DNA of 64,000 bases from Thermoplasmatales archaeon (GTDB lineage: Archaea; Thermoplasmatota; E2; DHVEG-1). The DNA lies in the NCBI GenBank assembly GCA_041305025.1, contig JBFYMG010000053.1, forward strand, positions 308 through 64,307. Direction: 5' to 3'. Below are positions 1 to 64,000 of the stretch, piece after piece. Numbering within the stretch: the stretch's first letter is position 1; each line of letters starts with the position of its first letter. The translations under genes and the position numbers were made by a program. The notes beneath the pieces were generated by a model, which did not search any database, had not been told where the DNA came from, and worked only from the letters and a program-made list of their open reading frames with translations.

Positions 1-4
1 TGAA

Positions 5-772
5 ATGAATATAATAGTTTGTGCCAAGCAAGTTGTCGACGTATCTGAAATGAAGATTGATCCAACCACAAAGAAGCCGATTTTACAGGGCGTACCACAA
101 AAGATAAGTGATATAGATAAAAACGCTTTAGAGGAAGCTTTGAGAATCAAGAGTGAACATAGTGGTACCAACATAACTGTTGTTACTGTTGGTTCATCTG
201 ATGCAAAGGAAAGAATGAAGGAATTGCTTGCAATGGGTGCGGATGGAGGAGTTTTAGTTGTTCCTCCTCAGAAATATGACTATCATGTTGTATCGGCCCT
301 TTTAGTTGAAGCGATAAAAAAGATTGGAGCTTATGATATTATTTTGTGCGGTGAAGCATCTATTGATTTGTTTTCAGGCCAGATTGGACCAAGACTTGCT
401 GGACTACTCAATATCCCACAAATCACCTATGCACAGAATGTTAAGGCCGGAAAAGACAAAGTTGTTGCCGAAAGAAACATGGGTGATAAAATGGTTACGA
501 CAGAATCAACTTATCCTGTTCTTATCACTGTTACAAAAGAAATCAACACACCAAGATTACCAAGTCTCATGCAGATTCTTTCTTCAGCCAATAAACCAAT
601 TAAAGAGTTGAATATAGATTCACTTGGTGGCGTAAAACTTAACCCTGCAATTGAAACTGTGGAACTTAAAGGCATTCCAATGGATAGAAAAAATATCATT
701 TACAAAGATGATGTAGACGAATCAATAAAGAAACTTGTCGACAGCCTTGCTAAAGACGGAGTGCTGAGGTGA
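5..772 (+). CDS. etfB: Electron transfer flavoprotein, beta subunit
   Basis: 255 aa. The N-terminus MNIIVCAKQVVD is typical of EtfB. The stop overlaps the GTG start of the downstream etfA (GTGA). Confidence 0.9.
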   Translation: MNIIVCAKQVVDVSEMKIDPTTKKPILQGVPQKISDIDKNALEEALRIKSEHSGTNITVVTVGSSDAKERMKELLAMGADGGVLVVPPQKYDYHVVSALLVEAIKKIGAYDIILCGEASIDLFSGQIGPRLAGLLNIPQITYAQNVKAGKDKVVAERNMGDKMVTTESTYPVLITVTKEINTPRLPSLMQILSSANKPIKELNIDSLGGVKLNPAIETVELKGIPMDRKNIIYKDDVDESIKKLVDSLAKDGVLR

Positions 773-1731
773 TAGATATGGTGCTTGTTTTTTCAGATGA
801 TAAAAAAATGATGTTGGAATTACTTGGAAAGGGCGCCGAAATTGCAAAAGAACTCAAACTAAAACTCAGTGCAGTAATTATAGGAAAAGATGACACCCTT
901 GCAAAAGAGTACATTTCGCATGGCGCTGAAAAGGTTTTTGTAGCTGAAACTGACCTGAATGCTTTCAAAGCCGAAGAATACACAGACATCTTAGGTGCAA
1001 TCGTGAAAGAGGCGGGTGCCGAGGTTGTTTTGATTGGTTCAAATAAGAATGGCAAAGAGCTTGCCCCAAGGCTTGCATCAAAATTGGGAACTGGATGTAT
1101 TACAGATTGCATAAAATTATATGTGAAAGATAAAAAGTTGACCGCGGAGCGCATAGTGTACAGTGGGAATGCAATTGTCGTTGAGCAGTTTAATACAAAG
1201 CCAAGTATTGTCACAGTTCCTTCCAAGGTTTTTGATCCATCACCAAAAGACAGTAAACACCACGGCGAAGTCGTCAAGAAGAAGTTTGATGTGAACAAAT
1301 CGGCCTCTCATATTGTTAAAGTTCAAGAGATGAAATCTGAGGGTGTAAACGTCGAAGATGCTGAGATAATTGTATCATGCGGAAGAGGCTTCAAAAGCAA
1401 AGATGACATAAAATTGGTTGACGGACTTGCAGGAGCTTTGAAAGGAAAAACAATTGGATGCTCACGTCCGATTGCCGCTGATCTAAAGTGGCTATCTGAA
1501 GATCACTGGATAGGGCTTTCAGGCCATAAGGTTAAACCCAAATTGTATGTGGCCGTTGGAATATCTGGTCAAATACAACATATTGCTGGAATGCGTGATT
1601 CTGATATCGTTGTTGCAATCAATAAGGACCCAGAAGCACTTATTTTCAAATCTGCTGACTACGGCATTGTCGGCGACTTGTACGAAATTGTACCGAAATT
1701 GACCAGTGCAATCAAGGAAAAAATGGGATAA
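769..1731 (+). CDS. etfA: Electron transfer flavoprotein, alpha subunit
   Basis: 320 aa. The C-terminal FAD-binding signature is present: VGISGQIQHIAGM...VVAINKDPEALIFKSADYGIVGDLYEIVP. It is translationally coupled to etfB. Confidence 0.9.
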   Translation: MIDMVLVFSDDKKMMLELLGKGAEIAKELKLKLSAVIIGKDDTLAKEYISHGAEKVFVAETDLNAFKAEEYTDILGAIVKEAGAEVVLIGSNKNGKELAPRLASKLGTGCITDCIKLYVKDKKLTAERIVYSGNAIVVEQFNTKPSIVTVPSKVFDPSPKDSKHHGEVVKKKFDVNKSASHIVKVQEMKSEGVNVEDAEIIVSCGRGFKSKDDIKLVDGLAGALKGKTIGCSRPIAADLKWLSEDHWIGLSGHKVKPKLYVAVGISGQIQHIAGMRDSDIVVAINKDPEALIFKSADYGIVGDLYEIVPKLTSAIKEKMG

Positions 1732-1794
1732 AATCTTATACTTGATCCCAGTTCGACGATTAGTATAAACTCTTTGCATAGAGGTTAGGTAGAC

Positions 1795-2325
1795 ATGAGT
1801 AGAGATGAGGATGGAAAACTAATTGCTGCCATTCCAAAAGACAAGATAGCTGATTTTATATCTCTTCATCTAAGTGATCTTTGGGCTGTAGACGGTTTGT
1901 ATTTTCTTGGCATAGAAGAAAAATTTGGTACGCAAGTCGCTACTGAAATTGATCGAAATGTTTGGGAAGTCATGGGAAAGATTGAGGCAAGACGATTAAA
2001 AGAATTTTTTGGAATAGAGGGTAATGACATTGCTTCGATGATAAAGGCGCTACGTTATAGTAGCTGGGCTTTGGATCTTGAAGATAAAGAAATCGAAATT
2101 AAAAAAGAAAGGACCATTGTTAGAAATGTTAGATGCCGTGTTCAGAATACACGTATCAAAAAAGGCCTTTCGGAATTTGGCTGCAAGCCTGTTAGATTTG
2201 GTTTTCTTAAGGCTTTTGCAAAAGAGTTTAATCCAGATATCATTGTTAATTGCAATGTTTGTCCGCCAGATAAACATCCTGATAATTTGTGGTGCGAATG
2301 GGAATTTAAAATGAAGGGGAAATAG
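1795..2325 (+). CDS. Hypothetical small Cys-rich protein (possibly ATC-hydrolase/DUF6125-like)
   Basis: 176 aa ORF that ends 2 nt before the next gene. The C-terminal part is Cys-rich (CRVQN...GCKP...NCNVCPPDKHPDNLWCEWEF). The family assignment is from memory only. Confidence 0.35.
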   Translation: MSRDEDGKLIAAIPKDKIADFISLHLSDLWAVDGLYFLGIEEKFGTQVATEIDRNVWEVMGKIEARRLKEFFGIEGNDIASMIKALRYSSWALDLEDKEIEIKKERTIVRNVRCRVQNTRIKKGLSEFGCKPVRFGFLKAFAKEFNPDIIVNCNVCPPDKHPDNLWCEWEFKMKGK

Positions 2326-2327
2326 AA

Positions 2328-3785
2328 ATGAAGACGGCTGAAGAGTATAAGAAGAATCTTAAACAGATGAGACCAAATATTTACAAGTTTGGTGAGCTAA
2401 TAAAAGATGTAACAAAGCATCCAGCAACAAGAAGAACCGTTGAAGGTCATGCACAGATATTTACAGCGAGTTTGAAGACAGAATATCAGGATATTCTCAC
2501 CACAAAATCCAGTTTGACTGGTGAGCGAATATCAAGATATCTCTCAATTCTTGGCAGTGCAGAGGACATGTACGCCAACGTTCGTATGAAGCGCCTGATG
2601 TTCAATCTCACAGGCACATGTACGGGAGGCAGATGTGCAGGTTTCAATGCCCTTAATGCCATGTGGGCAACAACTTACGACATAGACAAAGATTTAGGAA
2701 CGGACTATCACAAGCGACTACAAAATTGGCTGGAGGATGCACAGAAACAAGACATTACTCTCTCGGGTGCATTGACTGATCCCAAAGGAGATCGTTCAAA
2801 ACCACCTTCACTTCAGAGCGATCCTGATATGAGTTTGCGTATTGTAGAAGAAAAAAAAGATGGAATCGTAGTTCGTGGTGCAAAGGTGATGATATGCGGT
2901 GTTGCTGCAGCAAATGAGCTATTTGTAATGCCTGGCACGGGATATAAAGAGTCAGATAAGGATTACGCCGTTTCTTTTGTAATTCCGCGCGATATAGACA
3001 ACCTTACAATAATTGAGGCAAGAAGACCAAGCGATACAAGAGAGCAAGAAGAGGGTTTTGATATTCCCGTTGATATTGGTGGTATAACCCAAGCCTATAT
3101 CTTGTTTGAAGATGTTTTTATTCCAAAAGAACGAGTTTTTATGTGCAAAGAACACGCTTATACTACCCAAGCAGTTATGAATTTCATAGCACCTTATCGA
3201 GCTGCAATTGGTGGATGCGTCGCTGGCCAAGGCGATGTTATGATTGGTGCATCAGCTCTCATGGCACGTGCAAATGGTCTAAATGAAAAAACTTTTAAAG
3301 ATAAGATAAACCAGATGATTATAAACAATGAAACCACATTTGGAATGGGTATTGCTGCCAGTGCTCTTGGGCATAAACACCCATCGGGCGTGTGGATTCC
3401 AAATCTCCTGCTTTCCAACGTAAATAAGGTGCATGTTGCAACCTTACCCTATGAAACCAAAAGGTTAACTCAGGACATAACAGGAGGAATTGCTGAGACG
3501 GGATGCATTCCTTCATGCAAAGATCTTAACGATCCGAAATACGGAAAAATGTTGCAGAAATATCTAAAGGCAAACTGTAGTGGTGAATCAAGAGCAAAGA
3601 TTGCACGTCTTGTTGAGTGGCTTACAATTGGCGCGGGTGTTCCTGGCTGTATGCATGGTGGTGGTTCTCCGGATGGCGCAAAACTAATTATCAACATTAA
3701 TACCGACATTAACCGCTACATAGAACTTGCAAAAAGGCTGGCCGATATCAAAGAGGATATACAAGTGGAGCCTAAGAAAAAATAA
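2328..3785 (+). CDS. abfD: 4-hydroxybutyryl-CoA dehydratase / vinylacetyl-CoA isomerase family protein
   Basis: 485 aa. It is collinear with AbfD-type proteins: TCTGGRCAGFN (CX3C cluster ligands), LTDPKGDRSKPPS...LRIVEEKKDGIVVRGAK, GGCVAG. Confidence 0.85.
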   Translation: MKTAEEYKKNLKQMRPNIYKFGELIKDVTKHPATRRTVEGHAQIFTASLKTEYQDILTTKSSLTGERISRYLSILGSAEDMYANVRMKRLMFNLTGTCTGGRCAGFNALNAMWATTYDIDKDLGTDYHKRLQNWLEDAQKQDITLSGALTDPKGDRSKPPSLQSDPDMSLRIVEEKKDGIVVRGAKVMICGVAAANELFVMPGTGYKESDKDYAVSFVIPRDIDNLTIIEARRPSDTREQEEGFDIPVDIGGITQAYILFEDVFIPKERVFMCKEHAYTTQAVMNFIAPYRAAIGGCVAGQGDVMIGASALMARANGLNEKTFKDKINQMIINNETTFGMGIAASALGHKHPSGVWIPNLLLSNVNKVHVATLPYETKRLTQDITGGIAETGCIPSCKDLNDPKYGKMLQKYLKANCSGESRAKIARLVEWLTIGAGVPGCMHGGGSPDGAKLIININTDINRYIELAKRLADIKEDIQVEPKKK

Positions 3786-3791
3786 AATTCA

Positions 3792-4301
3792 TTAATTAAT
3801 ATAAGGATTAGTACTCGACCGATCAAATCCTTGAACAAGTTCGATTGCTGGAAATTCATTTTGTGGTAACCATCCATAAACAGGATACACAAGATTTGGG
3901 AAGAACTGCTTTATATCGGTAGATAACTTGGTGACCGCGTGTTTTTCACCAAAATTTTCCTTGCTGATTTCATACGTCTTCTGCCGTGTAATTTGTTCAT
4001 CAAGAAATCCAAGTGAGTGGATATATTCATGAAGCAAGACATGAAACAAATAGGACTTAAGCAACTTAGAGTTCGTCTCAGTAATACGCCGAATTGGGGT
4101 TTTATTCACAACAATTATATTGGATGCTACTGGATAGTAGGCACCGATGAATCCATCAAGAGATGAGCCAAGTTCTTGCAACCCCAACATCAAGCCAGCC
4201 CTTGATCGCCCTTCACTCTTTCGAACAGCTTCTTTTACAATTTCAAAAACATCTATTAAATCTTGTTTAATATCGATTTTACAAACATTATTTTCATCCA
4301 T
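3792..4301 (-). CDS. Small putative zinc metallopeptidase (HEXXHXXGXXD motif)
   Basis: 169 aa with no signal peptide. It has a single HEYIHSLGFLD motif matching the metzincin-like HEXXHXXGXXD pattern. No other recognisable domain. Confidence 0.45.
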   Translation of the reverse strand: MDENNVCKIDIKQDLIDVFEIVKEAVRKSEGRSRAGLMLGLQELGSSLDGFIGAYYPVASNIIVVNKTPIRRITETNSKLLKSYLFHVLLHEYIHSLGFLDEQITRQKTYEISKENFGEKHAVTKLSTDIKQFFPNLVYPVYGWLPQNEFPAIELVQGFDRSSTNPYIN

Positions 4302-4402
4302 TATATAATATATAGTTAACGATTGTTAATAATCTTTTCTATAAAAATAAAAAAAAGGTTTGCAAAACATGGTTTTTACTTTTTGACATTCTGACACGAC
4401 AG

Positions 4403-4411
4403 ATATATATA
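4403..4411 (+). promoter_or_regulatory. TATA-like box upstream of the candidate ncRNA
   Basis: ATATATATA lies 24 nt upstream of the first base of the long helix at 4435, which matches archaeal TATA-to-TSS spacing. Confidence 0.4.
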
Positions 4412-4434
4412 GTATCAGTGACAAATAGTATCAT

Positions 4435-4545
4435 GCTTAGAGAGGGACGATTTGGGGGTGTTTGGCATCTGCCGGCGTCCTCTTTAGTGGGTGACTGGGG
4501 GGCATTTGGTGCCCGCCGGGTACTCTCTCTAGGCGGTGTTTTTTT
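4435..4545 (+). ncRNA. Unclassified GC-rich structured RNA (about 105 nt) with a poly-T terminator
   Basis: A GC-rich island in AT-rich intergenic DNA. A 12-bp closing helix pairs 4435-4446 (GCUUAGAGAGGG) with 4523-4534 (CUCUCUCUAGGC). It includes G-U pairs that would be C-A mismatches on the other strand. Internal hairpin GGGCA-UUUGG-UGCCC. CCGGCG (4472-4477) can pair with CGCCGG (4514-4519). The element ends in T7 (4539-4545). Confidence 0.55.
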
Positions 4546-4602
4546 AAAATAATTTTATCCATATCAAAAGAGTTTTAAGACACTGAAAAGATTAACTGCT
4601 GG

Positions 4603-5985
4603 ATGTTGGATGCAAGACTCGCTGTTGAAATAATATTCTTAGTCTCGTGCACCGTCACAATCTATCTTATCCTTAGGAGGCCTTATTTGTACATAAGGCT
4701 GGGCATACGCAAGATAAAGATGGATACCTATTTTCTTGGCGCATTGCTTGGACCGGTTTTGATTGTAATTTTTGGTATCTTGAACTATTCACAGCTCCTA
4801 GGGGGATTTGAGGGAAAAGGCGGCCTCAATCCATTCGGTGTTCTGGTTCTTTTTCTATCGATGGTTTTTATGAGCATATTTCTTGATATCACCGGATTCT
4901 TTGAATATTGTGCTCGTCTTGCGTTGAAATTTGCCGGTACCGATGGTAGGAAACTCTATTTCTCATTATATATCGTCGTTTCAATACTTACGATATTTAC
5001 GTCTAATGATATCATTATACTAACGTTTACTCCTTTCATTTATTACTTCTCAAAAAATGCAGGAATAGACCCAAAGCCATATCTTATAGCCGAGTTCTTT
5101 GCAGCAAATACATGGAGCATGATGCTTTACATAGGCAATCCAACAAACATCTTGCTTGCATCAGCATTCGACCTACGTTTTGATCAATACTTCAAATGGA
5201 TGTTTTTGCCTGCAATCGTTGCTGGATTTACTAGCATGGCGCTGTTGTATGTTCTCTTCAGAAGTAAGATAAACCAGCCAATTAAACACCAAAAAACCAT
5301 AAAACCTTTAGAAGCAATCACCGATAAACCAAGCGCCATTCTAGGGCTTTTAATTCTTGGTGGGTGTATCGTTGCATTAGCGATTGCTCCTTATTTCGGA
5401 ATTGAAATGTGGCTCGTTTCACTTGGGTTTGCACTTGCCCTTCTTGCGATTTTGGCGCTACGCGATTCGTTCGTCTCTTTAATCAGAAAACATATTGAAA
5501 AGAAGCATTTTACTATCGCGCCTACTCTGAAAAAGATGCCGGTGGGCATTATTCCTTTCGTTTTGGCATTGTTTGTAACAGTTGAAGCTCTAAGAATCTA
5601 CGGAATAACAGAAGATATCGGCATATTTTTCAAAAATATCTGCGGCAGTTCAAATACTGCATATGTTTTTGTCTACGGAACATCCTCTGCCTTTTCTGCC
5701 AACATACTGAACAATATCCCTATGACAGTTGCCTATGTCCCTATCACTAGCGCCGTTGCACAGCCACATATTTTACCTTCAGTTCTTGCAACAGCAGTTG
5801 GCTCAAATCTTGGTGCAAATATTACGCCAATTGGTGCATTGGCAGGAATCATGTGGATGAGCATACTACGTGATAAAAATGTGAAGATATCATTCAAAGA
5901 ATTTGTAAAATGCGGGTTAATAGTTACACCAATAACTCTTGTAGCATGTTTGGGTGTGCTTGCACTCGAATTCATGATCTTTTGA
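4603..5985 (+). CDS. ArsB/NhaD-superfamily anion or ion permease
   Basis: 460 aa polytopic membrane protein. The IGNPTNILLASAF motif is typical of ArsB/citrate-transporter-like permeases. The true start may be the internal Met at residue 40. Confidence 0.75.
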   Translation: MLDARLAVEIIFLVSCTVTIYLILRRPYLYIRLGIRKIKMDTYFLGALLGPVLIVIFGILNYSQLLGGFEGKGGLNPFGVLVLFLSMVFMSIFLDITGFFEYCARLALKFAGTDGRKLYFSLYIVVSILTIFTSNDIIILTFTPFIYYFSKNAGIDPKPYLIAEFFAANTWSMMLYIGNPTNILLASAFDLRFDQYFKWMFLPAIVAGFTSMALLYVLFRSKINQPIKHQKTIKPLEAITDKPSAILGLLILGGCIVALAIAPYFGIEMWLVSLGFALALLAILALRDSFVSLIRKHIEKKHFTIAPTLKKMPVGIIPFVLALFVTVEALRIYGITEDIGIFFKNICGSSNTAYVFVYGTSSAFSANILNNIPMTVAYVPITSAVAQPHILPSVLATAVGSNLGANITPIGALAGIMWMSILRDKNVKISFKEFVKCGLIVTPITLVACLGVLALEFMIF

Positions 5986-5987
5986 TG

Positions 5988-6509
5988 CTATGGTATTAAA
6001 AAAATTAAAACACCCATGATGATAAATATTGATCCTGTTATTTTAGTTAATAGTCTTTTATTTACTCGCTCAGAGATGAATTTTCCGAAATATACAGCCA
6101 TAACCGATAAAATGGTGAGTGCCATCATTGTTCCACATAGCACCAATATGACGTTGAATTTAGTTGCAAAGAGTGCCGCCGATATCTGTGTTTTATCACC
6201 CCATTCTGTTAAAAAGATTAATACGAAACCGGAAAGAAATGCGTTTTTGTAAAATCTTTTGTTTTTTCCATCATCTCCTCTATTTATTAGCATCAACAAT
6301 CCAAAGATTATGAAAATAATACCAGATGCTATTTTTACATATTTTATTGGAACAATCGTTATAATCCATGATCCAGCCATAATTGCAATACCATCGACTA
6401 TAAAAAAAGCAAGAATGACCCCAAATAATAGATGAAGATGTTTTTCTGTTTTTGAAGATAAAAGTAAAACGGACAATTGTGTTTTATCGCCCAATTCTGC
6501 TAAAGCCAC
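5988..6509 (-). CDS. UPF0016 (GDT1/TMEM165-type) Ca2+/Mn2+ transporter
   Basis: Two E-x-G-D-K-T motifs (AELGDKTQ and TEWGDKTQ), each in a hydrophobic half. The only canonical start is a GTG just 4 codons before the first motif. Confidence 0.8.
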   Translation of the reverse strand: MALAELGDKTQLSVLLLSSKTEKHLHLLFGVILAFFIVDGIAIMAGSWIITIVPIKYVKIASGIIFIIFGLLMLINRGDDGKNKRFYKNAFLSGFVLIFLTEWGDKTQISAALFATKFNVILVLCGTMMALTILSVMAVYFGKFISERVNKRLLTKITGSIFIIMGVLIFLIP

Positions 6510-6688
6510 TGTAAATAATGGAATTAGTATATCTTCTAGTATTGTTATCGCCCTTGTCTATTAAGCATTCTAATAAGCTAAAACTCTTATAAATAAACTA
6601 TTAATTTTACAAATAATAATCAACTGCAGTGATAAGGTTTTATAAAGAAATAGCCATTATCAAATTGTAGGTTTGAGGAGGCAAATAT

Positions 6689-7596
6689 ATGAAAAAAATA
6701 GTATTGGTACTAATCGTTTTGATAATGATTGTTACAGGATTTTTAAGCGGATGCACTAACACAAATCAAACATCAGATGACGAAGAAAAAGAATCTGGTG
6801 GTCAAGAGTATATGTGGTCTACTATGACTCAGGGGCCATATAAAGACAAAGTTTCTTTTGCAAACAGCACCGACCTTCTAAACTGGACTGACTCAGGAGT
6901 AATTTTAGCGAACCATGCATCAGTGCCAGGTGCTATCTATAAAGATAATACAATTTACGTTTATTTTGTTGACGTTTCAGAAGACGGCAAACCGGAGCAA
7001 ATCGGACTTATTCATTCAACAGACAAGGGACAAACATGGTCTTCCAAAGAATATGTAATTTTTAATGGTATTGAGGATAAAGTTCCTGTAGACCTGCCCC
7101 TTTCCTGCTCGATGACGGAAGAACCAGAGTATATTACTTTGACATTAATGAGCAAAGAAGTTCATCTAACAAAGATGTAACGAACAAGATCTACTCGGCA
7201 ATTTCAACTGACGGAATAACTTTCGTGCAGGAAGATGGCGTTCGTTTTGAAAGAAAGGGGATTTTTGACCCAGATGTAATTGAAGTAAACGATGGATGGC
7301 GATTGTATGTTGGTGATATAGAGAACAACGATGTCATCTCAGCAGTTTCAACTGATGGCCTAAAATTTACTGAAGAAGGCACCGCATTTTCTGATGGCGC
7401 TGTACCAGATGTATTTTTCAAGAATAATATCTACTATCTCTACACGGCAGGAATTGATATTTCTACTTCCCAAAACGGAACCAGCTTTACAAAAACTTTG
7501 TATTCATTTAGATTGCAGGGCAAAATTACTGCCGACCCATCCGTTATCCAAATGGATGATGGAACATATATGATGTTATACAAAACCAAAGATTAA
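6689..7596 (+). pseudogene. Asp-box (BNR) beta-propeller lipoprotein, frameshifted
   Basis: Lipobox-like N-terminus (FLSGC). Asp-box STDKGQTW plus degenerate copies STDGITF and STDGLKF. The reading frame switches from frame 1 to frame 3 between 7079 and 7096, near the CCCC run. The frame-3 continuation PAPFLLDDGRTRVYYFD...IYSAISTDGITF joins the two track ORFs. Confidence 0.7.
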
Positions 7597-7630
7597 TCCT
7601 GACTTTGCATTTCATATATTTTACTGACAG

Positions 7631-8791
7631 ATGAATATAAATACAAAAAAGAATATCCCAAAAAAAGTGACCGTCAAAGAAGTAGAAGCAAAATCAATTT
7701 TACGTAAAAACAACAAAATTGACTCCTGGTTTATCTCTTATTATGGTATGAATTTATACCGGGGATGCACCCATGATTGCATCTACTGTGATGGGCGATC
7801 AGAAGGATACTATGTCGATGGAGAATTCGGCAAAGATGTTGTAGTAAAAATTAATGCCATCGATGTTTTACGTCGAGAGTTGGATTCGAAACGTAAACGA
7901 ACTCCATTTAAGAAAAGCTATATGCTGGTTGGTGGTGGCGTTGGTGATAGCTATCAACCCATCGAAAAAAAGTATGCGCTCACTCGAAAGACTCTTCAAT
8001 TGCTTTATGAAAATAATTGGCCGGTTCACCTTTTAACAAAATCAACACTTGTCAAAAGAGATATTGATATTCTGAAAAAGATTAATGAAAAAAATAGAGT
8101 AATTGTAAGTTTTAGTTTTTCATCAGCCGATGATAAGACAAGTGCGATATTTGAGCCGGGTGTTCCTTCACCTACTGAACGATTAAAAACTATTGAATTT
8201 TTTAAAGGCGAGGGATTCTCTTGTGGCATGTTTTTACTTCCAGTCATTCCATTTATCACAGATAAACCAAACTTGCTTGAGGAAACGATTCGACTGGCAA
8301 AAGATGCTGGTGTGGACTTCATCATCTTTGGCGGCATGACATTAAAAGATGGCAAACAGAAAGAATACTTTTTGAAAACGCTTAAAAAAACCTATCCAGA
8401 ACTGATTACCGAGTACAGTCATATATACCGAGGAGACAAATGGGGACAAGCAATCGGCGAATACTATGAGTCAATTAATCAAACATTTAATGCAATTGCA
8501 AAGAAATACAAAATACCCAAACGCATACCGCCTGCCTTATACAGAAACATTTTAAGTGAAAACGACTTAGTAATTGTTATTTTAGAACAGATCGACTATC
8601 TCTTAAAATTGGAAGAAAAAAAATCACCATATGGCTATGCCGCTTATTCTATTTCAAAATTAAATGAACCGCTTTCGTCTATAAAAAACGAATTGCAACA
8701 GATTAAAGGAGTTGGCCAAGTAACTGAACGAATCATCCTGGAAATTCTCAATACGGGAAGTTCTTCATACTATGAAAAATTATTAATTTGA
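7631..8791 (+). CDS. Radical SAM protein (SplB/COG1533-like) with C-terminal helix-hairpin-helix
   Basis: 386 aa. CX3CX2C motif in YRGCTHDCIYCDG. The C-terminal IKGVGQVTERIILEIL resembles an HhH motif. Confidence 0.8.
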   Translation: MNINTKKNIPKKVTVKEVEAKSILRKNNKIDSWFISYYGMNLYRGCTHDCIYCDGRSEGYYVDGEFGKDVVVKINAIDVLRRELDSKRKRTPFKKSYMLVGGGVGDSYQPIEKKYALTRKTLQLLYENNWPVHLLTKSTLVKRDIDILKKINEKNRVIVSFSFSSADDKTSAIFEPGVPSPTERLKTIEFFKGEGFSCGMFLLPVIPFITDKPNLLEETIRLAKDAGVDFIIFGGMTLKDGKQKEYFLKTLKKTYPELITEYSHIYRGDKWGQAIGEYYESINQTFNAIAKKYKIPKRIPPALYRNILSENDLVIVILEQIDYLLKLEEKKSPYGYAAYSISKLNEPLSSIKNELQQIKGVGQVTERIILEILNTGSSSYYEKLLI

Positions 8792-8905
8792 TGAAAAGCT
8801 TTTGAAGCGAAAAGTTTCTATCAATAAATTATAATTATAATTTAAGAAAAGTATATTTAGCTAATCGCAGTTAAGGATTAACAATAGTTAAGGGGGTTTT
8901 AAGAA

Positions 8906-11290
8906 GTGAGTAGAAATAAAAAAATAGCAAAAATTTTTGGAGCTGCTGTTGTACTTCTTTTAATAACATCGATTTCCGTAGTTGCAATGAGAGTTAATCA
9001 ACAAAACGAAGGTATAGATCCTTTTTTCGTGGTAAATAATGCCGATGCATCAGTTATTGGCCTTACCGTTAATATTCCAACATTTGAATTTGGCAGTACG
9101 TATATGAACGGAAAAAATTTTGCAACAATAGAATTGCCTAACGAAGGATTTACAATTATCCAAGGTGAGGCACAGTTACCAACCTTGAAGAGAATGATTG
9201 AAATACCTCAAGGTGCAAAAGCAGATATTGTTGTCAAATCAGTATCATGGAGATACACTTCATTAAAAGAACTGGGCCTTCCGACAAGAATTGCACCAGT
9301 GCAACCATCTCTTGTTAAAATACCAGATGCAACACAGAAATTTGCTATTAATGAAAAATACTATTTAACAAATACATTTACGCCAAAGATTTTGGCAAAG
9401 ATAGTTGACAGTGGAGAGATAAGAGATAGATGTTTTGTGCTCATTGAAGTATCACCAGTACAGTACAACCCGGTAACTGGCAAACTTAAGATAATGACAT
9501 CATGTGAACTAAATATCAATTTATGCGGTAGCGACATGACAAAAACTATCCAAAAAATAGAGCGCTTTAGTACTCCAGCTTTTGAAGATATGTTAAAGAC
9601 GGTATTTCTTAACTATGGGTTCTATGAAAAAAATATTGCAATTAGCCCAAAAGATCAAGAAGGATATCTGATAATTACCTACGCTGACTTCTCGGACGAG
9701 ATTCAGCCTTTAGCTGATTGGAAAGAAAGCAAAGGTTTTGATACAACAGTAACGATGACGTCCGAAATTCCAGGTGGGCCAACGAAAGAAAACATCAAGG
9801 CATATATCGTAGATGCTTACAACAATTGGCCGATTCCACCTGCCTACGTTCTTCTGGTCGGCGATGTCGCACAAATTCCATCTTGGACTGGTTCAGCCAC
9901 AGGAACATGCACCGACTTGTACTACGTAACCATTGATTCTGGCAATTACTTTGCTGATCTTATTATCAGCCGTTTTCCTGCAGCTCTACCAGAACACGTC
10001 ACAGCCATGGTAGACAAAACCATCTACTATGAACAGGGTAGTTTCCCGTCAAGCGAATGGATAAAAAAAGCAGCTTTCATGGCTTCTGAGGATAACTATG
10101 ATATTTCTGAAGGAACACACAACTATGTTATAGACACGTATCTTACTCCAAATGGATACACGTGCGATAAACTCTACAGCCATACTTATGATGCGACTAC
10201 CCAACAGGTTACTGATGCATTAAATAACGGACGTAGTTTAGCAATCTACTCAGGGCACGGTGGAACTGATTACTGGGCTGATGGGCCGTACTTTGATCAA
10301 TCAAATGTCAATGCATTAACCAACGACGGAATGTATCCTTTTGTCTGTAGTCATGCCTGTGTGACTGGTACGTTTTCTTCTGCAGAATGTTTTGGAGAAA
10401 CGTGGCTACGTGCACCGCACAAAGCAGGACTTGCATTCTGGGGTGCTTCTGAATCTACATACTGGGATGAAGACGACATTCTAGAAAGAAGTATGTTCAA
10501 AGCATGGTGGGAAGACAACCTTGAAAACATTGGCGGTATGACAAATATGGCGCTCTACTATCTATATCAATACTACAGTGGTGGAGGAAGTACCCAATAT
10601 TACTTCGAAGCATATAATGTTCTTGGAGATTCATCGGTAAAAATATGGCGCAACAATCCAAGTGACGCACCAGCAACACCCGATAAACCAACTGGACCAA
10701 ACCACGGAATTTTAAACACAGAATATACTTTCTCAAGCAAAACAACAGAGCCAGATGGAGATCAAATCTACTACATGTTCAGCTGGGGCGATGGAACCTA
10801 CAGCGAGTGGATTGGACCATATGACTCAGGAACAACTGTAACTGATACACACTTTTGGTCAATAGTGGGAACATATGATGTAAAAGTAAGTGCAAAAGAT
10901 ACATATGGCGCACAAAGTGCTTGGTCAGTGCCTCTTACAATATCGATTGTTGATAACAATCCACCAGATACACCTACACTAAATGGTCCAGCAAGTGGAA
11001 AACCTGGTGTAGCATACCTTTACACATTTTCCACAATAGATCCTGAGGGAGACATTGTATACTACTTCGTCGACTGGGGCGATGGAACGGATAGTGGATG
11101 GCTCGGACCTCATCAGTCTGGCGCACAAGCATCAACCACCCATAGCTGGGATACACAAGGAACATATGCTGTAAAAGTCAAAGCAAAAGATGCGCAAGGT
11201 GACGAAAGCGACTGGGCAACTTTAGACGTAACTATGCCTTTAGAAATACAATGCAGTCAGTTATTACTTAGAATATTGAAACAACTTTAG
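8906..11290 (+). CDS. Secreted peptidase C25 (gingipain-like) with two C-terminal PKD-like modules
   Basis: 794 aa with a GTG start and a signal/anchor N-terminus. C25 hallmarks: VLLVGDVAQIP, DLYYV, ISRFP, a His in YSGHGG and a Cys in CSHACVTG. Two copies of about 90 aa carry the DWGDGT-type motif. Confidence 0.8.
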   Translation: MSRNKKIAKIFGAAVVLLLITSISVVAMRVNQQNEGIDPFFVVNNADASVIGLTVNIPTFEFGSTYMNGKNFATIELPNEGFTIIQGEAQLPTLKRMIEIPQGAKADIVVKSVSWRYTSLKELGLPTRIAPVQPSLVKIPDATQKFAINEKYYLTNTFTPKILAKIVDSGEIRDRCFVLIEVSPVQYNPVTGKLKIMTSCELNINLCGSDMTKTIQKIERFSTPAFEDMLKTVFLNYGFYEKNIAISPKDQEGYLIITYADFSDEIQPLADWKESKGFDTTVTMTSEIPGGPTKENIKAYIVDAYNNWPIPPAYVLLVGDVAQIPSWTGSATGTCTDLYYVTIDSGNYFADLIISRFPAALPEHVTAMVDKTIYYEQGSFPSSEWIKKAAFMASEDNYDISEGTHNYVIDTYLTPNGYTCDKLYSHTYDATTQQVTDALNNGRSLAIYSGHGGTDYWADGPYFDQSNVNALTNDGMYPFVCSHACVTGTFSSAECFGETWLRAPHKAGLAFWGASESTYWDEDDILERSMFKAWWEDNLENIGGMTNMALYYLYQYYSGGGSTQYYFEAYNVLGDSSVKIWRNNPSDAPATPDKPTGPNHGILNTEYTFSSKTTEPDGDQIYYMFSWGDGTYSEWIGPYDSGTTVTDTHFWSIVGTYDVKVSAKDTYGAQSAWSVPLTISIVDNNPPDTPTLNGPASGKPGVAYLYTFSTIDPEGDIVYYFVDWGDGTDSGWLGPHQSGAQASTTHSWDTQGTYAVKVKAKDAQGDESDWATLDVTMPLEIQCSQLLLRILKQL
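10670..10953 (+). repeat. PKD-like C-terminal module, copy A1
   Basis: PATPDKPTGP...EPDGDQIYYMFSWGDGTYSEWIGPYDSG...YDVKVSAKDTYGAQSAWSVPL. Confidence 0.7.
10960..11239 (+). repeat. PKD-like C-terminal module, copy A2
   Basis: NPPDTPTLNGP...DPEGDIVYYFVDWGDGTDSGWLGPHQSG...YAVKVKAKDAQGDESDWATLDVTMP. Confidence 0.7.
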
Positions 11291-11315
11291 GTTCTCAGTG
11301 AAAAACTAAGAACCT
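11289..11315. terminator. Hairpin plus T-rich tract between convergent genes
   Basis: AGGTTCT-(13 nt)-AGAACCT, followed by CTCTTATTTTCTTATTTTTT. It lies between the 3' ends of the C25 gene and the FG-GAP gene. Confidence 0.35.
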
Positions 11316-11364
11316 CTCTTATTTTCTTATTTTTTGTCACGGTTATTTTAGAAATTACTTTGAT

Positions 11365-12630
11365 TTAATTGTTCCCATTTGAAGATTCTTCCCAGCCGTA
11401 TTTGAAAACCCAAGACATAAAATCCTGTCCGTTATCGACGCCAACATTCCCCGCATTAATTTCGTTTTTACCGTCGTTGTCGCAGTCCCCGATGCTTATA
11501 ACTGCCATCCAGCCATAAGTGGGAAGTGTTGCCTCTTCAATGTATGTTATTCCATTCCATTGCAGTATGTGGGTAACACCGGCTCCAGCAACTACTTCCG
11601 GGATTCCGTCGTCATCAGTATCTCCAACATCAATTCCTTCGATGACCGGATCCCCGCCGGGCCAGGTGACATCAAATTGAGTCGCATAACCGGATCCATT
11701 CCATTTAAAAATGGTGATATGTGGATAATAATAGCTTACTAAAATCTCAGCATTCCCATCTCCATCGCAATCTTTACATACACAACCAAATGGTGTATCT
11801 TGTCCATGAGGTATATTAATGATTACAGTCGAATCAAAAACGTTGTTTTCTTCGTTCCATTTCAGAACTACAACTTTACCTGAACAAGCACAAACAATCT
11901 CATTTTGTCCATCATTGTCAACATCGCCTAGCCCCGGCATATATACGTAGCCATAACCAGGATCATCCCATTGAGCTATCTTAACTAGTCGAAATCCGTT
12001 CCATTTAAAGATTGCAATTTCGGGAATTGTACTTGAAGATCTCAATGGACCACCACTAACAATCAGTTCATTTTTTCCATCGTTGTTGCAATCTCCAATA
12101 TAGCAGTCAGCACTTCCGCCCCCATTCCTCAACAGCCAAGAATTCCAGCCAACTGTCCAGTATCTTCCCGCAATATATTTGTGAATGGCACAATACCAAG
12201 TAGCAGCAATCTCATTTTTTCCATCATTATTTAGATCCCCAATAGCAAAACCACCAGCATCCGCTCTTAGAATTGGATAAAACGGACAATGAAGTGCCTG
12301 GGTTTGAACGTAGGTTTTTTGATTTTGGTTCCATTCCATAACTCTTAGCATGGCATCTCTTCCGCCAATTAGCAGTTCATTTTTTCCGTCGTTATTGCAA
12401 TCACCAATAGGTTGAGGTCCTTCATAGCGCGCCCCATACATAGGACTAGAGCCATAACTCATCTGCCACTGAATGCCGTAATCATCACTAGAGTTGGTTA
12501 AAATCGACACATCACTTTTCTTGATATCTTTTGCTTTATTTTCATATGCACTTGCCATTCCGATTGAAACGATGACCAGACTTGCGATCAAAAATATTGC
12601 AGCTATCTTTTTCCTCATAAATTTCCCCAT
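11365..12630 (-). CDS. Secreted seven-blade FG-GAP/VCBS beta-propeller protein
   Basis: Seven Ca-binding-type repeats: GDCNNDGKNELLIGG, GDLNNDGKNEIAA, GDCNNDGKNELIVSG, GDVDNDGQNEIVCA, KDCDGDGNAEILVS, GDTDDDGIPEVVAG, GDCDNDGKNEINAG. Signal peptide present. The track start at 12636 is TTG, so ATG at 12630 or 12618 is more likely. Confidence 0.85.
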   Translation of the reverse strand: MGKFMRKKIAAIFLIASLVIVSIGMASAYENKAKDIKKSDVSILTNSSDDYGIQWQMSYGSSPMYGARYEGPQPIGDCNNDGKNELLIGGRDAMLRVMEWNQNQKTYVQTQALHCPFYPILRADAGGFAIGDLNNDGKNEIAATWYCAIHKYIAGRYWTVGWNSWLLRNGGGSADCYIGDCNNDGKNELIVSGGPLRSSSTIPEIAIFKWNGFRLVKIAQWDDPGYGYVYMPGLGDVDNDGQNEIVCACSGKVVVLKWNEENNVFDSTVIINIPHGQDTPFGCVCKDCDGDGNAEILVSYYYPHITIFKWNGSGYATQFDVTWPGGDPVIEGIDVGDTDDDGIPEVVAGAGVTHILQWNGITYIEEATLPTYGWMAVISIGDCDNDGKNEINAGNVGVDNGQDFMSWVFKYGWEESSNGNN

Positions 12631-12784
12631 CTTCAATATGTACGTTTCATATATTAAATTAACTAGTGTTAATCAATAGTGCAAAACGGAAATAAGACGA
12701 GTTAGAAATGTTTTTGTTCGGCTTTTTCCGAACATTTTCTGACCTTTTAAATACATTCGAAGACAATATAGTCTTGGCGATAAT

Positions 12785-13213
12785 ATGAAAGCAAATAAAA
12801 CAATAATAATATATGTAATGCTGGCGGTGGTTGCTTCCATTATAACAGGTACTGTGATTAGTGTTGCCCTTTCAGAGACGCCGATGAAGACTAACAATAA
12901 AACAATATACTTAACTGAGAAAGATAATGGTTCTACGATATCAGTAATAAAAGGAGATATGTTGAATCTAACGCTCCAAGACCATGGCGATGGTGGATAT
13001 ACATGGACCATTACTGAAATCGATGAAAAGACGCTAGGTCAAGTTGAGCAATTTAATTGGGGCAATTCCGGTGCACTCGGTGATTTTGGAAAAGATACCT
13101 GGATATTCTCTGCAAAAAATATTGGCACCACAACACTACAATTGGAATGTAAAAGACCATGGATCGGCGGAGATACGTCCGAGACGATAAGTATTACCAT
13201 AAAAGTCAATTAA
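12785..13213 (+). CDS. Chagasin-family (I42) cysteine peptidase inhibitor with N-terminal membrane anchor
   Basis: 142 aa. It is collinear with chagasin: NGSTISVIKGDMLNLTL, GDGGYTW (in place of NPTTGxxW), ALGDFG, KRPW (the RPW loop). Confidence 0.85.
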   Translation: MKANKTIIIYVMLAVVASIITGTVISVALSETPMKTNNKTIYLTEKDNGSTISVIKGDMLNLTLQDHGDGGYTWTITEIDEKTLGQVEQFNWGNSGALGDFGKDTWIFSAKNIGTTTLQLECKRPWIGGDTSETISITIKVN

Positions 13214-13376
13214 GAACATGATATCAACACGATACTTTCCTCTTTTTTTCTTTTTTAAACTTTTTTTAAAATTAGAGTATTATTTCTAATATTTTTCTTA
13301 TTTCTAATCAAGAGCATCATTTAATTAACAAGTGTTTATTAATGAGTTGTTGTATTATAGTTTGGGTGGTTATCTT

Positions 13377-15596
13377 ATGAATAAAAGTAGTAAAAGATTA
13401 TTGAGGAGTTGGACGCCTTTTTTTGTTGTTTTGGCCATGGTGCTAATGTCATTTTCTACTTTGGCACAGGTTAGTCAGATGCCGTTGAATAGTAGTATGC
13501 AACTGACATATTCTTTTCAAAGTCCGACGATTGAGACCGTTGATATAGCAGGAACAATTTATGACAGAGTTACACTAACCGATTGCTATACATCAGGAAA
13601 TACGGGTGAACCCAAGTTACCATCAAAGGGAGCATACATTCTGCTACCTCCAAAGTCAAAAGTCAGTAAAATAAGTATTATTGTTGGAGAAAAAACTGTC
13701 ATTGGAACAGAGTTCTATGTGGAGCCGATTGAACAATCGATTCCAACTTCACAATCTGAAAACTTTCCGATACCAACCCCAAATGAAGTTGTCTATCAAT
13801 CCAATGCACCTTATCCTGGAAAGTTATACACTCAAGTCGGTGTTTATGGTTTTAGAGGATACCAGATAATAGTTCTTCTATTACATCCAGTTCAATACAA
13901 TCCAGTAACAGGTGAACTCTGTTATTATAAAAGCTTGAAAGTTTCAATTGAGACTGTAAATACGGGCATACAGTCAGAATTATTTAGAGGCCTAGAACAA
14001 GATAAAAATGAGGTAACGCAAAAGGTTGACAACCCAAATATGGCCATGAGATACCGGATAGCATCTACACCAACCATTGCTACGATGGAGGACTATGATC
14101 TTCTAATAATTACCACTGACTCTTTAAAAAGTGGTTTTGTACCTTTGAAAGAAGCGCATGAAGCAAAAGGCGTTATGACGGTAATTAAAACTCTTACTGA
14201 TATCGGCAGTAGTAATCTTGATAGTATCCGTAACTACATTAGTGATGCCTATACGAATTGGGGAGTAAAATACGTTTTGATTGGTGGTGATTCAAACATC
14301 GTTACTGCCCCAATATTATGGGTTTCTGGAATGGATGAAGAGACCACCTACTACGAAGATTACATGCCATCTGATCTTTACTATGCATGTCTCGATGGAC
14401 CATACAACTACGATGGTGATGATAAGTGGGGTGAACCAAATGATGGAGCAGATGGTGGAGATGTCGATCTTATAGCCGAAGTTTATGTTGGTCGTGCATG
14501 CGTCGACACTGCAACTGATGTTACTAATTTTGTCACAAAAACTGTTGCATATATCAATAAAAATCCGGATGATGAATATCTTAAAAAGATTTTACTGGCG
14601 GCAGAATATCTTGGCGATTATGGCATCGCAAGCTATGGTGGAACGTACATGGACCAACTTGAAGACGGTTCAACAGATGACGGATATACAACAGTCGGTA
14701 TTCCTTCTGATAACTACACCATTTCTAAACTGTACGATTCGCCAAGTTACTACTGGGATCCATCAGAACTAATGGCCATTATAAACAGCGGAGTACACAT
14801 AGTAAATCATCTTGGGCACGCATCATATGATTACAATATGAAAATGTATTCTTCCGATGTTAGTTATCTTACTAACGATGACACCTGTTTTATCTATTCT
14901 CAAGGATGCATGGCCGGTGGGTTTGACGATCCATGGGGATATGATTGTATAGCTGAAGAGTTTACTGCAAAAACCAGCCATGCTGCATTTGCTGGCATAT
15001 GGAACGCTCGCTATGGTTTCTTCTGGTCATATAGTACGGATGGAGATTCACAAAGACTCCACCGACAATTTTGGGATGCAGTATTTGGTGAAGGAATACC
15101 AGAAATCGGAAGAGCAAATCATGATTCAAAAGAAGATAATATCCCAATTATTGGCCGATCATGTATACGCTGGGTCTATTACGAGACAAACCTCTTTGGC
15201 GATCCTGCTCTTGGTTTTTACGAAAGTGAAACACCGCCACCACCAAATAATCCTCCAGAAAAACCCAGCAGACCATCAGGCGAAACTTCAGGGGAAATTG
15301 GTGTACAATATCTATATACAACAAGCACAACAGACCCTGATGGAGATCAATTATTCTACATGTGGGATTGGGGTGAAGGAAACCTTAGCAACTGGATAGG
15401 GCCAACTGCTTCAGGTTCAACAGCGAGCGCAAGTTACACCTGGGCTCAGAAAGGAAACTACAACATAAGAGTAAAAGCAAAAGACATTTATGGTGCAGAG
15501 AGTGACTGGTCTGATCCATTAGCTATCTCTATGCCTCTGGATTTGAATATACAAATTATTCAACAACAATATCATATGATTCTGAGAAATCACTGA
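13377..15596 (+). CDS. Secreted peptidase C25 (gingipain-like) with one C-terminal PKD-like module
   Basis: C25 hallmarks: VLIGGDSNIV, DLYYA, YVGRA, a His in NHLGHAS and a Cys in YSQGCMAG. The likely start is ATG 13377 (MNKSSKRLL...), preceded by GGTGG. The track ORF begins at 13332. Confidence 0.8.
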   Translation: MNKSSKRLLRSWTPFFVVLAMVLMSFSTLAQVSQMPLNSSMQLTYSFQSPTIETVDIAGTIYDRVTLTDCYTSGNTGEPKLPSKGAYILLPPKSKVSKISIIVGEKTVIGTEFYVEPIEQSIPTSQSENFPIPTPNEVVYQSNAPYPGKLYTQVGVYGFRGYQIIVLLLHPVQYNPVTGELCYYKSLKVSIETVNTGIQSELFRGLEQDKNEVTQKVDNPNMAMRYRIASTPTIATMEDYDLLIITTDSLKSGFVPLKEAHEAKGVMTVIKTLTDIGSSNLDSIRNYISDAYTNWGVKYVLIGGDSNIVTAPILWVSGMDEETTYYEDYMPSDLYYACLDGPYNYDGDDKWGEPNDGADGGDVDLIAEVYVGRACVDTATDVTNFVTKTVAYINKNPDDEYLKKILLAAEYLGDYGIASYGGTYMDQLEDGSTDDGYTTVGIPSDNYTISKLYDSPSYYWDPSELMAIINSGVHIVNHLGHASYDYNMKMYSSDVSYLTNDDTCFIYSQGCMAGGFDDPWGYDCIAEEFTAKTSHAAFAGIWNARYGFFWSYSTDGDSQRLHRQFWDAVFGEGIPEIGRANHDSKEDNIPIIGRSCIRWVYYETNLFGDPALGFYESETPPPPNNPPEKPSRPSGETSGEIGVQYLYTTSTTDPDGDQLFYMWDWGEGNLSNWIGPTASGSTASASYTWAQKGNYNIRVKAKDIYGAESDWSDPLAISMPLDLNIQIIQQQYHMILRNH
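15252..15536 (+). repeat. PKD-like C-terminal module, copy B
   Basis: PPEKPSRPSG...DPDGDQLFYMWDWGEGNLSNWIGPTASG...YNIRVKAKDIYGAESDWSDPLAISMP. Confidence 0.7.
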
Positions 15597-15632
15597 AATA
15601 CCAGCAGTTATCCGACATGTAACTTACAAAAT

Positions 15633-16175
15633 CTACCATTTATCATAGCGTACGATTTCATCCAAATTCTTTCTTTTTCTACCTCTAGTAAATATCTTTG
15701 TTAAACTGCCTAATATTCCAATCTTTTCAGCTGGATACCCGAGAGGAATGAGTGCCACGACTCTGATTCTATTTGGAATTCCAAGGATTTCTTTAACTTT
15801 TTTTTCGTCAAAACCGGCATTCCAACAGCTTCCCAAACCAGCGTCAGTAGCAGCAAGAATAAGATTTTCCGTGGCAATTGCAACATCAACTGTGTAGTAT
15901 TCAATATCATTATGAGTGCCACTTGATTCAGGATCACCGCACGCGACTATGACAACCGGTGCAGTTTTCAGCCATCGGTTAATGATGCTTGTTTTAGACA
16001 GGGCTTTAATGGCTTCTTTGTCCCTTACAACAATAAAACGCCAACATTGTTTGTTCACCCAGGAAGGTGCCCATCGTGCGCATTCAAGAACGTACTTTAT
16101 CTTTTCTTCATCTACTTCTTTATCGCTATAATTGCGAATGCTTGTACGGGATTTTATTACATCTGAAAATTCCAT
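15633..16175 (-). CDS. Nitroreductase-family FMN oxidoreductase
   Basis: 180 aa. TSIRNYSDKEVDEEKIKYVLECARWAPSWVNKQCWRFIVV is the typical nitroreductase N-terminal region. Confidence 0.85.
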   Translation of the reverse strand: MEFSDVIKSRTSIRNYSDKEVDEEKIKYVLECARWAPSWVNKQCWRFIVVRDKEAIKALSKTSIINRWLKTAPVVIVACGDPESSGTHNDIEYYTVDVAIATENLILAATDAGLGSCWNAGFDEKKVKEILGIPNRIRVVALIPLGYPAEKIGILGSLTKIFTRGRKRKNLDEIVRYDKW

Positions 16176-16302
16176 TGCGACGCCTCCACCGTTGTTACTT
16201 CAGCTGTAATCATTCTTTCTTTATTAAAATATTTTTAATCACAAAAAATCGTTTATATTAGCACATATATTATGATATTACATTTCGGTGGAGGTAAAGG
16301 TT

Positions 16303-18432
16303 ATGAAGAAAATATTGACGGTAGGAGTTTTGTTTATTTTATTAATACCTGCATTTTCGACCACACATATTTTCGCAAGAACTGAAAATAACGTGGATGA
16401 CGAAGTATCGACAGATCATAGTAGTTTGGACAATTTTGTGGTGTTTATGAAAGAGGGTTTGATGCCTTCTATTCCAGATGACTTTGAAGCTCAGTGCATT
16501 AAGAAAACATACATGGTTCCAATGCGCGATGGAATAAAACTAGCAACAGATGTGTACCTGCCGATTTTACAAATTAAACAACACGGTAGCGTTTTACTAC
16601 GCACACCATATAATAAAAGTGACATAGCTATCGTTGGTTACATATTTGCTTTCCTGGGCTGGCCAACAGTTATCCAAGATATGCGAGGTCGTTACGAATC
16701 TGGTGGAAATGATACAGTCTACCGCAATGATCACACTGATGGGCCAGATACATTACAATGGATTGGGACACAAGAATGGTCAAATGGCAAAGTAGCTACA
16801 GTCGGGCCATCAGCACTAGGGATAGTACAATATTTGATGGCTGGTGAAAATCCACCTGAGCTTGCATGCCAGGCAATAATGGTTGCTTCACCAAATCTAT
16901 ACAAAACCGCAATTTATCAGGGTGGACAGTTCAGAAAAGAGCTAGTAGAAAGATGGCTAGCAGGACAAGACGCTGAATTCATGCTACCGGAAATCTGGGA
17001 TAACGAAAACTACACACTTGATTTTTGGACCAATGTATCACTAGATGACAACTGGCCTGATGTAAACGTACCAGCCATACATTTCGGCGGATGGTACGAT
17101 CCATTCCAACAAGGTATAACAGAGGGATACAACGGCTACCAACATCTCGCAGGACCAGGAGCCCAAGGAAAATCCATGCTAATAATGGGGCCGTGGTACC
17201 ACGATGGATACATAACAACCAAACAAGGACAACTAGTCTACCCGGAGAACTCACTATGCTGGTTTGCTGTAGAGATATATCTGCAGATGATAAAAAAATA
17301 TACGATGAACGAAAACAACCATTTTGACGACTACTCAAAAGTCTATTATTATACTATGGGTGATGCCAATACAATTGATGCACCAGGAAACGAATGGAGA
17401 ACTGCAAACGACTGGCCAATACCAGCAACAAACACACCATGGTACCTACATGATAATGGTTTGCTAGACACAAACTACCAAAGTGACTACGAACCAATAA
17501 CATATCAATACAACCCGACAAATCCAGTGCCAACACTTGGTGGACAAGTACTAGAAATTCCGCCAGGGCCATACGACCAAACACCATTAGAAAACAGGGA
17601 GGATGTCCTCGTTTTTACAAGCCCAGTTCTAACAGAACCTTATGAAGCTACGGGACCAATAAAAGCAAAAATATATGTTTCATCTGATTGCGTTGACACG
17701 GATTTCACAGTAAAACTCACAGATGTTTATCCAGATGGTCGCTCAATGATAATAACGGACGGAATACTACGGATGAGAAACAGAAACGGACAAGACCATT
17801 GGGAATTCATGCAACCTGGAGAAATATACGAGATAAACATAGACATGTGGAGTACATCTTACATATGGAACACGGGACACAAAATAAGAGTAGCAGTTTC
17901 ATCATCAAACTACCCAAAGTTTCTAAGCAATCCAAACACAAATGACCCAATATACAAAAACATAACATACAACATTGCACACAACACTCTATACATAGAC
18001 GGCCAACACCCATCATGCATAATCCTACCAGAAATAGAACAAAGCCCATCTAGCAACCCACCAGAAAAACCAAACAAACCAACAGGTAGAACACACATCA
18101 AAGTTAATCAGATCTACAAATATTCAAGCTCTGCAAACGACCCAGATGGAGACCAGATTTATCTTTTATTTGACTGGGATGACGGAACAAGCAGTGGATG
18201 GATAGGACCATACAATTCAGGCGAACCAGTAACAGCAAAACACAAATGGACAACAAAAGGCAACTACGAAATACGAGTAAAAGCAAAAGACATAAATGGA
18301 ACACAGAGCGAATGGTCAGATCCTATGGTTATCAGCATGCCAAAGGACAGAGGAATGTTAGGGTCTTTGTTGCTAAAATTATTAGAAAGATTTCCGCGTT
18401 TGTTTCCATTTCTAAGGAATATGTTCATTTGA
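16303..18432 (+). CDS. Secreted CocE/NonD-family (S15, X-Pro dipeptidyl-peptidase-like) hydrolase with C-terminal PKD-like module
   Basis: MRDGIKLATDVYLP...LLRTPYNK, and a nucleophile-type GPSALG motif. Signal peptide MKKILTVGVLFILLIPAFS. GGAGGT precedes ATG 16303. The track ORF starts at GTG 16288. Confidence 0.85.
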   Translation: MKKILTVGVLFILLIPAFSTTHIFARTENNVDDEVSTDHSSLDNFVVFMKEGLMPSIPDDFEAQCIKKTYMVPMRDGIKLATDVYLPILQIKQHGSVLLRTPYNKSDIAIVGYIFAFLGWPTVIQDMRGRYESGGNDTVYRNDHTDGPDTLQWIGTQEWSNGKVATVGPSALGIVQYLMAGENPPELACQAIMVASPNLYKTAIYQGGQFRKELVERWLAGQDAEFMLPEIWDNENYTLDFWTNVSLDDNWPDVNVPAIHFGGWYDPFQQGITEGYNGYQHLAGPGAQGKSMLIMGPWYHDGYITTKQGQLVYPENSLCWFAVEIYLQMIKKYTMNENNHFDDYSKVYYYTMGDANTIDAPGNEWRTANDWPIPATNTPWYLHDNGLLDTNYQSDYEPITYQYNPTNPVPTLGGQVLEIPPGPYDQTPLENREDVLVFTSPVLTEPYEATGPIKAKIYVSSDCVDTDFTVKLTDVYPDGRSMIITDGILRMRNRNGQDHWEFMQPGEIYEINIDMWSTSYIWNTGHKIRVAVSSSNYPKFLSNPNTNDPIYKNITYNIAHNTLYIDGQHPSCIILPEIEQSPSSNPPEKPNKPTGRTHIKVNQIYKYSSSANDPDGDQIYLLFDWDDGTSSGWIGPYNSGEPVTAKHKWTTKGNYEIRVKAKDINGTQSEWSDPMVISMPKDRGMLGSLLLKLLERFPRLFPFLRNMFI
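18058..18341 (+). repeat. PKD-like C-terminal module, copy C
   Basis: PPEKPNKPTG...DPDGDQIYLLFDWDDGTSSGWIGPYNSG...YEIRVKAKDINGTQSEWSDPMVISMP. The nucleotide string GAGTAAAAGCAAAAGACAT is shared with copy B. Confidence 0.7.
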
Positions 18433-18487
18433 AAAAATGAACAAACCACTGGAATTTGAGATTATGATTATTCCTTGAGTTGTATTG

Positions 18488-19627
18488 TTATGCATCTTTT
18501 GCTTTTCGTATTTGGTGTTCGATTGCTTCGTAGGCATTTTTCATTGCTTGCATCGGCCCATGGCCTTCATGAGATGCATAAAAAATCCCGCGTCGCGAGG
18601 ATAATTTCATCTCGCAGACGACCCGATGGATACCATGTTTTGCCTCTTTATGTTGCTCCAATGAAACGTGTAGATATCCGGTTTCAAGGAATTTTTCATA
18701 ATGATTTAGGAATTCTACTCTGAGAAAACTGGATACTTGTTCTTTATCAAATCCATCGACTTTTTTGGTGTTGTGGTGGAACTGGATCTCAAAAGGCTCT
18801 GGTTCTGTAAGTCCGACGAAGGGTGCAAGAAGCTCTTTATGGGTGACTATCCCGTGAAGATTGTTATCTTTTCCAATGAGAATGCCATCTTGGTCGAATT
18901 TATTCATGCGAATATGTACATCTTGTATTGTTGCATCTGGTGACATGAGCAATGGTTTTTCATCCATGATATTTTTTACGAGCAAGTCAAGTTTTTTATT
19001 TTTTTCTCCATTAGAATAGCCATGTCCCGTCCATCCTCCGGTTCTGGCGCCGGGATGCATCACCTTTTCAATAATATCTTCCATGGTAATTGCACCGACG
19101 ATTTTTGTATGATCGACAACCGCAAGGTAAGGAATGTTATGTTGTTGAAACATATTGATGACTTTCCCGATTGTTTCCTCCGGGCTTATTGAAAGTGGTT
19201 GTGTACACATGATGGTTTTTATCGGCTGTGATCCAGAATTTTGTTCAGTGAGTTTTCTCACTACATCATCTGCGGTGACAATGCCAACGAAGACATCAGT
19301 ATCTATAACTGGAAGATGATAAACATCGTTCTCATTCATGAGGCGAGCAATCTCTTCAACTGGAGTTTTTGGAGAAAGTTTTGGAGTATGCGTTAAAAAG
19401 GTGTGGACTTTTGTTTCAAGCGAAATCTTTGGCTCCATAAGACATCGTTTCAAAAGCATTCCTTGGTATTTTTCTTTATCCATGACGACGATTGCATCCG
19501 TATCTTTAAACAGAGATAATACTTTGGAAAATGTTTCATTTGCATCTATCTTTACAACATCTTGATTTATTATGTCTTTAGCAGATACCATAATATCACT
19601 TCTTTTTAGTGTAGCAGGAAAGTCCAT
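18488..19627 (-). CDS. CBS-domain protein (about four CBS repeats) fused to an HPF/RaiA-like C-terminal domain
   Basis: 379 aa. It has repeated CBS-type segments. The C-terminal 100 aa (FEIQFHHNTKKVD...YLHVSLEQHKEAKHGIHRVVCEMKL...ASHEGHGPMQAMKNAYEAIEHQIRKAKD) follows the HPF/YfiA pattern. Confidence 0.7.
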   Translation of the reverse strand: MDFPATLKRSDIMVSAKDIINQDVVKIDANETFSKVLSLFKDTDAIVVMDKEKYQGMLLKRCLMEPKISLETKVHTFLTHTPKLSPKTPVEEIARLMNENDVYHLPVIDTDVFVGIVTADDVVRKLTEQNSGSQPIKTIMCTQPLSISPEETIGKVINMFQQHNIPYLAVVDHTKIVGAITMEDIIEKVMHPGARTGGWTGHGYSNGEKNKKLDLLVKNIMDEKPLLMSPDATIQDVHIRMNKFDQDGILIGKDNNLHGIVTHKELLAPFVGLTEPEPFEIQFHHNTKKVDGFDKEQVSSFLRVEFLNHYEKFLETGYLHVSLEQHKEAKHGIHRVVCEMKLSSRRGIFYASHEGHGPMQAMKNAYEAIEHQIRKAKDA

Positions 19628-19770
19628 TATAAATGTTTGTTACAGGCGGGGTCATCAATTTATTTAAAAAAATAATATAACTAGAATTAATTAGTTAATA
19701 ATCTGGAAATGTTTAAATAAACATTATCCATATGGGTTAACGTCTGTTAAGTTTTGACAGGGGGTAAAAA

Positions 19771-21585
19771 ATGAAAAAGTTGTTACCGTTATTTGTAGTA
19801 GGAATTTTGGTCCTTAGTGGACTTGGAGCTGTTTCTATAAGCAATAAAACAACCAATGATTTGAAAATCAAGACAGAATCAATTGCTATTTCTGAACCTG
19901 CCATCAAAGATGCAGGCCAATATGTGACATTAATTCTAGAAGAAGCAGCATCATCTCTTTTAGATTCTGGAAAACCCGTGCTGCCTGCTTTAACAAAGGT
20001 GTTTACCTTTCCATTTGGAACAAAAATTAGTAGTGTTGATGTGAGTTTTTCTGAAACAAATGAACTAGTTTTGTCAAAAGAAGTTAAGCCTACAGCCGAA
20101 CCGGTTCCAGTAGGCTCAAAGGTAGCAAATGAACCGATAAAAGATACGACAGTATATGGAAGCGCAGAGCTGTATCCGGCCACAAGTTATAGTTATACCA
20201 CCGGAGCAGGTTTGGACGGCAAAGATCACGTTGTTTATCTTGCTGTACAATGTTATCCTGTTAGATATTCTCCTGCTAAAAACACTATTTATTATAGTGA
20301 AAGCGCTGAAATCCAAGTAACCTATGAAGAACCCGCGACTCCAACAGTATTTTCTGATCAGTATGATCTCGTTATTATATCCCCTTCTGAATTTTCAAAC
20401 GAACTACAACCTTTGATTGATCACAAGATCAATATGGATGTCAATACCATACTGAAGACGACCGAGGACATATATTCGGAGTATAACGGTTTTGATCAGG
20501 CTGAAAAAATAAAATACTTTATTAAAGATGCAATTGAAACCTGGGGTGCAGAGTATGTTCTGCTTGTTGGAAGAGTTGATAAGTTACCCATCAGAACCAC
20601 ATGGTTTCATGCAAGACACCACGAACATTATTGGAATGAAACCGTTCTATCTGATCTTTACTATGCTGACATATACGATACAAATGGGGACTTTTGTAGC
20701 TGGGATTCCAATGGAAATGGCTTGTACGGGGAAATTTATGAGGATTGCCCTGGTGTAGAAGATATATTTGACCTTTATCCGGATGTTAACGTCGGTCGTT
20801 TGCCCTGCGAAAAGAATTCAGAAGTTAGAGTAGTTGTTAATAAGATAATAAACTATGAAACAGGCACCTTTGGTAAGAGCTGGTTCAATAACATAATTCT
20901 CGTAGGAGGCGATACATTCCCAGGTTGGAATGGAAATGAAGGTGAAGAAAAAAACCTGATTACAGAACAAATAATGTCAGAGTTTACACCAATAAAATTA
21001 TGGACTTCCGACGGCACATTTAATGCACGGTCACTAAATAAGGCAATAAATAGAGGTGCTGGATTTATTGATTATTCTGGCCATGGCTTTGAGATAGGAG
21101 TTGCTACCCATCCGCCAGAAAGTAGCGATACGGATTGGGTGGCTTATCACACTAACAATCTTCTAGGCGCTATGAATGGAAATAAGCTCCCCATTGTCTT
21201 CTTTGATGCCTGTCTAACTGCAAAACTTGATTTCAATTTTTCTGAACTTGTAGGCTATGGCGCCAAAAATTTACAGCCCATCGTAAATAAATTTAGTAAG
21301 ATAGCGTCTAAGCTTATTCCCACTTTTGCATGGTGCATAGTGAGAAAGAGTAATGGTGGTGCTATCGCAACTATAGGTGCTACTAGGACAGCCTTTGGAG
21401 GTATAGATAGTGGTGCCGGTTATATATCGCTCCGCTTTTTTGAGGCTTATTCAACTAGTGAAACAGTGTCTCAGATGTTGACAAAAGCACAGAATGATTA
21501 CATCACATATATCCCGTTTGATCGCTTTACTGTTGAAGAATTCATCCTCATAGGAGATCCGAGCCTAAAGATAGGGGGATACTAA
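19771..21585 (+). CDS. Secreted peptidase C25 (gingipain-like), no PKD-like module
   Basis: 604 aa with a signal peptide. YVLLVGRVDKLP, DLYYADIYD, NVGRLP, a His in YSGHGFE and a Cys in FFDACLTA. Confidence 0.75.
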   Translation: MKKLLPLFVVGILVLSGLGAVSISNKTTNDLKIKTESIAISEPAIKDAGQYVTLILEEAASSLLDSGKPVLPALTKVFTFPFGTKISSVDVSFSETNELVLSKEVKPTAEPVPVGSKVANEPIKDTTVYGSAELYPATSYSYTTGAGLDGKDHVVYLAVQCYPVRYSPAKNTIYYSESAEIQVTYEEPATPTVFSDQYDLVIISPSEFSNELQPLIDHKINMDVNTILKTTEDIYSEYNGFDQAEKIKYFIKDAIETWGAEYVLLVGRVDKLPIRTTWFHARHHEHYWNETVLSDLYYADIYDTNGDFCSWDSNGNGLYGEIYEDCPGVEDIFDLYPDVNVGRLPCEKNSEVRVVVNKIINYETGTFGKSWFNNIILVGGDTFPGWNGNEGEEKNLITEQIMSEFTPIKLWTSDGTFNARSLNKAINRGAGFIDYSGHGFEIGVATHPPESSDTDWVAYHTNNLLGAMNGNKLPIVFFDACLTAKLDFNFSELVGYGAKNLQPIVNKFSKIASKLIPTFAWCIVRKSNGGAIATIGATRTAFGGIDSGAGYISLRFFEAYSTSETVSQMLTKAQNDYITYIPFDRFTVEEFILIGDPSLKIGGY

Positions 21586-21750
21586 AGAGTTTATAGTTTC
21601 TTAAAAATCAGCCGCAGTCAACAATCACAAAATAACAAATATGTAATTGATTACCCCCCATTGTTAACCTAGAAAATTCTTTGACCTATATGCTAGGTGA
21701 AACCCCAAATCTTAAAATAACACAATCGATTACAGGACGGGGTAGATTTT

Positions 21751-23001
21751 ATGGTAGTAAATTATGACAGATTGTTTTCAAGGCGCTCAAAAATACAAAA
21801 ATCATCCGAGATAAGAGAATTGCTTAAACTTACCCAGAGCCCCGATTTTATATCGCTTGGAGGTGGCTTACCAAATCCTGAAGCATTTCCTGTAGATATA
21901 ATCCACGAATGCATAGAGAAGGTTTTCAAAACAAATATTCTTAATGCCCTGCAATACGGTACAACAGAAGGATTACCGCTCCTCAGAGAAGTCATCGCCG
22001 AAAGAATGAAAAAAAAGAAAAATATAGACTGCGAGCTTCACGACATCCTAATAACGAGTGGCGCACAACAGGCCCTCTCCTTTGTAGCATTCAACTTTTT
22101 AGACTCAGGGGATACATATATGACGAGCGCACCAACGTATCTAGGAGCACTTCAAGCTTTCCATGCCTATGAAGCAAACTGTGAATCCATACCAATGAAC
22201 GATGATGGAATAGATATCGGTGCTTTGCGCAGAAACCTTGCAAGACTCCACAGAACCGGCATCATCCCTAAATTCTACTATACTGTTGCTACGTTCCAGA
22301 ATCCATCTGGAGAGACAATCCCGCTAGAACAAAGAAAAGAACTTTTGGAACTAGCTTCAGAATATGATTTTTTAATCATCGAAGATGACCCCTATGGCGA
22401 TCTAGTATTCGAAGGAAAAGCTGTACCACCCATTAAATCATTTGACACTAAAGGTAGAGTGGTCTACATAAGCACGTTTTCAAAGATTCTGGCGCCTGGT
22501 TTTAGGTTGGCTTGGGTTATTGCATCAGAAGAAATCATCAACAAATTTGCGCTTACGAAACAATCAATGGATTTATGCTCAAACGTATTCACTCAGTACG
22601 TAGCCTATGAGTATGTAAAAGGAGGCTACCTGGACAAGCAAGTTGAGCAAATTAGAAAGTTATACAAACACAAGCGTGACGTCATGCTCGAAGCACTCAA
22701 AAAATATTTCCCAAAAGGTGCAAAATGGACTGTTCCGCATGGAGGATTGTTCTTGTGGGTTACATTACCAAAAAGTGTTAACACTCGACTGATGTTCAAA
22801 AGAGCTATCGCTAAAAAAGTCGCCTATGTAGTAGGGGATTCGTTCTATTCGGATGGTAGTAATTATAACTCCATGCGCCTGAATTTTTCATACTCGGGTG
22901 ATGAAGTTATAAGAGAAGGGATAAGACGACTTGCAGAAGTTATCAAAGAGGAAATGGCCGTATCATACGAAAAAGAACCTTTCTTTGCTGAAGGAGTGTA
23001 A
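21751..23001 (+). CDS. PLP-dependent aminotransferase, class I/II (ARO8/LysN-like)
   Basis: 416 aa. ISLGGGLPNPEAFP, QYGTTEGLPLLRE, and a PLP-lysine context in STFSKILAPGFRLAW. Confidence 0.85.
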   Translation: MVVNYDRLFSRRSKIQKSSEIRELLKLTQSPDFISLGGGLPNPEAFPVDIIHECIEKVFKTNILNALQYGTTEGLPLLREVIAERMKKKKNIDCELHDILITSGAQQALSFVAFNFLDSGDTYMTSAPTYLGALQAFHAYEANCESIPMNDDGIDIGALRRNLARLHRTGIIPKFYYTVATFQNPSGETIPLEQRKELLELASEYDFLIIEDDPYGDLVFEGKAVPPIKSFDTKGRVVYISTFSKILAPGFRLAWVIASEEIINKFALTKQSMDLCSNVFTQYVAYEYVKGGYLDKQVEQIRKLYKHKRDVMLEALKKYFPKGAKWTVPHGGLFLWVTLPKSVNTRLMFKRAIAKKVAYVVGDSFYSDGSNYNSMRLNFSYSGDEVIREGIRRLAEVIKEEMAVSYEKEPFFAEGV

Positions 23002-23045
23002 TAAAAAACTCAAAAATCTAAAATTTACAAAAATAAAATATTTTC

Positions 23046-23246
23046 CTAGGCGCTCTTCAAATCCTCTTCCATCATTTTTTCTAGCTCTTTGTCAACACCT
23101 TGCGCTCTTGCGATATGTTGCAGTTCAGAAATAATATTCTCCCATACTACCTGCTGCGCTAACGCATAGTCCCACATGTCAAGTCGTTTTGGCCCATCTC
23201 CCTTTTTGAATTCTTCCATAAATTCTTTTTTATCTTCTTCATTCAT
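23046..23246 (-). CDS. Small acidic hypothetical protein (paralog 2)
   Basis: 66 aa: MNEEDKKEFMEEFKKGDGPKRLDMWDYALAQQVVWENIISELQHIARAQG.... It is a paralog of the ORF immediately upstream. Confidence 0.5.
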   Translation of the reverse strand: MNEEDKKEFMEEFKKGDGPKRLDMWDYALAQQVVWENIISELQHIARAQGVDKELEKMMEEDLKSA

Positions 23247-23418
23247 CGTCCATCATTCCCTTCTTAGGATTCTGCGCCTGGGCAATCGCAGACATTTCAG
23301 CGATGATTTCCTCCCATAATCCCTCTTGATCCAACGCGTAATACCATAGGTCTAGCTTTTTTGGTAAATCTGCTTTTTTGAAATCTTCAAGAAATGCTTT
23401 TTGATCTTTCTCGTTCAT
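23239..23418 (-). CDS. Small acidic hypothetical protein (paralog 1, below the ORF-track length cutoff)
   Basis: 59 aa from my own translation: MNEKDQKAFLEDFKKADLPKKLDLWYYALDQEGLWEEIIAEMSAIAQAQNPKKGMMDDE. It overlaps paralog 2 by 8 nt. Confidence 0.5.
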   Translation of the reverse strand: MNEKDQKAFLEDFKKADLPKKLDLWYYALDQEGLWEEIIAEMSAIAQAQNPKKGMMDDE

Positions 23419-23550
23419 ATCTACTAATAGTTATATGTAATGTATTATTAATTTTTATTTCTATTTTCAACATTTGATAAATAGTGATTTTTTAATTAAA
23501 AATTGAAATGTTCAGTTTTTAATTAGAAATATCTCTCACCAGATATATTT

Positions 23551-26136
23551 TCAGTTACTTATCTTTTGATGTACCGATTGCCGTTTCTTACGTCTTTGCG
23601 TTACTGCCTTAAGAATTTCAAACCATACAACACTAACTATTCCAGCAACGAGGCAGATTATTATATCGATCCAATGTAGCGCAGAGAATTTGAACAGCCC
23701 GCGAAGGAAAGGAATGAGGAGCACCAAGCCAAGAAAAACCAATGCTCCTGCTACTACAACCCAGAGTGCATTATTTTTTGATCGCAAGGTCCCTAGTATA
23801 GTACGAGACCACGAACGGTTTGTAAAGATGAGACCAAGGTTTGCAATGACAAGAGTTGTAAACGTCAAAGCACGTGCATCCTCTTCACCTTGCCCTCGAG
23901 ATATTGCTATGCAGTATACAATTAGAAGAATAGCAAGAACACTAAAACCTTGAAACATACTTACCAGAAGAGTACGTTTGTTAAATAATGGCTCTTTCGA
24001 ATTTCGTGGTGGCCGTTTCATTACATCTGATTCTTCTGGTTCTGCTTCAAACGCTACAGAACAAGATGGATCTATAACCAATTCAAGAAATACGATATGA
24101 ACCGGGAAAAGAATAAGAGGCCAATTAAATAAAATAGGTATAACCGACAGGCCTGCAATTGGAATATGAACTGCAATAATATAGCTCATCGCTTTTTTGA
24201 TATTATCGTAAATCCGCCGTCCCATCCTCACAGCCTGTACAATGAATGAAAAATCATCATCTAGAAGTACAATCGACGATGATTCTCTTGCCACATCAGT
24301 TCCGCGACCGCCCATTGCTATACCAATATGTGCAGATTTCAGTGCAGGAGCATCGTTCACTCCATCACCAGTCATCGCAACAATTTCACCATTCTCTTTC
24401 AGGGAATTTACGATACGGAGTTTTTGCTCTGGCACTACCCGTGCGCAAACATTCACATTTCGTATCCGCTCTTGAAGCTCTGCGTCATTCATCGCGTTGA
24501 GTTCAGGACCTGTCAGTATGTTATCATAATTTTTTAAACCGATTTCCTTTGCAATGCTCTGGGCAGTACCAGGATAATCTCCAGTGATCATAATAACTCG
24601 CATACCGGCAGCATAACATTCTACAACTGCCTCTGGCACGCTCGGACGAACTGGATCGACAAATCCAATTAAACCAACAAATTCAAACTTAAAATCATGT
24701 TGCTTGTCAGGAAGATCAGTTTTCTTGAAATACGCCTTTGCAACCCCTATGATCCGAAGGCCTTCAGCAGCCATTGAACTAATTTGCTTTGAAAGCTCTT
24801 GCATTTGCTTTTTATTGAAATGACACAAATCTGCAATTGCTTCAGGTGCTCCTTTTGCAGCAATGATGTACTCTTTTCCATCTGGAGAACTCATCACATG
24901 AGACATCGCAAGTAACTCTCTTGACAAAGGATACTCCTGTACAACCACCCAATCTTTATGGATATGTTCGGTGTTTGAAAGAGTGGTATCGCCAACTTGT
25001 TTCAACGCTTTTTCCATGGGATCAAACGGTTCTTTTTTGCTGGCAAGTATTCCAAATTCTACAAGCTCATGAAAAGCCTCAGGCAAAGCCTGTTTTTCTT
25101 CAGCGATATTATGAAACTTGCCATTAGCATAAATCTTTCGAACGGACATGCGGTTCATTGTAAGTGTTCCAGTCTTATCTACACAGAGAACAGTTGCTGC
25201 ACCGAGTGTTTCAATAGCAGGAATACGACGAGCCAATGCATTATTTTTCGAAAGCCGCCATGCACCTAGTGCAAGAAAGATAGTTAAAACAACCGGGAAT
25301 TCCTCAGGTAGAATTGCCATAGCAAGAGTGATACCTGCCAAAAATCCATTAACCCAACTGTTAGAATCAGTGGCCATTCTAGTCAAGCCATATCCAACAA
25401 CAACGACAACACAGAGAATGAAACCTATTATTGCCAAGTTTTTGACAAATTTTCTAGTTTCTTTTTGAAGTAGGGTATCCTCAGTTTCAAGTGTCTGTAA
25501 TGCTTTACCAATCTTGCCCATCTCTGTTTGCATTCCAATTTCCAATACCTTTGCAATTCCTTGACCACCAACAACCAAAGTCCCTGAATATATGAATGGA
25601 AGATCGTCACCGCCAGGTGTGGTTTTTTGCATGGATCCATCCCATTGTAGTTTTCGAACAGGAGCGGATTCGCCGGTGAGCAAAGATTCGTCTACCGATA
25701 AATGGCTGCTAGATAGAATCACCGCATCAGCAGGCACGCGATCCCCTTCAGACATAACAAGAATATCGCCTCTAACTACTTCACGACCAGGAATTCTTTT
25801 CTGTTGGCCGTCTCTAATGACCGAAGCACGAGGGCTCGATAGGTCGCGAAGGGCTTCAAGAGCACGTTCGGTTTTTCTTTCCTGGTACAATGTGATTCCT
25901 ATAATGACAAATACAAAGCCCAGGAGCATTAGAGCTTCTTCTTTTTCTCCTAAAAATAGATACAGTGTGCCTGCAGCAATTAGCAACAAAAACATTGGTT
26001 CGCGTACAACTTCAAATGCAATAGCCAATGTACTTCTTTTCTTTGAGGAAGGGAGTTCGTTATAGCCATCTTTTAGTATTCTCTCGGCCACCTCTTTTCC
26101 AGATAGCCCTTTATAATCTTTGATTTCATTGACCAT
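23551..26136 (-). CDS. P-type cation-transporting ATPase (P2, Ca2+-ATPase-like)
   Basis: 861 aa. CVDKTGTLT phosphorylation motif, TGDGVNDAPALK hinge, PEEFP in TM4, and 10 predicted TM-type segments. Confidence 0.9.
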   Translation of the reverse strand: MVNEIKDYKGLSGKEVAERILKDGYNELPSSKKRSTLAIAFEVVREPMFLLLIAAGTLYLFLGEKEEALMLLGFVFVIIGITLYQERKTERALEALRDLSSPRASVIRDGQQKRIPGREVVRGDILVMSEGDRVPADAVILSSSHLSVDESLLTGESAPVRKLQWDGSMQKTTPGGDDLPFIYSGTLVVGGQGIAKVLEIGMQTEMGKIGKALQTLETEDTLLQKETRKFVKNLAIIGFILCVVVVVGYGLTRMATDSNSWVNGFLAGITLAMAILPEEFPVVLTIFLALGAWRLSKNNALARRIPAIETLGAATVLCVDKTGTLTMNRMSVRKIYANGKFHNIAEEKQALPEAFHELVEFGILASKKEPFDPMEKALKQVGDTTLSNTEHIHKDWVVVQEYPLSRELLAMSHVMSSPDGKEYIIAAKGAPEAIADLCHFNKKQMQELSKQISSMAAEGLRIIGVAKAYFKKTDLPDKQHDFKFEFVGLIGFVDPVRPSVPEAVVECYAAGMRVIMITGDYPGTAQSIAKEIGLKNYDNILTGPELNAMNDAELQERIRNVNVCARVVPEQKLRIVNSLKENGEIVAMTGDGVNDAPALKSAHIGIAMGGRGTDVARESSSIVLLDDDFSFIVQAVRMGRRIYDNIKKAMSYIIAVHIPIAGLSVIPILFNWPLILFPVHIVFLELVIDPSCSVAFEAEPEESDVMKRPPRNSKEPLFNKRTLLVSMFQGFSVLAILLIVYCIAISRGQGEEDARALTFTTLVIANLGLIFTNRSWSRTILGTLRSKNNALWVVVAGALVFLGLVLLIPFLRGLFKFSALHWIDIIICLVAGIVSVVWFEILKAVTQRRKKRQSVHQKISN

Positions 26137-26160
26137 TAATTATTATTCTTCTCCTCCTCA

Positions 26161-26172
26161 CAACATATGTTG
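26161..26172. promoter_or_regulatory. Perfect 12-bp palindrome upstream of the ATPase start
   Basis: CAACATATGTTG sits immediately upstream of the GAGGAGGAG Shine-Dalgarno-like element and 25 nt from the ATPase ATG, in the 76-nt gap after the hdr operon. Confidence 0.3.
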
Positions 26173-26212
26173 ATCCCTAGAGCAGATAATATTCGACATA
26201 TTAAACCACTAT

Positions 26213-29200
26213 TTAGGTTATTTCATCAATCATTGGGAGTATTTGTTTGTCTTTGAAGCCATGCTGTTCTATTGCGCCAGATGGACATGCGCTTACGCAT
26301 GTTCCGCAACCTTGACACAACCCCTCATTAATTTTTGCATGAACAGTGCGTTTGCCATTTTTTTCTTCAGTTACAGAATCTATAGCTTTGTATGGACAAA
26401 CAGAAATACAAGTCTTACAACCGCTACACAAATCCTCGTTCACAAATGCAATGTTTGGCTCTGCTGCAAGTTTTGGTTGAGATAGAATCGTTGCCGCACG
26501 CGCAGCAGCGGCTTGAGCCTGATAGATAGATTCACCGATAAATTTTGGCGTATGACAATTTCCAGCTAAAAACACACCACGGGTCGAAAAATCAACTGGT
26601 CTCAACTTAACATGTGCTTCAAGGAAAAATCCATCATCATTTAAAGGAACTTTGAGCATCTTTGCTAATGAATCGTTATTCTTATCTGGTTGCAAACCTG
26701 AAGAAAGAACAAGATAATCAGCCGGTATCTTCAATGTCTCCGCAAGCATCGGCTCAAATGTTTTGACAATCAATCCATTCTTTAAATCGATTTCAGGTTT
26801 TTTCTCAGGATCATATTGTATAAACATGACTCCTTTCTCACGAGCATCTTTGTAGAATTTTTCTCTGAAACCATAAGTCATCAAATCACGATATAGAATG
26901 AACACTTCGGCGTGCGGATTTAATTCTTTGATCTTGATTGCATTTTTCACTGCTTGCATACAACATATTCTGCTGCAATAATGCCGCTCATTATCACGAG
27001 ATTCAACGCACTGCATCATTACAAAAGTCTGGCCATCGCAAATATCGTCAGGTCGACTTTCGCTAAGCTTTTTTTCCAGTTCGGATTGTGTTATTACTCT
27101 TGAATCCTTACCATAGTGATATGAATTCGGTTTGTACTCCTCTGCACCAACTGTCACCAAGACCACACCATGATTAAATTTAACCATATCGTTTGGTGTT
27201 TTAATCTCTGAATCGTAGCTCCCAACATAACCGCTGAGCGTTTTCAAAGTTGAGTTCGTGTAAACTTTTATCAAATCGTGTTTTTGAACTTTATCTACAG
27301 TTTCCTTGAGCAACCGACGTACATCTATGCCCTCGACCGTATGATATATTTTATTCAAATAACCACCAAGAACTGGCTCCTTTTCAACTAAAGCTGTTTC
27401 ATAACCCTGATCGGCAAGCGACAATGCTGCAGTCATCCCAGCGATTCCTCCACCGATGACCAAAGCCTTTTGAGTAACTGGAATTTCTGATTCAAATATT
27501 GGTTGTAAAAATCTCGTCTTAGCAACAGTCATTGCAATCAATTTTTTTGCTTTCTCTGTTGCCTCTTTTGGAATATCCATATGAACCCAAGAACACTGTT
27601 CGCGGATATTGGTCATCTCAAGAAGATGTTGATTCAGGCCGGCTTCACGAAGACTCTTCTTAAACAATGGCTCATGGGTGCGCGGTGTACATGCGGCCAC
27701 AATAACTCTATTCAACTTGTGCGTCTTGATCGCATCTGCTATCTTCTTCTGCGTATCCTCGGAGCAAGTATAGATATTGGCCTCTGCAAAAACAACATCA
27801 TCAAGAGAGCCAGCAAACTTGACAAGATCGGGAACGTCCAGATATCCGCCAATGTTGATACCGCAATGGCAAATAAAGACACCAATGCGTGGTTTTTCTT
27901 TAGAAATATCTCTTTCTGAAGGATATTTCTTTTCTTTGACCAAAGTACCTCTGACATCTCTAAGTAGTGCAGCAGCATTTGCGGCAGCAGCTGATGCTTG
28001 CATCACACTTTCAGGAATTGCCTGTGGTTCAAGGAAAGAGCCTGCGACAAAAATCCCAGGTTTTAGAACAACCGGGTCATCAGGAAGTGTTCGAATGAAA
28101 CCAAATTCATTTGCCTCAAAACCAAGATGCTCGATCAATTCATTACGCCGATCCTCAGCAACGCAAAGCCCAACAGACAAAACAACAAGATCAAAAGTTT
28201 CATCTTTAAATTCACCGGAATCATCCTCATATTTTATTGTAAGATCCTTCGTCTTTGGGTCCTCTGCAATCTCAGAGATACGGGATCTCACATACCGCAA
28301 ACCGTGTTGCTTTTTTGCTCGATCAATATACTTGTCAAAATCCTTGCCGTAGGATCGAATGTCTATGTAGAATACTGTCGGTTCAATATCAGCACTGTGC
28401 TCCTTTGCAATCACTGCTTCCTTGGCCGTATACATGCAACACATGGACGAACAATATTCATGATCAACGGATTTGTCGCGGGAACCCACACAGTGAATCC
28501 ACGCAATTTTTTTCGGATGTTTTTTATCACTCAATCTTAAAATCTTTCCCTGAAAAGGGCCAGACGCAGATAATATTCGCTCAAATTCAATACTTGTAAC
28601 CACATTTGCATATCGTTTGTAACCAAACTCGGGTTTCACAACAGGGTCGAATGGTTTAGAGCCAGTCGCGACAATGACTGCACCAACAGACAAATTCAAA
28701 GATTCTGGTTTTTCTTCATGGTTAATTGCACCAGATTTACACTCTTTCACACACTTCATGCAATCGACGCAACCACGATGCTTACCATCGCCTTCCTTAT
28801 CAATCGCATACGCATTGGGAATTGCCTGAGGATAGGGTTTGTAAATTGCCTTTCTTTTAACCAAACCATACTCAAATGCATTTGGAAGCGAAATCGGACA
28901 AACGGCTTCACATGACCCACATGATGTACATTTATTCAAATCAACATACCGCGGTTTTTTCAAAACATTAACTGTAAAATTCCCTGGTTTTCCCTCAATT
29001 TTTTGTATTTCAGCATTTGTCAATAACTCAATATTAGGATGACGTGCACAATCAACAAGTTTAGGAGACAAAATACACATAGAGCAGTCGTTCGTCGGAA
29101 AAGTTTTATCGAGCTGGGCCATCATGCCGCCAATTGCTGGTGTCTTTTCCAAAAGATAAACCTTGAACCCCATGTCAGCAAGATCTAGGGCAGCCTGTAC

Positions 29201-29260
29201 TCCAGCAATCCCACCGCCGACAACGGCAACCGCTCCAATCTTGTCAGATTTATGTGTCAT
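26213..29260 (-). CDS. Double HdrA-like flavoprotein (two HdrA-type FAD modules in one 1015-aa chain)
   Basis: Module 1: [27 protein letters not shown]...[15 protein letters not shown]. An internal HdrA N-domain motif, [15 protein letters not shown], lies at about aa 455. Module 2: [28 protein letters not shown]. Several CX2CX2CX3CP ferredoxin motifs. Confidence 0.85.
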   Translation of the reverse strand: [1015 protein letters not shown]

Positions 29261-29266
29261 ATCTCT

Positions 29267-29932
29267 CTACTCAGTTTTCCGGCTATATCCTTCTTTTATA
29301 GCAATATTTTTAATCGCATTCATCAACTTGGGAATCTCCACGCCTTGAGGACATTGCGTAAAACATCGATGATGCATGGAACATATTTCAACAAACTTAT
29401 TAGAAAACACATTTTCCTTCATTCCAAGTAGTGCATTCTTAATTACTTTCCTTGGCGAATACAAAGAGTCAAGTTCTCGCTCAGGGCAACCTGCAGTGCA
29501 TGTCCCGCAAGAAAAACACTCATACAAATCCTTTCCAGATTCATCTTTTATGAGTTTGTATTTGAAATCAAGATCAAGAGTTTTCTTAGCTTTCTTCCCG
29601 GTCACGTCCTCAGTCTGCTCTTCAAACATCCGCGCATTACGAACCGCATTCATGACTTCTTTGACATTAACCTGTTGCGGACATTTCTCAAGACAACGGA
29701 AATGAGCACTGCAAATCCAGATAAACTCGCTGGATAAAACTTCCTCCTTTAATCCTAGCAATGCCATTCGAATAATCACGCGAGGATTCCACTCAGGTTT
29801 TACATCCATTTCTGGGCAACGAGCAGTGCATGACCCGCATGCAAAACATTTCAAGATACCTTCTCCACCGTCTTCCTTGGCAATTTGAAATTTGAAATTT
29901 GAATCAATTTTGCGGGAGTCAATCACATCCAT
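29267..29932 (-). CDS. Tandem-duplicated HdrC-like iron-sulfur protein
   Basis: 221 aa with two homologous halves. Each half has CxxCGxCTAxCPE followed by ICSxHxRCxxxCPQ. Confidence 0.7.
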   Translation of the reverse strand: MDVIDSRKIDSNFKFQIAKEDGGEGILKCFACGSCTARCPEMDVKPEWNPRVIIRMALLGLKEEVLSSEFIWICSAHFRCLEKCPQQVNVKEVMNAVRNARMFEEQTEDVTGKKAKKTLDLDFKYKLIKDESGKDLYECFSCGTCTAGCPERELDSLYSPRKVIKNALLGMKENVFSNKFVEICSMHHRCFTQCPQGVEIPKLMNAIKNIAIKEGYSRKTE

Positions 29933-29933
29933 G

Positions 29934-31052
29934 CTACTTTTCTCCTACCTCCAAGAACTCATCTTCTCGATACACAATCATTGGAATCTTTTCCTTTGGA
30001 TCTTTTCCAGGCTGGTAATTGAATTCTTTCTGTGCGTTCTCTGCAGCGGGGATAAACACATCCATCAACGGAATATTATTTGGGCATGCCTGTTCACATA
30101 ACCCACACTCCACACAAGAAAGAATCATATGATTCATCCTTCCAATATGGAACAAAATAGAATCACTTGGCATCTTTAACAGACCCTTGCTCTCTGCTTT
30201 TTTCAGGAATTTATACGCCTCTGCATCAAATACAGATGATTCGAACAGACATTCTTTACAATAGCAGATTGGACATGCCTTCATGCAATTATGACAATTC
30301 ACGCACTTGTCAAAAAATGTGGCGAGAGCATCGATACCTTTAATGGAACTCTTTTCCTTAACAAATGCTGTATTATGTTTTGCCTTGTTTTCATGAATCG
30401 CCTTTACGGCCTTGTCACGATCATGCTCTTTAGCCTCATTCAATTTTAAACCTTCGATTAGTTTTTTACCAGTTTCCGTGTGAGCTTCAATTAAAATTTC
30501 CTTTTCAGCATCCATTCCATATATCCCAATGATAAAATCAGCATTGCTTGGAATCGGATCTTTACACACACGACATGCCGATCTCAGATACTTTTCAGCA
30601 TCATCTGTCTTCTTTATAAATGCATCAATCACAAACTTAGCAGGTTTCTTCTTCTCAGGAAAATCAGCATAGATATTAACTGGGAAAGTTCCAAGACAAT
30701 CAACACCAATAATCACGATATTTTCGGGATTTGCTTGATTCAATTTTACCAATTCAGTAAATGCACGAATCTGACACGGCCGCATGACAACACCGATTGG
30801 TTTATTTGCAGCCTGAAACTTTGTAATCCTGGACACTATTGACGCCGTAGATATAGGCAGGACAGGAGCGAAAATATCTGAGTTTAACTGATCAGGATTT
30901 GAAATCAATACTGGAAATGCTATTTTCTTTGTAGGAGTTTCCTGCGGAACCAACAATGCATGAATCTTTTTTGATTCAAGCAATTCCTTAAGCATTGCAT
31001 TGCAAGATTCAGCTACATCCCCGCCTTTAACCTTCAAGATTTTATGTGACAT
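29934..31052 (-). CDS. FrhB/FdhB-family-like iron-sulfur (flavo)protein
   Basis: 372 aa. GVVMRPCQIRAFTELVK and IVIIGVDCLGT resemble the FrhB/FdhB fold. C-terminal CVNCHNCMKACPICYCKEC and CVECGLCEQACP clusters. Confidence 0.55.
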   Translation of the reverse strand: MSHKILKVKGGDVAESCNAMLKELLESKKIHALLVPQETPTKKIAFPVLISNPDQLNSDIFAPVLPISTASIVSRITKFQAANKPIGVVMRPCQIRAFTELVKLNQANPENIVIIGVDCLGTFPVNIYADFPEKKKPAKFVIDAFIKKTDDAEKYLRSACRVCKDPIPSNADFIIGIYGMDAEKEILIEAHTETGKKLIEGLKLNEAKEHDRDKAVKAIHENKAKHNTAFVKEKSSIKGIDALATFFDKCVNCHNCMKACPICYCKECLFESSVFDAEAYKFLKKAESKGLLKMPSDSILFHIGRMNHMILSCVECGLCEQACPNNIPLMDVFIPAAENAQKEFNYQPGKDPKEKIPMIVYREDEFLEVGEK

Positions 31053-31062
31053 AATTCATCTC

Positions 31063-31521
31063 CTAAATATTCCACTGTTTTGCAATGGGACTAGGGCCCA
31101 ACTTTCTTATCGCTTCAGTCATCTCTTTCATCGTTTCGGCAAATTTCTGTCCTTCTGATGCAGAAATCCATCGGACCCAAACACGCTCTGGATCCAGGCC
31201 CAACGTATCCAAAATATTCTTCAGCAGAACCATTCTTCTTCGTGCTTTGTAATTTCCATCAATATAATGACAATCACCAGGATGACAGCCACCGACAAAA
31301 ACACCATCGGCACCATCAAGCAATGCACGTAGAATGTACACGGAATCAACAGACCCTGAGCACATAACTCGGATAATGCGGACATTGGCCGGGTACTGGA
31401 TTCTACTCGTGCCGGCTAAATCTGCACCCGCGTAACTACACCAGTTACAGAGAAAACCTACAATCTTTGGTTCAAACTTTTCTTTTTTATGTTCCTTATG
31501 CGCTTTTACTTCTTCTGCCAT
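31063..31521 (-). CDS. mvhD: MvhD/FlpD-type hydrogenase iron-sulfur subunit
   Basis: 152 aa. The characteristic region is [40 protein letters not shown]. Confidence 0.85.
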
Positions 31522-31526
31522 CTATC

Positions 31527-34500
31527 TCACTCCAAACAAGCATCAACCATCGACAAAATCTGTCGTTTCGTAAACGTATTCTGCTGTGAAACACCACTCG
31601 GACACAGTGCAGAACACGCACCACAACCCTGACATAGGATTTCATTTATAACAACAATTTTCTTTTCTTCATCAAAGGTTATCGCATCATATGGACATAT
31701 CTCAAGACATAGTTTGCAACCGGCACATTTGCTTGATATAACGCGGGCAATATTTCCCTTAGTTTCCAAATATTCTTTTGAAAGAATAGTTGCCGCTCGT
31801 GCACCAGTTGCCTTTGCTTGTAGTATAGACTCTTCAATAAAGCGCGGTGAGTGCGCAAGACCACACAAGAATATGCCGTCGGCCGAAAAATCAATTGGAC
31901 GCAACTTAACATGCGCCTCAGAATAAAATTTATCCTCATTCAAAGGAACTTTCAACTGTTGTGCCAGAACGATGTTGTCCTGTGGAATAATGCCTGTACT
32001 CAAAACCAGTTTATCTGGATGGAGATTAAGTTCTCTGCCAAGTATTTGTTCAATTGTTTTCACATTTATCTTGCCGTTATCAATTTTAACATCTGGCTCT
32101 TTTTCATCATCGTATCTTACAAAGAGTATTCCTTTTTTGCGTGCTTTTTTATAGAGTGTGTCTTCTCGGAAACCGTAAGTTCGTATATCGCGGTACAAAA
32201 CATACACGGCAGCATCTGGATTAATTTCCTTTAGTTTCAATGCATTCTTCAAAGCCTGTGAACAGCAAATTCGGCTACAATAGGGACGGTCATCATTTCT
32301 TGATCCAACGCACTGGATCATGACAATTTCTTTGAGCTTCTTAAGATAAGGCTTATCCTCGAATAGATCTTTTTCGAACTCAGTCTGCGTAATAATATCT
32401 TCATTTTTAGAATAATGGTATTCTTTTGGTTTGTATGGCAATCCGCCGGAAGCAACTACAACAACACCATGCTCTATTTCTGCAGGTACGGCCTTATCCT
32501 TTGATTTCAACTTGGTTTTAAAATTACCAACATAACCTGAAACATTATCGATTGTTGTACTCTTGAACACTTTTATTTTTGTATGATTTTGGATCTCTTC
32601 GATTGTCGCTTTCAATAATTCCTGAGGTTTTTCTTCGGCAATTCCAAGGTAAATATCTTTTAGATGGCCGCCAAGCTCTGACTCCTTTTCAACGAGAAAT
32701 ACATCATATCCTTGATCTGCAATGGAAAGCGCAGATTGCATGCCTGCAATTCCGCCGCCGATAACCAAGGCACTATGAACGACTGGAATCTGCAAATGCT
32801 GAACCGAATACAAGTCAGCTGCTTTTGACACTGCCATTTTCACCGCATCGATTGCTTTATCATTTGCACCCTTTGGATCAGCCCTATGCACCCATGAATT
32901 CTGATCGCGAAGGTTCGCCATTTCAAACAAGTGGGGATTTAAACCCGCCTGGCGTAATGTATCTTGGAACAATGGTTCATGGGTACGTGGTGTACACGAT
33001 GCAATAACCACACGATTCAAATTAAACTCTTTGATTTTCTCCTTTATTTTTTCTTGAGAATCTTGCGAGCATGTAAAGATACTGTCATCAGCATACACAA
33101 CATTCGGGAGTTTTTTTGCGTATTCAGCTACTTTTTTAACATCAACAACACCAGCGATGTTAATGCCGCAATGACAGACGAATACGCCGACACGCGGGAA
33201 CTCTTGTTTAACATCACGCTCTTCAGGATACACTTTTTCAACGATTTCTGTTCCACGCATTTCAGCAATAGCTTTGGCTGCCTCAGCCGCGGCGGCAGAT
33301 GCTTGCGTAACGCTTTCGGGTATATCCTTTGGTTCTGTCACAGTACCAGATGCATAGATGCCCTCTCGCGAAGTAAGAATTGGAGAAAATGGATCGGTTT
33401 CAACAAAGCCGTATTCATTTAGATTTACGTCTAGAACTTTACCTAAATCACCTAAAGCATTACATGGTTGCAATCCGACAGACAAAACAACCATGTCGTA
33501 ATTTTCATTCTTTAAAGTTCCATCATCATCGACGTAGCGGACAACAAGATTTTTCGTATCACGATCCTGCTCCACACCAGGAATACGACATCGACGATAA
33601 ACCACACCATATTCATCTTTTGCCCGCTCGAAATACTTATCAAAATCTTTGCCAAACGAACGCATGTCCATAAAGTAAACATGGGTCTCTACACCAGGTT
33701 CATGCTCTTTGGCAATCACTGCCTCTTTTGTAGCATACATGCAACAAACTGACGAGCAATATTTTTTATCACAGCTTTCATCGCGAGAACCGACACACTG
33801 CAACCACGCAATTTTTTTCGGTGCTTTTCCATCAGAAATGCGTTGGATATGACCTTTATATGGTCCAGATGCCGAAAGCATTCGCTCAAATTCAATACTA
33901 GTCAAAACATTGGGATATACATGATATCCGTAACTATCTGCTCTTGGTGGTGCGTACTCAGCAAAACCCGGAGACACAATCACTGCACCCACATCAATTG
34001 TTTCTGTTGATTCTTTCATTTGATGATCAACGGCATTGCGTCCGCAGTACAACACACACTGCAGACATTCACAACATCCGGCGCAGTTCAGACATCGTTG
34101 CGCTTCGCGGATCATCTGATCTTTGCTGAACCCTTGATCAACCTCAACAAATGATTTGATTCGTTCTTCTGGAGAAAGCAAGGAAGAGCACTCACGCGAT
34201 AGCACAAAACGTGGTGCTTCTTTTGGTATTTTTGCTTTATTTTTTTCCTTCTTTTCTCGGCCTATTTTCAAATCTTCATTATTCAAATATCGATCAATAG
34301 AAATTGCAGCGTCATGACCGGCAGCAATCGCTTCTACTGCCGATGCTGGTCCCGTCACCGCATCGCCACCGGAAAAGACTCCTTCCAAAGACGTTTGAAG
34401 TGTCAATGGATCTACATCGATTAGTTCTGATTTATTTAATTTAATTTCATTTTGTTCCAAAGGCGCGGCATCAACTTCTTGCCCAATTGAAAAAATAACA

Positions 34501-36044
34501 TAATCACATTCAATGTCAAATTCAGAACCTTTAACCACAATTGGTTTTCTACGGCCAGATGCATCCGGTTCCCCGAGTTCCATCTTTGCGCACTGCAAAC
34601 ACGTGTCTTTTTCATTCTTATGCAGCTTTGTCGGATTCGTCAAAAAGTTAAACTTAATACCTTCTTCCTGCGCTTGCTCGATCTCCTCTCTATTTGCAGG
34701 CATCTCCTTTAAAGACCGTCGGTAAACAACGGTTATTTCACCGCCAAGTCGTCTTGCAGTACGAGCGGAATCCATTGCAACATTTCCACCGCCAACAACC
34801 ACAATTTTTTTACCTTTAAAATAATCTGGAGCAATCATGTCTCTGTTGAGTTGTTCCAGGTATTCAACGCCCTGTAGGATATGAGAATCCAAACCCTGGC
34901 AACATTCTACACCAGACGCACGGCTCTTATGCGCACCAATAGCAACAAAAAATGCTTTGAATCCTTGACTTTTCAGATCTTTCAAATTAAAATCTTTTCC
35001 AAATTTCTGATTGTTTTTTATTTCTATATTACCATCCGCACATAACAAATCTATCTCTTTACGTAAATATTCTCGCGGGAGTCTATAATCTGGAACACCG
35101 TAGCGAAGCATACCGCCGTTGTACTTTTCCTCTTCAAAAATAGTCGGCTTATAACCTAATCGCGCAAGATCATATGCTGCTGTAAGTCCAGCTGGACCGG
35201 CACCAATGACTGCAATCTTTTGTTCTTTACCACGTTTTAAATCTACTTCGACGATATTTTTGGCCTTAGTTTTCTCATCACGCTTTTTACGATAGTCAGC
35301 CAGCTCCTCCGGGTGTTCATAGATATAATCTGCGATAAATCGTCTGATCTTGCAAATGGAAACTGATTCTTCGATATCTTTACGATTGCACTCACCTTCA
35401 CAAGGATGATAACAAATTCTACCAAGCGATCCTGGTAAAGGGATGGTATCTCGTATAAGTTCGTAAGCTTCTGCAAATTTTTCTTGGGATGCCAATGCGA
35501 TAAAGCCCTGCACATTCAAACCTGCAGGACATGCAAGTTTACATGGCGATACATCTTCGTTTTTAGCAATTGCAAAAACATTTGGGATGGCTTGCGGAAA
35601 TGGCTGGTAAATAGCCTTATGAACTGCAAGTCCTTCGTCAAAATCAGATGCCATTTTAACCGGGCAGTGCTCAACACAATCACCACATCCGTTACATTTC
35701 TCAAGATCGACAAATCTAGGATGCTTCGTAACTGTAACATGAAAATCTCCTACCGCTCCAGCAATACCAGTAACTTCAGCATTAGTAATGATTCTGATAT
35801 TCTCATGACGGCCAGTGTAGACTAGTTTAGGGGCAAGAATGCACATGGCGCAGTCGTTCGTCGGAAAAGTTTTATCCAGTTGCGTCATCGTTCCGCCGAT
35901 GGAAAGCCCGCGGTCGACAATGTAGACCTTAAATCCAGCATCGGCAAGATCGAGCGATGATTGAATACCTGCAATACCGCCACCTATGACAAGCACTGAA
36001 CCGTGTTTTGCATTAGTAATCGAAGTGCCTCTCTTATTTGTCAT
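31527..36044 (-). CDS. HdrL-like giant fusion: HdrA module + inserted GltD/NfnB-type NAD(P)H module + second HdrA module
   Basis: 1505 aa. The N-terminus carries [25 protein letters not shown]...[15 protein letters not shown]. The insert carries [14 protein letters not shown]...[34 protein letters not shown]...[16 protein letters not shown] and [14 protein letters not shown]. Next come an internal [15 protein letters not shown] and [28 protein letters not shown]. Confidence 0.85.
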   Translation of the reverse strand: [1505 protein letters not shown]

Positions 36045-36054
36045 AATCTAAATC

Positions 36055-38010
36055 TCAAATAATATCGTCAACCATGTTGAGAATCTGTTTTTTTGTAAAA
36101 TTTTTATGAATCGATGCATTGCTCGGACACGAGGCAATACACGCACCACACCCCACACACAATGCCTCATTAACCTCAGCAATTTTTGATTTTTCATTCA
36201 GAGTACGCGCATCGTACGGACATATTTCGACGCAGACACCGCACCCAGTACATAACTTTTCATCAACAGCAGCAATCAAAGGATCGATCTCAAGTTCCTT
36301 TTTTGCAAGAATCGTAGTCGCACGAGAAGCGGCCCCACTCGCTTGTGAAACAGTATCTTGAATATCCTTGGGACCTTGACAACAACCTGCGATAAAAATG
36401 CCGTTCACAAATGTATCCATCGGTCGCAACTTTGGATGAGCTTCCAAAAGGAATCCGTCACCACTTAGTGTCAAATGAAGAAGTCGAGCAAAATCCACGG
36501 CATTTGATCGTGGCACCAATGCAGGAACTAGTACAACAAGATCGGTTGTAATCTCAAATAACTTATTTGTCGTCGTATCGAAAATATCGATTTTCTGTTG
36601 TGCACCCATATTCCGTACTTCAGACGGTCGTCCACGAAACATGTTTGTTTTTAAGCCACGAACTTTTCGATAAAATTCCTCATAGCCTTTTCCGTAAGAG
36701 CGAATGTCTGTGTAACATACATTGATTTCGACATCTTCGCCAAGTTTCTCCCTCAAGAGATATACTTGTTTTAAAGCACTCATGCAGCCAATACGACAAC
36801 ACCAAGTGCACTGCGTCTCATCACGTGAGCCAACGCATAAAATGAAAGTAACGCTCTTTGGCTTCTGCTTGTCGGATGGACGCAATATCTCTCCTTTTGT
36901 AGGCCCTGAAGAACTAATCAACCGCTCAAGCTCAAGAGTTGTAATAACATCTGGAGCAGCATATCCATATTCATATAGACTTGACGGATCTAAAAGATCG
37001 TAACCTGTAGTAACAATAATTGCTCCAACTTTTTTCTCAATGATTTCTTCTTTTTGATCAAAGTTAATTGCATCTTGTGCACATGCTTTTTTACAGAGCG
37101 GTTCATCCCCGCATTTTCCTCGCGTTAAGAACAGACAATGTTTAGAATCGATTGTATACTTCAAAGGAACAGCCTGTGGAAACGGCATGTACGCGGCACC
37201 TCGCTTCCCCATTCCCATGTCAAACTCATTTGTTACTCTATCTTTCAACCTGCATGCCGCTGCGCAATCCCCACAACCGGTACATTTCTCCAAATCAACA
37301 TAGCGTGGTTTCTTTTTGATTTTCACTTTATAATTCCCGATACTACCCTCGATGCCAGCTAATTCAGAGTAAGTGAATAGTTCGATATTCTGATGATTTG
37401 CAACTTCCATCATTTTAGGAGTAAGAATGCATGAAGAACAGTCCAGTGTTGGGAATGTCTTATCAAGCTGCGACATCCTTCCGCCAATACTTGGTTCTTT
37501 TTCTACCAAATAGACCTTAAATCCATTGTTCGCCAGATCCAACGATGCCTGTATGCCAGCAATACCCGCGCCTATCACCAATGCCTCGGGCGTCACTGGA
37601 ATGTTTGACGTTTTGAGTGGCTCTAGCAACTGCGCTTTTGCCACAGCACTCCTTATCAAAAACTTTGCTTTTTCTGTTGCTTTCTCTTTATCGCTATGAG
37701 CCCATGAACACTGTTCGCGGATATTGGCTATCTCCAAACGGTATGGATTTACGCCACCATCGCTGACGACCTCTCTAAAAGTATGTTCGTGCATTCTTGG
37801 TGAACATGAAGCAACAACAACGCAATCAAGACCGAACTCCTTGATGGAATCTTTAATCAACGTGGCGCCAACATCAGAACACATGTACTTGTAACTCTTA
37901 CTAACAACCACACCATCAAGATTGCTTGCATATTTTGTTAACTCTTCAACATCAACAGTATGAGAAATGTTGATACCGCAATGGCAGACGAATACGCCAA
38001 TTCGACGCAT
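36055..38010 (-). CDS. hdrA: Heterodisulfide reductase subunit A (canonical length)
   Basis: 651 aa. [17 protein letters not shown] N-domain, [42 protein letters not shown], and C-terminal 2x[4Fe-4S] motifs. Confidence 0.9.
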   Translation of the reverse strand: [651 protein letters not shown]

Positions 38011-38022
38011 GTAACCTCACAT

Positions 38023-38895
38023 CTATCCAAATTCTAGTTTACCAACTGGGCTGAGATTCAACTCTAAACCTAGTTTATCACGTTTCAAGCCAAAGGCAAG
38101 ACCAATCAACTGTGTAAGATATAACACCGGGACGTCAAGTTTGGCTGCGACTGTTTCACCAGCCTTCACCTGTTTTGAGTCAAACATTTTATGACACCAT
38201 GGGCACACATCAACCAGTGCAACAAAACCCTGCTCCTGAATTGCCTTTAATTTCTGCCCTGTTTTTGTCAAAGCCGATTCAGGTAGATTCGCAAGCAAGG
38301 GCGCGCCACAACAATCCAATTTTTGTGCATAAGGAACAGTTTCGGCTCCTAGCACCTTAAGAATTTCCTCCATCTTCTGCGGATTTTCAGAGTGAACGGG
38401 CCTGCCAATTTCACTTGGCCTAATTAAATGACAGCCATAATGCGTTGCAATTTTCAATCCTTTCAACGGTTTTTTCACATGCTGTTTAATTGCCTCAATA
38501 CCAATATGATCGTGCAACAAATCAACAGTATGAACAATCCCCTTATCACCCTGGTATTCTAAATCTTCAGAGGCAAGCATTTCATTGATACGCTTCTTCA
38601 TCTCGGGATTGCTGTCAAGTACATATTTACATTCTGAAAGTGCAAGATGGCACATTGCACATGGGGCAAACATATCTAATTTGTGTTTCTCACCAATTGC
38701 AAGATTTCGTGCCGACAGATAAAGCGTCATCAATTGATTCACACTTTTCATCGGTTCGCCGCAGCATGAAAAACCTTCAATGTCAACCAGTTCAACATCC
38801 AAAAGTGGCAAAATTTCTCTTAAGGAAAGCTCGTAGCCATATTGTTCCGTTGGCATTACACATCCTGGATAAAGCGCGTATTTTTTCGTCAGCAT
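38023..38895 (-). CDS. hdrB: Heterodisulfide reductase subunit B
   Basis: 290 aa with two CCG domains (FSCCGEPM and LDCCGAPL). Confidence 0.9.
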   Translation of the reverse strand: MLTKKYALYPGCVMPTEQYGYELSLREILPLLDVELVDIEGFSCCGEPMKSVNQLMTLYLSARNLAIGEKHKLDMFAPCAMCHLALSECKYVLDSNPEMKKRINEMLASEDLEYQGDKGIVHTVDLLHDHIGIEAIKQHVKKPLKGLKIATHYGCHLIRPSEIGRPVHSENPQKMEEILKVLGAETVPYAQKLDCCGAPLLANLPESALTKTGQKLKAIQEQGFVALVDVCPWCHKMFDSKQVKAGETVAAKLDVPVLYLTQLIGLAFGLKRDKLGLELNLSPVGKLEFG

Positions 38896-38901
38896 CCACC
38901 T

Positions 38902-39429
38902 CTATACTTTCTCCATAGCAATTTTTGATAAAACCATTTGAAACTTAGCAGTGTCAGTTGGTTTAGAAATTGCAGGTAAACCCATCTCTTCCCTCTTCTT
39001 TGTTTTACCATCATGAGTTGTTACACTCTGCACATCTTGAATAAGACCAATTGACAAGACAGATTGCAACATCGCTGTATATTTTCCAGGTATTTCTTTA
39101 CCACTTAAAACTGCCAAATTTTTCAATGAGAATAAAATATCAACAGGAGCCACGCGTTGAGGACATCGCTCTTTGCATTTGAAGCAACTCATACATGTCC
39201 AAATAACATCCGAATTTACAAGTTCATCAATCAATCCTCTCTTGAGAAGAGCAACTACCTTGTGAGGCTCTAATTCGAGAAGTTTATGGGCCTCGCATCC
39301 TGATGTACATTTGGCACATTGAAAACAGTAGTCAGAGATTTCATCCCGCAGTTTAGATAGGCGTTCATTGATTTCTCTTCTCAGTTCAGACTGAGACTCC
39401 CCCATAGAAGTCAAATCTATTACGCTCAT
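38902..39429 (-). CDS. hdrC: Heterodisulfide reductase subunit C
   Basis: CFQCAKCTSGCEA and CMSCFKCKERCPQ. The likely start is ATG 39429 (MSVIDLT...). The track ORF starts at GTG 39453. Confidence 0.85.
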   Translation of the reverse strand: MSVIDLTSMGESQSELRREINERLSKLRDEISDYCFQCAKCTSGCEAHKLLELEPHKVVALLKRGLIDELVNSDVIWTCMSCFKCKERCPQRVAPVDILFSLKNLAVLSGKEIPGKYTAMLQSVLSIGLIQDVQSVTTHDGKTKKREEMGLPAISKPTDTAKFQMVLSKIAMEKV

Positions 39430-39446
39430 TATGTACCACTTATAAA

Positions 39447-39460
39447 TTAACACGTGTTAA
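39447..39460. promoter_or_regulatory. Candidate operator: perfect 14-bp palindrome at the hdr operon promoter
   Basis: TTAACACGTGTTAA lies between an AT-rich TATA-like tract (39463-39477) and the hdrC ATG (39429). That is about where the transcription start should fall. Confidence 0.45.
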
Positions 39461-39641
39461 CTACTATATATATTTTTGTAATTTACTGATGGTTTTGCAA
39501 TCCTCTTATCTGGTTTCCTTATTTAAAATCTATTATTTTGTTGAGCGCAAAAACCAACTAAAAATGAAATTAGTATGATTTTATCCTACGTAAATTAATA
39601 AAGGATTATTTGCTTGAAATGAAATCCGTGTAAAAAGTTAA

Positions 39642-39665
39642 TGCAGGGGAAGGGATTTGAACACC
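39642..39665 (-). repeat. tRNA 3'-end-like fragment, copy A (degenerate)
   Basis: The minus strand reads GGTGTTCAAATCCCTTCCCCTGCA: a T-loop TTCAAAT plus an acceptor-like 3' strand. There is no matching 5' half. Confidence 0.5.
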
Positions 39666-39696
39666 AAAGTAGTCATAAAAAATAAGAGGTTTTATC

Positions 39697-40023
39697 TTAT
39701 TTGAATGCAAAATATGAGACAATAACAGATATAATTAATGCGATAGATAATCTAATTAAAATCCATATAACCGCCATTTCAGCAACTATCTTTTTATTAA
39801 TTTTTGGATAGAGGTCTTCTCCATATTTAAGTTTGAACCTTTCGTTTCTAACATTATCAAGCATAAGCGCTCCGGTGGATATTAAACATAAACCAGTTAA
39901 CAAACTAACCAAAGCAAAGATTGTGCCCGGGTAATAAATCCACAATAAAGAAAAACATAAACCAATTAATATTAAAACAACTGCAAATATTGCTTTATTT
40001 TTAATTGACATATTATTTAACAT
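39697..40023 (-). CDS. Hypothetical small membrane protein (about 3 TM)
   Basis: 108 aa, hydrophobic, with no recognisable motif. It is bracketed by the two tRNA-like repeats. Confidence 0.5.
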   Translation of the reverse strand: MLNNMSIKNKAIFAVVLILIGLCFSLLWIYYPGTIFALVSLLTGLCLISTGALMLDNVRNERFKLKYGEDLYPKINKKIVAEMAVIWILIRLSIALIISVIVSYFAFK

Positions 40024-40081
40024 CGGGTGAAGTTATGATTTTAAACTATAAAATTATTTCTTAACTTGAAAATAGTATTAT

Positions 40082-40107
40082 TGGATGCAGGGGAAGGATT
40101 TGAACCC
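40082..40107 (-). repeat. tRNA 3'-end-like fragment, copy B (degenerate, with encoded CCA)
   Basis: The minus strand reads GGGTTCAAATCCTTCCCCTGCATCCA. It shares TGCAGGGGAAGG(G)ATTTGAAC with copy A. The T-stem does not pair and there is no 5' acceptor strand. Confidence 0.5.
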
Positions 40108-40170
40108 ATGGAGTTAGTTAGTAACAAGAAACTACCTCCATAAAAGCAGGACGAAAAAACCTTAAAATAT

Positions 40171-40353
40171 TCAGTTTTTTACCTTCTGGATATCTATTGT
40201 TCCGTCTTTGAGGACAATCCACCTTAGTTTGTCACCATTTTTCAGCTTGAGTAATTCAACGACTTCAGAAGGTACTGTTATTCTTCGTCTGGATCCACGA
40301 ATTGTAATTCCTGTCTCCTTAACACATTTGACATCATCGAGTTCTATCTTCAT
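40171..40353 (-). CDS. AbrB/SpoVT-family DNA-binding protein at the end of the pst operon
   Basis: ITIRGSRRRITVPSEVVELLKLKNGDKLRWIVLKDG matches the swapped-hairpin AbrB pattern. The likely start is the Met at residue 24 of the track ORF. Confidence 0.7.
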   Translation of the reverse strand: MKIELDDVKCVKETGITIRGSRRRITVPSEVVELLKLKNGDKLRWIVLKDGTIDIQKVKN

Positions 40354-40438
40354 AAAATCTCCAATAACGGAAAAGAGAATTAAGTACAAATATTTTGTTA
40401 TTTCCCCAATATCCTTTGGCAATTAAACAAAGGGTTTT

Positions 40439-41200
40439 TTAACTTATTTCTCCCCCAAGATAAGCTTTCATTTCTGGTGTTTTTGGATGATTGAAAACTT
40501 CATCTGCTGGTCCTTGTTCAAAAACCTTACCAAAATATAGGAATATAACGTAATCAGCAACTCTTTTTGCTTGACGTAATGTATGTGTTACAAGTATCAC
40601 CGTAAATTCTGTTTTGAGTTTCAAAAGTAATTTTTCAATCTGTTGGGCTGAAACTGGATCCAAAGCAGAAGTAGGTTCATCACATAGCAATACCTCTGGT
40701 TTTACAGCAATTGCTCTTGCCAAACATAATCGTTGCTGTTGTCCAACTGAAAGTCTTGAGGCGGGATCATGAAGTCGATTTTTCACCTCGTTCCAGAGAC
40801 CGACCTCGTGCAAACAATGTTCAACTATCTCATCGAGTTTCTTTCCCTTCTTTTTATGATGGATTCTTAAACCATACGCAACATTCTCATATATTGACAT
40901 CGGAAGGGGATATGGTTTTTGGGAGAGTAGACCCATTTTTTTTCGTATATCTGGTATATCGCTCCCTTTACGATCAAGTATATTTTTTCCATCAACCAGG
41001 ATTTCCCCTGAAATTTTTACATCATCTTGTATTTCAAGCAATCGATTAAATGATTTGAGCAGTGTAGTTTTTCCGCATCCTGAAGGACCAATTATTGCAG
41101 TGAGTTTTTTAGCAGGGATTTTAATATTTATATTTTCAAGCGCATTATTTTTGTGATAAGATACATTCAAATTTTTTGTTTCTATTTGAGATTCTTTCAT
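40439..41200 (-). CDS. pstB: Phosphate ABC transporter ATP-binding protein
   Basis: 253 aa. Walker A GPSGCGKTT, signature LSVGQQQRL, Walker B LLCDEPTSALD. The length and context are typical of PstB. Confidence 0.95.
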   Translation of the reverse strand: MKESQIETKNLNVSYHKNNALENINIKIPAKKLTAIIGPSGCGKTTLLKSFNRLLEIQDDVKISGEILVDGKNILDRKGSDIPDIRKKMGLLSQKPYPLPMSIYENVAYGLRIHHKKKGKKLDEIVEHCLHEVGLWNEVKNRLHDPASRLSVGQQQRLCLARAIAVKPEVLLCDEPTSALDPVSAQQIEKLLLKLKTEFTVILVTHTLRQAKRVADYVIFLYFGKVFEQGPADEVFNHPKTPEMKAYLGGEIS

Positions 41201-41210
41201 ATAAATTCCC

Positions 41211-42056
41211 CTATTTTATCACATGTTTTTTAAATCTTCTTGTTAATAATCTTGAGGATATACTGATTACTAATACTATAACTAAAAGTATGAACGCTGC
41301 AGCATATGCTTTTGGTTGACCTGATGGCAGAGAATAAAGATTAAAAATCGTTGTTGGTAGGGCTGCTGTTGAGTCCAAAAGTGATGTAGGAACACGGTTC
41401 GAAAAACCAGAGGTAAACAAAATAGATGCTGCATCTCCTATACCCCTACCAAGTCCTAGAAGAACTCCTGCAAGAATCCCTGGAAATGCCTGTTTTCTTA
41501 AAACTTTAAAGGCAGTCTCAAATTTTGTTGAACCTAATGAGTACGCTCCCTCCTTTAAACCAACCGGGACCATCTTTATTGATTCGTCCATTGATCTTGT
41601 GATTATTGGAATTTCAAGTAAAGTGAGGGCAACGATTCCTGCAAGCAGCGAAGATCCTACACCAAGATATATCATAATCATCAGGCAAAAAATACCATAG
41701 ATTATGGAAGGAATACCCCAGAGAACATCTAGTGTGAATCGGATAAAATTAGAGAACCATGAAGGAGTAAAATCCCTCTGCAGATATAGTGCTATCATTA
41801 GTCCTATTAAAAATGCAATACCAGTGGCAGGAAAAGCAAGATATATGGAACCAACAATCGCATTTAATATACCCCCGCCAAGAACCTCCCCTTCCTTTGG
41901 CGTTTGCGTAACCATCTCGAGACTTATTGATGAGGCACCATTGAAGATTACGAGCCCAAAGATAATGAATAAACTCCCCAAAACAACGCAAAGAGAAGAT
42001 ACCATTAGAAATTTAAACAACTTTTCTTCAAGGATGCGTCTATTCAATAATTCCAC
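41211..42056 (-). CDS. pstA: Phosphate ABC transporter permease PstA
   Basis: 281 aa. The permease EAA-type loop is EGAYSLGSTKFETAFKVLRKQAFPG. It overlaps pstC by 13 nt. Confidence 0.9.
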   Translation of the reverse strand: MELLNRRILEEKLFKFLMVSSLCVVLGSLFIIFGLVIFNGASSISLEMVTQTPKEGEVLGGGILNAIVGSIYLAFPATGIAFLIGLMIALYLQRDFTPSWFSNFIRFTLDVLWGIPSIIYGIFCLMIMIYLGVGSSLLAGIVALTLLEIPIITRSMDESIKMVPVGLKEGAYSLGSTKFETAFKVLRKQAFPGILAGVLLGLGRGIGDAASILFTSGFSNRVPTSLLDSTAALPTTIFNLYSLPSGQPKAYAAAFILLVIVLVISISSRLLTRRFKKHVIK

Positions 42057-42937
42057 CTCTTTTTTGCTCTTCTTAAAATTAGTACACCAAGTATATTAAA
42101 TAGAAAAACAACAATGAATAAAATTAGTGCCACCAACATAAGAGCAGATTCATGAAGTGGAATGGACATAAGTTCACCGTATTTTGATGCTATTAAAGAT
42201 GCAAGAGTTTCTCCACGATGAAACAAAGAAGTGGGAATTGAAGGCGTTCCACCTACCACCATGTTGATTGCTATCGTTTCACCAAATGCTCGTCCGAAAC
42301 CAAGCAATATCGCCGCTATAACTCCCGGAGCAGAAGCACGCAAAACAACTTTTTTTACAGTTTCCCATTTTGTAGCTCCAACTGAGAGTGATGCTTCTTT
42401 TAAGGCAATTGGAATTGCATCAAAAGATTCGATGCATAATGAAATTATTATTGGGAACACCATAATTGCTAAGGTAACGGCTGCAGTAAATATACAAAAA
42501 CCTTGACTTTGTACGCCAAACCATGGTGCAATGAAATTTTTTACTAAAGGAACCAGAAATAGAAAAGCACATAGCCCATATACTACAGAAGGAACACCAG
42601 CAAGCACATCTATAAATGGTCGGATTGTTTTTCTTACTCGCCTAGGGGCATATTCAACGATATAGATTGCACTTAGAAGAGAGATCGGGATTGCAATTAC
42701 AAGAGCAATTCCTGTTACGAATATTGTTCCTATAATAATTGGTGCTAGACCAAATTGATTGTTGTCAGGATTCCACGTTGAAGAAAATAATATTTCAGTT
42801 ATGGGTTCAGTTCCCAAAACTAGTGAAGATTTAAACAACAAAAGGATGAATATAGAAAAAAATAAGATGGAGGCAAATAGCGTGGCAGCTAGCATCAATT
42901 TTGTGCCAACAAAGTCACGCAATTTTCTCGTGTTCAT
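42044..42937 (-). CDS. pstC: Phosphate ABC transporter permease PstC
   Basis: 297 aa. The EAA-type loop is EASLSVGATKWETVKKVVLRASAPG. Confidence 0.9.
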   Translation of the reverse strand: MNTRKLRDFVGTKLMLAATLFASILFFSIFILLLFKSSLVLGTEPITEILFSSTWNPDNNQFGLAPIIIGTIFVTGIALVIAIPISLLSAIYIVEYAPRRVRKTIRPFIDVLAGVPSVVYGLCAFLFLVPLVKNFIAPWFGVQSQGFCIFTAAVTLAIMVFPIIISLCIESFDAIPIALKEASLSVGATKWETVKKVVLRASAPGVIAAILLGFGRAFGETIAINMVVGGTPSIPTSLFHRGETLASLIASKYGELMSIPLHESALMLVALILFIVVFLFNILGVLILRRAKKRWNY

Positions 42938-42990
42938 GTCACCAAATTCTTCCTAAATTTTTAATTTTTTTTAGGAGTAGCAATACATCA

Positions 42991-44028
42991 TTAATTTATC
43001 TCTGGTCTGGTTGCATTCTCAAGATAACCAATTTGATCAATGATTGTTTCTGGCGGCAATGGAACATATCCTGCATCAAGAACATACTGCTGCCCTTCTG
43101 TTAATATCCAGTACACGAAATCCTTTACTATTCCGGTGAAATTATGTAATGTTACGAGATGAAGTGGCCTAGCGGGTGGGGATGGATAGACGTAATTGTT
43201 TATCGCAGTTACAATAGAATTTCGATTTGCGTATACGCTTTCATTTTCATCAATTATGCCATTTTCATTAAGATCGATAGGGACGGGCAATATTTTATCT
43301 GCCGGTACTACTGTATTATCAGCAAGTTTATTTGTATATACATAACCGATGTTATTGTATCCTATGCCTAATTCATCTCCTTGAATAGCAGCAGCAAGGC
43401 TATTATCCCCATTTACTGCAGCACCAGGCAGATTTGGATTTGATAAAGCATTAGTTAAATCGTTTTGTTTATATTTTCCAAGGTACTTTGCCCATGTTTC
43501 AGCAGCACCACATGAGTCAGAACGCGTGTATACTACAATAGGGTCATCACTAAGGCTCTCATTTCCAACAAGTTGCCCCCATGTTATTATATTTCTTGTT
43601 ATAAAAATATCTTTAAATTGTTGTTTTGTGACGCCTTTTTCCAAGATTTCTTCGATTACAGGATTATCTGAATTTATAGTTGCAACAACTGCATCTTTTA
43701 CTACAGATACCCAAAAAGCGCCTTGTTCAATTTCTGTGTTGTTGATTTCTCTAGAAACCATGCCGATATCTGCAATTCCTAACAAGGCATCTGCCATACC
43801 AGCTCCAGCGCCATTAGAATTGATATCCATATTAATATCCGGATGGATTTTTCTGTATTCTAGTTTCCATTTTTCCATCATCGGCGTCAATGCAAATGCG
43901 CCTTCAATTTTTATAGTATTTTCGTTTTTTCCTAAACATCCGCAATTGCTGACGATTCCAATTGTTAAGAGTGCCATTATTGCAAAGATTGTTAGCATCT
44001 TTTTTTGTGATTGTTTTTTATTTTTCAT
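42991..44028 (-). CDS. pstS: Phosphate-binding protein PstS (lipoprotein-like)
   Basis: 345 aa. Signal plus Cys-containing N-terminus (GIVSNCGC), SNGAGAGMADAL, and a periplasmic-binding fold pattern. It is the first gene of pstSCAB. Confidence 0.9.
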   Translation of the reverse strand: MKNKKQSQKKMLTIFAIMALLTIGIVSNCGCLGKNENTIKIEGAFALTPMMEKWKLEYRKIHPDINMDINSNGAGAGMADALLGIADIGMVSREINNTEIEQGAFWVSVVKDAVVATINSDNPVIEEILEKGVTKQQFKDIFITRNIITWGQLVGNESLSDDPIVVYTRSDSCGAAETWAKYLGKYKQNDLTNALSNPNLPGAAVNGDNSLAAAIQGDELGIGYNNIGYVYTNKLADNTVVPADKILPVPIDLNENGIIDENESVYANRNSIVTAINNYVYPSPPARPLHLVTLHNFTGIVKDFVYWILTEGQQYVLDAGYVPLPPETIIDQIGYLENATRPEIN

Positions 44029-44257
44029 AGTAACTTCCCCACTTTATAAAATGCCATGATACACATTGGCATGTAATCTAATATGTAATACATAGTATTT
44101 AAAAGTATTGGTAAATTGCCTATATTGTATGGTATAAAACCAAAAAACTCCATAAATTATTGGAAATAACATAAAATTGGAGAAATAAAAAGAAAAACTA
44201 AGATTAAATAGGATTATGAGATAAGGGTATTGGTCTATCGATTACAGGTGAAGAAAA

Positions 44258-45292
44258 ATGAAAATTGGAATTGTCTACCACGAAGACTATAACAAATATG
44301 ATCTTGGCGTAGATCATCCGTTAGTTGGAGACAAACCTGGAAAAACGATGGCATTACTAAAAGAAAAAAGTATTCTAAAAAAAGTGGAAGTATTTACACC
44401 AAAAAAAGCAACCGAGACGGACCTGCTTAGAGCACATAGCAAGAGCTATGTGGATAGAATAAAAGAATTAAGCCGTACCGGAGGTATGCTCTCGCTTGAT
44501 ACACCGGCACCAATAGGCATCTATGAATATGCAAGTCTTGCAGCAGGAGGCACAATTCTTGCAGGAGAAAAACTATTTAATGGATATCAGTGTATGGTTA
44601 ATCCGCTAGCAGGATTTCATCATGCAAGTAAAGAATTCTCATCTGGTTTTTGTTTTTTTAACGACATTGCCGTGGTGATCGAGCATCTACGTGAAAAACA
44701 TAAATTGAAAAAGTTTCTAGTGGTCGATCTAGATGTACATCACTCAAATGGAACGCAGGAAATTTATTATCACGATCCGACGGTGCTTAAAGTTTCATTT
44801 CATCAAGATGGACGAACACTTTATCCTGGGACCGGAAGTATGGAAAAAATAGGTGACGGTGCCGGAGAAGGGTTTACTATCAATCTTCCATTACCACCTG
44901 GAACAGGAAATACAAGTTTTTTGAAAGCTTTCGATGAAATTGTACCGGGCTTGACAAAACAATTTGCTCCAGAAATAATAATCTATCAATCTGGGGTAGA
45001 CACGCATCATACTGATCCATTGGCAGATTTAAACCTAACTTATCCGATCTATTATCAACTTGCAAAAAAAATGATGACATTGTCTTCATCTACCTGCAAT
45101 AAGTTACTCGTTCTTCTTGGCGGAGGATACAATAGTTCTGGTAGTGTACAATCTTATTACAATATACTGTGTGGTCTTGTTAGTAAAGAGGAGTACATAA
45201 AAGAAAATGACATTCCGGACACAAAAATTGAGGAAGTAGGAAAGTTAGTTTCTGAATTGAAAAGTATACTTCGCCCCTATTGGAAATTATAA
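44258..45292 (+). CDS. Histone deacetylase-family protein (AcuC / acetylpolyamine or protein lysine deacetylase)
   Basis: 344 aa. GFHHASKEFSSGFCFFNDIAV and VVDLDVHHSNGTQEIY are Zn-dependent HDAC motifs. Confidence 0.9.
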   Translation: MKIGIVYHEDYNKYDLGVDHPLVGDKPGKTMALLKEKSILKKVEVFTPKKATETDLLRAHSKSYVDRIKELSRTGGMLSLDTPAPIGIYEYASLAAGGTILAGEKLFNGYQCMVNPLAGFHHASKEFSSGFCFFNDIAVVIEHLREKHKLKKFLVVDLDVHHSNGTQEIYYHDPTVLKVSFHQDGRTLYPGTGSMEKIGDGAGEGFTINLPLPPGTGNTSFLKAFDEIVPGLTKQFAPEIIIYQSGVDTHHTDPLADLNLTYPIYYQLAKKMMTLSSSTCNKLLVLLGGGYNSSGSVQSYYNILCGLVSKEEYIKENDIPDTKIEEVGKLVSELKSILRPYWKL

Positions 45293-45373
45293 AAGGAATA
45301 TCCGTCGACGATAAACTTATTAGTTATTCACTGTTATGGGGTCACTACCATGTTTTAAAGGAGGGAAACACCA

Positions 45374-48046
45374 ATGGGTGTTGAAAATCTTGATTACATA
45401 TTTAAGCCAAAAAGTATCGCCGTGATTGGAGCATCAAATACAGTCGGATCTGCTGGATATAGAGTTTTTCGAAATCTTGTTGGATCTGGATACGAGGGCG
45501 TCGTGTATCCTGTTAATCCAAAATATGATAGTATCCAAGGAGTACAAGCATACCCATCAATTAAAGAGGTACCTAAAACTGTAGATCTTGCAATTATCTC
45601 AACTCCAGCTCAAACCGTTCTTGATGTAGTTGAGCAATGTGGAAAAAAAGGCATCAAAGGAATTTTGATTATTTCGGCAGGGTTTAAAGAGATAGGAGCC
45701 GAAGGTATTGCCTTAGAAAAAAAACTTTTAGACGTTAAAGAAAAATATGGTTTGAGAATCATCGGTCCAAACTGTGTCGGCTTTGTTGTCCCTTATCTAA
45801 ATTTAAATGCAACATTCATAGGGTCAATGCCTGAACGCGGCAACATAGCACTTTTCTCTCAGAGTGGCGCAGTCTGCGGAGCAATTCTTGATTGGGCACA
45901 GGCATCAAAAGTTGGTTTTAGCTCATTTGTTTCAGTTGGATCGATGCTTGATGTTGACTATGGAGACTTAATTGATTACTTTGGAATGGATATTCACACG
46001 AGAAGCATCGTTCTTTACATTGAATCTATTACTGATGCAAAAAAATTCATGAGCGCAACGAAAATGTTTGCACGAGCAAAGCCCATTATTGTTATTAAAT
46101 CTGGCCGGTTCAAAGAAGGAGCAAAGGCCGCGTCATCACATACTGGTGCAATGGCTGGTGAAGATGCAATATATGATGCTGCATTTCGAAGAGCAGGAAT
46201 AGTCAGAGTAAACGACATTGAAGATTTGTTTAATTGCTCATCAATTCTTGCTAAACAACCGCGTCCACCAGGGCGTAACATCGCAATTATTACTAATGCC
46301 GGTGGACCGGGAGTTCTTGCAACCGATTCAGTAATTGAAAAGGGCGGGGCTCTAGCAAAACTTTCTGACGAAACAATGGAAAAACTCAACAATGTGCTTC
46401 CTCCCACCTGGAGCCATGGAAACCCTGTTGATATTATTGGAGATGGTGATGAAGAGCGTTATCAAAAGGCAATAGAGATATGTCTTGAAGATAAAAACAT
46501 AGATGGGTTGTTGATTCTTTGTGTTCCTCAAGTGGTAGCCAATCCAGACAAACTTGCCGAAAGACTCATTGGCCTTTCTAGAAAAACAACAAAACCTATC
46601 ATTACTTCGTTTATGGGTGAAGCAAGTGTAATACATGCAAGACAAATTCTCAACACAAATAATATTCCAACATATGACACGCCAGATGCGGCTGTAGAAT
46701 CTTATATGTATCTTTACCACTACCAACGACACCTTGAGCAGCTCTACGAAACGCCCGAAGAGTTGAATATAAAAACTCCAGCTCATAAAGAAACCATCGA
46801 AAAAATATTGAATGCTGCAGAAAAAGAAAAAAGAGATCTCCTTAACGAAATGGAATCGAAAACATTTCTTGAACTTTATGGAATTAAAACTACGAAGCCA
46901 CATGTTGCAGAAACTGAAGATAAAGCAACACAGCTTGCAGAGAAAATAGGATATCCCGTGGTAATGAAAATACATTCTCCACAAATAACCCACAAGAGTG
47001 ATGTAGGTGGCGTTGTTCTTGATTTGAGATGCAAAGATGATGTTAAAAAAACATTCAAAGAAATGTTAAAGCGAGCGAAAGAAAAAGCGCCTGACGCAAA
47101 AATATTGGGCGTAACAATTCAGAAAATGATTAAAACTCATGGGTATGAGCTAATAATGGGCTCCAAGAAAGATCCGGTCTTTGGTTCTGCTATTCTTTTT
47201 GGCCTGGGTGGCATCTACACCGAGCTTTTCAAAGATAGAGCAATAGGTTTTCCGCCATTAAACCAGGTACTTGCCCAAAGAATCATTGAAAAGACAAGGG
47301 CGTATGAACTTTTGAAAGGATTCAGAGGCCTCCCGCCAGTCAATATGACAAAAGTTGAAGAGACCCTGGTTAATTTTTCACAGTTGATTATAGATTATCC
47401 TGAAATCAAAGAGATAGACATCAACCCGCTCATTGCTTCTGGCGACGAGCTTATCGCTGTTGATGCAAGAATTATCCTTGATAAAAACTGGAAAGACAAA
47501 CCACATCTCATCATAATGCCTTACCCAACCAAATACGTAAAAACGGTAAAACTTAAAGATGGAACTGAAGTATTGTTCAGACCCATAAAACCAGAGGATG
47601 AATTACTGTGGCTTGACATGTTCCAAACATTTTCGCAAGAAACAGTTCGATTCAGATTTTTCAGAATTTTAAAAGATACGCCTCATGAGATGAGAACGAG
47701 ATATTGCAACATAGATTACGACCGAGAAATCGCAATTGTAGCAGAAGTAAAAGAAAAAGATAAACGTAGATTCTTAGGTGTAACTAGAGTTATACTGAAA
47801 CCAGGAAGTACTGATGAGGCAGAATATGCATTGGTTGTAACTGACAAATGGCAACGATTGGGACTTGGCTCAGAATTCATTGACTATACTATCGAAATAG
47901 CAAAAGATAAGAAAGTGAAAAAACTCTACGGCGTCGTATTAAAAGATAATGTTCCAATGCTCACGCTCTGTCGTGAGAAAAACTTCAAAATATCTGAGGG
48001 TGACCCAGGCGAATACGAAGTCGAGTACGACCTTGCAAAACAGTAA
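45374..48046 (+). CDS. Pat-type protein acetyltransferase (ADP-forming acyl-CoA synthetase-like alpha/beta domains + C-terminal GNAT)
   Basis: 890 aa. The N-terminal CoA-binding region is IAVIGASNTVGSAGY. It also has succinyl-CoA-synthetase-like flavodoxin and ATP-grasp regions and a C-terminal GNAT (ALVVTDKWQRLGLGSEFIDY). Confidence 0.85.
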   Translation: MGVENLDYIFKPKSIAVIGASNTVGSAGYRVFRNLVGSGYEGVVYPVNPKYDSIQGVQAYPSIKEVPKTVDLAIISTPAQTVLDVVEQCGKKGIKGILIISAGFKEIGAEGIALEKKLLDVKEKYGLRIIGPNCVGFVVPYLNLNATFIGSMPERGNIALFSQSGAVCGAILDWAQASKVGFSSFVSVGSMLDVDYGDLIDYFGMDIHTRSIVLYIESITDAKKFMSATKMFARAKPIIVIKSGRFKEGAKAASSHTGAMAGEDAIYDAAFRRAGIVRVNDIEDLFNCSSILAKQPRPPGRNIAIITNAGGPGVLATDSVIEKGGALAKLSDETMEKLNNVLPPTWSHGNPVDIIGDGDEERYQKAIEICLEDKNIDGLLILCVPQVVANPDKLAERLIGLSRKTTKPIITSFMGEASVIHARQILNTNNIPTYDTPDAAVESYMYLYHYQRHLEQLYETPEELNIKTPAHKETIEKILNAAEKEKRDLLNEMESKTFLELYGIKTTKPHVAETEDKATQLAEKIGYPVVMKIHSPQITHKSDVGGVVLDLRCKDDVKKTFKEMLKRAKEKAPDAKILGVTIQKMIKTHGYELIMGSKKDPVFGSAILFGLGGIYTELFKDRAIGFPPLNQVLAQRIIEKTRAYELLKGFRGLPPVNMTKVEETLVNFSQLIIDYPEIKEIDINPLIASGDELIAVDARIILDKNWKDKPHLIIMPYPTKYVKTVKLKDGTEVLFRPIKPEDELLWLDMFQTFSQETVRFRFFRILKDTPHEMRTRYCNIDYDREIAIVAEVKEKDKRRFLGVTRVILKPGSTDEAEYALVVTDKWQRLGLGSEFIDYTIEIAKDKKVKKLYGVVLKDNVPMLTLCREKNFKISEGDPGEYEVEYDLAKQ

Positions 48047-48097
48047 TACACAATTATATACTAGATAACTGATATCAATTTTGGAAGTGGGATAGGG

Positions 48098-48679
48098 ATG
48101 AAAAAAAGTGCCTTAGTTTTGGATAAAGCAGGGCTAAGACGTAAAAATGACGCAGGAGATAAATCAGTTAATAATACTTTTTGTGAAACTCATGATTCAC
48201 TCATGAAAGGAACTCAAGCAGTAGTCACATATCCTGAACCAAAGATAGTCATGGATTTTAAAGAAAGACAAAAATTTTGTAAACATTGTGGTAAACCAAA
48301 ACCAAACGTGAATACTGTTGTATGTCCATACTGCAAATATGGTCTAACAAAAAATGGAAACTACAATAAAAGAGTGAAGTCAGTTTGGACACATGAGCCG
48401 TGGATACACTTCAAGGTTTTATCAAAAAGCAGGAAGATCATGGGTGATTATATTGCTCTTCATGGCTGGGTACCTCAAAATGAACTACCTGTACACCTCA
48501 GACACAAAATTCCTGAAAATGAAATTTGGATGAGAGCCAACGTCTATAATGATCCAATGAGGAGAAGGAGAATATTGACCCACGAGCATCACGAACTGGC
48601 TTTAATGGTAGGATATTCAATGAGCTATAAAGATGCACACAAAAGAGCGGAGTTTGTAGAGCACTTTTGGTTTTTATGA
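48098..48679 (+). CDS. Hypothetical protein with CxxC...CxxC zinc ribbon
   Basis: 193 aa. CKHCGKPKPNVNTVVCPYCKYG. His-rich C-terminal THEHHELAL. No family recognised. Confidence 0.4.
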   Translation: MKKSALVLDKAGLRRKNDAGDKSVNNTFCETHDSLMKGTQAVVTYPEPKIVMDFKERQKFCKHCGKPKPNVNTVVCPYCKYGLTKNGNYNKRVKSVWTHEPWIHFKVLSKSRKIMGDYIALHGWVPQNELPVHLRHKIPENEIWMRANVYNDPMRRRRILTHEHHELALMVGYSMSYKDAHKRAEFVEHFWFL

Positions 48680-49201
48680 TTTCGAATCGCTAGATTTAGT
48701 TTCTTTGTGACCCTTTTCCCTAACCATCCAAACGCTTTCTGGCGTAAAACCACATGACTTATAAAAGTTGATTGCCACATTTTTGTAGGCGGCACCCAAA
48801 CCTGCAAATTCAGCACCGTTACTAAATAATTCATCCAATAGTTTTTCCATTAATTTTTTGCCGGTACCGGTTTTTCTGTATTCGGGTGCTACACACAGTT
48901 CATCTATATAACCCACTTTTTCTACAACGTACACTTCCGCTTCGTCTCTTTTTGCCGTATGGCCCGTTATCATGCCGATTATTTTATCTTTATCTTCAGC
49001 AATAAAGAAAAACTCATCCTTGTTTTTCAAAAATTCTTTCTGGCGATTTACAATGTAATCTTTACATTTCTCTTTTGGCTTTAATGCATCAAGTCTCTCA
49101 TTGTAACCCATGTGCTCAAGTGATGAAATCCAATACAACTCAAAGAAAGCATCTAGATCTTTTTCTGTTCCTTTTCGGATAGTTGCTGAATTTTTTTCCA
49201 T
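48674..49201 (-). CDS. GNAT-family N-acetyltransferase
   Basis: The acetyl-CoA binding pattern is LCVAPEYRKTGTGKKLMEKL. The likely start is ATG 49201. The track start at 49237 is TTG. Confidence 0.8.
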   Translation of the reverse strand: MEKNSATIRKGTEKDLDAFFELYWISSLEHMGYNERLDALKPKEKCKDYIVNRQKEFLKNKDEFFFIAEDKDKIIGMITGHTAKRDEAEVYVVEKVGYIDELCVAPEYRKTGTGKKLMEKLLDELFSNGAEFAGLGAAYKNVAINFYKSCGFTPESVWMVREKGHKETKSSDSKS

Positions 49202-49320
49202 TTCAAATATGCTCCATATAACAGATAAAACTGACAATTACACCTTCCCGGCAAGTATGACCTTGCTTAATTAGTTTTCTGATATCCTTGAAATATGGAG
49301 AAAACAGGAGAGGATTTTGC

Positions 49321-50514
49321 CTATCGGCTCATCGCTCTCTTGAACATCGGTACTGCAATCAATAGAAGAATGACGCCGAATCCAACTAGTATGGTTATTT
49401 CTGTTGCTACTGAAGGAACATCAGCACCCAGCACCATCACTTTTCGTAGTGCGGTTGTTGCATATGTCAACGGCAGAAAATGTGCAAAAGTCTGCATGTA
49501 CCCAGGCATCTGTTGCAATGGGAAGAACACGCCGGAAAGAAACATCATCGGAAACATAAAAGTCATCATAACCATGGTGGCAGTTTCTTCATTCTCCGTA
49601 AAGGATGTTATCAAAATACCAAGACCGACAAAACTGAAGACAGTGAGAATAACAAGTGCAATTACAAGCAGGATATTTCCTTGTATAACAACACCAAATA
49701 GAATCACTGCCAGAAGAAGTATGATAAACCCTTGGGTCATGCCTCGAATAGTCTGAGCCATCACCTTTCCAAGTATAATCGACAGACGATTTATTGGAGC
49801 AGCAAGCATACCATCTAAAGTTCCGATGTCCTTTTCATAAGAAATTGCATGCGGCAGTCCAGTCATCAAAGCCATCATGACTACCATCGCTATTATTCCT
49901 GGAGCAACGAACTGGAAATAGTTGGCCTTCGCTTCCGGTACGGATCTAAGCTTAACATTGTAAGGTTTCACCATACTAGTTGCTTGAGTTGAAGAAACAT
50001 GGTAAGTGACATTGAGATTATAGATAGCTGCCTGTTCACCCATCATCTCAATCGTTTTCGAAAGCGCTGCTTGAATCATCACGGACATTTGAGGATTGGA
50101 TTGGTCGATGACAATCGTTATATCGCCCTGCATTCCAGAATTAAGATTCGTTGAGAAGTTCTCCGGTAGGATGATTCCTCCGCTGACTTCGCTGTTTTGG
50201 ATCTTGCTTTTTATTTCATCAAAATCTTTTGCGAAACTAAGGTCCATCATACCTGTTTTGTTATTCACCACACCAAGTTGTGCCACAAATGTGTTGCCCA
50301 GAAAAGTATTGTTGTAACCCGTATCCATGTTTGCAATTGCAATCGGCTGATTGCTAATCATAGAATCTCCAGATGGAAAAATAAAACCAACCATGACCAT
50401 CATAAATAGTGGCATTAGAACTAACATTACTAGTCGCAATTTACTTCTACCAAACTCCAGTAAATCTTTCCAGCAAATCCATAAACTATGATGCATTACA
50501 TTTCTTGCACTCAT
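49321..50514 (-). CDS. ABC-2 type exporter permease
   Basis: 397 aa. An N-terminal TM is followed by a large extracytoplasmic loop and 5 C-terminal TM segments, the typical ABC-2 layout. It sits downstream of the ABC ATPase. Confidence 0.8.
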   Translation of the reverse strand: MSARNVMHHSLWICWKDLLEFGRSKLRLVMLVLMPLFMMVMVGFIFPSGDSMISNQPIAIANMDTGYNNTFLGNTFVAQLGVVNNKTGMMDLSFAKDFDEIKSKIQNSEVSGGIILPENFSTNLNSGMQGDITIVIDQSNPQMSVMIQAALSKTIEMMGEQAAIYNLNVTYHVSSTQATSMVKPYNVKLRSVPEAKANYFQFVAPGIIAMVVMMALMTGLPHAISYEKDIGTLDGMLAAPINRLSIILGKVMAQTIRGMTQGFIILLLAVILFGVVIQGNILLVIALVILTVFSFVGLGILITSFTENEETATMVMMTFMFPMMFLSGVFFPLQQMPGYMQTFAHFLPLTYATTALRKVMVLGADVPSVATEITILVGFGVILLLIAVPMFKRAMSR

Positions 50515-50522
50515 ACTTTCAC

Positions 50523-51605
50523 CTATCTTATCCTCTTGGTTCTACGTCGTCCATGAGGCCCAAATCTGTGTTTATTGTTACTATTTTCAGATGCTTTCTC
50601 TATTGCCTCACGCCCAGTTAGATGCAAAAATACATCTTCGAGTGTTGGCTCAAGATTTTTCATCATTATTATTTTTGCACCATTTTTTCGCAAGTTATCA
50701 ATTATAACATCAAATGAATCGTTACCATTCGCGCGAACTGTCAGGTGCGTCGGATCTTCCTGGATAAGTGATTTCACGCAATCCAGAGATTGCAATGATG
50801 ACATCATACCGGGTTCCAGATTTGATATTTCGATTTCAAATGCTGATGTCTCTGTCCCAGACACGAGTTTTTTGAGATTTGCAGGTGTATCAAGAGCTAC
50901 GATTTTTCCATGATCAATAATGCCTATTCTTTCGCAAAGTATCTCAGCTTCAACCATGATGTGTGTAGTAAGAATTATAGTGGTTCCATTTTCGGCATTG
51001 ATTCTTCGGATAAGCTCCCTTATTTCTGCAGTAGATTGCGGGTCCAAACCAAGAGTTGGTTCATCGAGAAACAGAATTTTAGGTTGATTGACGAGCGCAC
51101 GGATGACATTAATTCGCTGTTTCATTCCTGTTGAGAAAGTATCTATCCTGTTATCTGTCCATTTTTCCATGCGTACAAAACTAAGCAATTCACCTATTCT
51201 CTTATTAAGAAGGTCTTTTGGAATATTGTATAGTTTCCCGAACAGCTTTAGGTTTTCTCTTGCAGTTAGTTGATCATACATGATCATTTTCTCGGATACG
51301 AGACCTATATGTTCCCTCACTTTGCCATCCTGTTTTACAATGTCATAACCAGCAACTTTTGCAGAACCTTTGGTGGGTCTACTTAGGGTGCACAACATCC
51401 TGATTATAGTGGATTTTCCAGCACCGTTTGGACCTAGCAAACCAAATATTTCTCCTTTTTTTACAGAAAATGAAACATCATCCACTGCGGCGAAATTCCC
51501 AAAATCTTTCTTGAGATGGGAGATTTCAATGGCAGAATCATTTGTTGAGGTAACTTTTTTTATAAGCTGGGGCGTATCGATTGTAGTTTCTTTCATAATG
51601 ATCAC
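50523..51605 (-). CDS. ABC transporter ATP-binding protein (ABC-2/daunorubicin-type)
   Basis: 360 aa. Walker A GPNGAGKST, signature FSTGMKQRI, Walker B LFLDEPTLGLD, and a C-terminal extension. Confidence 0.9.
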   Translation of the reverse strand: MIIMKETTIDTPQLIKKVTSTNDSAIEISHLKKDFGNFAAVDDVSFSVKKGEIFGLLGPNGAGKSTIIRMLCTLSRPTKGSAKVAGYDIVKQDGKVREHIGLVSEKMIMYDQLTARENLKLFGKLYNIPKDLLNKRIGELLSFVRMEKWTDNRIDTFSTGMKQRINVIRALVNQPKILFLDEPTLGLDPQSTAEIRELIRRINAENGTTIILTTHIMVEAEILCERIGIIDHGKIVALDTPANLKKLVSGTETSAFEIEISNLEPGMMSSLQSLDCVKSLIQEDPTHLTVRANGNDSFDVIIDNLRKNGAKIIMMKNLEPTLEDVFLHLTGREAIEKASENSNNKHRFGPHGRRRTKRIR

Positions 51606-51835
51606 TTTTGCTTTATTTTGGATTTCATCTGAATAATATTTTCGCTCATCATGTCTAGAAATTTGTTCATGGTATCTGGGTTGACTAAGTTAATGCGAGA
51701 TCCATGCGGATCTACAATAACTAAAAGCTTGTCACCTTTGTTTATTTTGAAATCCTTTCGTAATTTTACTGGCAGTACTATTTGTCCTTTTTCACCTACA
51801 GTTGTGCTGCCATAAAATTTCATTTCTTTTTTCAT
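51602..51835 (-). CDS. AbrB/SpoVT-family DNA-binding protein leading the ABC-2 operon
   Basis: 77 aa. TTVGEKGQIVLPVKLRKDFKINKGDKLLVIVD. There is a 4-nt overlap with the ATPase gene. Confidence 0.7.
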   Translation of the reverse strand: MKKEMKFYGSTTVGEKGQIVLPVKLRKDFKINKGDKLLVIVDPHGSRINLVNPDTMNKFLDMMSENIIQMKSKIKQK

Positions 51836-51957
51836 TGATATACCTCACTTAAGGTAGAGCGGTATGATATGATTGATATTTAAGTATTTTCATTAAAATC
51901 ATACAAATCATACAAAAATAAAATCGAGCCGAATACAACAAAAAGATTTTAAAATCC

Positions 51958-52920
51958 ATGTCCATGTTAAATGGGATGGAAGAGATAGCTTTACCAGACT
52001 GGTTCTACAAGGCTGCAGATGAAATTTATACAATGCACGTAAGAGGGGCAGGAAAGATTGCACGATTTGCTGCTGAAACAATAAACAATCTTGCTGACAG
52101 TTACAAAGGAAACAATCTAGACGAACTAAAAACGCTTTTAAAGGAAGGAACAAAAACTCTAGTTAAGACAAGACCCACAGCCATATCATTGAAAAATGCT
52201 TTACGATTGACTCTGCAAGAAACAAATGGAGATAATGTAAATGATTTCAAAAAGAGTGTAAGCAACGAAGCACAGAATTTCATTCAAAACTCGTTGAAAG
52301 CGATTACAGCAATCGGAATATACGGAGCAAAAAGAGTTAAAAATTCTGATGCCCTGCTAACACATTGTAACAGCTCCGCTGCACTCTCAGTAATTATTGA
52401 GGCTCACAAACAAGGAAAAAAGATTAGGACATTTGCTACTGAGTCCAGACCTTGGAATCAAGGTTTCTTAACAGTAAAAGACCTGTCCGAAAAAGGCGTT
52501 GATGTAACCTTGATTGTAGATTCTGCAGTACGTTATATAATTAAAGATGAAGATATCAATGCAGTTTTCGTAGGAGCAGATACAGTTTGTTCAAACGGCA
52601 CAGTAATCAATAAAATCGGGACCTCACAGATTGCTCTGATTGCTGACGAGGCAGGCATTCCTTTCCATGTCTGTGCAGAAACATACAAATTCTCGCCAGA
52701 TAGTTTGAAAGGCGAAATGGTTAAAATTGAAGAAAGGGATGCACGAGAAATCGCAGATCCTGAAAAATTCTCAAATGTTAAGTTTCGCAATCCTGTATTT
52801 GATGCAACACCTGAAGAGTATATTGATGCCATCATAACCGAAAAGGGAATAATTGCACCCTCGGCTGCATACGATTTAATAAAGAAGGAGTTTAAGGAGG
52901 AAAACGAATGGAATTTGTAG
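51958..52920 (+). CDS. Ribose-1,5-bisphosphate isomerase (eIF-2B alpha/beta/delta-like, e2b2 family)
   Basis: 320 aa. THCNSSAALSVI, ETRPWNQG-like ESRPWNQGF, VGADTVCSNGTVINKIGT. It is directly upstream of, and overlaps, the RuBisCO gene. Confidence 0.85.
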   Translation: MSMLNGMEEIALPDWFYKAADEIYTMHVRGAGKIARFAAETINNLADSYKGNNLDELKTLLKEGTKTLVKTRPTAISLKNALRLTLQETNGDNVNDFKKSVSNEAQNFIQNSLKAITAIGIYGAKRVKNSDALLTHCNSSAALSVIIEAHKQGKKIRTFATESRPWNQGFLTVKDLSEKGVDVTLIVDSAVRYIIKDEDINAVFVGADTVCSNGTVINKIGTSQIALIADEAGIPFHVCAETYKFSPDSLKGEMVKIEERDAREIADPEKFSNVKFRNPVFDATPEEYIDAIITEKGIIAPSAAYDLIKKEFKEENEWNL

Positions 52921-54095
52921 AGTGTGCCTATTATGTTGAAAGTACGCTTCCTATTGAAAGAGCTGCAAAGGCCATTGCAGCAGAGCAATCGACAGGAACT
53001 TGGACGGAGATTTCAACAAAGGGAAAAACAGTTGATGAAAAATTAGGAGCAAGAGTTCTTTCAATTAATGGTCCGATTGTAACAATTGGTTTTCCAGTTG
53101 AACTCTTTGAAATCGAAAATATTCCCCAATTTCTTGCTACCGTTGCCGGCAACCTCTTTGGCTTGGGGGCACTCACCAACGTTAGACTTATTGATATTAA
53201 ACTTCCAAAAAGTTTTGTGACGGAGTTCAAAGGCCCGCGGTTTGGTATAGATGGAGTACGTAAACTAGTTGGAACACAGAAAGATGGAAGAGCTCATGTA
53301 GGAACAATAATAAAACCAAAAGTAGGACTTAACCCAAAAGAAACTGCAGAGGTCGCTTATAATGCGGGAATAGGGGGATGCGATTTAATCAAAGATGATG
53401 AAACTCTGACTAATCAAACATTTTGTCCAATGCTAGAGAGACTTGATAGAGTCATGGAAAAGATTAACAGAATAAAAGAGGAAAGCAACAGGACTGTTCT
53501 ATATGCAGTAAATATTACAACTGGTGCAGAAGAAATACTTGAGCGGGCAGATCAAGTAATAGAACGTGGGGCAAATATGCTCATGATAGACGTTCTTACT
53601 GCTGGCTTTTCAGCACTTCAGGCTTTGAGAAATGATGAATCTATAAATCTTCCAATACATGTACATAGAACAATGCATGGTGCAATTACAAGAAATAAAA
53701 AACATGGGATAGCAATGCTTCCGTTGGCAATACTTGTCAGATTATGTGGTGGTGATCAACTACATACCGGCACAGCAAGAGGTAAAATGGAAAGCGATGT
53801 GACGGAAGTAAAAGAAATTGACAACTTTTTGAAAAGCGATTGGTATGGCTTTAAAAAAACTTTTCCTGTTGCTTCAGGTGGCCTTTATCCAGGTGTAGCA
53901 CATTATGAGATTGAAGCATTTGGAAACGACGTGATTTTACAAGCAGGCGGTGGCATTCATGGCCATCCAGATGGAACAATTGCAGGTGCCAAAGCAATGT
54001 GCCAGGCAGTAGATGCAGCAATGAAACATATTTCCTTGGAAAAATATGCAATAGATCATAAAGAACTTGCGCGAGCACTTGAAAAATGGGGATAA
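52908..54095 (+). CDS. rbcL: RuBisCO large subunit, form III-like (short, 395 aa)
   Basis: The catalytic set is present: STGTWT, GNLFG, IKPKVGL, GCDLIKDDET (the carbamylated Lys with Asp/Glu), HVHRTMHG, HTGTARGKME, VASGG, QAGGGIHGHPDG. Confidence 0.9.
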   Translation: MEFVECAYYVESTLPIERAAKAIAAEQSTGTWTEISTKGKTVDEKLGARVLSINGPIVTIGFPVELFEIENIPQFLATVAGNLFGLGALTNVRLIDIKLPKSFVTEFKGPRFGIDGVRKLVGTQKDGRAHVGTIIKPKVGLNPKETAEVAYNAGIGGCDLIKDDETLTNQTFCPMLERLDRVMEKINRIKEESNRTVLYAVNITTGAEEILERADQVIERGANMLMIDVLTAGFSALQALRNDESINLPIHVHRTMHGAITRNKKHGIAMLPLAILVRLCGGDQLHTGTARGKMESDVTEVKEIDNFLKSDWYGFKKTFPVASGGLYPGVAHYEIEAFGNDVILQAGGGIHGHPDGTIAGAKAMCQAVDAAMKHISLEKYAIDHKELARALEKWG

Positions 54096-54117
54096 GAAGT
54101 AAAGTGGAGTGAACTCT

Positions 54118-55644
54118 ATGGATAATAAAAATGAGTACAAAGTGAAGCGAATAGATATAACTCAAGGCGTGTACGAAATACTACTATGCCAAAATGATGC
54201 AGAAGATTTAGGTTTACATATTCATGACAGAGTAAAGGTAGTCAACGATAAAGGTAAGAGTCTATCTGCATTGGTTGACATCACTGATACTGTAGTATGC
54301 AATGGCGAAGTTGGAGCATTTGTTGAGTTGTGGAACGACCTTAATTTGAAAGATAGCACGACGGTCAATATTGTTCCTGCGTCCCGTCCTACATCAATAG
54401 ATTTCATCAGAAAAAAGATTTATGGCAATACCTGGACTCAGGAAGAAATCGACACCATCGTTGATGATATTGCATCAGGTAATCTTTCAGATATTGAACT
54501 TGCAGCCTACGCAACATCGATTCAGATAAACGGGATGAACATGGACGAAATCCATGGTCTAACTATGGCGATGGTCAGAACAGGCGAAACAATCGATTGG
54601 GACGTATCTCCCATTCTAGATGTTCACAGTATTGGAGGAGTACCTGGAAATAAATACGCACTGATCACAGTTCCAATTGTCGCTGCCAATGGTCTAATAA
54701 TACCAAAGACATCTTCAAGAGCAATAAGCTCGGCAGCAGGTACAGCAGACATAATGGAAGTTGTATGTAATGTAACATATGATGCACAATCAATTAAAAG
54801 GATTGCACAGGCTGTTGGAGGAACATTGGTATGGGGTGGCGGGGTAAATCTGGCACCAGTAGATGACGCCATCATCAAAGTGGAATATCCATTATCTTTA
54901 GATCCTCACGGACAAGTTTTAGCATCAGTCATGGCAAAGAAAAAATCCATCGGAGCGGAATACTGCGTCATCGACATTCCCATAGGCGAAGGAACAAAAG
55001 TACTAACTATCGAAAATGCAAGAAGCTTAGCAAGAGATTTTATAATACTTGGTGAGAAACTTGGTATACGAACACGTTGCGCTATTACATATGGAGGGCA
55101 ACCTGTTGGTAGAGCCATTGGCCCAGCTTTAGAAATTAAAGAAGTTTTATCGATACTTGAAGGGGCGGAAAAACCCAGTAGCGTCATTGAGAAATCATTG
55201 AGTATCGCAGGAATATTACTTGAACTAGGGGGGGCAGCAGCACCAAACAAAGGTGTGGAGCTTGCAAAGAAAACATTGAAATCAGGAAAAGCCTTGGAAA
55301 AATTCAGAGAAATAATTGGTGCCCAGGGTGGAAATCCGGATGTTAAATCTGAAGACATTATTCCCGGGAAATACACTTATGACCTGCCATCGCCAAAAGA
55401 TGGCTATATTGAGACGATAAATAACAGAGGAGTTATCAAGATTGCACGGGCCGCTGGATCTCCAAAAGACAAAGGTGCTGGAATTATATTAAAATTCAAG
55501 AAAGGAGAAAGAGCTGAAGCAGGACAACCTTTGTTCACAATTTATTCTGAGAACAAAAGAAAACTTGATGATGCAAAGACGCTTGCCGGTAAATTACAAC
55601 CAGTGAGAATTGAAGGAATGATACTTGGGGAAGTTGTAGAATAA
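54118..55644 (+). CDS. deoA: AMP phosphorylase (thymidine phosphorylase family, DeoA-type)
   Basis: About 508 aa, collinear with archaeal AMP phosphorylase: DVHSIGGVPGNK, PKTSSRAISSAAGTADIMEV, LVWGGGVNLAPVDD, ITYGGQPVGRAIGPALE. ATG 54118 is preferred over the track GTG at 54109. Confidence 0.9.
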   Translation: MDNKNEYKVKRIDITQGVYEILLCQNDAEDLGLHIHDRVKVVNDKGKSLSALVDITDTVVCNGEVGAFVELWNDLNLKDSTTVNIVPASRPTSIDFIRKKIYGNTWTQEEIDTIVDDIASGNLSDIELAAYATSIQINGMNMDEIHGLTMAMVRTGETIDWDVSPILDVHSIGGVPGNKYALITVPIVAANGLIIPKTSSRAISSAAGTADIMEVVCNVTYDAQSIKRIAQAVGGTLVWGGGVNLAPVDDAIIKVEYPLSLDPHGQVLASVMAKKKSIGAEYCVIDIPIGEGTKVLTIENARSLARDFIILGEKLGIRTRCAITYGGQPVGRAIGPALEIKEVLSILEGAEKPSSVIEKSLSIAGILLELGGAAAPNKGVELAKKTLKSGKALEKFREIIGAQGGNPDVKSEDIIPGKYTYDLPSPKDGYIETINNRGVIKIARAAGSPKDKGAGIILKFKKGERAEAGQPLFTIYSENKRKLDDAKTLAGKLQPVRIEGMILGEVVE

Positions 55645-55686
55645 AAATAGATTGCAGAAGAATAACAATTACGAATTCTTTATTCC

Positions 55687-56757
55687 TCAATCAACTTTTG
55701 GTGGTAACCATTCTTTTTTCTTGAATAGTTGATACATAAGATACGTGGCGAACACAGTTGATAATGTTAAGATTAATACGATCCAAGGCCACTCAATAAG
55801 ATCATTAATTTTTCCAATACCAAAGATTGTTGCCAATGTGTTTGGTACCAAACCTGCAGTTGCAAGTATTGCAAGCCATGTTGCAATAAATGCGAGACGG
55901 TTGTTGAGCATCTGCAGTTGGTTATTATATATGGTCTGCAGAACTTCCAATCCGGATGCAAGAACCTCACTCATGTGTTCACTTAGGGCAATTTGTCTGT
56001 TGATATCATCTCCCAATATTCCAATTCTCTGCAGAAGTTTTGGGTTGTCTGTGATTAATTCTGCGTCACCATACCGAAGTGAGTTTATGACCTCCCAAGA
56101 TGACCAGAGTGTGTTAAGGTAGGTGATGAGCGCATGTTTCATCTGATAAATATCGGCGCCGATTTTTGTTCGTGGTGCTTTTACATCGACCATGTATTTG
56201 CCGAGTTCATCGCCTTCCTCTTCAATCATTCTGAGACCTGCGAAATTTTTCTCGTCGTTTTCGTCGATGATTCTTGTAAGCAAAATTGTGAGTTTATCAT
56301 TCCAGGGTATATCGTGACGAATTTTTTTCATGAAAATATCGGCATATCGATAGATTTTCTCCAGACGTACAACATTTTTTGGATGAATGGTAACAATTAG
56401 ATTTTTCCTAACCAAGATAACCAGCGGATAAACGTTGACATCAAATTTCTCAACACGTACTGCGGGCAACATGATTCCTAGCTCGGTATCTAGATCTTCA
56501 TAGGCAGAATATCGACCTGAAAGGACGCTTGCAGTAAGTTGCAGGCTAAATTTTAGATATGAAGCAATCAAAAAACTATCCTCGTGGATATTTCCAACGG
56601 AGAAGTCCATCCATTCCAGCGAATCCTCTTTTAAAAGTTTTACTATCTCAGAAACGTCATCACTTTCGGCCTTTGTTGTAACACCCTTTGATGAGAGCGA
56701 AACGTAAAATGCATTTTTTTGCACATGCAGTTTCTCGTCTTCTCCCACATCACTCAC
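55687..56757 (-). CDS. CorA-family-like divalent cation transporter with a non-canonical pore motif
   Basis: 356 aa. A cytoplasmic domain is followed by two C-terminal TM segments. The position of the CorA YGMN signature reads FGIG (LATIFGIGKI). GTG start. Confidence 0.55.
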   Translation of the reverse strand: MSDVGEDEKLHVQKNAFYVSLSSKGVTTKAESDDVSEIVKLLKEDSLEWMDFSVGNIHEDSFLIASYLKFSLQLTASVLSGRYSAYEDLDTELGIMLPAVRVEKFDVNVYPLVILVRKNLIVTIHPKNVVRLEKIYRYADIFMKKIRHDIPWNDKLTILLTRIIDENDEKNFAGLRMIEEEGDELGKYMVDVKAPRTKIGADIYQMKHALITYLNTLWSSWEVINSLRYGDAELITDNPKLLQRIGILGDDINRQIALSEHMSEVLASGLEVLQTIYNNQLQMLNNRLAFIATWLAILATAGLVPNTLATIFGIGKINDLIEWPWIVLILTLSTVFATYLMYQLFKKKEWLPPKVD

Positions 56758-56972
56758 CCGTAAACCTATCTAGGTCGACCTGAATCTTTATACTATAATA
56801 TAAAGTTAGAGGTTTTGCACATCTATATGCATATCTAGCTAAAAGAAAACTATTTAGGTATCTTCCATATATAGGTTTGATAACACACTAGGACGGGAAA
56901 GAAGCTAGATTTGTAAAAATAGAATGTTCTATCAGAAATCTACATTCGCCGTGAATAGTAGGAGTGAGAAAC

Positions 56973-57245
56973 ATGATAAAAGCATACATACTGACAGAAA
57001 TGCAACCTGGCGATTATAACAAGGCTGTCAAAGAAATGAAGAAAATAGAAAATATCAAAAAAATATCCATTACTGCAGGGGATTACGATATAATCATAAG
57101 AGCAGAAGTCGGTCATATCAAGGACCTTCTGAAAATAACCAATAAGATACACATGATAGATGGTGTAAATAAAACAAAAACTCAAGTAATAGAAAAAGAA
57201 CTGGCAAATTCAGGTTTATACAAAGATATTTCTTCTAAGCGTTAG
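56973..57245 (+). CDS. Stand-alone Lrp/AsnC ligand-binding (RAM) domain protein
   Basis: MIKAYILTEMQPGDYNKAVKEMKKIENIKKISITAGDYDIIIRAEV...IDGVNKTKTQVI. GGAGTGA precedes ATG 56973. Confidence 0.7.
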   Translation: MIKAYILTEMQPGDYNKAVKEMKKIENIKKISITAGDYDIIIRAEVGHIKDLLKITNKIHMIDGVNKTKTQVIEKELANSGLYKDISSKR

Positions 57246-57416
57246 CGTTCTTTTTATTTTTCTAAAAATAGATTTTTAATTTCTTATTTTTCTTCTATAA
57301 AAACCAGTTTTTGGAAATAGTAGAAAAGCATATACGACTGAGTTATTTTTTAAAATTTGTGAATAAGAAAAGTATAAGTTCTTGAAAATGTTGTATAATA
57401 ATGGGGGACCATATAA

Positions 57417-57767
57417 ATGGAAGTTACTACTTGCCCGCAATGCGGTAGTAAAATAACATGCCCGGAAAATATAAGAGATGTAGTATTGAATGATTATACC
57501 CTGGAATATACATGCAAAGATTGCGGCTATAGCGGCATGCCCATTATATCCGAAAAATACGAGGGCATCTTTCAGGGATTAAAGCCACCTGTTCCCGGAT
57601 TTGTAGGTGTGTGGGAGATTAGTACACGCTTAAGTAATGGCGAAAAAAAAGTTTTGTCGGTGCTTTGGGATGATGCGCGAGACTGCATACAAACACTCCA
57701 AATAAAAAAAGGGGACAAAATAAAAGTCACGATCGATGAAAAAATATGGTGTATTGAAAAACTTTAA
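57417..57767 (+). CDS. Hypothetical zinc-ribbon protein
   Basis: 116 aa. CPQCGS...CKDCGYSG. No family recognised. Confidence 0.4.
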   Translation: MEVTTCPQCGSKITCPENIRDVVLNDYTLEYTCKDCGYSGMPIISEKYEGIFQGLKPPVPGFVGVWEISTRLSNGEKKVLSVLWDDARDCIQTLQIKKGDKIKVTIDEKIWCIEKL

Positions 57768-57836
57768 AGTGGATTCTATATTGTATTTTGAAAGATTTTT
57801 TAACAGATTTGTATAAACTGATTAAAGGAATTTTCT

Positions 57837-58460
57837 CTAGCTTCGCGGATATTTGGATTTTAAAGGCGGACATGAAATTTCTTGTATCATATCAACGAGG
57901 TATACCATCTTTCCTGCATCACATATGTCAAAACATTCTCTGCAGGACGAACACATATCGGATGCTCCTGGAACTAATGTGACATTGCGATTGACACCAC
58001 GGCCTACGAAACATACCGCATTCTTCTTTTTAATTTCTGCACAATATCTTACACACAGACCGCAAAGGGTGCAAGGTGATTCCGGATTTTCCAATTGTTT
58101 GAAACGGGATTCTGTGATACCATATTGTTTTGCGATGTCAACGTGCGAGCCGCTTGGAGATACAGATAGCAACAACTCGGCAAGCATTTTTCGAATTTTC
58201 TCCGCCTTTTCGGCCTTCGTATTAACGACCAATCCTTCTTCTACAGAATAACAACATGATGCCACAAGTTTTTTCCTATTATTTTTTTCAACTTCCACCA
58301 TGCAAAATCGGCATGCGCCATAGGGTTCGAGTTTGTCATCGTGACAGAGATTCGGAATTGTAATACCTGCCTTTTTTGCTGCCTGGATGATTGTCATTCC
58401 TTCGTCTGCTTGAACCCGCTTACCATCAATCATTAAGGATACACTCTTCATTGTTTTCAC
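57837..58460 (-). CDS. NuoG-N-terminal-like [2Fe-2S]/[4Fe-4S] ferredoxin subunit
   Basis: 207 aa. IDGKRVQADEGMTIIQAAKKAGITIPNLCHDDKLEPYGACRFCMVEV is the typical 2Fe-2S N-terminus of NuoG/HndD/FdhA-type subunits. There is a 4-nt overlap with the NuoF-like gene. Confidence 0.75.
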   Translation of the reverse strand: MKTMKSVSLMIDGKRVQADEGMTIIQAAKKAGITIPNLCHDDKLEPYGACRFCMVEVEKNNRKKLVASCCYSVEEGLVVNTKAEKAEKIRKMLAELLLSVSPSGSHVDIAKQYGITESRFKQLENPESPCTLCGLCVRYCAEIKKKNAVCFVGRGVNRNVTLVPGASDMCSSCRECFDICDAGKMVYLVDMIQEISCPPLKSKYPRS

Positions 58461-60358
58461 CTCTTCGCATTTACTTTTTCAGTAGGGCAATTATTGATTC
58501 CACCAGATGTCTTTAAAACTGCGCTGAATTTACATACATCAAAACAAGTTCCACATTTTATGCACTTTTCGGCATCAATCTTGTGAATGCTCTTTTTCTG
58601 CCCAGATATTGCATCTGTGGGGCAATTCTTAAGACAAAGGCCGCAACCTTTACATTTCTCTGGATCAATGTGATACTGAATTAATCCTTTGCACACCTTT
58701 GCAGGGCATTCACCACGAATATGCGCTTCATATTCATCCCGGAAATATTTTAGTGTGCTAAGAATTGGATTCGGAGCGGTTTGACCTAGGGCACACAATG
58801 ATGCAGTCTGGACAACCTCAGAGAGCTCTTCCAAAAGTTCGATATCTTCTTCCATGGCCCTTCCCGCTGTAATGTCATTCATAATTCGGACCATCTGACG
58901 CAGTCCTTCCCGGCAAGGTATACATTTTCCGCAGGATTCCTCTGACAGGAAATTAACAAAATATCTGGCAATATCTACCATGCAGGTATCTTCATCCATG
59001 ACGATCATCCCGCCAGATCCCATCATGGATCCAACATTGTACAATTCATCAAAATCAACGGCGAGATCAAGATATTTCTCAGGGATGCATCCACCTGACG
59101 GACCACCTGTTTGAACCGCTTTGAGGCGTTTCCCGTTTGGTATACCACCACCGATGTCATAGATGATCTCTCTGAGGGTAACACCCATGGGGACTTCGAC
59201 AAGGCCGGTGTTGTTTACGTTTCCAACAAGTGAAAAAATCTTTGTCCCTGTGCTATTAGGAGTACCCATACTGGCGAACCATTGTGCACCATTGTTGATG
59301 ATGAAGGGTACGTTTGCCCATGTTTCAACGTTATTCAGACATGTTGGTTTATTCCATACACCACTTACTGCAGTATGAACATATTTCGGGCGTGGTTCAC
59401 CAACGCGTCCTTCGATGGCCGACATAAGAGCACTGGATTCTCCGGAGACAAATGCTCCAGCACCTCGATGGACTTTAATCGTAAAATCAAAACCAGAACC
59501 AAGAATGTTTTTCCCAAGAAGGCCATATTCTTCTGCTTGTTTAATCGCCTGTTCTGTGTTTTCCACAGCAAGTGGATATTCTTGACGAACATAGATAAAT
59601 CCTTCATGAGCACCCATTGTATAACCGCCAATGATGAGACCTTCAATGACACTGTGAGGGTTCCCTTCCATTAATGCTCTATCCATAAATGCCCCGGGGT
59701 CTCCTTCGTCGCAGTTCACAATCACATATTTTGATTCACCTGGCGCATTCTTCGTTGTTTCCCATTTACGTCCTGTGGCAAAGCCTCCACCGCCACGTCC
59801 TCGGAGGTTTGATTTTTTAATTTCATTAAGAATCTGATCCGGTTTCATTGTGCAGAGTGCCTTTGCCAACGCATTGTATCCGCCAACAGCGATATAGTCA
59901 TTGATGTTTTTAGGGTCAATTTTTGTATTATTACCCATAACAATTCTGCGTTGATGTTTATAGAATGGGATGTCTGATTCGTTGATGATTTTTTTATTAG
60001 TTTTTGGATCGGTGTATAATAATCTATCAATGATTTTTCCTTGAAGTATCGTTTGATTTACAATATCAGAGACATCAGCGGGTTTCACTTGGATATAGCA
60101 AATACCTTCAGGATAGATGACGACTATGGTTCCTTTTTCACAGAACCCTGGGCAGCCGGTTTCACGGACTTCCACCATTTTATGTAGATTTTTTTTCTCC
60201 AGTTCCTTCTTCATTGTTTCGATTACTTTCGGAGCACCAAGAGCAATACATCCGGTTCCTGAGCAGATGGATATGAAGCGTTTTGTTTTTGTGTCTCGTT
60301 GTTTTTGAAGAGTTTGCCGGCATTGTTCTAAATCCTTTGGTTGAGAAAATTTTGTCAT
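58457..60358 (-). CDS. NuoF-like NAD(P)H-binding FMN iron-sulfur flavoprotein (HydB/HndC-type)
   Basis: An N-terminal thioredoxin-like 2Fe-2S domain, the FMN site RGRGGGGFATGRKWE, a SLBB region and C-terminal 2x[4Fe-4S] (CKGCGLCLKNCP, CIKCGTCFDVC). The start is probably Met20 (60358), preceded by AGGTAGGTGA. Confidence 0.9.
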   Translation of the reverse strand: MTKFSQPKDLEQCRQTLQKQRDTKTKRFISICSGTGCIALGAPKVIETMKKELEKKNLHKMVEVRETGCPGFCEKGTIVVIYPEGICYIQVKPADVSDIVNQTILQGKIIDRLLYTDPKTNKKIINESDIPFYKHQRRIVMGNNTKIDPKNINDYIAVGGYNALAKALCTMKPDQILNEIKKSNLRGRGGGGFATGRKWETTKNAPGESKYVIVNCDEGDPGAFMDRALMEGNPHSVIEGLIIGGYTMGAHEGFIYVRQEYPLAVENTEQAIKQAEEYGLLGKNILGSGFDFTIKVHRGAGAFVSGESSALMSAIEGRVGEPRPKYVHTAVSGVWNKPTCLNNVETWANVPFIINNGAQWFASMGTPNSTGTKIFSLVGNVNNTGLVEVPMGVTLREIIYDIGGGIPNGKRLKAVQTGGPSGGCIPEKYLDLAVDFDELYNVGSMMGSGGMIVMDEDTCMVDIARYFVNFLSEESCGKCIPCREGLRQMVRIMNDITAGRAMEEDIELLEELSEVVQTASLCALGQTAPNPILSTLKYFRDEYEAHIRGECPAKVCKGLIQYHIDPEKCKGCGLCLKNCPTDAISGQKKSIHKIDAEKCIKCGTCFDVCKFSAVLKTSGGINNCPTEKVNAKR

Positions 60359-60365
60359 GCTTTGG

Positions 60366-61181
60366 TCACCTACCTTTTTGTTGTTGGAGTGTTGGTCTTT
60401 GAGCAACAGGTGCAAGTCTTTGTTGTTCTTCAGTCATTGCTAATTCTCCAGTACGATAGCTTGAGAGAATATTGGAAACTTGTGAAGGTGTTAATTTTCC
60501 ATGATATTCATTATCGATCATCATTACGGGCCCTAAAGCACAACAACCAAGACAATTTACACTTTCAAGGGTGAACTTCATATCTGGAGTTGTTTCTCCA
60601 GATTTAATTCCTAAGAACTGTTCTGCGGCATCCAAAATTTTTGGGCCACTTCTGACGTGGCAAGCCGTACCCAAGCATACTCTCACGAAATGTTCTCCTC
60701 TTGGTTCCAAGCTAAAGGCCTTGTAAAACGTGGCGATATGAAGAATCTGAGACATGGGTATATCCAATCTTTCTGAAACCCATAACAGGGCAGACTTTGG
60801 AAGCCAATGGTTTTTCTCCTGGATTTTTAAAAGAATCTGAATTAAAGCACTTTTATTACCGTTGTATTCATCTATGATTTCGTCAACATCGCGTAGCTCT
60901 TGTACCATCTCTTTTATTGATTCTTCTCTCTGTTTTATCCGTTTTAACTCTTTCAGATGGTGTATCGCTTCTTTTTCAAGTTTTTTAAGTTCAACGTTCA
61001 ATGGAGGACGATCAAGGCCTAACGCATAATATTCAGAAAGAATTTCCAAACCACGTAGTAAAATATCTGTTTTACTCAATTCAGAGGTTTTCTGTAAAGT
61101 ATATAAAGCCTTTTTCTGTTCTTCATTTAATCTTACGCCAACAAAGTGGGATTTGGTTTTTTCTTTTTTCATGGAAATCAT
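60366..61181 (-). CDS. NuoE-like [2Fe-2S] subunit with N-terminal ribbon-helix-helix domain and coiled-coil linker
   Basis: 271 aa. The first 50 aa (HFVGVRLNEEQKKALYTLQKTSELSKTDILLRGLEIL) fit a CopG/Arc RHH. The C-terminal part (LIQILLKIQEKNHWLP...ATFYKAFSLEPRGEHFVRVCLGTACHVRSG...CLGCCALGP) is a NuoE/HydC fold. Confidence 0.8.
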   Translation of the reverse strand: MISMKKEKTKSHFVGVRLNEEQKKALYTLQKTSELSKTDILLRGLEILSEYYALGLDRPPLNVELKKLEKEAIHHLKELKRIKQREESIKEMVQELRDVDEIIDEYNGNKSALIQILLKIQEKNHWLPKSALLWVSERLDIPMSQILHIATFYKAFSLEPRGEHFVRVCLGTACHVRSGPKILDAAEQFLGIKSGETTPDMKFTLESVNCLGCCALGPVMMIDNEYHGKLTPSQVSNILSSYRTGELAMTEEQQRLAPVAQRPTLQQQKGR

Positions 61182-61183
61182 CC

Positions 61184-61204
61184 CGTGTTTAACGGTTTAA
61201 CACG
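61184..61204. promoter_or_regulatory. Imperfect 21-bp inverted repeat at the nuoE-like start / divergent promoter region
   Basis: CGTGTTTAACGGTTTAACACG is self-complementary at 18 of 21 positions. It contains the octamer TTAACACG, which is also present in the hdr operator palindrome. It lies 3 nt upstream of the annotated ATG. Confidence 0.4.
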
Positions 61205-61361
61205 ATTTTGTACCCAAAAATTACTAATTCATTAAAAGGATATGTGCGAAATTTTAACCATAATACATACTTTTTAATCATTATCAAGTATTTTCAATAA
61301 CTATTCATCATTTTGGTTACAAAAGAATATATATCCTAATTTCATCTGGGGGAACGATTGT

Positions 61362-61889
61362 ATGGAACGACTGAGTGTATCTTTAAACGAAAAATCACTG
61401 CCAATTATCCAGAAATATTTAGTAAAATACGATACGTCACAAGCTGACATAATCCGTAGAGCACTTGTTTGGATGGACATCATGGAAGAGGCAACTGGAA
61501 AAACTTCTTTAGAAAATATTTTGAAATATGTAGATTACTTAGCAGACAACGAACATTTAATAATCGATATTGCGCACTGGAAAGCAATATTTATTGAGAT
61601 TGGTGAGGGTTCTAAAAATTTTTGGAATGAGGTTTACAAGATAGGAGATTCCCATAGAAAAGAATATTTAGACAGGGGCATTAGAGATGTAAAACAAATT
61701 TTGAAGCATATTGAAAAAACAAACTGGTATAGATTAAAAGAGGATTCTAAAAATAGTTTTACTTTGGTATTGGCAACATTGGAATCAGAAAAATTTATTA
61801 AAACATTTTTTGAAGGATTTTTTAACAAATATCCTCAAAAGGTAGAGATAACAGAAGAGTATATGAAAATCAGAATCAACGTTCGTTGA
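61362..61889 (+). CDS. Hypothetical protein with N-terminal RHH (CopG-like) domain
   Basis: 175 aa. MERLSVSLNEKSLPIIQKYLVKYDTSQADIIRRALVWM fits the strand-helix-helix pattern. The rest is unrecognised. It is divergent from the nuoE-like operon. Confidence 0.55.
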   Translation: MERLSVSLNEKSLPIIQKYLVKYDTSQADIIRRALVWMDIMEEATGKTSLENILKYVDYLADNEHLIIDIAHWKAIFIEIGEGSKNFWNEVYKIGDSHRKEYLDRGIRDVKQILKHIEKTNWYRLKEDSKNSFTLVLATLESEKFIKTFFEGFFNKYPQKVEITEEYMKIRINVR

Positions 61890-61987
61890 TTTAAATTTAG
61901 GAAGCATCAATTTTTTGTTCCATTATACTACTATAGATGACAATATAATAACAATATTGAAATATTGTTTGCACTTTTCCGGGCTTC

Positions 61988-63409
61988 GTGTCTAAAAAAT
62001 CAAAAGAGGGTGCAATAGAAACTATATCTAAGCCGGAAACGGAAGGAGTTAAAACCTTACTTGGTGACCCAAAGAAAGCCATTATCAAGCTTGCCATACC
62101 AATGATTGTAGCAATGGTTGTTCAAACACTCTATAATCTTGTTGATGCCATCTGGGTCTCAGGTCTTGGTGCCGATGCTCTCGCATCAGTTGGTTTTGTA
62201 TTTCCGTTTTTGTTTATGGGTACGGCAATTGCAACAGGACTAGGAATTGGTGGTGGGTCGGCAATATCTAGAAAAATTGGTGCCAAAGACAAAAAAGGTG
62301 CCGATAACGTCGCAGCTCATACTATCATTTTAATGTTCATCATTGCTATAATTTATACTATCCCGCTTTTTGTATTTGCTGAAGATATTTTTCGCATAAT
62401 AGGTGCAGAACAAACAACTCAAACTGCAACACTCTACGCAAGAATAATGTATACTGCAACAGTGATTACTTTCTTCACATTCATAGCCAACGCCATTCTA
62501 AGATCAGAAGGAGACGCAAAAAGAGCGATGTTTGCTATGATTCTGGGTGGAATATTAAACGCGATACTAGACCCCATATTCATCTATATCTTTGGATGGG
62601 GCGTACCTGGTGCTGCCTGGGCGTCTGTAGTATCAATGGTTATCTCAGCTGCATTACTATTTTACTGGCTATTTATGAAAAGAAATACTTATGTTTCATT
62701 TCGTTTTCGTGGTTTTCATTTCAATAAACTCATTATCAAAGATATTTTAGTTGTAGGTTTACCCGCATCAATAATGCAACTATCAATGTCCATTATGATG
62801 CTGATTATGAACGGGATCATCGTCTATGTCAGTGGTACTGATGGGATCGCGGTATTTTCAGCAGGATGGAGAGTAGCAACAATGGCATCGATGCCGCTAC
62901 TGGGAATGGCGACAGCCGTTGTGTCAGTAACTGGCGCGGCATATGGGGCACGCGATTATTATAAACTCGATGTTGCGCATATGTACGCCCTAAAGATAGG
63001 CATTATTATTGAAACATCAATTGCTGTGGTAACATTTATTTTTGCACCAGTTATAACAGCAGCATTCACTCAGTCGGCAGATACGGCAAGGATAGGTAAT
63101 GACATTACAACATTTCTAAGAATAGTCTGTATTTTTTATCCTGCAACTGCCTTTGGGATGCTATCTTCTGCAGTATTTCAAGGCGTGGGAAAAGGATTGT
63201 ATTCACTGATTGTAACTGTGCTACGCACAATTATTTTAACTGCTCCGCTGGCCTGGCTCTTTGCCGTTGTTTTTAACTGGGGTCTTACTGGTGCTTGGTG
63301 GGGCCTAGTAACTGCAAACATTATCGGGGGGGCAGTAACATTTGCGTGGAGCAAGTTGTACGTTAAAAGTTTGAATGGATTTAAAAAACAAGAAATCGCG
63401 ATAAGTTGA
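61988..63409 (+). CDS. MATE-family efflux transporter
   Basis: 473 aa, 12 TM-type segments. LAIPMIVAMVVQTLYNLVDAIWVSGLG is the typical MATE N-terminus. GTG start. Confidence 0.9.
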   Translation: MSKKSKEGAIETISKPETEGVKTLLGDPKKAIIKLAIPMIVAMVVQTLYNLVDAIWVSGLGADALASVGFVFPFLFMGTAIATGLGIGGGSAISRKIGAKDKKGADNVAAHTIILMFIIAIIYTIPLFVFAEDIFRIIGAEQTTQTATLYARIMYTATVITFFTFIANAILRSEGDAKRAMFAMILGGILNAILDPIFIYIFGWGVPGAAWASVVSMVISAALLFYWLFMKRNTYVSFRFRGFHFNKLIIKDILVVGLPASIMQLSMSIMMLIMNGIIVYVSGTDGIAVFSAGWRVATMASMPLLGMATAVVSVTGAAYGARDYYKLDVAHMYALKIGIIIETSIAVVTFIFAPVITAAFTQSADTARIGNDITTFLRIVCIFYPATAFGMLSSAVFQGVGKGLYSLIVTVLRTIILTAPLAWLFAVVFNWGLTGAWWGLVTANIIGGAVTFAWSKLYVKSLNGFKKQEIAIS

Positions 63410-63889
63410 TTATTTTCTTTTTTCATCAAAAATTTTGGTTATTTCATTTTTCAAATTCAATGTAAGAGATGAAACTGCCTTTTGTAATTCCGGTGAAAGA
63501 TTATCCCCCTGTGATGTATCCTTTGGTTGAACGCCAAATATAAAAAGTTCATCTGGAATCTCGCCCAGCTCTTTTGAAAGATTTATTATTTTCAAAATAT
63601 CTGACTCGTGCGTTGAAATATTTATAGATGACTTTTTACTGCACACGTCCTCTGATTTGAAAAGTTTTGACTCACCCGGTTTTTCATTTAGGTTTACTGC
63701 ATCTATAATTAATGCAACATCAAAAAGAGCAAGAATGTGAAGAAGATTCATCCCCCCTGTACCGCCGTCAATGTATTCTATAACTTCTGGCAAATCGCTC
63801 TTTTTTTCAATGAGTTTTTCTAAAAGAACTATGCCGATGCCGTCATCTCTTCTCAACGGATTTCCTACACCAATGATACCTGCTTTCAT
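63410..63889 (-). CDS. Hydrogenase maturation endopeptidase (HycI/HyaD/FrhD family)
   Basis: 159 aa. MKAGIIGVGNPLRRDDGIGIVLLEKL and the DGGTGG motif. It is directly downstream of a [NiFe] hydrogenase large-subunit 3' end. Confidence 0.85.
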   Translation of the reverse strand: MKAGIIGVGNPLRRDDGIGIVLLEKLIEKKSDLPEVIEYIDGGTGGMNLLHILALFDVALIIDAVNLNEKPGESKLFKSEDVCSKKSSINISTHESDILKIINLSKELGEIPDELFIFGVQPKDTSQGDNLSPELQKAVSSLTLNLKNEITKIFDEKRK

Positions 63890-63904
63890 AGTATCAATTC
63901 ACAG

Positions 63905-64000
63905 TTATACAAATTTTACATCAAGGTAATGTGTGGAGCATGAGATACATGGGTCGTATGCACGCACAAGCATCTCTAGTGTTAATTCTATTTCTTTTGG
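63905..64000 (-). CDS. [NiFe] hydrogenase large subunit, C-terminal end (partial, runs off the window)
   Basis: The minus-strand translation is ...KEIELTLEMLVRAYDPCISCSTHYLDVKFV*. It contains the DPCxxCxxH nickel-site motif plus a short cleavable extension. Confidence 0.8.
   Translation of the reverse strand, partial: PKEIELTLEMLVRAYDPCISCSTHYLDVKFV

Follow-up and report, generated by a model that had tools for sequence, protein, structure and literature searches.

A free-standing small-RNA gene with two UUUGG-tipped hairpins in Thermoprofundales archaea and a candidate Sm-like protein partner

Upstream of a permease gene in the genome of a Thermoplasmatales archaeon (assembly GCA_041305025.1, contig JBFYMG010000053.1) lies a short structured element that raises two questions: is it an RNA gene in its own right or the leader of the permease mRNA, and what might such an RNA do? 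The stretch of this contig that was analyzed comprises 64,000 nucleotides and is called the window throughout. A first-pass annotation, made from the letters alone, had described the element as an orphan RNA with its own promoter and terminator and had named both a stand-alone small RNA and a riboswitch-like leader as possible identities.

The element encodes a structured RNA of about 104 nt on the plus strand of the window and has its own TATA box and T7 stop (Table 1). Folding of the plus strand yielded -51.5 kcal/mol as compared to a shuffle mean of -38.3 kcal/mol (z = -3.6); none of 200 shuffles folded as well, and the minus strand reached only -29.7 kcal/mol. The annotated closing helix P1 is present with its full 12 bp, including two G-U pairs (U4437-G4532 and G4445-U4524) which are valid on the plus strand only. 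The internal hairpin GGGCA-UUUGG-UGCCC was recovered as well, at positions 4500-4514. Furthermore, the first arm, P2, is likewise tipped by UUUGG, a feature overlooked in the annotation. With both arms ending in the same loop, the window RNA is therefore an internal duplication. The TATA-like box 24 nt upstream and the directly following T7 run were found as described, and the permease ORF downstream, starting at 4603, indeed matches CitMHS/ArsB. The description of the element as G+C-rich within an AT-rich spacer holds for the window copy, with a local GC content of 0.47-0.55 in the block and 0.17-0.33 in the spacer around it. Members of the RNA family have GC contents between 0.34 and 0.70; hence, GC-richness is not a family trait.

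Table 1. Positions of the RNA, its structural parts and its transcription signals in the window.
Feature	Position	Strand	Sequence, basis or remark
Upstream promoter element	4383-4396	+	TTGACATTCTGACA; family consensus ttGACaTTTTg.CA, about -52 to -39; before nearly all members
TATA box	4403-4411	+	ATATATATA; family consensus TTTAWATA; ends 24 nt before G4435 (23 nt between)
Proximal promoter box	4419-4434	+	TGACAAATAGTATCAT; ends at predicted start site CAT/G
RNA, about 104 nt	4435-4538	+	Fold z-score; covariance model R2 score 83 bits; 5' end predicted at G4435, 3' end within or before the T run
P1 closing helix, 5' strand	4435-4446	+	GCUUAGAGAGGG; pairs with 4523-4534; 11 of 11 modelled P1 pairs with compensatory double changes (43 distinct sequences)
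P1 closing helix, 3' strand	4523-4534	+	CUCUCUCUAGGC; covariation
P2 hairpin arm	4447-4481	+	Apical stem GGGUG/CAUCU closes UUUGG loop 4461-4465; fold and covariation
P3 hairpin arm	4489-4522	+	Core CUGG-G-GGGCA-UUUGG-UGCCC-G-CCGG 4495-4519; loop 4505-4509; fold and covariation
17-nt module inside P3	4501-4517	+	GGCATTTGGTGCCCGCC; module pattern match at G000:C53:4808-4824 is the same site
T7 run, oligo-T archaeal terminator	4539-4545	+	Sequence

The earlier statement that the element matches no known RNA family was examined with Rfam 15. No match at gathering score was obtained in the whole window, and the region 4300-4650 gave chance-level matches only, with E-values above 3. Fifteen diverse members of the RNA family were searched in the same way, and nothing was found at the RNA at E-values up to 0.1. 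A sub-threshold snoR120 match lies upstream of the window RNA, at 4343-4399, and a snoR12 match lies elsewhere in L031. A tRNA or split tRNA was ruled out by ARAGORN, which detected no tRNA gene in the window; the sole feature shared with a tRNA is the UUUGG pentamer of the tRNA-Gln anticodon loop. With respect to box C/D and H/ACA RNAs, neither UGAUGA nor CUGA nor a 3' ACA occurs within the 104 nt, and the RNA itself has no match to a guide-RNA family in Rfam.

A divergent 5S rRNA was considered because of the size, the junction and a missing 5S gene: RF00001 was not found in the window's own genome, which is 73% complete, and 5S rRNA resembles the window RNA in size, in its three-way junction and in having its ends paired with each other. 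However, the window RNA has no RF00001 match, and the conserved loops of the two are unrelated. In addition, another genome, G014, carries a normal 5S gene (76 bits) elsewhere alongside a homologue of the RNA, and the idea was therefore rejected. In the literature, we found neither a description of this RNA family nor one of Thermoprofundales RNA biology.

A BLAST-level search identified one full-length homologue, the RNA of G014, with 70% identity; the promoter is also kept there and a different gene lies behind it. A first covariance model was built from the window and G014 sequences and gave single full-length matches in 30 of the 108 genomes belonging to the same taxonomic family. A second model, R2, comprised 26 members with the structure specified by hand. 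R2 was positive for 74 genomes out of the 197 in the class. Each of these is from the window's own family, in which 74 of 108 genomes and 29 of 40 genera carry the RNA, whereas none of the 89 class genomes outside the family was matched. Usually one copy was present per genome, sometimes two or three. Even laxer filters did not reveal the RNA in sister families or in several genera of the family itself.

Additionally, 185,579 species genomes were searched with a pattern for the two loops. This search returned 43 stretches, of which 32 lie in metagenome-assembled genomes (MAGs) of Thermoplasmatota, including SM1-50, SG8-52-3, M11B2D and 3300003432D, which are Thermoprofundales / MBG-D genomes (PMC6461988). 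The remaining stretches, about 11 in bacteria, correspond to a chance-level number, show no R2 match and were discarded. The same pattern gave 109 stretches in metagenomes; 80 were taken as loci, and 55 of these were confirmed by R2 at a score of at least 40 bits. Three metagenome matches with 25.7 bits turned out to be a tandem repeat and were set aside as chance or unrelated. Viral contigs contained no match to the two-loop pattern. Altogether, the family comprises about 80 distinct sequences. It is a new and well-supported RNA family, uncatalogued in Rfam 15 and restricted to one family-level lineage, Thermoprofundales / MBG-D (Thermoplasmatota).

The fold of the family is a three-way junction formed by the closing helix P1 and two long irregular hairpins, P2 and P3. 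P1 joins the 5' and 3' ends by 9-12 bp and is variable, with a sequence that differs between genera. At the tip of each hairpin lies a module consisting of two G-C pairs, a bulged purine or a 1x1 mismatch, and a 5-bp stem closed by A-U with a UUUGG pentaloop; in AT-rich members it reads GG-R-GAUA-UUUGG-UAUC-U-A-CC. The covariation analysis suggested in the annotation was carried out with 43 distinct sequences and supports this fold. Pairing was observed in 92.4% of cells as compared to 71.4% in column shuffles, none of 500 shuffles being as high, and controls with slid partners reached 34-54%. Double-sided changes occur in 23 of the 26 pairs, and in the apical stem of P2 all five pairs covary, with 96.7% of cells paired. 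The alignment had been fitted to the model and is hence biased towards the structure; nonetheless, the slid controls and independent single-sequence folds agree with it.

Nearly all copies have A-U as the pair next to the loop, and G-C is found in P2 of the window RNA and in P3 of the G014 RNA. This swap identifies it as a real pair, and the loop thus consists of five bases. In most members the two loops are 41-45 nt apart. Variants with one, two or three modules exist; L045 and L058 contain three, and the one-module variant has a length of 58 nt. As loop variants, UUUAG, UUAGG and UUUGA were seen, and in one genome (G105) both loops have jointly changed to UUUAG. The UUUGG loops are the sole strongly conserved single-stranded bases, and the modules and their spacing are the only conserved features. 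The mutually exclusive pairings previously described, GGACG (4445-4449) with CGUCC (4476-4480) versus CCGGCG (4472-4477) with CGCCGG (4514-4519), are both present in the window sequence, but neither G014 nor the family consensus has the latter. The comparison therefore gives no support to a switch.

Nearly every member is preceded by the same promoter architecture, ttGACaTTTTg.CA - N6 - TTTAWATA - N7-9 - TGACAAAgAgTAwCAT/G, with the slash at the predicted start. A TATA-like box was found between -40 and -18 in 78 of 79 distinct members, a TGAYA box in 62, and a run of at least five T within 25 nt of the 3' end in 60. The TGAYA box also occurs at about 10 other promoters of the window's own genome, including that of p74, a label coined in this analysis for a lineage-specific protein of about 70 aa. 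Similarly, the upstream element also precedes p74 genes and a few genes for secreted proteins. Whether the TGACA-box promoter might be a strong promoter in general was examined by a pattern scan of three complete genomes; only 2-3 convincing sites were obtained in each, and for the loose pattern the controls gave numbers of similar size. As read from the DNA, these signals fit an archaeal RNA which would start at the first base of P1, about 24 nt past the TATA box, and would end just past P1 at the oligo-T run.

The annotation had considered that the element might be a terminator-type leader or riboswitch of the ArsB/NhaD-type permease. An ArsB-type permease follows the window copy alone. Neighbours in other genera include a PyrE-like gene and genes for a peptidase C25, an MFS protein, Alba, HflX, a CDP-alcohol phosphatidyltransferase, an Lhr helicase and PGK, and no consistent position before one functional class of genes was found across the genera compared. 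A same-strand gene lies within 200 nt downstream in about half of the genera, and in six genera the next gene is convergent at a distance of 3-120 nt. A permease leader or riboswitch was rejected on account of the varied neighbours, the convergent genes and the non-conserved alternative pairing, and the comparison argues for a stand-alone sRNA, since neighbours differ between genera and are often convergent. The other identity that had been proposed, an sRNA with its own promoter and terminator, agrees with the lack of an Rfam match, the TATA box in 78 of 79 members, the T run in 60 of 79 and the covariation. The window element is, by its sequence features, a free-standing small-RNA gene.

Two recurrent arrangements were observed among the neighbours. 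Alba is divergent to the RNA in three genomes, and a convergent cluster encoding a 94-aa protein, an HTH protein and GlnA adjoins the RNA in four genera. A conserved neighbour as the partner of the RNA was rejected: in the window's genome the cluster is located on another contig (C9), and its placement next to the RNA was therefore treated as local synteny only.

The occurrence of the hairpin module outside the RNA was analyzed in the 108 family genomes. The 17-nt module GRYATTTGGTRYCYRCC gave 39 exact matches as compared to one for the reversed control. Nearly all of them are located at sites also called by R2 as these RNAs; exceptions are a divergent twin-hairpin copy (G012:C31) and a weak orphan hairpin (G001:C3). 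Six of the eight single-module sites are 5' leaders of p74 genes, in which an RNA-type promoter is followed by P1 with one module, UUUUAGAAGG and, 16-20 nt on, the ATG. When loop variants were counted, the module was present at 8-9 of about 45 inspected stand-alone p74 genes from six genera. No regulon of other mRNAs carrying the module was found, as the scan of the 108 genomes gave these RNAs and p74 leaders. Sites of the form RYATTTGGTRY occur in the window's own genome at chance level only, and the p74 gene of this genome (G000:C16:25892-26098) has a promoter like that of the RNA, but a leader without the hairpin. A "YUGGYU hairpin" considered for further p74 paralogues with long leaders was discarded: the conserved stretch is a small ORF (..VDNWLYYIEILQRN..) which varies at synonymous positions.

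The p74 protein family is tiny, with 100 clusters among 1.84 billion representatives. No match was found in Pfam, NCBIfam or PDB sequences, and none to CsrA. The AF2 model of p74 (pLDDT 90.9) consists of an N-terminal helix and five strands, for which an Sm/Hfq-like fold is predicted. Foldseek returned many Hfq structures, Gemin6/7 and the LSm domain of Edc3, at weak E-values of 7e-3 at best, and M. jannaschii Hfq aligns to the model with an rmsd of 1.5 A over 56 aa, also at a weak E-value. The top match, with E = 7e-3, is the N-terminal domain of GatD (1zq1_A). No sequence or profile similarity was detected between p74 and LSM proteins, including the two canonical ones encoded in the window's genome at C84:14338-14526 and C55:3754-3951. 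The small beta-barrel fold serves non-RNA functions too, as in SH3 and Tudor domains.

Furthermore, a p74 domain forms the first ~75 residues of archaellins of 290-310 aa in the window's family and a sister family, where it is located before the class-III signal peptide. In the RNA-rich genus g19, mostly the archaellin-fused p74 domain only is present. The RNA occurs in 28 of 38 genomes with a stand-alone p74 as compared to 74 of 108 genomes overall; co-occurrence is therefore uninformative.

The module also resembles binding sites of Sm-type proteins. Classical Sm sites are single-stranded. Their consensus is PuAU4-6GPu (PMC3710371), and for SmAP2 of S. solfataricus the motif GGAUGGAUAUUAGGAAAUG was experimentally defined, with GGAUGGAUAUUAGGUACUGGG as a natural site (PMC5587771). 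The SmAP2 motif GGAUGGAUAUUAGG... and the 1742-RBM ...GGAUAUUAGGUAC... (PMC5587771) agree with the module GGAUAUUUGGUAUC at 9 of 10 positions. This resemblance, likewise 9 of 10 positions for GGAUAUUUGG and GGAUAUUAGG, was noticed after the fact; the L039 variant GGGUAUUAGGUAC agrees at 12 of 13 positions. Sm/LSm/Hfq-RNA complexes have in common with the present case a stem-flanked A-UUU-GG motif and, as candidate partner, a protein with a predicted Sm/Hfq-like fold. In contrast to an Sm-type site, the AUUUGG of the module contains three U only, is preceded by a pyrimidine and is sited in a closed pentaloop, and p74 is devoid of LSM sequence similarity.

We propose that the two identical UUUGG hairpins probably dock a small Sm-like protein rather than sense a ligand for a transporter. 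As conservation is confined to the modules and their spacing, the RNA would present two identical docking sites to an RNA-binding protein and would act as a decoy, buffer or scaffold, neither pairing with mRNAs nor sensing a ligand. This protein-binding reading is suggested by the resemblance of the module to protein-recognition hairpins and by its sole other home, the p74 leader, which has the same promoter. Hence, p74 would be the best candidate for the partner, and the canonical SmAP proteins are the alternative. The mRNAs of several p74 paralogues contain one leader module, which suggests autoregulation: p74 would control its own synthesis via this module, and the twin-hairpin RNA could titrate the protein in the manner of Csr/Rsm systems. 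While the gene, its fold, the family and the distribution of the module are shown by the sequences, we infer protein binding, the identity of the partner, the titration logic and the direction of regulation. Weighing against p74, the hairpin is found at only the small share of stand-alone p74 genes given above and not at that of the window's own genome. The imperfect co-occurrence of RNA and p74, the weak E-values of the fold matches and the closed loop around the motif are further caveats. Taken as a whole, a stand-alone RNA gene that serves as protein-docking decoy, buffer or scaffold, with p74 as best candidate partner and a titratable autoregulation, is our preferred yet tentative explanation, to which we assign slightly less than an even chance.

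Known systems provide parallels for such a logic. CsrB, RsmY and RsmZ are sRNAs which titrate CsrA, and in Bacillus CsrA is part of a circuit with FliW and flagellin. The RNA described here is likewise a small RNA of repeated hairpins all bearing one short loop motif, in this case one to three UUUGG loops; the motif occurs also in a 5' leader, here that of the candidate binder's own mRNA; and the candidate protein is beta-rich with about 70 aa. A link to motility filaments as in the CsrA-FliW-flagellin circuit is given by the fusion of p74 domains to archaellins. The differences are a UUUGG instead of a GGA loop, one to three instead of many sites, the archaeal host and the lack of a CsrA homologue, with binding and titration being putative here.

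The IRE/IRP system, the MS2 operator and the U1A 3'-UTR represent autoregulatory hairpins for protein binding, in which an apical loop is carried by a stem of roughly 5 bp with a bulge. The module shares with them the conserved loop, the 5-bp upper stem, the bulge or mismatch and the lower stem, as well as a copy in the mRNA leader of the protein that would bind it. However, sequences and proteins are unrelated, and an extra free-standing RNA with two sites exists here. By analogy, the proposed logic resembles that of protein-titrating sRNAs and of Sm-RNA complexes; none of their defining features was found by homology.

Four other explanations were weighed against the docking of a protein. 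The RNA could be an antisense sRNA whose UUUGG loops serve as seeds for duplexes, kissing or linear, at CCAAA or YUAAA sites. Targets might be mRNA leaders, tRNA T-loops or CCA ends, UGGU being a T-box-type complement of ACCA. The loops are indeed the only strongly conserved single-stranded bases, and a shared target would agree with the joint change to UUUAG seen in one genome, as YUAAA pairs with both versions. However, five nucleotides confer very low specificity, and no extended complementarity is conserved. At the predicted start codons of the window's genome neither CCAAA nor ACCAAAU is enriched, CCAAA ranking fourth among ten 5-mers of the same composition and the 7-mer at the median, which is a weak test. 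Furthermore, hairpins recognized by proteins typically have a bulge and invariant G-C pairs below the loop, as is the case here. We therefore regard base-pairing as unlikely.

The second explanation dispenses with a function in trans. Promoter and 5' stem-loop would form a mobile or duplicated cassette that stabilizes expression by blocking 5' exonucleases, or attenuates it, and the apparent sRNAs would be cassettes followed by a terminator. Consistent with this, the promoter and a P1-type 5' end (GCUUAGAGAG...) are common to the sRNAs and several p74 mRNAs, and in about one of two genera a same-strand gene lies at most 200 nt downstream. Such a cassette leaves unexplained the near-invariant UUUGG, the duplicated module and the fixed spacing of the loops, as well as the strong T runs, behind which the next gene is convergent in six genera. 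Both as a mobile unit and in its presumed action we consider it improbable.

Thirdly, the hairpins could mimic the anticodon stem-loop of tRNA-Gln(UUG) and thereby decoy or regulate an enzyme reading U33-U34-U35-G36-G37, for example GluRS, a modification enzyme of U34 or G37, or an anticodon nuclease. UUUGG corresponds to positions 33-37 in the loop CUUUGGA of the tRNA-Gln(UUG) of the window's genome and to no other tRNA there. The best Foldseek match of p74 belongs to GatDE, the tRNA-Gln amidotransferase, and the glnA cluster adjoins the RNA in four genera. However, the loop is flanked by a Watson-Crick pair that covaries (A-U to G-C), leaving a loop of 5 nt and not the 7 nt of an anticodon loop, and the variants UUUAG, UUAGG and UUUGA fit no tRNA-Gln. 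The Foldseek E-value of 7e-3 is weak, and GatDE, to our knowledge, does not read the anticodon, which also counts against a mimic. A tRNA mimic, whichever of these enzymes it might address, is thus very improbable.

Finally, a ligand sensor in which the two identical hairpin loops meet around a small molecule or ion, in the style of guanidine-II (mini-ykkC), and which might control the permease downstream in the window through read-through, would agree with the identical conserved loops, their constrained spacing and the same-strand transporter gene behind the window copy, but can hardly be reconciled with the lack of a conserved class of downstream genes, the convergent genes in six genera, the P1 and T run that leave no conserved alternative structure (CCGGCG/CGCCGG being specific to the window) and the variants with one and three hairpins. 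The sensor and the stabilizing cassette explain fewer features than does the docking of a protein.

If p74 is indeed the docked protein, the RNA could, as a rather distant prospect, be the buffer of an archaeal counterpart to the bacterial CsrA-FliW-flagellin homeostasis circuit. Every archaellin of the order would be made with a ~75-aa pro-domain of Sm fold before the class-III signal peptide, and cleavage upon export would free this domain into the cytoplasm. The freed domain, or free-standing p74 paralogues, would bind the UUUGG hairpins of the p74 leaders and the sRNA, and thereby the export of filament or surface proteins would be coupled to gene expression.

In bacteria, the titration of proteins by sRNAs is a major principle of regulation, and we know of no such sRNA established in archaea. 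The circuit outlined above, if true, would constitute a new RNA-protein regulatory system, and the RNA would be the first sRNA of the sponge type to be described in Archaea. In marine and estuarine sediments, Thermoprofundales (MBG-D), which are uncultured, belong to the most widespread archaea (PMC6461988). The present finding supplies a testable candidate partner for the RNA, a lineage-specific mini-protein of predicted Sm fold that is also fused to archaellins. With a 20-nt hairpin and a 70-aa protein the system is small, and it lends itself to tests conducted entirely in vitro or in a heterologous host, for which no culture of the organisms is required.

The permease gene downstream of the twin-hairpin sRNA probably has a TATA-like box of its own, TTTAAAATAA, which lies directly 3' of the T7 run. 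Furthermore, translation of this CitMHS/ArsB-type protein probably starts at a TTG codon near position 4686 instead of the ATG codon at 4603, given that residue 45 is the first one covered by the Pfam match. The TTG codon is found about 7 nt after a GGAGG motif.

Variant forms of the RNA carry three hairpins or a single one. In genus g9, a three-hairpin form with a total length of about 148 nt was identified; its third hairpin (AUUUGGU or UUUAG) and an extra stem are located inside a longer closing helix P1 (GAUAUGUGA.../...UCACACAUAUC). Genus g25 harbors free-standing, single-hairpin mini versions which possess their own TATA box and lack a downstream p74 gene, and an orphan hairpin of 30 nt, CCCUUGGAGAUAUUUGGUAUCUACCAGGGG, was found at one further locus. 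Matches to the loop pattern in three marine metagenome contigs (L156, L172, and L189) were rejected as chance matches; they belong to (GGTACCCCGGAGGCATTT)n, an 18-nt unit repeated in tandem that has no relation to the RNA family.

A conserved gene cluster encoding an uncharacterized 94-aa protein, for which Pfam returned no match, an ArsR-type HTH protein, and glutamine synthetase is oriented convergently to the sRNA in four genera. The distance between cluster and sRNA 3' ends ranges from a 9-nt overlap to a spacing of 51 nt, and in three of these four genera an Alba gene is located divergently upstream. In the genome to which the window belongs (G000), the cluster is present on a contig other than that of the sRNA.

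A second class of genes coding for p74, the lineage-specific protein with a predicted Sm/Hfq-like fold, is preceded by a conserved small ORF encoding a basic peptide of about 35–45 aa with the motif ..(V/L)DNWLY(Y/R)I(E/N)(I/L/M)LQRN... The end of this ORF reaches into the p74 start, and variation occurs at synonymous positions. The ORF looks like an unannotated micro-protein gene co-transcribed with p74.

A domain homologous to p74 was also found in the archaellins of this order, where about 75 N-terminal residues precede the class-III signal peptide and the hydrophobic core; the Pfam Arch_flagellin match is confined to residues 85–289. Within families f1 and f2, the majority of genomes have reading frames of about 290–310 aa encoding the same archaellin type, and many genomes contain two such genes in tandem. 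To our knowledge, no other archaellin has such a pro-domain. Archaellin mRNAs contain a conserved leader hairpin of their own, with a stem based on CCAUGG or CCACGG and followed by GAAACGAAAGGAAGG; the archaellin promoter carries a TTGCGAACA box at the place of the TGACAAA box of the sRNA.

Locations of the features described (C, contig; L, extracted locus; G, genome)
Feature	Location
TATA-like box, probably of the permease	window 4542-4552
GGAGG and TTG, probable permease start	window 4672-4690
Three-hairpin RNAs	L045:1496-1643, L058 (G088, G087)
Single-hairpin mini RNAs	L120 (G024:C55), L121 (G070:C367)
Orphan 30-nt hairpin	L264 (G001:C3:127730)
Cluster convergent to sRNA	L038, L049, L057, L058
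Cluster, G000	C9:3264-4746
p74 paralogues with upstream small ORF	L296, L297, L302, L303, L313, L323, L127, L129, L131, L136, L142
Archaellin with p74-like domain	L141:1492-2406 (G098:C14)
Archaellin leader hairpins	L147, L149, L151, L153, L146, L148, L152
Shared promoter, G000	C16:25842+, C18:7847-, C38:20042+, C54:31984-, C57:2632-, C65:658-, C79:6137+, C79:7103+, C84:5026+, window 4383-4434

About ten promoters of G000 have the common architecture ttGACATTTT..CA-N6-TTTAWATA-N7-9-TGACA.A..TAwCAT, in which the TATA box is flanked by TGTCA and TGACA half-sites. Besides the sRNA and p74, they drive genes for a signal-peptidase-like protein, for secreted and pilin-like proteins, and for an HTH protein of the ArsR type. 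Complete relatives have only two to three convincing sites per genome. A dedicated transcription factor could control these promoters as a small regulon; alternatively, they could represent the strongest promoter type of the lineage.

What the first reader, a model, noticed from the sequence alone, without database searches (positions are those of the whole stretch)
6689..21585. 15-kb island of secreted hydrolases: three C25 gingipain-like peptidases, an S15 peptidase, an inhibitor and a propeller
Nearly every gene here has a signal peptide or N-terminal anchor. These are an Asp-box lipoprotein (frameshifted), C25 peptidases at 8906, 13377 and 19771, a CocE/NonD S15 hydrolase, a seven-blade FG-GAP propeller and a membrane-anchored chagasin-type inhibitor. 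In each C25 protein a candidate catalytic His/Cys pair is visible (GHG or GHA, then HAC, QGC or DAC). This is a concentrated extracellular proteolysis toolkit. Gingipain-like enzymes have been reported from uncultured sediment archaea. The local combination with an inhibitor and an adhesion-type propeller looks like a coordinated surface system.
Basis: partly seen in the sequence, partly recalled or inferred. Interest (0 to 1): 0.65.

Follow-up and report, generated by a model that had tools for sequence, protein, structure and literature searches.

The report
Archaeal secreted gingipain-type peptidase gene cluster
A sediment archaeon of the Thermoplasmata (MBG-D/Thermoprofundales-like) carries three intact gingipain-type protease genes, an S15 hydrolase, a papain-type inhibitor and a propeller side by side. 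This is that lineage's already-known protein-scavenging kit, not a new coordinated system, although several of its enzymes share a C-terminal tail that the libraries searched do not describe.

Summary
Window 6689-21585 encodes three C25 (gingipain-family) peptidases with pro-domains and conserved catalytic His/Cys. It also encodes a CocE/NonD S15 hydrolase with an intact Ser-Asp-His triad, a seven-repeat FG-GAP propeller, a membrane-anchored I42 (chagasin-family) inhibitor and a lipoprotein broken by a 1-nt deletion. Seven of the ten genes have an N-terminal signal or anchor, against 1 of 37 elsewhere in the window.

Three unrelated cytoplasmic genes (radical SAM, nitroreductase, CBS) are interleaved, both strands are used, and GC content equals the window average. 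A close relative lacks both the propeller and the S15 gene.

In more distant Thermoplasmata the I42 gene has a papain-like C1 peptidase gene upstream on the opposite strand, adjacent in four loci. Its likely target is therefore C1, not C25.

Named relatives are Thermoprofundales (MBG-D) genomes, where abundant, expressed, exported C25 peptidases are already published. This is a new member of a known kind.

One by-product is worth more. The S15 hydrolase ends in a PKD domain plus a roughly 30-residue helix-Pro-helix tail. That tail matches at the extreme C-terminus of at least 573 protein clusters from many secreted families. No Pfam or NCBIfam model hits it and it has no transmembrane helix. 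It may be an undescribed archaeal sorting or anchoring signal.

The parts
6689..7596 (+). Frameshifted lipoprotein with a lipobox-like LSG|C. It is probably a beta-propeller of the GH43/BNR type, with one canonical Asp-box. A 1-nt deletion near 7094 splits it into ORFs 6689-7180 and 7225-7596.
   Evidence: tblastn against the intact 305-aa orthologue of L001 and the L002 orthologue switches frame at VPVD|PAPF. The DNA alignment shows the missing base. GH43 and BNR_2 match only below their cut-offs.
7631..8791 (+). Interleaved cytoplasmic gene: radical SAM (Rv2578c-family-like) plus a helix-hairpin-helix domain. It is not part of the secreted set.
   Evidence: Pfam Radical_SAM and HHH_8. NCBIfam rSAM_Rv2578c at 193.8 bits, below its cut-off of 430. 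No signal peptide. Its position is conserved in L001-L003.
8906..11290 (+). C25#1, a gingipain-type cysteine peptidase zymogen. Layout: signal peptide (aa 1-27), C25 pro-domain (aa 43-234), catalytic domain (aa 254-579; His451 at 10256-10258, Cys485 at 10358-10360, Asp396, Asp523), two PKD domains (aa 601-776) and a short C-terminal tail (11234-11287).
   Evidence: Pfam. PDB hits to Kgp (136 bits), RgpB (119 bits) and both gingipain pro-domains, with residue-level alignment. His, Cys and Asp523 are invariant in 120 of 120 orthologues and Asp396 in 116 of 120. Coordinates.
11365..12636 (-). Secreted FG-GAP beta-propeller with seven repeats, each carrying a Ca-binding-type D-x-[DN]-x-D-G-x-x-E motif. 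Signal peptide with an ASA|Y site. A variable accessory gene.
   Evidence: Pfam FG-GAP_3 at 101 bits. Seven motif copies. Signal heuristic. Present in L002/L003 and absent from L001.
12785..13213 (+). Chagasin-family (I42) cysteine-peptidase inhibitor with an N-terminal 25-residue uncharged membrane anchor. Loop motifs: DHGDGGY.W (L2), GALGDFGKD (L4) and KRPW (L6).
   Evidence: Pfam Inhibitor_I42 at 48.1 bits against 27.2. The profile matches amoebiasin-1, Pseudomonas ICP and chagasin structures. Loop motifs are invariant in 18 homologues. Anchor.
13377..15596 (+). C25#2, a gingipain-type peptidase zymogen. Layout: signal peptide, pro-domain, catalytic domain (His481 at 14817-14819, Cys511 at 14907-14909), one PKD domain and a conserved short tail MPLDLNIQIIQQQYHMILRNH (15531-15593).
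   Evidence: Pfam C25 at 189 bits, pro-domain at 58 bits. PDB hits only to the Kgp pro-domain and to a PKD structure. His and Cys sit in invariant columns of the paralogue alignment and are kept in relatives. The tail shows 2-3 non-synonymous against 5 synonymous codon changes versus L001 and L002.
15633..16175 (-). Interleaved cytoplasmic nitroreductase-family gene. Not part of the secreted set.
   Evidence: Pfam Nitroreductase at 123.9 bits. No signal peptide. Its position is conserved in L001-L003.
16303..18432 (+). CocE/NonD (MEROPS S15) serine hydrolase. Layout: signal peptide, alpha/beta-hydrolase domain (Ser170 at 16810-16812, Asp266 at 17098-17100, His300 at 17200-17202), PepX_C jelly-roll, one PKD domain and a canonical C-terminal tail MPKDRGMLGSLLLKLLERFPRLFPFLRNMFI (18337-18429). 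A variable accessory gene.
   Evidence: TIGR00976 at 351 bits. Pfam. CocE structure at 263 bits, with the triad aligned to Ser117, Asp259 and His287 (the CocE numbering is my own knowledge). Tail HMM at 45 bits. Absent from L001 and present in L002/L003. Coordinates.
18488..19627 (-). Interleaved cytoplasmic protein with four CBS domains. Not part of the secreted set.
   Evidence: Pfam CBS at 125.5 bits with four stretches. No signal peptide. Conserved in L001-L003.
19771..21585 (+). C25#3, a gingipain-type peptidase zymogen. Layout: signal peptide, pro-domain and catalytic domain (His438 at 21082-21084, Cys481 at 21211-21213). It ends right after the catalytic domain (…GDPSLKIGGY), with no PKD domain and no tail.
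   Evidence: Pfam C25 at 202.5 bits and pro-domain at 31.8 bits. His and Cys align to RgpB His211 and Cys244. Both are kept in seven relatives. C-termini.

Best explanation
This is a stable chromosomal neighbourhood, not a mobile island, of an uncultured Thermoplasmata archaeon related to Thermoprofundales/MBG-D. Genes for exported proteins have accumulated between unrelated housekeeping genes.

The core is three anciently diverged paralogues (26-28% identical) of gingipain-type C25 cysteine endopeptidases. The proposed route for each is as follows.
- Export through the Sec pathway, using an N-terminal signal peptide (inferred).
- Latency as a zymogen, held by an N-terminal C25 pro-domain (the domain is shown; the latency is inferred from gingipains).
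- After pro-domain removal, cleavage of environmental proteins with a His/Cys dyad (the residues are shown; the activity is inferred).
- C25#1 keeps an invariant Asp at the position of the Kgp S1 residue Asp516, so cleavage after Lys or Arg is likely (inferred).

The CocE/NonD S15 serine hydrolase has an intact triad. It probably trims the resulting peptides or esters (inferred).

C25#1, C25#2 and the S15 enzyme carry C-terminal PKD domains followed by a short helical tail. This most likely holds the enzymes at the cell surface or on particulate substrate (inferred).

The membrane-anchored I42 protein most likely protects the cell surface from papain-like C1 peptidases, either its own (encoded elsewhere) or those of neighbours. 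It is unlikely to regulate the adjacent C25 enzymes.

The FG-GAP propeller and the decayed propeller lipoprotein are variable accessory surface proteins.

Together this is the extracellular protein-scavenging equipment already described for this lineage.
For: Domain identities and thresholds.

Catalytic residues: aligned to Kgp and RgpB (catalytic Cys477 and His444 of Kgp per PMC5266723). Invariant in 120 C25#1 orthologues and in relatives of C25#2 and C25#3. The pro-domains match solved gingipain pro-domains. The S15 triad aligns to CocE.

Export: N-terminal signal or anchor features in 7 of 10 genes against 1 of 37 elsewhere.

Not an island: GC 0.386 against 0.388, both strands used, and gaps of 34-179 nt. 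The flanks (ETF, HpaB-like, aminotransferase, P-type ATPase) and the gene order are conserved in relatives, with propeller, S15 and NosD genes gained or lost. PLSDB holds no plasmid relative of the catalytic domain.

C25 paralogues also cluster in other contexts: arrays of 2-4 C25 genes in relatives about 52% identical.

I42 and C1: 10 of the 16 distant loci have a Peptidase_C1+Lectin_like gene upstream of I42 on the opposite strand. The other six are loci with only about 100-1,100 bases of upstream sequence or exceptions. The I42 loops are invariant across both groups. Chagasins are described as inhibitors of papain-like C1 peptidases (PMC7863939).

Lineage and prior knowledge: named relatives are SG8-52-3, SG8-52-4, SM1-50 and 3300003432D, which Zhou et al. 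list as Thermoprofundales MAGs. C25 peptidases are reported as extracellular and highly transcribed there (PMC6461988). They make up 41-45% of signal-peptide-bearing peptidase genes in White Oak River sediment (PMC6752024).
Against: - No dedicated signal-peptide predictor was available, so export rests on a hydrophobicity, charge and (-3,-1) heuristic.
- No activity, expression or localisation data exist for this organism.
- C25#2 does not hit a solved gingipain catalytic domain by single-sequence search. Its dyad assignment rests on Pfam and the paralogue alignment.
- P1 specificity is inferred from one aligned Asp.
- The I42 L2 loop lacks the canonical NPTTG motif ([YH]GDGG instead), so its inhibitory mode is not guaranteed.
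- No C1 gene lies in this 64-kb window or in the flanks fetched for the close relatives. In this lineage the I42 gene has kept its place between C25 genes in the three close-relative loci examined. That leaves room for a local role.
- Assignment of the window itself to Thermoprofundales rests on named protein relatives only 45-58% identical, not on marker genes.
Confidence: 0.8

Rival explanations
1. Coordinated surface system. The FG-GAP propeller scaffolds or attaches the peptidases, and the anchored I42 inhibitor directly regulates the neighbouring C25 enzymes at the cell surface.
For: The order C25#1 - (propeller) - I42 - C25#2 is conserved in the three close-relative loci examined, L001-L003. 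All these proteins are predicted to be exported or anchored. No C1 gene lies in the 64-kb window.
Against: The propeller and the S15 gene are missing from L001, which is otherwise syntenic. The genes are on both strands and interleaved with cytoplasmic genes. The I42 family is described only against papain-like peptidases, and the listed complexes are all with C1 enzymes. Distant I42 orthologues pair with C1 genes and have identical loop motifs. C25 enzymes carry their own pro-domain inhibitors.
Confidence: 0.1
2. Sortase-like role. One or more of the C25 paralogues acts like PorU, the C25-family sortase of the bacterial type IX secretion system. C25#3, which lacks the PKD domain and tail, is one candidate. 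It would cleave the conserved [KR]-N-[KR] junction between the PKD domain and the C-terminal tail of cargo proteins, releasing or re-anchoring them.
For: All three proteins give weak partial hits to the PorU models (NF033707 at 73.8, 43.5 and 69.2 bits). The tail junction carries conserved basic residues, which suit a Lys/Arg-specific C25 enzyme. Tail-bearing cargo (the S15 enzyme) is encoded next to C25 genes.
Against: The PorU hits are far below the cut-off of 420 and only reflect the shared C25 catalytic fold. Kgp and RgpB are much better matches. C25 genes are highly multi-copy and highly expressed in this lineage, which fits bulk digestion better. The window's own C25#1 and C25#2 tails lack the basic junction.
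Confidence: 0.08
3. Pseudo-peptidases or adhesins. The C25-like proteins have lost catalysis and serve as binding proteins.
For: The neighbouring lipoprotein gene is frameshifted, which shows some decay in the region. C25#2 is too divergent to hit solved catalytic domains directly.
Against: His and Cys are conserved in all three paralogues and their relatives. Asp396 and Asp523 are also conserved in C25#1. All three ORFs are intact and full length, with pro-domains.
Confidence: 0.03
4. Horizontally acquired or plasmid-borne island. A 2022 study placed C25 genes on predicted plasmids in 27 Thermoprofundales genomes.
For: PMC9585477 reports C25 genes on predicted plasmids. Gene content at this locus varies between relatives.
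Against: GC content is indistinguishable from the window. No integrase, transposase, tRNA or flanking mobile genes are present. The flanks are core metabolism and are syntenic in relatives. PLSDB holds no relative of the catalytic domain.
Confidence: 0.03

Closest known systems
Gingipains Kgp and RgpB of Porphyromonas gingivalis (MEROPS family C25, clan CD)
   Same: Same order of signal peptide, inhibitory N-terminal pro-domain and caspase-like catalytic domain. The catalytic His and Cys are aligned. In C25#1 an Asp also aligns with each of Kgp Asp388 and Asp516. C-terminal Ig-like domains follow the catalytic domain.
   Different: Archaeal host without an outer membrane or a type IX secretion system. 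No T9SS C-terminal domain and no haemagglutinin/adhesin domains; PKD domain(s) plus a short helical tail take their place, and C25#3 has nothing after the catalytic domain. Substrate specificity is untested.
Exported gingipain-like C25 peptidases of Thermoprofundales/MBG-D (Lloyd et al. 2013 as cited in PMC9585477; Zhou et al. 2018, PMC6461988; Steen et al. 2019, PMC6752024)
   Same: Same lineage (named relatives SG8-52-3, SG8-52-4 and SM1-50), same family, multi-copy and predicted extracellular. Those papers report them as abundant and transcribed. The window's genes are further members of this set.
   Different: The passages read in those papers treat the genes as counts per genome. The local arrangement, the three-paralogue structure, the I42 neighbour and the shared PKD-tail module were not mentioned in them.
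Chagasin / ICP / amoebiasin (MEROPS inhibitor family I42)
   Same: Above-threshold Pfam match. The profile aligns end to end with amoebiasin-1, Pseudomonas ICP and chagasin structures. The L6 R-P-W/F motif and a Gly-rich L4 loop are kept. The gene is linked to a papain-like C1 gene in related archaea.
   Different: The L2 motif NPTTG is replaced by an invariant [YH]GDGG. An N-terminal membrane anchor is present. In this lineage the C1 partner gene is not adjacent, and the gene sits between C25 genes.
Cocaine esterase CocE and alpha-amino-acid ester hydrolases (CocE/NonD, MEROPS S15)
   Same: 263-bit match over the hydrolase and jelly-roll domains, with the Ser-Asp-His triad aligned. TIGR00976 subfamily at 351 bits.
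   Different: Exported, with an added C-terminal PKD domain and tail. Whether it acts as an exopeptidase or an esterase is unknown.
C-terminal sorting signals: T9SS CTD of gingipains, and PGF-CTERM/archaeosortase, PEP-CTERM and LPXTG signals
   Same: The PKD-tail module is strictly C-terminal and is shared by many unrelated exported enzymes that also have N-terminal signal peptides. That is the hallmark of a sorting signal.
   Different: No transmembrane helix (median best 19-residue hydropathy 0.59). No match to any Pfam or NCBIfam model, even at E <= 10. Predicted as two short helices split by a Pro, not a beta-sandwich CTD. No partner enzyme has been identified.

Membership tests
MEROPS C25 / Pfam PF01364 (gingipain family) | Catalytic-domain profile match above the curated threshold | tested here: met
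   229.7, 189.3 and 202.5 bits against a cut-off of 23, each covering almost the whole 374-position model.
MEROPS C25 / Pfam PF01364 (gingipain family) | Catalytic His and Cys at the positions of Kgp His444/Cys477 and RgpB His211/Cys244 | tested here: met
   C25#1 aligns directly to Kgp and C25#3 directly to RgpB. C25#2 is placed through the invariant His and Cys columns of the paralogue alignment. The residues are kept in 120 of 120 C25#1 orthologues and in local relatives of #2 and #3.
MEROPS C25 / Pfam PF01364 (gingipain family) | N-terminal inhibitory pro-domain (PF08126) | tested here: met
   62.2, 58.3 and 31.8 bits against a cut-off of 22. Matches to the solved Kgp and RgpB pro-domains.
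MEROPS C25 / Pfam PF01364 (gingipain family) | Endopeptidase activity with Arg or Lys at P1 | not testable with these tools
   Only indirect evidence: an invariant Asp523 in C25#1 aligns with Kgp Asp516. The role of Asp516 is from my own knowledge of the Kgp structure.
PorU / type IX secretion sortase (NCBIfam NF033707) | Model match above the curated cut-off | tested here: not met
   73.8, 43.5 and 69.2 bits against a cut-off of 420. These are partial matches over the shared catalytic core only.
MEROPS I42 (chagasin family) | PF09394 match above threshold and an end-to-end alignment with solved members | tested here: met
   48.1 bits against 27.2. The profile hits amoebiasin-1 (E = 5.6e-6), Pseudomonas ICP and chagasin.
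MEROPS I42 (chagasin family) | Three binding loops: L2 NPTTG, L4 GxGG and L6 RPW | tested here: inconclusive
   L6 RPW is present. L4 is Gly-rich but reads G-D-F-G. L2 is [YH]GDGG instead of NPTTG, and is invariant in 18 archaeal homologues. The canonical motifs are from my own knowledge and agree with the aligned PDB sequences.
MEROPS I42 (chagasin family) | Inhibition of papain-like (C1) peptidases | not testable with these tools
   Indirect evidence: a C1 gene lies upstream of the I42 gene in 10 of 16 loci from related archaea. Family specificity per PMC7863939.
CocE/NonD hydrolases (MEROPS S15; TIGR00976) | Model above cut-off, with the S15 and PepX_C domains and a Ser-Asp-His triad | tested here: met
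   351.4 bits against 66.3. PF02129 at 126 bits and PF08530 at 157 bits. Ser170, Asp266 and His300 align to the CocE triad.
FG-GAP / integrin-alpha-type seven-bladed propeller | Seven FG-GAP repeats with Ca-binding loops | tested here: met
   FG-GAP_3 at 101 bits. Seven regularly spaced D-x-[DN]-x-D-G-x-x-E motifs at residues 78-383. The fold itself was not modelled.
GH43 / BNR (Asp-box) propellers, for the frameshifted lipoprotein | Profile match above threshold | tested here: not met
   GH43 at 17.5 bits against 32.2, and BNR_2 at 16.1 bits against 31.4. One canonical Asp-box (STDKGQTW) can be seen in the sequence.
Known C-terminal sorting signals (PGF-CTERM, PEP-CTERM, LPXTG, T9SS CTD), for the PKD-tail module | Signature motif followed by a transmembrane helix and a basic cluster, or the T9SS beta-sandwich CTD; a match to the curated models | tested here: not met
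   No Pfam or NCBIfam hit at E <= 10. No 19-residue window in the tail exceeds hydropathy 1.19. AlphaFold2 predicts two short helices.

The most novel reading that the evidence does not exclude
The C-terminal module carried by the S15 hydrolase, and in shortened form by C25#1 and C25#2, may be an undescribed archaeal sorting, anchoring or processing signal for exported proteins. It appears to be largely confined to Thermoplasmata.

The module is a PKD domain, then a '…[VI][ST]MP-[KR]-N-[KR]' junction, then a tail of about 25 residues with the consensus 'xxNxxFLxFLE[RN][FH]PxxFP[IL]LRxLLGL'. The tail is predicted as helix-Pro-helix.

Its role would be analogous to the T9SS C-terminal domain of bacterial gingipains or to PGF-CTERM, but it would work without a transmembrane segment. 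It might act as an in-plane amphipathic membrane anchor, releasable by cleavage at the basic junction.

Evidence:
- 573 cluster representatives match at E <= 1e-3.
- In 132 of the top 149 hits the match ends within 3 residues of the C-terminus.
- Carriers span NosD/beta-helix, PQQ and FG-GAP propellers, CBM96, and C25, C11, C1, C10, M14 and M28 peptidases.
- 53 of 65 full-length carriers have N-terminal signal-like segments.
- In the S15 enzyme the tail is better conserved than the adjacent PKD domain.

Probability: 0.4. Interest if true: 0.6.

Novelty: new member of a known kind. Interest (0 to 1): 0.3.

Why it matters
Exported C25 peptidases of MBG-D/Thermoprofundales are thought to be major agents of protein remineralisation in anoxic sediments. 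This locus adds a clean, full-length example with three ancient paralogue types, intact active sites and a defined domain layout. That makes it useful for choosing constructs for expression and substrate profiling.

It also corrects a tempting over-reading. The neighbouring chagasin-type inhibitor most likely belongs with papain-like C1 enzymes, not with the gingipains.

The shared PKD-plus-tail module, if it proves to be a sorting or anchoring signal, would help to explain how these archaea keep costly exoenzymes at the cell. It would also give a sequence tag for recognising their surface proteome in metagenomes.

Tried and rejected
1. Compositional or mobile island: rejected. GC equals the window average. 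No tRNA and no Rfam hits. No mobile-element domains among the window ORFs scanned. No plasmid relatives of the catalytic domain.

2. I42 retargeted to C25: considered because the gene sits between C25 genes. Rejected as the main reading because distant orthologues pair with C1 genes and share identical loop motifs.

3. A C1 peptidase elsewhere in the window: searched for among all ORFs of 150 aa or more, and none found.

4. PorU-type sortase membership: scores are far below the cut-off.

5. The tail as a known sorting domain: no Pfam or NCBIfam hit even at E <= 10. Literal motif strings found in no paper. The keyword search gave nothing relevant.

6. The tail as a transmembrane anchor: rejected on hydropathy.

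7. Searches for papers on PDB 4xed or an S15 'dark matter' aminopeptidase returned nothing usable. The origin of 4xed in an MBG-D single-cell genome is only my recollection.

The rerun returned mostly short fragments, useful only for organism names.

9. One codon comparison (the C25#2 PKD segment) was out of register because of an indel and is ignored.

Full report
**What is there**

Between 6689 and 21585 the window holds ten genes. Pfam, NCBIfam and PDB comparisons identify them as follows.

| Coordinates | Strand | Identity |
|---|---|---|
| 6689-7596 | + | Lipoprotein broken by a frameshift |
| 7631-8791 | + | Cytoplasmic radical SAM/HhH protein |
| 8906-11290 | + | C25#1: C25 pro-domain, C25 catalytic domain, two PKD domains |
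| 11365-12636 | - | FG-GAP protein |
| 12785-13213 | + | I42 chagasin-family inhibitor |
| 13377-15596 | + | C25#2: pro-domain, catalytic domain, one PKD domain |
| 15633-16175 | - | Nitroreductase |
| 16303-18432 | + | CocE/NonD S15 hydrolase: S15, PepX_C and PKD domains |
| 18488-19627 | - | Four-CBS-domain protein |
| 19771-21585 | + | C25#3: pro-domain and catalytic domain only |

All family matches for the hydrolases, the inhibitor and the propeller are well above their curated cut-offs. Only the lipoprotein's GH43 and BNR_2 matches fall below threshold.

**Are the enzymes intact?**

- C25#1 aligns to the Kgp catalytic domain with His451 and Cys485 on Kgp His444 and Cys477. Asp396 and Asp523 fall on Kgp Asp388 and Asp516. 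The chain index plus 228 reproduces all four Kgp residue numbers, so the register is self-consistent. Cys477 and His444 are the catalytic residues per PMC5266723. The Asp roles are from my own knowledge.
- In 120 orthologues His, Cys and Asp523 are invariant, and Asp396 is kept in 116.
- C25#3 aligns to RgpB with His438 and Cys481 on His211 and Cys244.
- C25#2 hits no solved catalytic domain directly. Its His481 and Cys511 occupy the two invariant columns of the paralogue alignment and are kept in relatives.
- The paralogues are only 26-28% identical, so they are ancient, not recent copies.
- The S15 protein matches cocaine esterase at 263 bits, with Ser170, Asp266 and His300 on the CocE triad.
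- The FG-GAP protein has seven evenly spaced Ca-loop motifs.

**Export**

No dedicated predictor was available, so I used a heuristic based on n-region charge, a 12-residue hydropathy window and (-3,-1) sites.

- It finds a single N-terminal signal-like segment in seven of the ten genes. One is a lipobox-like LSG|C in the lipoprotein. Another is a 25-residue uncharged anchor in I42.
- It finds none in the radical SAM, nitroreductase and CBS proteins.
- Elsewhere in the window only 1 of 37 genes, a PstS-like binding protein, scores this way.
- The enrichment has hypergeometric P = 1.4e-5.

**The frameshift**

tblastn of the intact 305-aa orthologue from L001 switches from frame 1 to frame 3 at VPVD|PAPF. 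The DNA alignment shows one missing base near 7094, outside any homopolymer run. It is either a true pseudogene or an assembly error.

**Whose genome, and is it an island?**

- C25#1 has more than 2,600 relatives at E <= 1e-10. The named ones are Thermoplasmatales archaeon SG8-52-3, SG8-52-4 and SM1-50 and 'Euryarchaeota archaeon'.
- I42 relatives lie in Thermoplasmata and Thermoplasmatota MAGs, including isolate 3300003432D.
- Zhou et al. list SG8-52-3, SG8-52-4, SM1-50 and 3300003432D as Thermoprofundales (MBG-D) genomes.
- The rest of the window fits an anaerobic archaeon: ETF, an HpaB-like protein, large Hdr/Mvh-type clusters, and form III RuBisCO with AMP phosphorylase and an IF-2B-family isomerase.
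- The region's GC content (0.386) equals that of the window (0.388). The genes use both strands, with 34-179 nt gaps.
- There are no tRNA genes, Rfam hits or mobile-element domains.
- In relatives whose C25#1 is 82% and 74% identical, the flanks and the order radical SAM - C25#1 - I42 - C25#2 - nitroreductase - CBS are conserved. L001 lacks the propeller and the S15 gene. L002 and L003 have an added NosD beta-helix gene.
- Relatives about 52% identical carry arrays of two to four C25 genes in a different context and without I42.

The region is therefore a chromosomal neighbourhood with a conserved core and variable secreted-protein accessories. It is not an acquired island and not an operon.

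**The inhibitor**

- I42 homologues fall into a group at least 80% identical (the window's lineage) and a group about 50% identical.
- I examined 16 loci of the second group, four from metagenomes and twelve from species-representative genomes.
- Ten of the 16 have a roughly 610-640-aa Peptidase_C1+Lectin_like gene upstream of I42 on the opposite strand. It is directly adjacent in four loci, often with a C25 or C11 gene beyond it.
- Of the other six loci, three have only about 100-1,100 bases upstream, two have 6-10 kb upstream without a C1 gene, and one carries an atypical, longer I42 ORF.
- Chagasin-family proteins are described as inhibitors of papain-like peptidases, and every chagasin complex listed in the review is with a C1 enzyme (PMC7863939).
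- The loop motifs (LQD[YH]GDGGY.W, G.LGDFGKD, C.R[PS][WF]) are the same in both groups. They align with the NPTTG, GxGG and RPW loops of amoebiasin, ICP and chagasin.
- The most economical reading is that the I42 protein guards the cell surface against C1 peptidases. In the window's lineage the C1 partner gene has moved or been lost locally. No C1 gene lies within this 64 kb.
- The C25 enzymes have their own pro-domain inhibitors.

**Comparison with what is known**

Exported gingipain-like C25 peptidases are a signature of this lineage.

- They are cited as common and active in sediments (PMC9585477).
- They are predicted to be extracellular and are among the most highly transcribed peptidase genes in Thermoprofundales MAGs, together with extracellular C01A (PMC6461988).
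- They account for 41-45% of signal-peptide-bearing peptidase genes in White Oak River sediment (PMC6752024).

The locus is thus a new member of a known kind. Membership in C25, I42 and S15 is met on the sequence-testable criteria, apart from the divergent L2 loop of I42. PorU-sortase membership is not met.

**A by-product that may be new**

The S15 hydrolase ends, after its PKD domain, in MPKDRGMLGSLLLKLLERFPRLFPFLRNMFI. Many C25#1 orthologues end in the same kind of tail, with the consensus …MP[KR]N[KR]..N..FL.FLE[RN][FH]P..FP[IL]LR.LLGL.

- Distribution. A 35-position profile of 20 tails, searched against 1.84 billion cluster representatives, found 573 proteins at E <= 1e-3. In 132 of the top 149 the match ends within three residues of the C-terminus.
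- Carriers. They range from 50 to 835 aa. They include NosD/beta-helix, PQQ-type and FG-GAP_2 propellers, CBM96, C25, C11, C1, C10 and M14 proteins, usually with a PKD domain just upstream. An M28 fragment appears.
- Signals. 53 of 65 full-length carriers have N-terminal signal-like segments.
- Taxonomy. Named carriers are Thermoplasmata, Thermoplasmatales or 'Euryarchaeota' archaea, plus one partial Heimdallarchaeaceae entry.
- Structure. The tail has no transmembrane-grade hydrophobic stretch. AlphaFold2 on 46 PKD-tail sequences gives a very confident PKD domain (pLDDT 97-98). It is followed by two helices at residues 100-112 and 114-124, at pLDDT 61-69. Their amphipathicity is moderate.
- Databases. 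The tail matches no Pfam or NCBIfam model even at E <= 10. Its motif strings occur in no searchable paper.
- Selection. Between the window and L002 the S15 tail has 2 non-synonymous and 4 synonymous codon changes in 31 residues. The adjacent PKD segment has 26 and 27 in 80.
- The window's own C25 tails. C25#1 and C25#2 carry shorter, non-canonical tails that do not reach the profile threshold. The C25#2 tail is nonetheless conserved among relatives. C25#3 has no PKD domain or tail.

I read this as a candidate C-terminal retention, sorting or processing signal. Its function is not shown, and I cannot exclude that it is simply a structural cap of this PKD subtype.

**Verdict**

The 'toolkit' reading is supported, and the 'coordinated system with inhibitor and propeller' reading is not. 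The finding is ordinary for this lineage and scores low to moderate. The PKD-tail module is the lead worth following.

Noticed in passing
window 18337-18429 (S15 tail). Shorter variants at 11234-11287 and 15531-15593. Also L002 13359-13451 and L004 genes ending at 9976, 17319 and 20504.: A conserved C-terminal tail follows a PKD domain (…MP[KR]N[KR]..N..FL.FLE[RN][FH]P..FP[IL]LR.LLGL). It occurs at the extreme C-terminus of at least 573 protein clusters from many secreted families. It has no transmembrane helix and no Pfam or NCBIfam model. AlphaFold2 predicts helix-Pro-helix.
   Followed up: partly
L009 7780-9621(-) with 10001-10432(+). Also L007, L008, L010, L011, L012, L015, L018, L019 and L020.: In Thermoplasmata MAGs whose I42 is about 50% identical to the window's, the I42 gene has a ~610-640-aa Peptidase_C1+Lectin_like gene upstream on the opposite strand. 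A C25 or C11 gene often lies next to that. This is a conserved inhibitor/target-type gene pair.
   Followed up: partly
L001 5143-7721, compared with window 6510-6688: The closest long relative has four extra genes between the GDT1 transporter gene and the lipoprotein gene. They are a 125-aa ORF, DUF1805, a PALP-family enzyme and a 154-aa membrane protein. All are absent from the window.
   Followed up: no
L001 17442-19547: The C25#3 orthologue carries an extra C-terminal extension of about 65 residues, low in complexity and rich in Gln and Ser. It ends …LNNLIMRHQIGI, which resembles the tail ending. The window's copy stops at …GDPSLKIGGY.
   Followed up: no
L022 3897-4778: The I42-matching ORF is about twice the usual length (293 codons stop to stop), and only residues 43-128 of the query match. 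It may be a fusion or an upstream extension. A C25#3-like gene follows it.
   Followed up: no
window 26213-39453 (-): A long same-strand run of heterodisulfide-reductase/Mvh-type genes. It includes two giant fused HdrA-like flavoproteins (1015 and 1505 aa), an MvhD/FlpD gene, an FrhB-like gene and an HdrB-like (CCG-domain) gene, plus HdrC-like ferredoxin-type genes.
   Followed up: no
window 51958-55644 (+): Three adjacent genes: an IF-2B-family gene (ribose-1,5-bisphosphate isomerase type), a RuBisCO large subunit and an AMP/thymidine-phosphorylase-type gene. This looks like the archaeal AMP-salvage module.
   Followed up: no
window 44258-48046 (+): A histone-deacetylase-family gene sits next to an 890-aa fusion of an ADP-forming acyl-CoA synthetase-like protein with a GNAT domain (Pat-type protein acetyltransferase architecture). 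This may be an acetylation/deacetylation pair.
   Followed up: no
PDB 4xed, compared with window 15246-15536 and 18049-18345: The PKD domains here are very close to the solved 99-residue PKD domain deposited as 'Peptidase M14, carboxypeptidase A' (72-104 bits). That construct ends at …VTMP, which is the PKD/tail boundary. I recall, but did not verify, that its source is an MBG-D single-cell genome.
   Followed up: no

Follow-up and report, generated by a model that had tools for sequence, protein, structure and literature searches.

A peptide of about 30 aa was identified as a C-terminal tag of exported proteins in archaea of the Thermoplasmatota. This tag is conserved, strictly C-terminal, portable, diverse in cargo, selected at the protein level, and unannotated. 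Judged by sequence, it appears to be carried by hundreds of unrelated secreted proteins of the Thermoplasmatota (MBG-D/Thermoprofundales-like) lineage. We infer both a function in retention, the tag probably holding secreted proteins at the cell surface, and a mode of binding. The DNA analyzed, here called the window, is a stretch of 64,000 nucleotides from a Thermoplasmatales archaeon. A preliminary description of it had proposed a C-terminal module together with a short tail as a sorting or attachment tag. The shared C-terminal element is real, conserved beyond the window, and strictly C-terminal; however, the tag is the tail alone, and the module is a separable PKD spacer.

The window encodes three secreted hydrolases with module and tail, termed proteins A, B, and C (Table 1), and signal-peptide-like N-terminal segments were found in all three. 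Protein A is composed of a signal peptide, a C25 propeptide, the C25 catalytic domain, two PKD modules, and a short tail; Pfam detected Peptidase_C25 (8.4e-68), Propeptide_C25 (4.7e-17), and PKD and PKD_4 in two stretches each. Protein B matched Peptidase_C25 (1.6e-55) and PKD_4 (5.3e-07); its length is 739 aa if the ATG at 13377 is the start codon. Protein C matched the NCBIfam model TIGR00976 CocE_NonD (1.2e-104), and an exact-sequence look-up of this S15 protein returned no record. A third C25 peptidase served as comparison case. Its relatives at 37-38% identity (loci L018, L022, L034, and L051) possess PKD and a canonical tail, and in a relative with 51% identity (L072) both are absent. 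The rest of the window codes for ETF, an HpaB-like protein, transporters, a radical SAM enzyme, CBS, and Hdr-like proteins.

Table 1. Proteins, PKD modules, and tails of the window (positions are those of the window)
Feature	Positions	Strand	Basis
Protein A, secreted C25 (gingipain-family) peptidase, 794 aa	8906..11290	+	ORF + Pfam
PKD module A1, internal copy, ends ..TISIV	10652..10951	+	HMM domain score 156.9
PKD module A2, terminal copy, ends ..LDVTMP	10952..11239	+	module HMM; Pfam PKD_4 over residues 687-776
Tail A, LEIQCSQLLLRILKQL; truncated variant, only first helix of tag	11240..11287	+	
FG-GAP propeller, without module	11365-12636	-	Pfam + module HMM
Protein B, secreted C25 peptidase, 754 aa; one PKD module and short tail	13332..15596	+	ORF + Pfam
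PKD module B (protein B)	15246..15536	+	module HMM
Tail B, LDLNIQIIQQQYHMILRNH; truncated, Q-rich, only first helix	15537..15593	+	
Protein C, secreted S15 / CocE-NonD family hydrolase, 714 aa; one PKD module and tag-type tail	16288..18432	+	
PKD module C (protein C)	18052..18342	+	module HMM; AlphaFold2; Foldseek
Tail C, KDRGMLGSLLLKLLERFPRLFPFLRNMFI; divergent yet recognisable tag member: helix, FPxxFP kink, second helix	18343..18429	+	
Third C25 peptidase, 604 aa, without PKD module and tail; comparison case	19771..21585	+	

The module of ~97 aa is an ordinary PKD domain (PF00801/PF18911), an Ig-like β-sandwich. Searching the six-frame translation of the window with an HMM of the four copies revealed exactly four modules of ~97 aa each, located at the C-termini of the two C25 peptidases and the S15 hydrolase as described before; Pfam and the module HMM also confirmed their reported absence from the third C25 peptidase and the propeller. 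The four modules are 43-54% identical in pairwise comparison, and each contains a WDFGDG-like signature (SWGDG, DWGDG, DWGEG, and DWDDG). Pfam scores for protein A were 50.4 bits for PKD (cut-off 23.5) and 46.4 bits for PKD_4 (cut-off 27), protein B reached 30.0 bits for PKD_4 (cut-off 27), and protein C was marginal with 23.9 bits for PKD (cut-off 23.5) and below the cut-off for PKD_4. An AlphaFold2 model of module C showed a pLDDT of 97-98 throughout the module. The best Foldseek match to this model was PDB 4XED (E 9e-13, 42% identity, rmsd 1.3 A, target-normalised TM-score 0.93), which was also matched by sequence (E 1.3e-20). It was solved for an M14-like peptidase of Thermoplasmatales archaeon SCGC AB-540-F20 (MBG-D) and comprises the PKD domain of this enzyme. 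The construct terminates with ..TMPK, precisely at the tail start; thus, the crystallised domain lacks the tail and is nonetheless complete. The window modules share with the PKD family and 4XED the fold, the DWGDG-type signature, and the use as C-terminal spacer on secreted hydrolases; the module proper shows no essential difference. Generic as the module is, the PKD subfamily to which it belongs is nearly always located at the C-terminus of proteins, and the tails are conserved among homologues. Both observations contradict the picture of a PKD domain at arbitrary positions, followed by tails without conservation, which the preliminary description had set against its own proposal.

An identical nucleotide run had been reported for modules B and C. 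A run of 19 nt, GAGTAAAAGCAAAAGACAT, indeed occurs exactly twice, at 15469 and 18275, as compared to 0 expected occurrences, and it spans only the conserved RVKAKDI codons. The DNA of both modules is 62% identical overall and 51% identical at third positions, which gives no indication that gene conversion took place recently; conversion between the two modules was ruled out by the overall identity and by the longest shared run being these 19 nt.

Behind the final M-P, the tail sequences agree with those reported; they comprise 16 (A), 19 (B), and 29 aa (C) and end with ..KQL, ..RNH, and ..NMFI. Only tail C, that of the S15 hydrolase, matches the conserved tag; it scored 32.0 bits with the tail HMM, and the match ends 1 aa short of the stop. 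Hence, the view of the three tails as one shared signal holds for the S15 tail, but the two C25 tails align only to the first helix. Tail A corresponds to helix 1 of canonical tails, ends ahead of the [FH]P kink, and is absent from the tail-HMM matches of ≥12 bits; similar short tails are present in P0019, P0021, P0025, and P0028. Tail B likewise stops ahead of the [FH]P kink, and the nearest homologue of protein B (L080, 53% identity) ends with a different, divergent tail. The DNA was read 3' of both stop codons for a second tail half lost by frameshift, and none was found.

The consensus of the tag is P-[KR]NK..-FLxxLLE[RN][FH]PxxFPILRxLLG[LY]-COOH, ~30 aa with a helix-kink-helix arrangement. 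A short basic/aromatic linker ([KR]NK.. or YSY..) is followed by an amphipathic helix rich in L and F which ends with E-[RN], by the kink [FH]-P-x-x-F-P, and by a short second helix, I-L-R-x-L-L-G-[LY], which forms the very end of the protein in most cases. Nearly all of 128 retrieved PKD+tail homologues possess a tail of 25-35 aa at the protein end, and most of these tails fit this one motif. A tail-only profile of 31 positions was searched against 1.84 billion proteins at E≤1e-3 and matched 975 cluster representatives (50% identity). All of the best 150 matches end no more than about 6 aa from the C-terminus; furthermore, every tail-HMM match above 24 bits in the related loci ends 0-5 aa before the stop codon, and 216 of 271 unique canonical tails end exactly 14 residues past the first FP. 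Highly conserved are the residues E, R, P, F, P, R, and G as well as the fixed C-terminal end.

Tag codons are identical to 46% at third positions as compared to 82% at positions 1 and 2, and switches between Leu CTN/TTR and Arg CGN/AGR codons were observed. Synonymous sites thus vary while the peptide is conserved, indicating selection on the peptide rather than on the DNA. This codon analysis ruled out conservation at the DNA level, as a terminator or a recombination site, as the basis of the tag. It also bears on the more general explanation that the tails are mere variable extensions of a generic PKD domain or a translated DNA element of this kind. Such an explanation accommodates the generic nature of the module, the shortness of tails A and B and their poor conservation relative to the nearest homologues, and a terminator-like hairpin with a T-run located 3' of the protein A stop. 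However, neither the 975 clusters retrieved by tail alone and the C-terminal position of the best 150 matches, nor the presence of the tag after non-PKD domains, nor an AlphaFold2 prediction without packing of the tail on a PKD domain that crystallised complete without it agree with this explanation. We therefore regard it as highly improbable; it is refuted for the canonical tag and could apply only to tails A and B.

The PKD module was already known; the tag is undescribed in Pfam, NCBIfam, PDB, or the literature. Pfam and NCBIfam scans of the window and of canonical tails alone gave no match at E≤10 apart from a chance match of 14.7 bits to WH_Egal, and the tail profile, when searched against PDB sequences, hit nothing but 15 residues of ProQ by chance (E 0.049). 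No description of the tail was found in the literature on the motif, Thermoprofundales peptidases, PKD, C-terminal anchors, and PGF-CTERM, and no relatives were found in viral contigs.

An upstream PKD module is lacking in 37 of 145 tag representatives, some of which are short fragments or contain PKD remnants. In full-length cases, the tag follows CARDB-like, FG-GAP_2, Laminin_G_3, or unassigned domains; lectin domains also precede it. Since the same tail follows these different domains, the PKD module is a separable spacer. The tails are not confined to a single PKD lineage, and the tag continues to qualify as autonomous. When tail-centred 44-mers were used to search for homologues, nothing but fragments of ≤77 aa was obtained, several of them with PKD remnants.

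Cargo was examined for 56 full-length tag proteins. Peptidases and hydrolases comprise C25, C1, C13, M14, S15, and β-lactamase; further cargo includes NosD/beta-helix, fn3, LRR, PQQ propeller, metallophosphatase, and arylsulfotransferase. An N-terminal hydrophobic segment was detected in 56 of 61 tag proteins. Genomes were scanned for the tag with a narrow alignment. Among the best 80 of at least 499 genome hits, nine loci belong to MAG CAYGVY01, five to LFW-68_2, and three to four to each of several other genomes; the sources, including a few named database entries, are nearly all Thermoplasmatota. Tag genes often adjoin, with three in L005, five in L067, three in L039, and two to five per locus in several cases.

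The tails consist to 33% of Leu and Phe and contain ~0.6% Asp, and the composition of 44 non-canonical tails is the same as in canonical ones. In the canonical tag, E, R, two P, and R sit in the middle of the tail. The Wimley-White interfacial energy has a median of -2.9 kcal/mol for canonical tails and amounts to -2.2 kcal/mol for tail C and +1.4 kcal/mol for control C-termini; tail A gave +1.5 kcal/mol. The window tails are moderately amphipathic and not transmembrane-like, with a maximal Kyte-Doolittle 19-residue mean of ≤1.0. For tail C, AlphaFold2 predicted two helices (model residues 104-116 and 120-128), the block-mean pLDDT in this part of the model being 64-78. Across two models, the block-mean pLDDT of the tails was 60-78, a range at which the models indicate no confident packing onto the PKD domain. 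These values and the occurrence of the tag without PKD give no support to the tail as an integral part of the PKD fold.

A portable, strictly C-terminal element that is not of PGF-CTERM type fits a sorting or attachment tag. We consider it somewhat probable that a PKD spacer and a lineage-specific tag of ~30 aa serve the surface retention or sorting of exported proteins, the favored step being non-covalent. The tag forms the end of many enzymes and binding proteins that are unrelated and exported via Sec, and the PKD β-sandwich would act as spacer or stalk. The hydrophobic faces of both helices would mediate non-covalent association with the surface, be it by partitioning into the membrane interface or by docking on a surface receptor. 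Retention at the surface would allow hydrolysis products to be freed beside the cell. In the window, the S15 hydrolase carries a divergent full-length tag and the two C25 peptidases first-helix-only forms. For the truncated tails A and B, weak or no binding is predicted; thus, those enzymes may be released. Tails A and B, two of the three in the window, fail to match the tag, which speaks against retention. Position-specific conservation and a fixed end are more often a mark of protein recognition than of lipid binding alone, and this keeps two further explanations alive, namely processing and docking.

Docking or oligomerisation peptides could form hairpins that bundle or bind a scaffold, giving rise to multi-enzyme complexes on the cell comparable to the dockerin-cohesin cellulosome. 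The helices are very hydrophobic with a narrow polar stripe and would therefore need burial, the tag occurs on many different hydrolases whose genes often adjoin (L005, L067, L039), and conservation is sequence-specific. However, clustering of 825 neighbouring genes from 80 related loci and the window revealed only housekeeping synteny (ABC ATPase, Lrp-like regulator, nitroreductase, FEN-1, OTCase), a scaffold-like repeat protein was not found in the neighbourhoods of the related loci, and the tail resembles neither dockerin nor any chain in the PDB. Docking on a scaffold hence appears unlikely to us.

Processing would mean that the tail is recognized by a dedicated sortase-like transpeptidase or a C-terminal processing protease, with cleavage near MP/KNK and covalent attachment to a lipid, glycan, or surface polymer. 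PDZ domains bind C-terminal ligands of the type hydrophobic-x-hydrophobic, and the terminal L-G-[LY]-COOH of the tag may be likened to such a ligand. Strict C-terminal position and fixed register, highly conserved specific residues, many functionally unrelated cargo proteins per genome, and the same slot as Heimdall/Loki-CTERM-type tails behind the same PKD module would also be expected of a processing signal. We know of no processing enzyme for the tag, and neither a partner, receptor, nor processing gene was found near it in the 80 related loci (~10 kb on either side) or in the window. Conservation peaks at the extreme C-terminus instead of upstream of a hydrophobic segment, and the window C25 peptidases are generic homologues and not PorU. 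Moreover, the tail lacks the transmembrane helix and the basic cluster present in known sortase, exosortase, and archaeosortase signals, whose tripartite architecture is described in PMC6219818 and PMC11980579. Covalent processing is thus a possible but hardly a probable explanation, and the same reserve applies to the tail as a new type of signal functionally analogous to PGF-CTERM/ArtA or T9SS CTD-PorU. Equally tentative is the idea that the tail is the cargo signal of an undiscovered Thermoplasmatota-specific sorting or attachment system in which a dedicated enzyme or receptor reads the free ..FPILRxLLG[LY]-COOH; the reader could be a C25/PorU-like transpeptidase or a PDZ-bearing C-terminal processing protease.

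If such a system existed, dozens of exoenzymes would be fixed to, or assembled on, the surface of abundant sediment archaea, and the tag would represent a C-terminal sorting signal of a new class, without transmembrane segment. Thermoplasmatota of the MBG-D/Thermoprofundales type are among the most abundant archaea of marine sediments. High transcription is documented for the C25 and other peptidases of these archaea (PMC6461988), which are thought to drive the breakdown of detrital protein. The tag provides a testable handle on how slow-growing cells keep the benefit of costly exoenzymes. For annotators, it would mark the surface-associated proteome of the lineage, as neither Pfam nor NCBIfam recognises it now.

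Among known C-terminal signals, the type IX system had been suggested as an analogue because gingipains use it. The window proteins resemble T9SS/PorU in the Ig-like domain near the C-terminus of gingipain-family peptidases and in the presence of C25 proteins in the genome. This analogy turned out to be weak: an NCBIfam scan of the full-length window proteins gave no match to T9SS C-terminal-domain models, and the window C25 proteins reached 43-74 bits with the PorU model NF033707 (cut-off 420), reflecting generic C25 similarity only. Since a tail follows it, the PKD domain is not terminal, unlike the T9SS CTD. To our knowledge, archaea have neither an outer membrane nor a T9SS. Dockerins are duplicated calcium-binding segments of ~60-70 aa; like the dockerin of the cellulosome, the tag is a small C-terminal module on many different extracellular hydrolases, but it has no duplicated calcium-binding motifs, no cohesin-like scaffold was seen, and the tails gave no match to Pfam dockerin at E≤10.

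Known sorting signals have a tripartite architecture including a transmembrane helix and a basic cluster (PMC6219818, PMC11980579). With such signals (PGF-CTERM/archaeosortase A, Heimdall-/Loki-CTERM, LPXTG, PEP-CTERM, GlyGly-CTERM) the tag shares its shortness, its location at the very C-terminus of proteins with a signal peptide, the large number of unrelated cargo proteins in a genome, and a lineage-restricted distribution. In contrast to them, its best-conserved motif lies at the very end (FPILRxLLG[LY]-COOH) and not upstream of a hydrophobic stretch, no curated CTERM model matched, and no processing enzyme was found. The tails have no transmembrane helix after the signature motif (Kyte-Doolittle 19-residue mean ≤1.0) and no terminal basic cluster, canonical ones ending with LLG[LY]; therefore, the tag is not a PGF-CTERM-type signal, and the distinction drawn in the preliminary description for amphipathic tails is upheld. 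As positive control, the transmembrane-type tail of L009 scored 31.5 bits with Heimdall-CTERM (cut-off 24) and 26.1 bits with Loki-CTERM (cut-off 19.9). In the same genomes, the same PKD module is alternatively followed by a transmembrane-type tail passing the Heimdall/Loki-CTERM cut-offs, so that both kinds of tail occupy the same slot.

Amphipathic-helix membrane anchors are known from the C-termini of the E. coli periplasmic enzymes PBP5 and PBP6. The tag has no homology to these anchors and differs from them by its two helices, its conserved double-proline kink, its archaeal origin, and a sequence conservation much stronger than usual for lipid-binding helices; membranes of the archaeal hosts may be tetraether monolayers. 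The likeness is functional only and consists of a short amphipathic C-terminal helix on an exported enzyme, without transmembrane segment and with a predicted favorable partitioning into the interface.

The window was searched in six-frame translation with a hidden Markov model built from the four C-terminal modules that the preliminary description had noticed in two C25 peptidases and the S15 hydrolase. Exactly these four copies were recovered and none besides; they share 43-54% pairwise identity. The segments following the last M-P motif read LEIQCSQLLLRILKQL in protein A, LDLNIQIIQQQYHMILRNH in protein B and KDRGMLGSLLLKLLERFPRLFPFLRNMFI in protein C. An identical nucleotide run reported for copies B and C was confirmed at 19 nt, but it spans only the conserved RVKAKDI codons, and the two modules are 62% identical at the DNA level. 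All four hydrolases of the window, the three C25 peptidases and the S15 hydrolase, carry a signal-peptide-like N-terminal segment.

The I42 inhibitor encoded between the peptidase genes may shield the cell from its own or its neighbours' exoproteases; the classical targets of such inhibitors are papain-like C1 peptidases. Immediately past the protein A stop codon, an inverted repeat followed by a T-rich run resembles an intrinsic terminator; one this clear is unusual in archaeal sequence. Elsewhere in the window, a row of ETF, DUF6125 and HpaB-family genes points to a module for acyl-CoA or amino-acid fermentation, a P-type ATPase gene adjoins a heterodisulfide-reductase-like cluster, and an 890-aa protein has the domain order of bacterial Pat-type protein acetyltransferases.

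Features of the window and of related genomic loci (L handles)
Feature	Position	Strand	Basis or remark
ETF beta and alpha, DUF6125 protein, HpaB-family (4-hydroxyphenylacetate 3-hydroxylase-like) protein	5-3785	+	
Protein A, C25 peptidase	8906-11290	+	ORF, Pfam
PKD module A1	10652-10951	+	HMM
PKD module A2	10952-11239	+	HMM
Inverted repeat GGTTCT..AGAACC, T-rich run	11291-11345		
FG-GAP propeller	11365-12636	-	among the hydrolase genes (8.9-21.6 kb)
Chagasin-family I42 inhibitor, 142 aa	12785-13213	+	N-terminal hydrophobic segment
Protein B, second C25 peptidase	13332-15596	+	ORF, Pfam
PKD module B	15246-15536	+	HMM
Protein C, S15/CocE-NonD hydrolase	16288-18432	+	ORF, Pfam/NCBIfam
PKD module C	18052-18342	+	HMM
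Third C25 peptidase, without tail	19771-21585	+	ORF, Pfam
Nitroreductase and CBS protein			interspersed within 8.9-21.6 kb
P-type cation ATPase	23551-26136		
Large heterodisulfide-reductase-like cluster	26213-39453	-	HdrA-like flavoprotein fusions (1015 and 1505 aa), FlpD/MvhD, FrhB-like protein, ferredoxin-like and CCG-domain (HdrB/C-like) subunits
890-aa protein	45374-48046	+	CoA_binding, Succ_CoA_lig, ATP-grasp_5 (ADP-forming acyl-CoA synthetase-like), C-terminal GNAT acetyltransferase
PKD module with TM-type tail	L009:4469-5104	-	..TPGFE[LV]I-type end
PKD module with TM-type tail	L043:3976-4956	-	..TPGFE[LV]I-type end
PKD with CARDB-like domain	L045:9619-11577		
PKD with CARDB-like domain	L047:871-2277		
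PKD with CARDB-like domain	L071:186-1871	-	

All four modules matched Pfam PKD/PKD_4. An AlphaFold2 model of module C with its tail showed a beta-sandwich at pLDDT 97-98, and the best PDB structural neighbour of the module was 4XED, the 'PKD domain of M14-like peptidase from Thermoplasmatales archaeon SCGC AB-540-F20' (42% identity, rmsd 1.3 A, target-normalised TM-score 0.93). The deposited 4XED chain stops at ..LEVTMPK, the point where the tails start; the module is therefore a known and solved domain which folds without a tail. Module and tail together had been proposed as a shared sorting or attachment element, which the results support in part: the module is an ordinary, generic PKD domain, whereas the tail is conserved among homologues and is a real and widespread C-terminal tag that has apparently not been described before.

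Homologues of module C with its tail bear tails such as KNKVINTPFLRFLENHPHMFPLLRQFLRL and YSYNPIQLFLELLFQRFPNAFPILRHLLGY; a profile search yielded 820 relatives. Among 128 retrieved sequences, nearly every terminal PKD domain had a stretch of 25-35 residues behind it that closed the protein. A tail-only profile (31 positions, the final P being its sole PKD residue) was searched through 1.84 billion cluster representatives, of which 975 matched at E<=1e-3. In each of the best 150, the matched segment stopped no more than about 6 residues short of the C-terminus; likewise, all matches above 24 bits in the 80 related genomic loci terminated 0-5 residues before the stop codon. The 271 unique canonical tails gave the consensus ..phi-phi-[EQ]-[RN]-[FH]-P-[NH]-[AL]-F-P-[IL]-L-R-[QH]-L-L-G-[LY]-COOH, and 216 of them end exactly 14 residues past the first FP. 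Conservation acts at the peptide level: identity was 46% at third codon positions versus 82% at positions 1 and 2, with CTN/TTR and CGN/AGR used freely, which excludes a conserved DNA element as the source of the tail. AlphaFold2 predicted two helices parted by a proline kink for a window tail and a canonical tail; block-mean pLDDT over the tail was just 60-78, so that the models do not place it confidently against the PKD domain.

The window holds one divergent tag member and two truncated relatives. Tail C, the divergent member, scored 32 bits and shows the FPxxFP kink as well as the two helices. In tails A and B, the alignment covers the first helix alone; they end before the kink and are poorly conserved relative to their nearest homologues; no frameshifted remainder was found downstream of proteins A and B. 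Comparable short Q-rich tails occur in other metagenomic proteins (P0019, P0021, P0025, P0028). The predicted interfacial partitioning energy was unfavourable for tails A and B (+1.5 kcal/mol) and -2.2 for tail C, as compared to a canonical median of -2.9 and +1.4 for control C-termini.

The tag is an autonomous element. The 150 best-scoring representatives included 145 sequences that were newly retrieved, and 37 of these had no upstream PKD module, some being short fragments or bearing PKD remnants. In full-length cases it was preceded by FG-GAP_2 propellers, a Laminin_G_3 lectin domain, unassigned domains or a CARDB-like domain reading ..FTGEVKIVNSEDPxDxCxIxVSLxTP-, and the entire unit including the [KR]NK linker recurred behind different domains (proteins P0164 and P0001). 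An internal copy was found in one protein only, the 693-aa P0129 (residues 425-448, besides 664-693 at the terminus), which resembles two neighbouring tag genes fused by read-through.

The cargo domains found in 56 full-length tag proteins encoded at the loci included C25 (9), fn3 (7) and NosD/beta-helix (6), furthermore C1, C13, M14, S15, beta-lactamase, BspA-type LRR, PQQ propeller, metallophosphatase and arylsulfotransferase; an N-terminal hydrophobic segment was present in 56 of 61 tag proteins. A 51%-identical homologue of the third C25 peptidase (in L072) likewise lacks PKD and tail, whereas 37-38%-identical homologues in four other genomes (L018, L022, L034 and L051) bear PKD and a canonical tail; a single peptidase family has thus seen gain or loss of the PKD-tail unit. 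Species-representative genomes gave at least 499 hits, and the 80 best were almost all in Thermoplasmatota MAGs (including SM1-50, UBA33 and LFW-68_2), with several tag loci per genome; one representative is a protein from the MBG-D single-cell genome SCGC AB-540-F20. At 62-65% identity to their counterparts in these MAGs, the genes of the window indicate a related archaeon as its source. C25 and PKD peptidases were among the most transcribed genes in a genomic study of Thermoprofundales, which does not mention the tail (PMC6461988).

Since the cargo carries signal peptides and extracellular-type domains, the tag probably acts outside the cell, where its hydrophobic helices would have to be buried in something. 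We favour non-covalent surface retention, in which the tag would hold exported proteins by partitioning into the interface of the membrane or by docking on some component of the surface. Even non-canonical tails keep 33% Leu+Phe and a favourable interfacial energy, pointing to a physico-chemical role. The strong conservation of individual positions and the fact that the free C-terminus is fixed suggest recognition by a protein instead, so that two further models stay serious rivals: a processing signal, which we consider unlikely, and a docking or oligomerisation element, which seems less probable still. No partner gene was detected in the neighbourhoods of the related loci and the window; this negative carries no weight, since the genes of sorting enzymes usually lie at other sites in a genome.

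Neither Pfam nor NCBIfam models (E<=10) nor PDB sequences matched the tag, and no description was found in the literature searched. Related loci provided an internal control. In 133 proteins of this PKD subfamily, the module was followed by the canonical tag (69), another short L/F-rich helical tail (44), a CARDB-like domain of about 100 aa (GPxIEI..GG.F.I.A.IKN.G...) replacing the helical tail (11), a TM-type tail (2) or other arrangements (7). The TM-type tail, ..TPGFELIFVICAIAALIVLWKKKRNV, exceeded the cut-offs of the NCBIfam models Heimdall-CTERM and Loki-CTERM (the tail of L009), even though the organisms are not Asgard archaea; helical tails gave no match in the same scan. In related Thermoplasmatota genomes, proteins close with ..TPGFE[LV]I, then a hydrophobic helix and finally a cluster of K/R residues; besides L009 and L043, where this end follows the PKD module, it occurs in L003, L011, L025, L032, L058 and L066. 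These genomes therefore use a classical TM-type sorting tail and a helical tail in one architectural slot. According to PMC6219818 and PMC11980579, tripartite sorting signals have a transmembrane helix and a basic cluster; the tag lacks both, in agreement with the preliminary description. Its position appears to parallel that of known surface-anchoring signals, and it is best classed with the known C-terminal sorting and anchoring tags.
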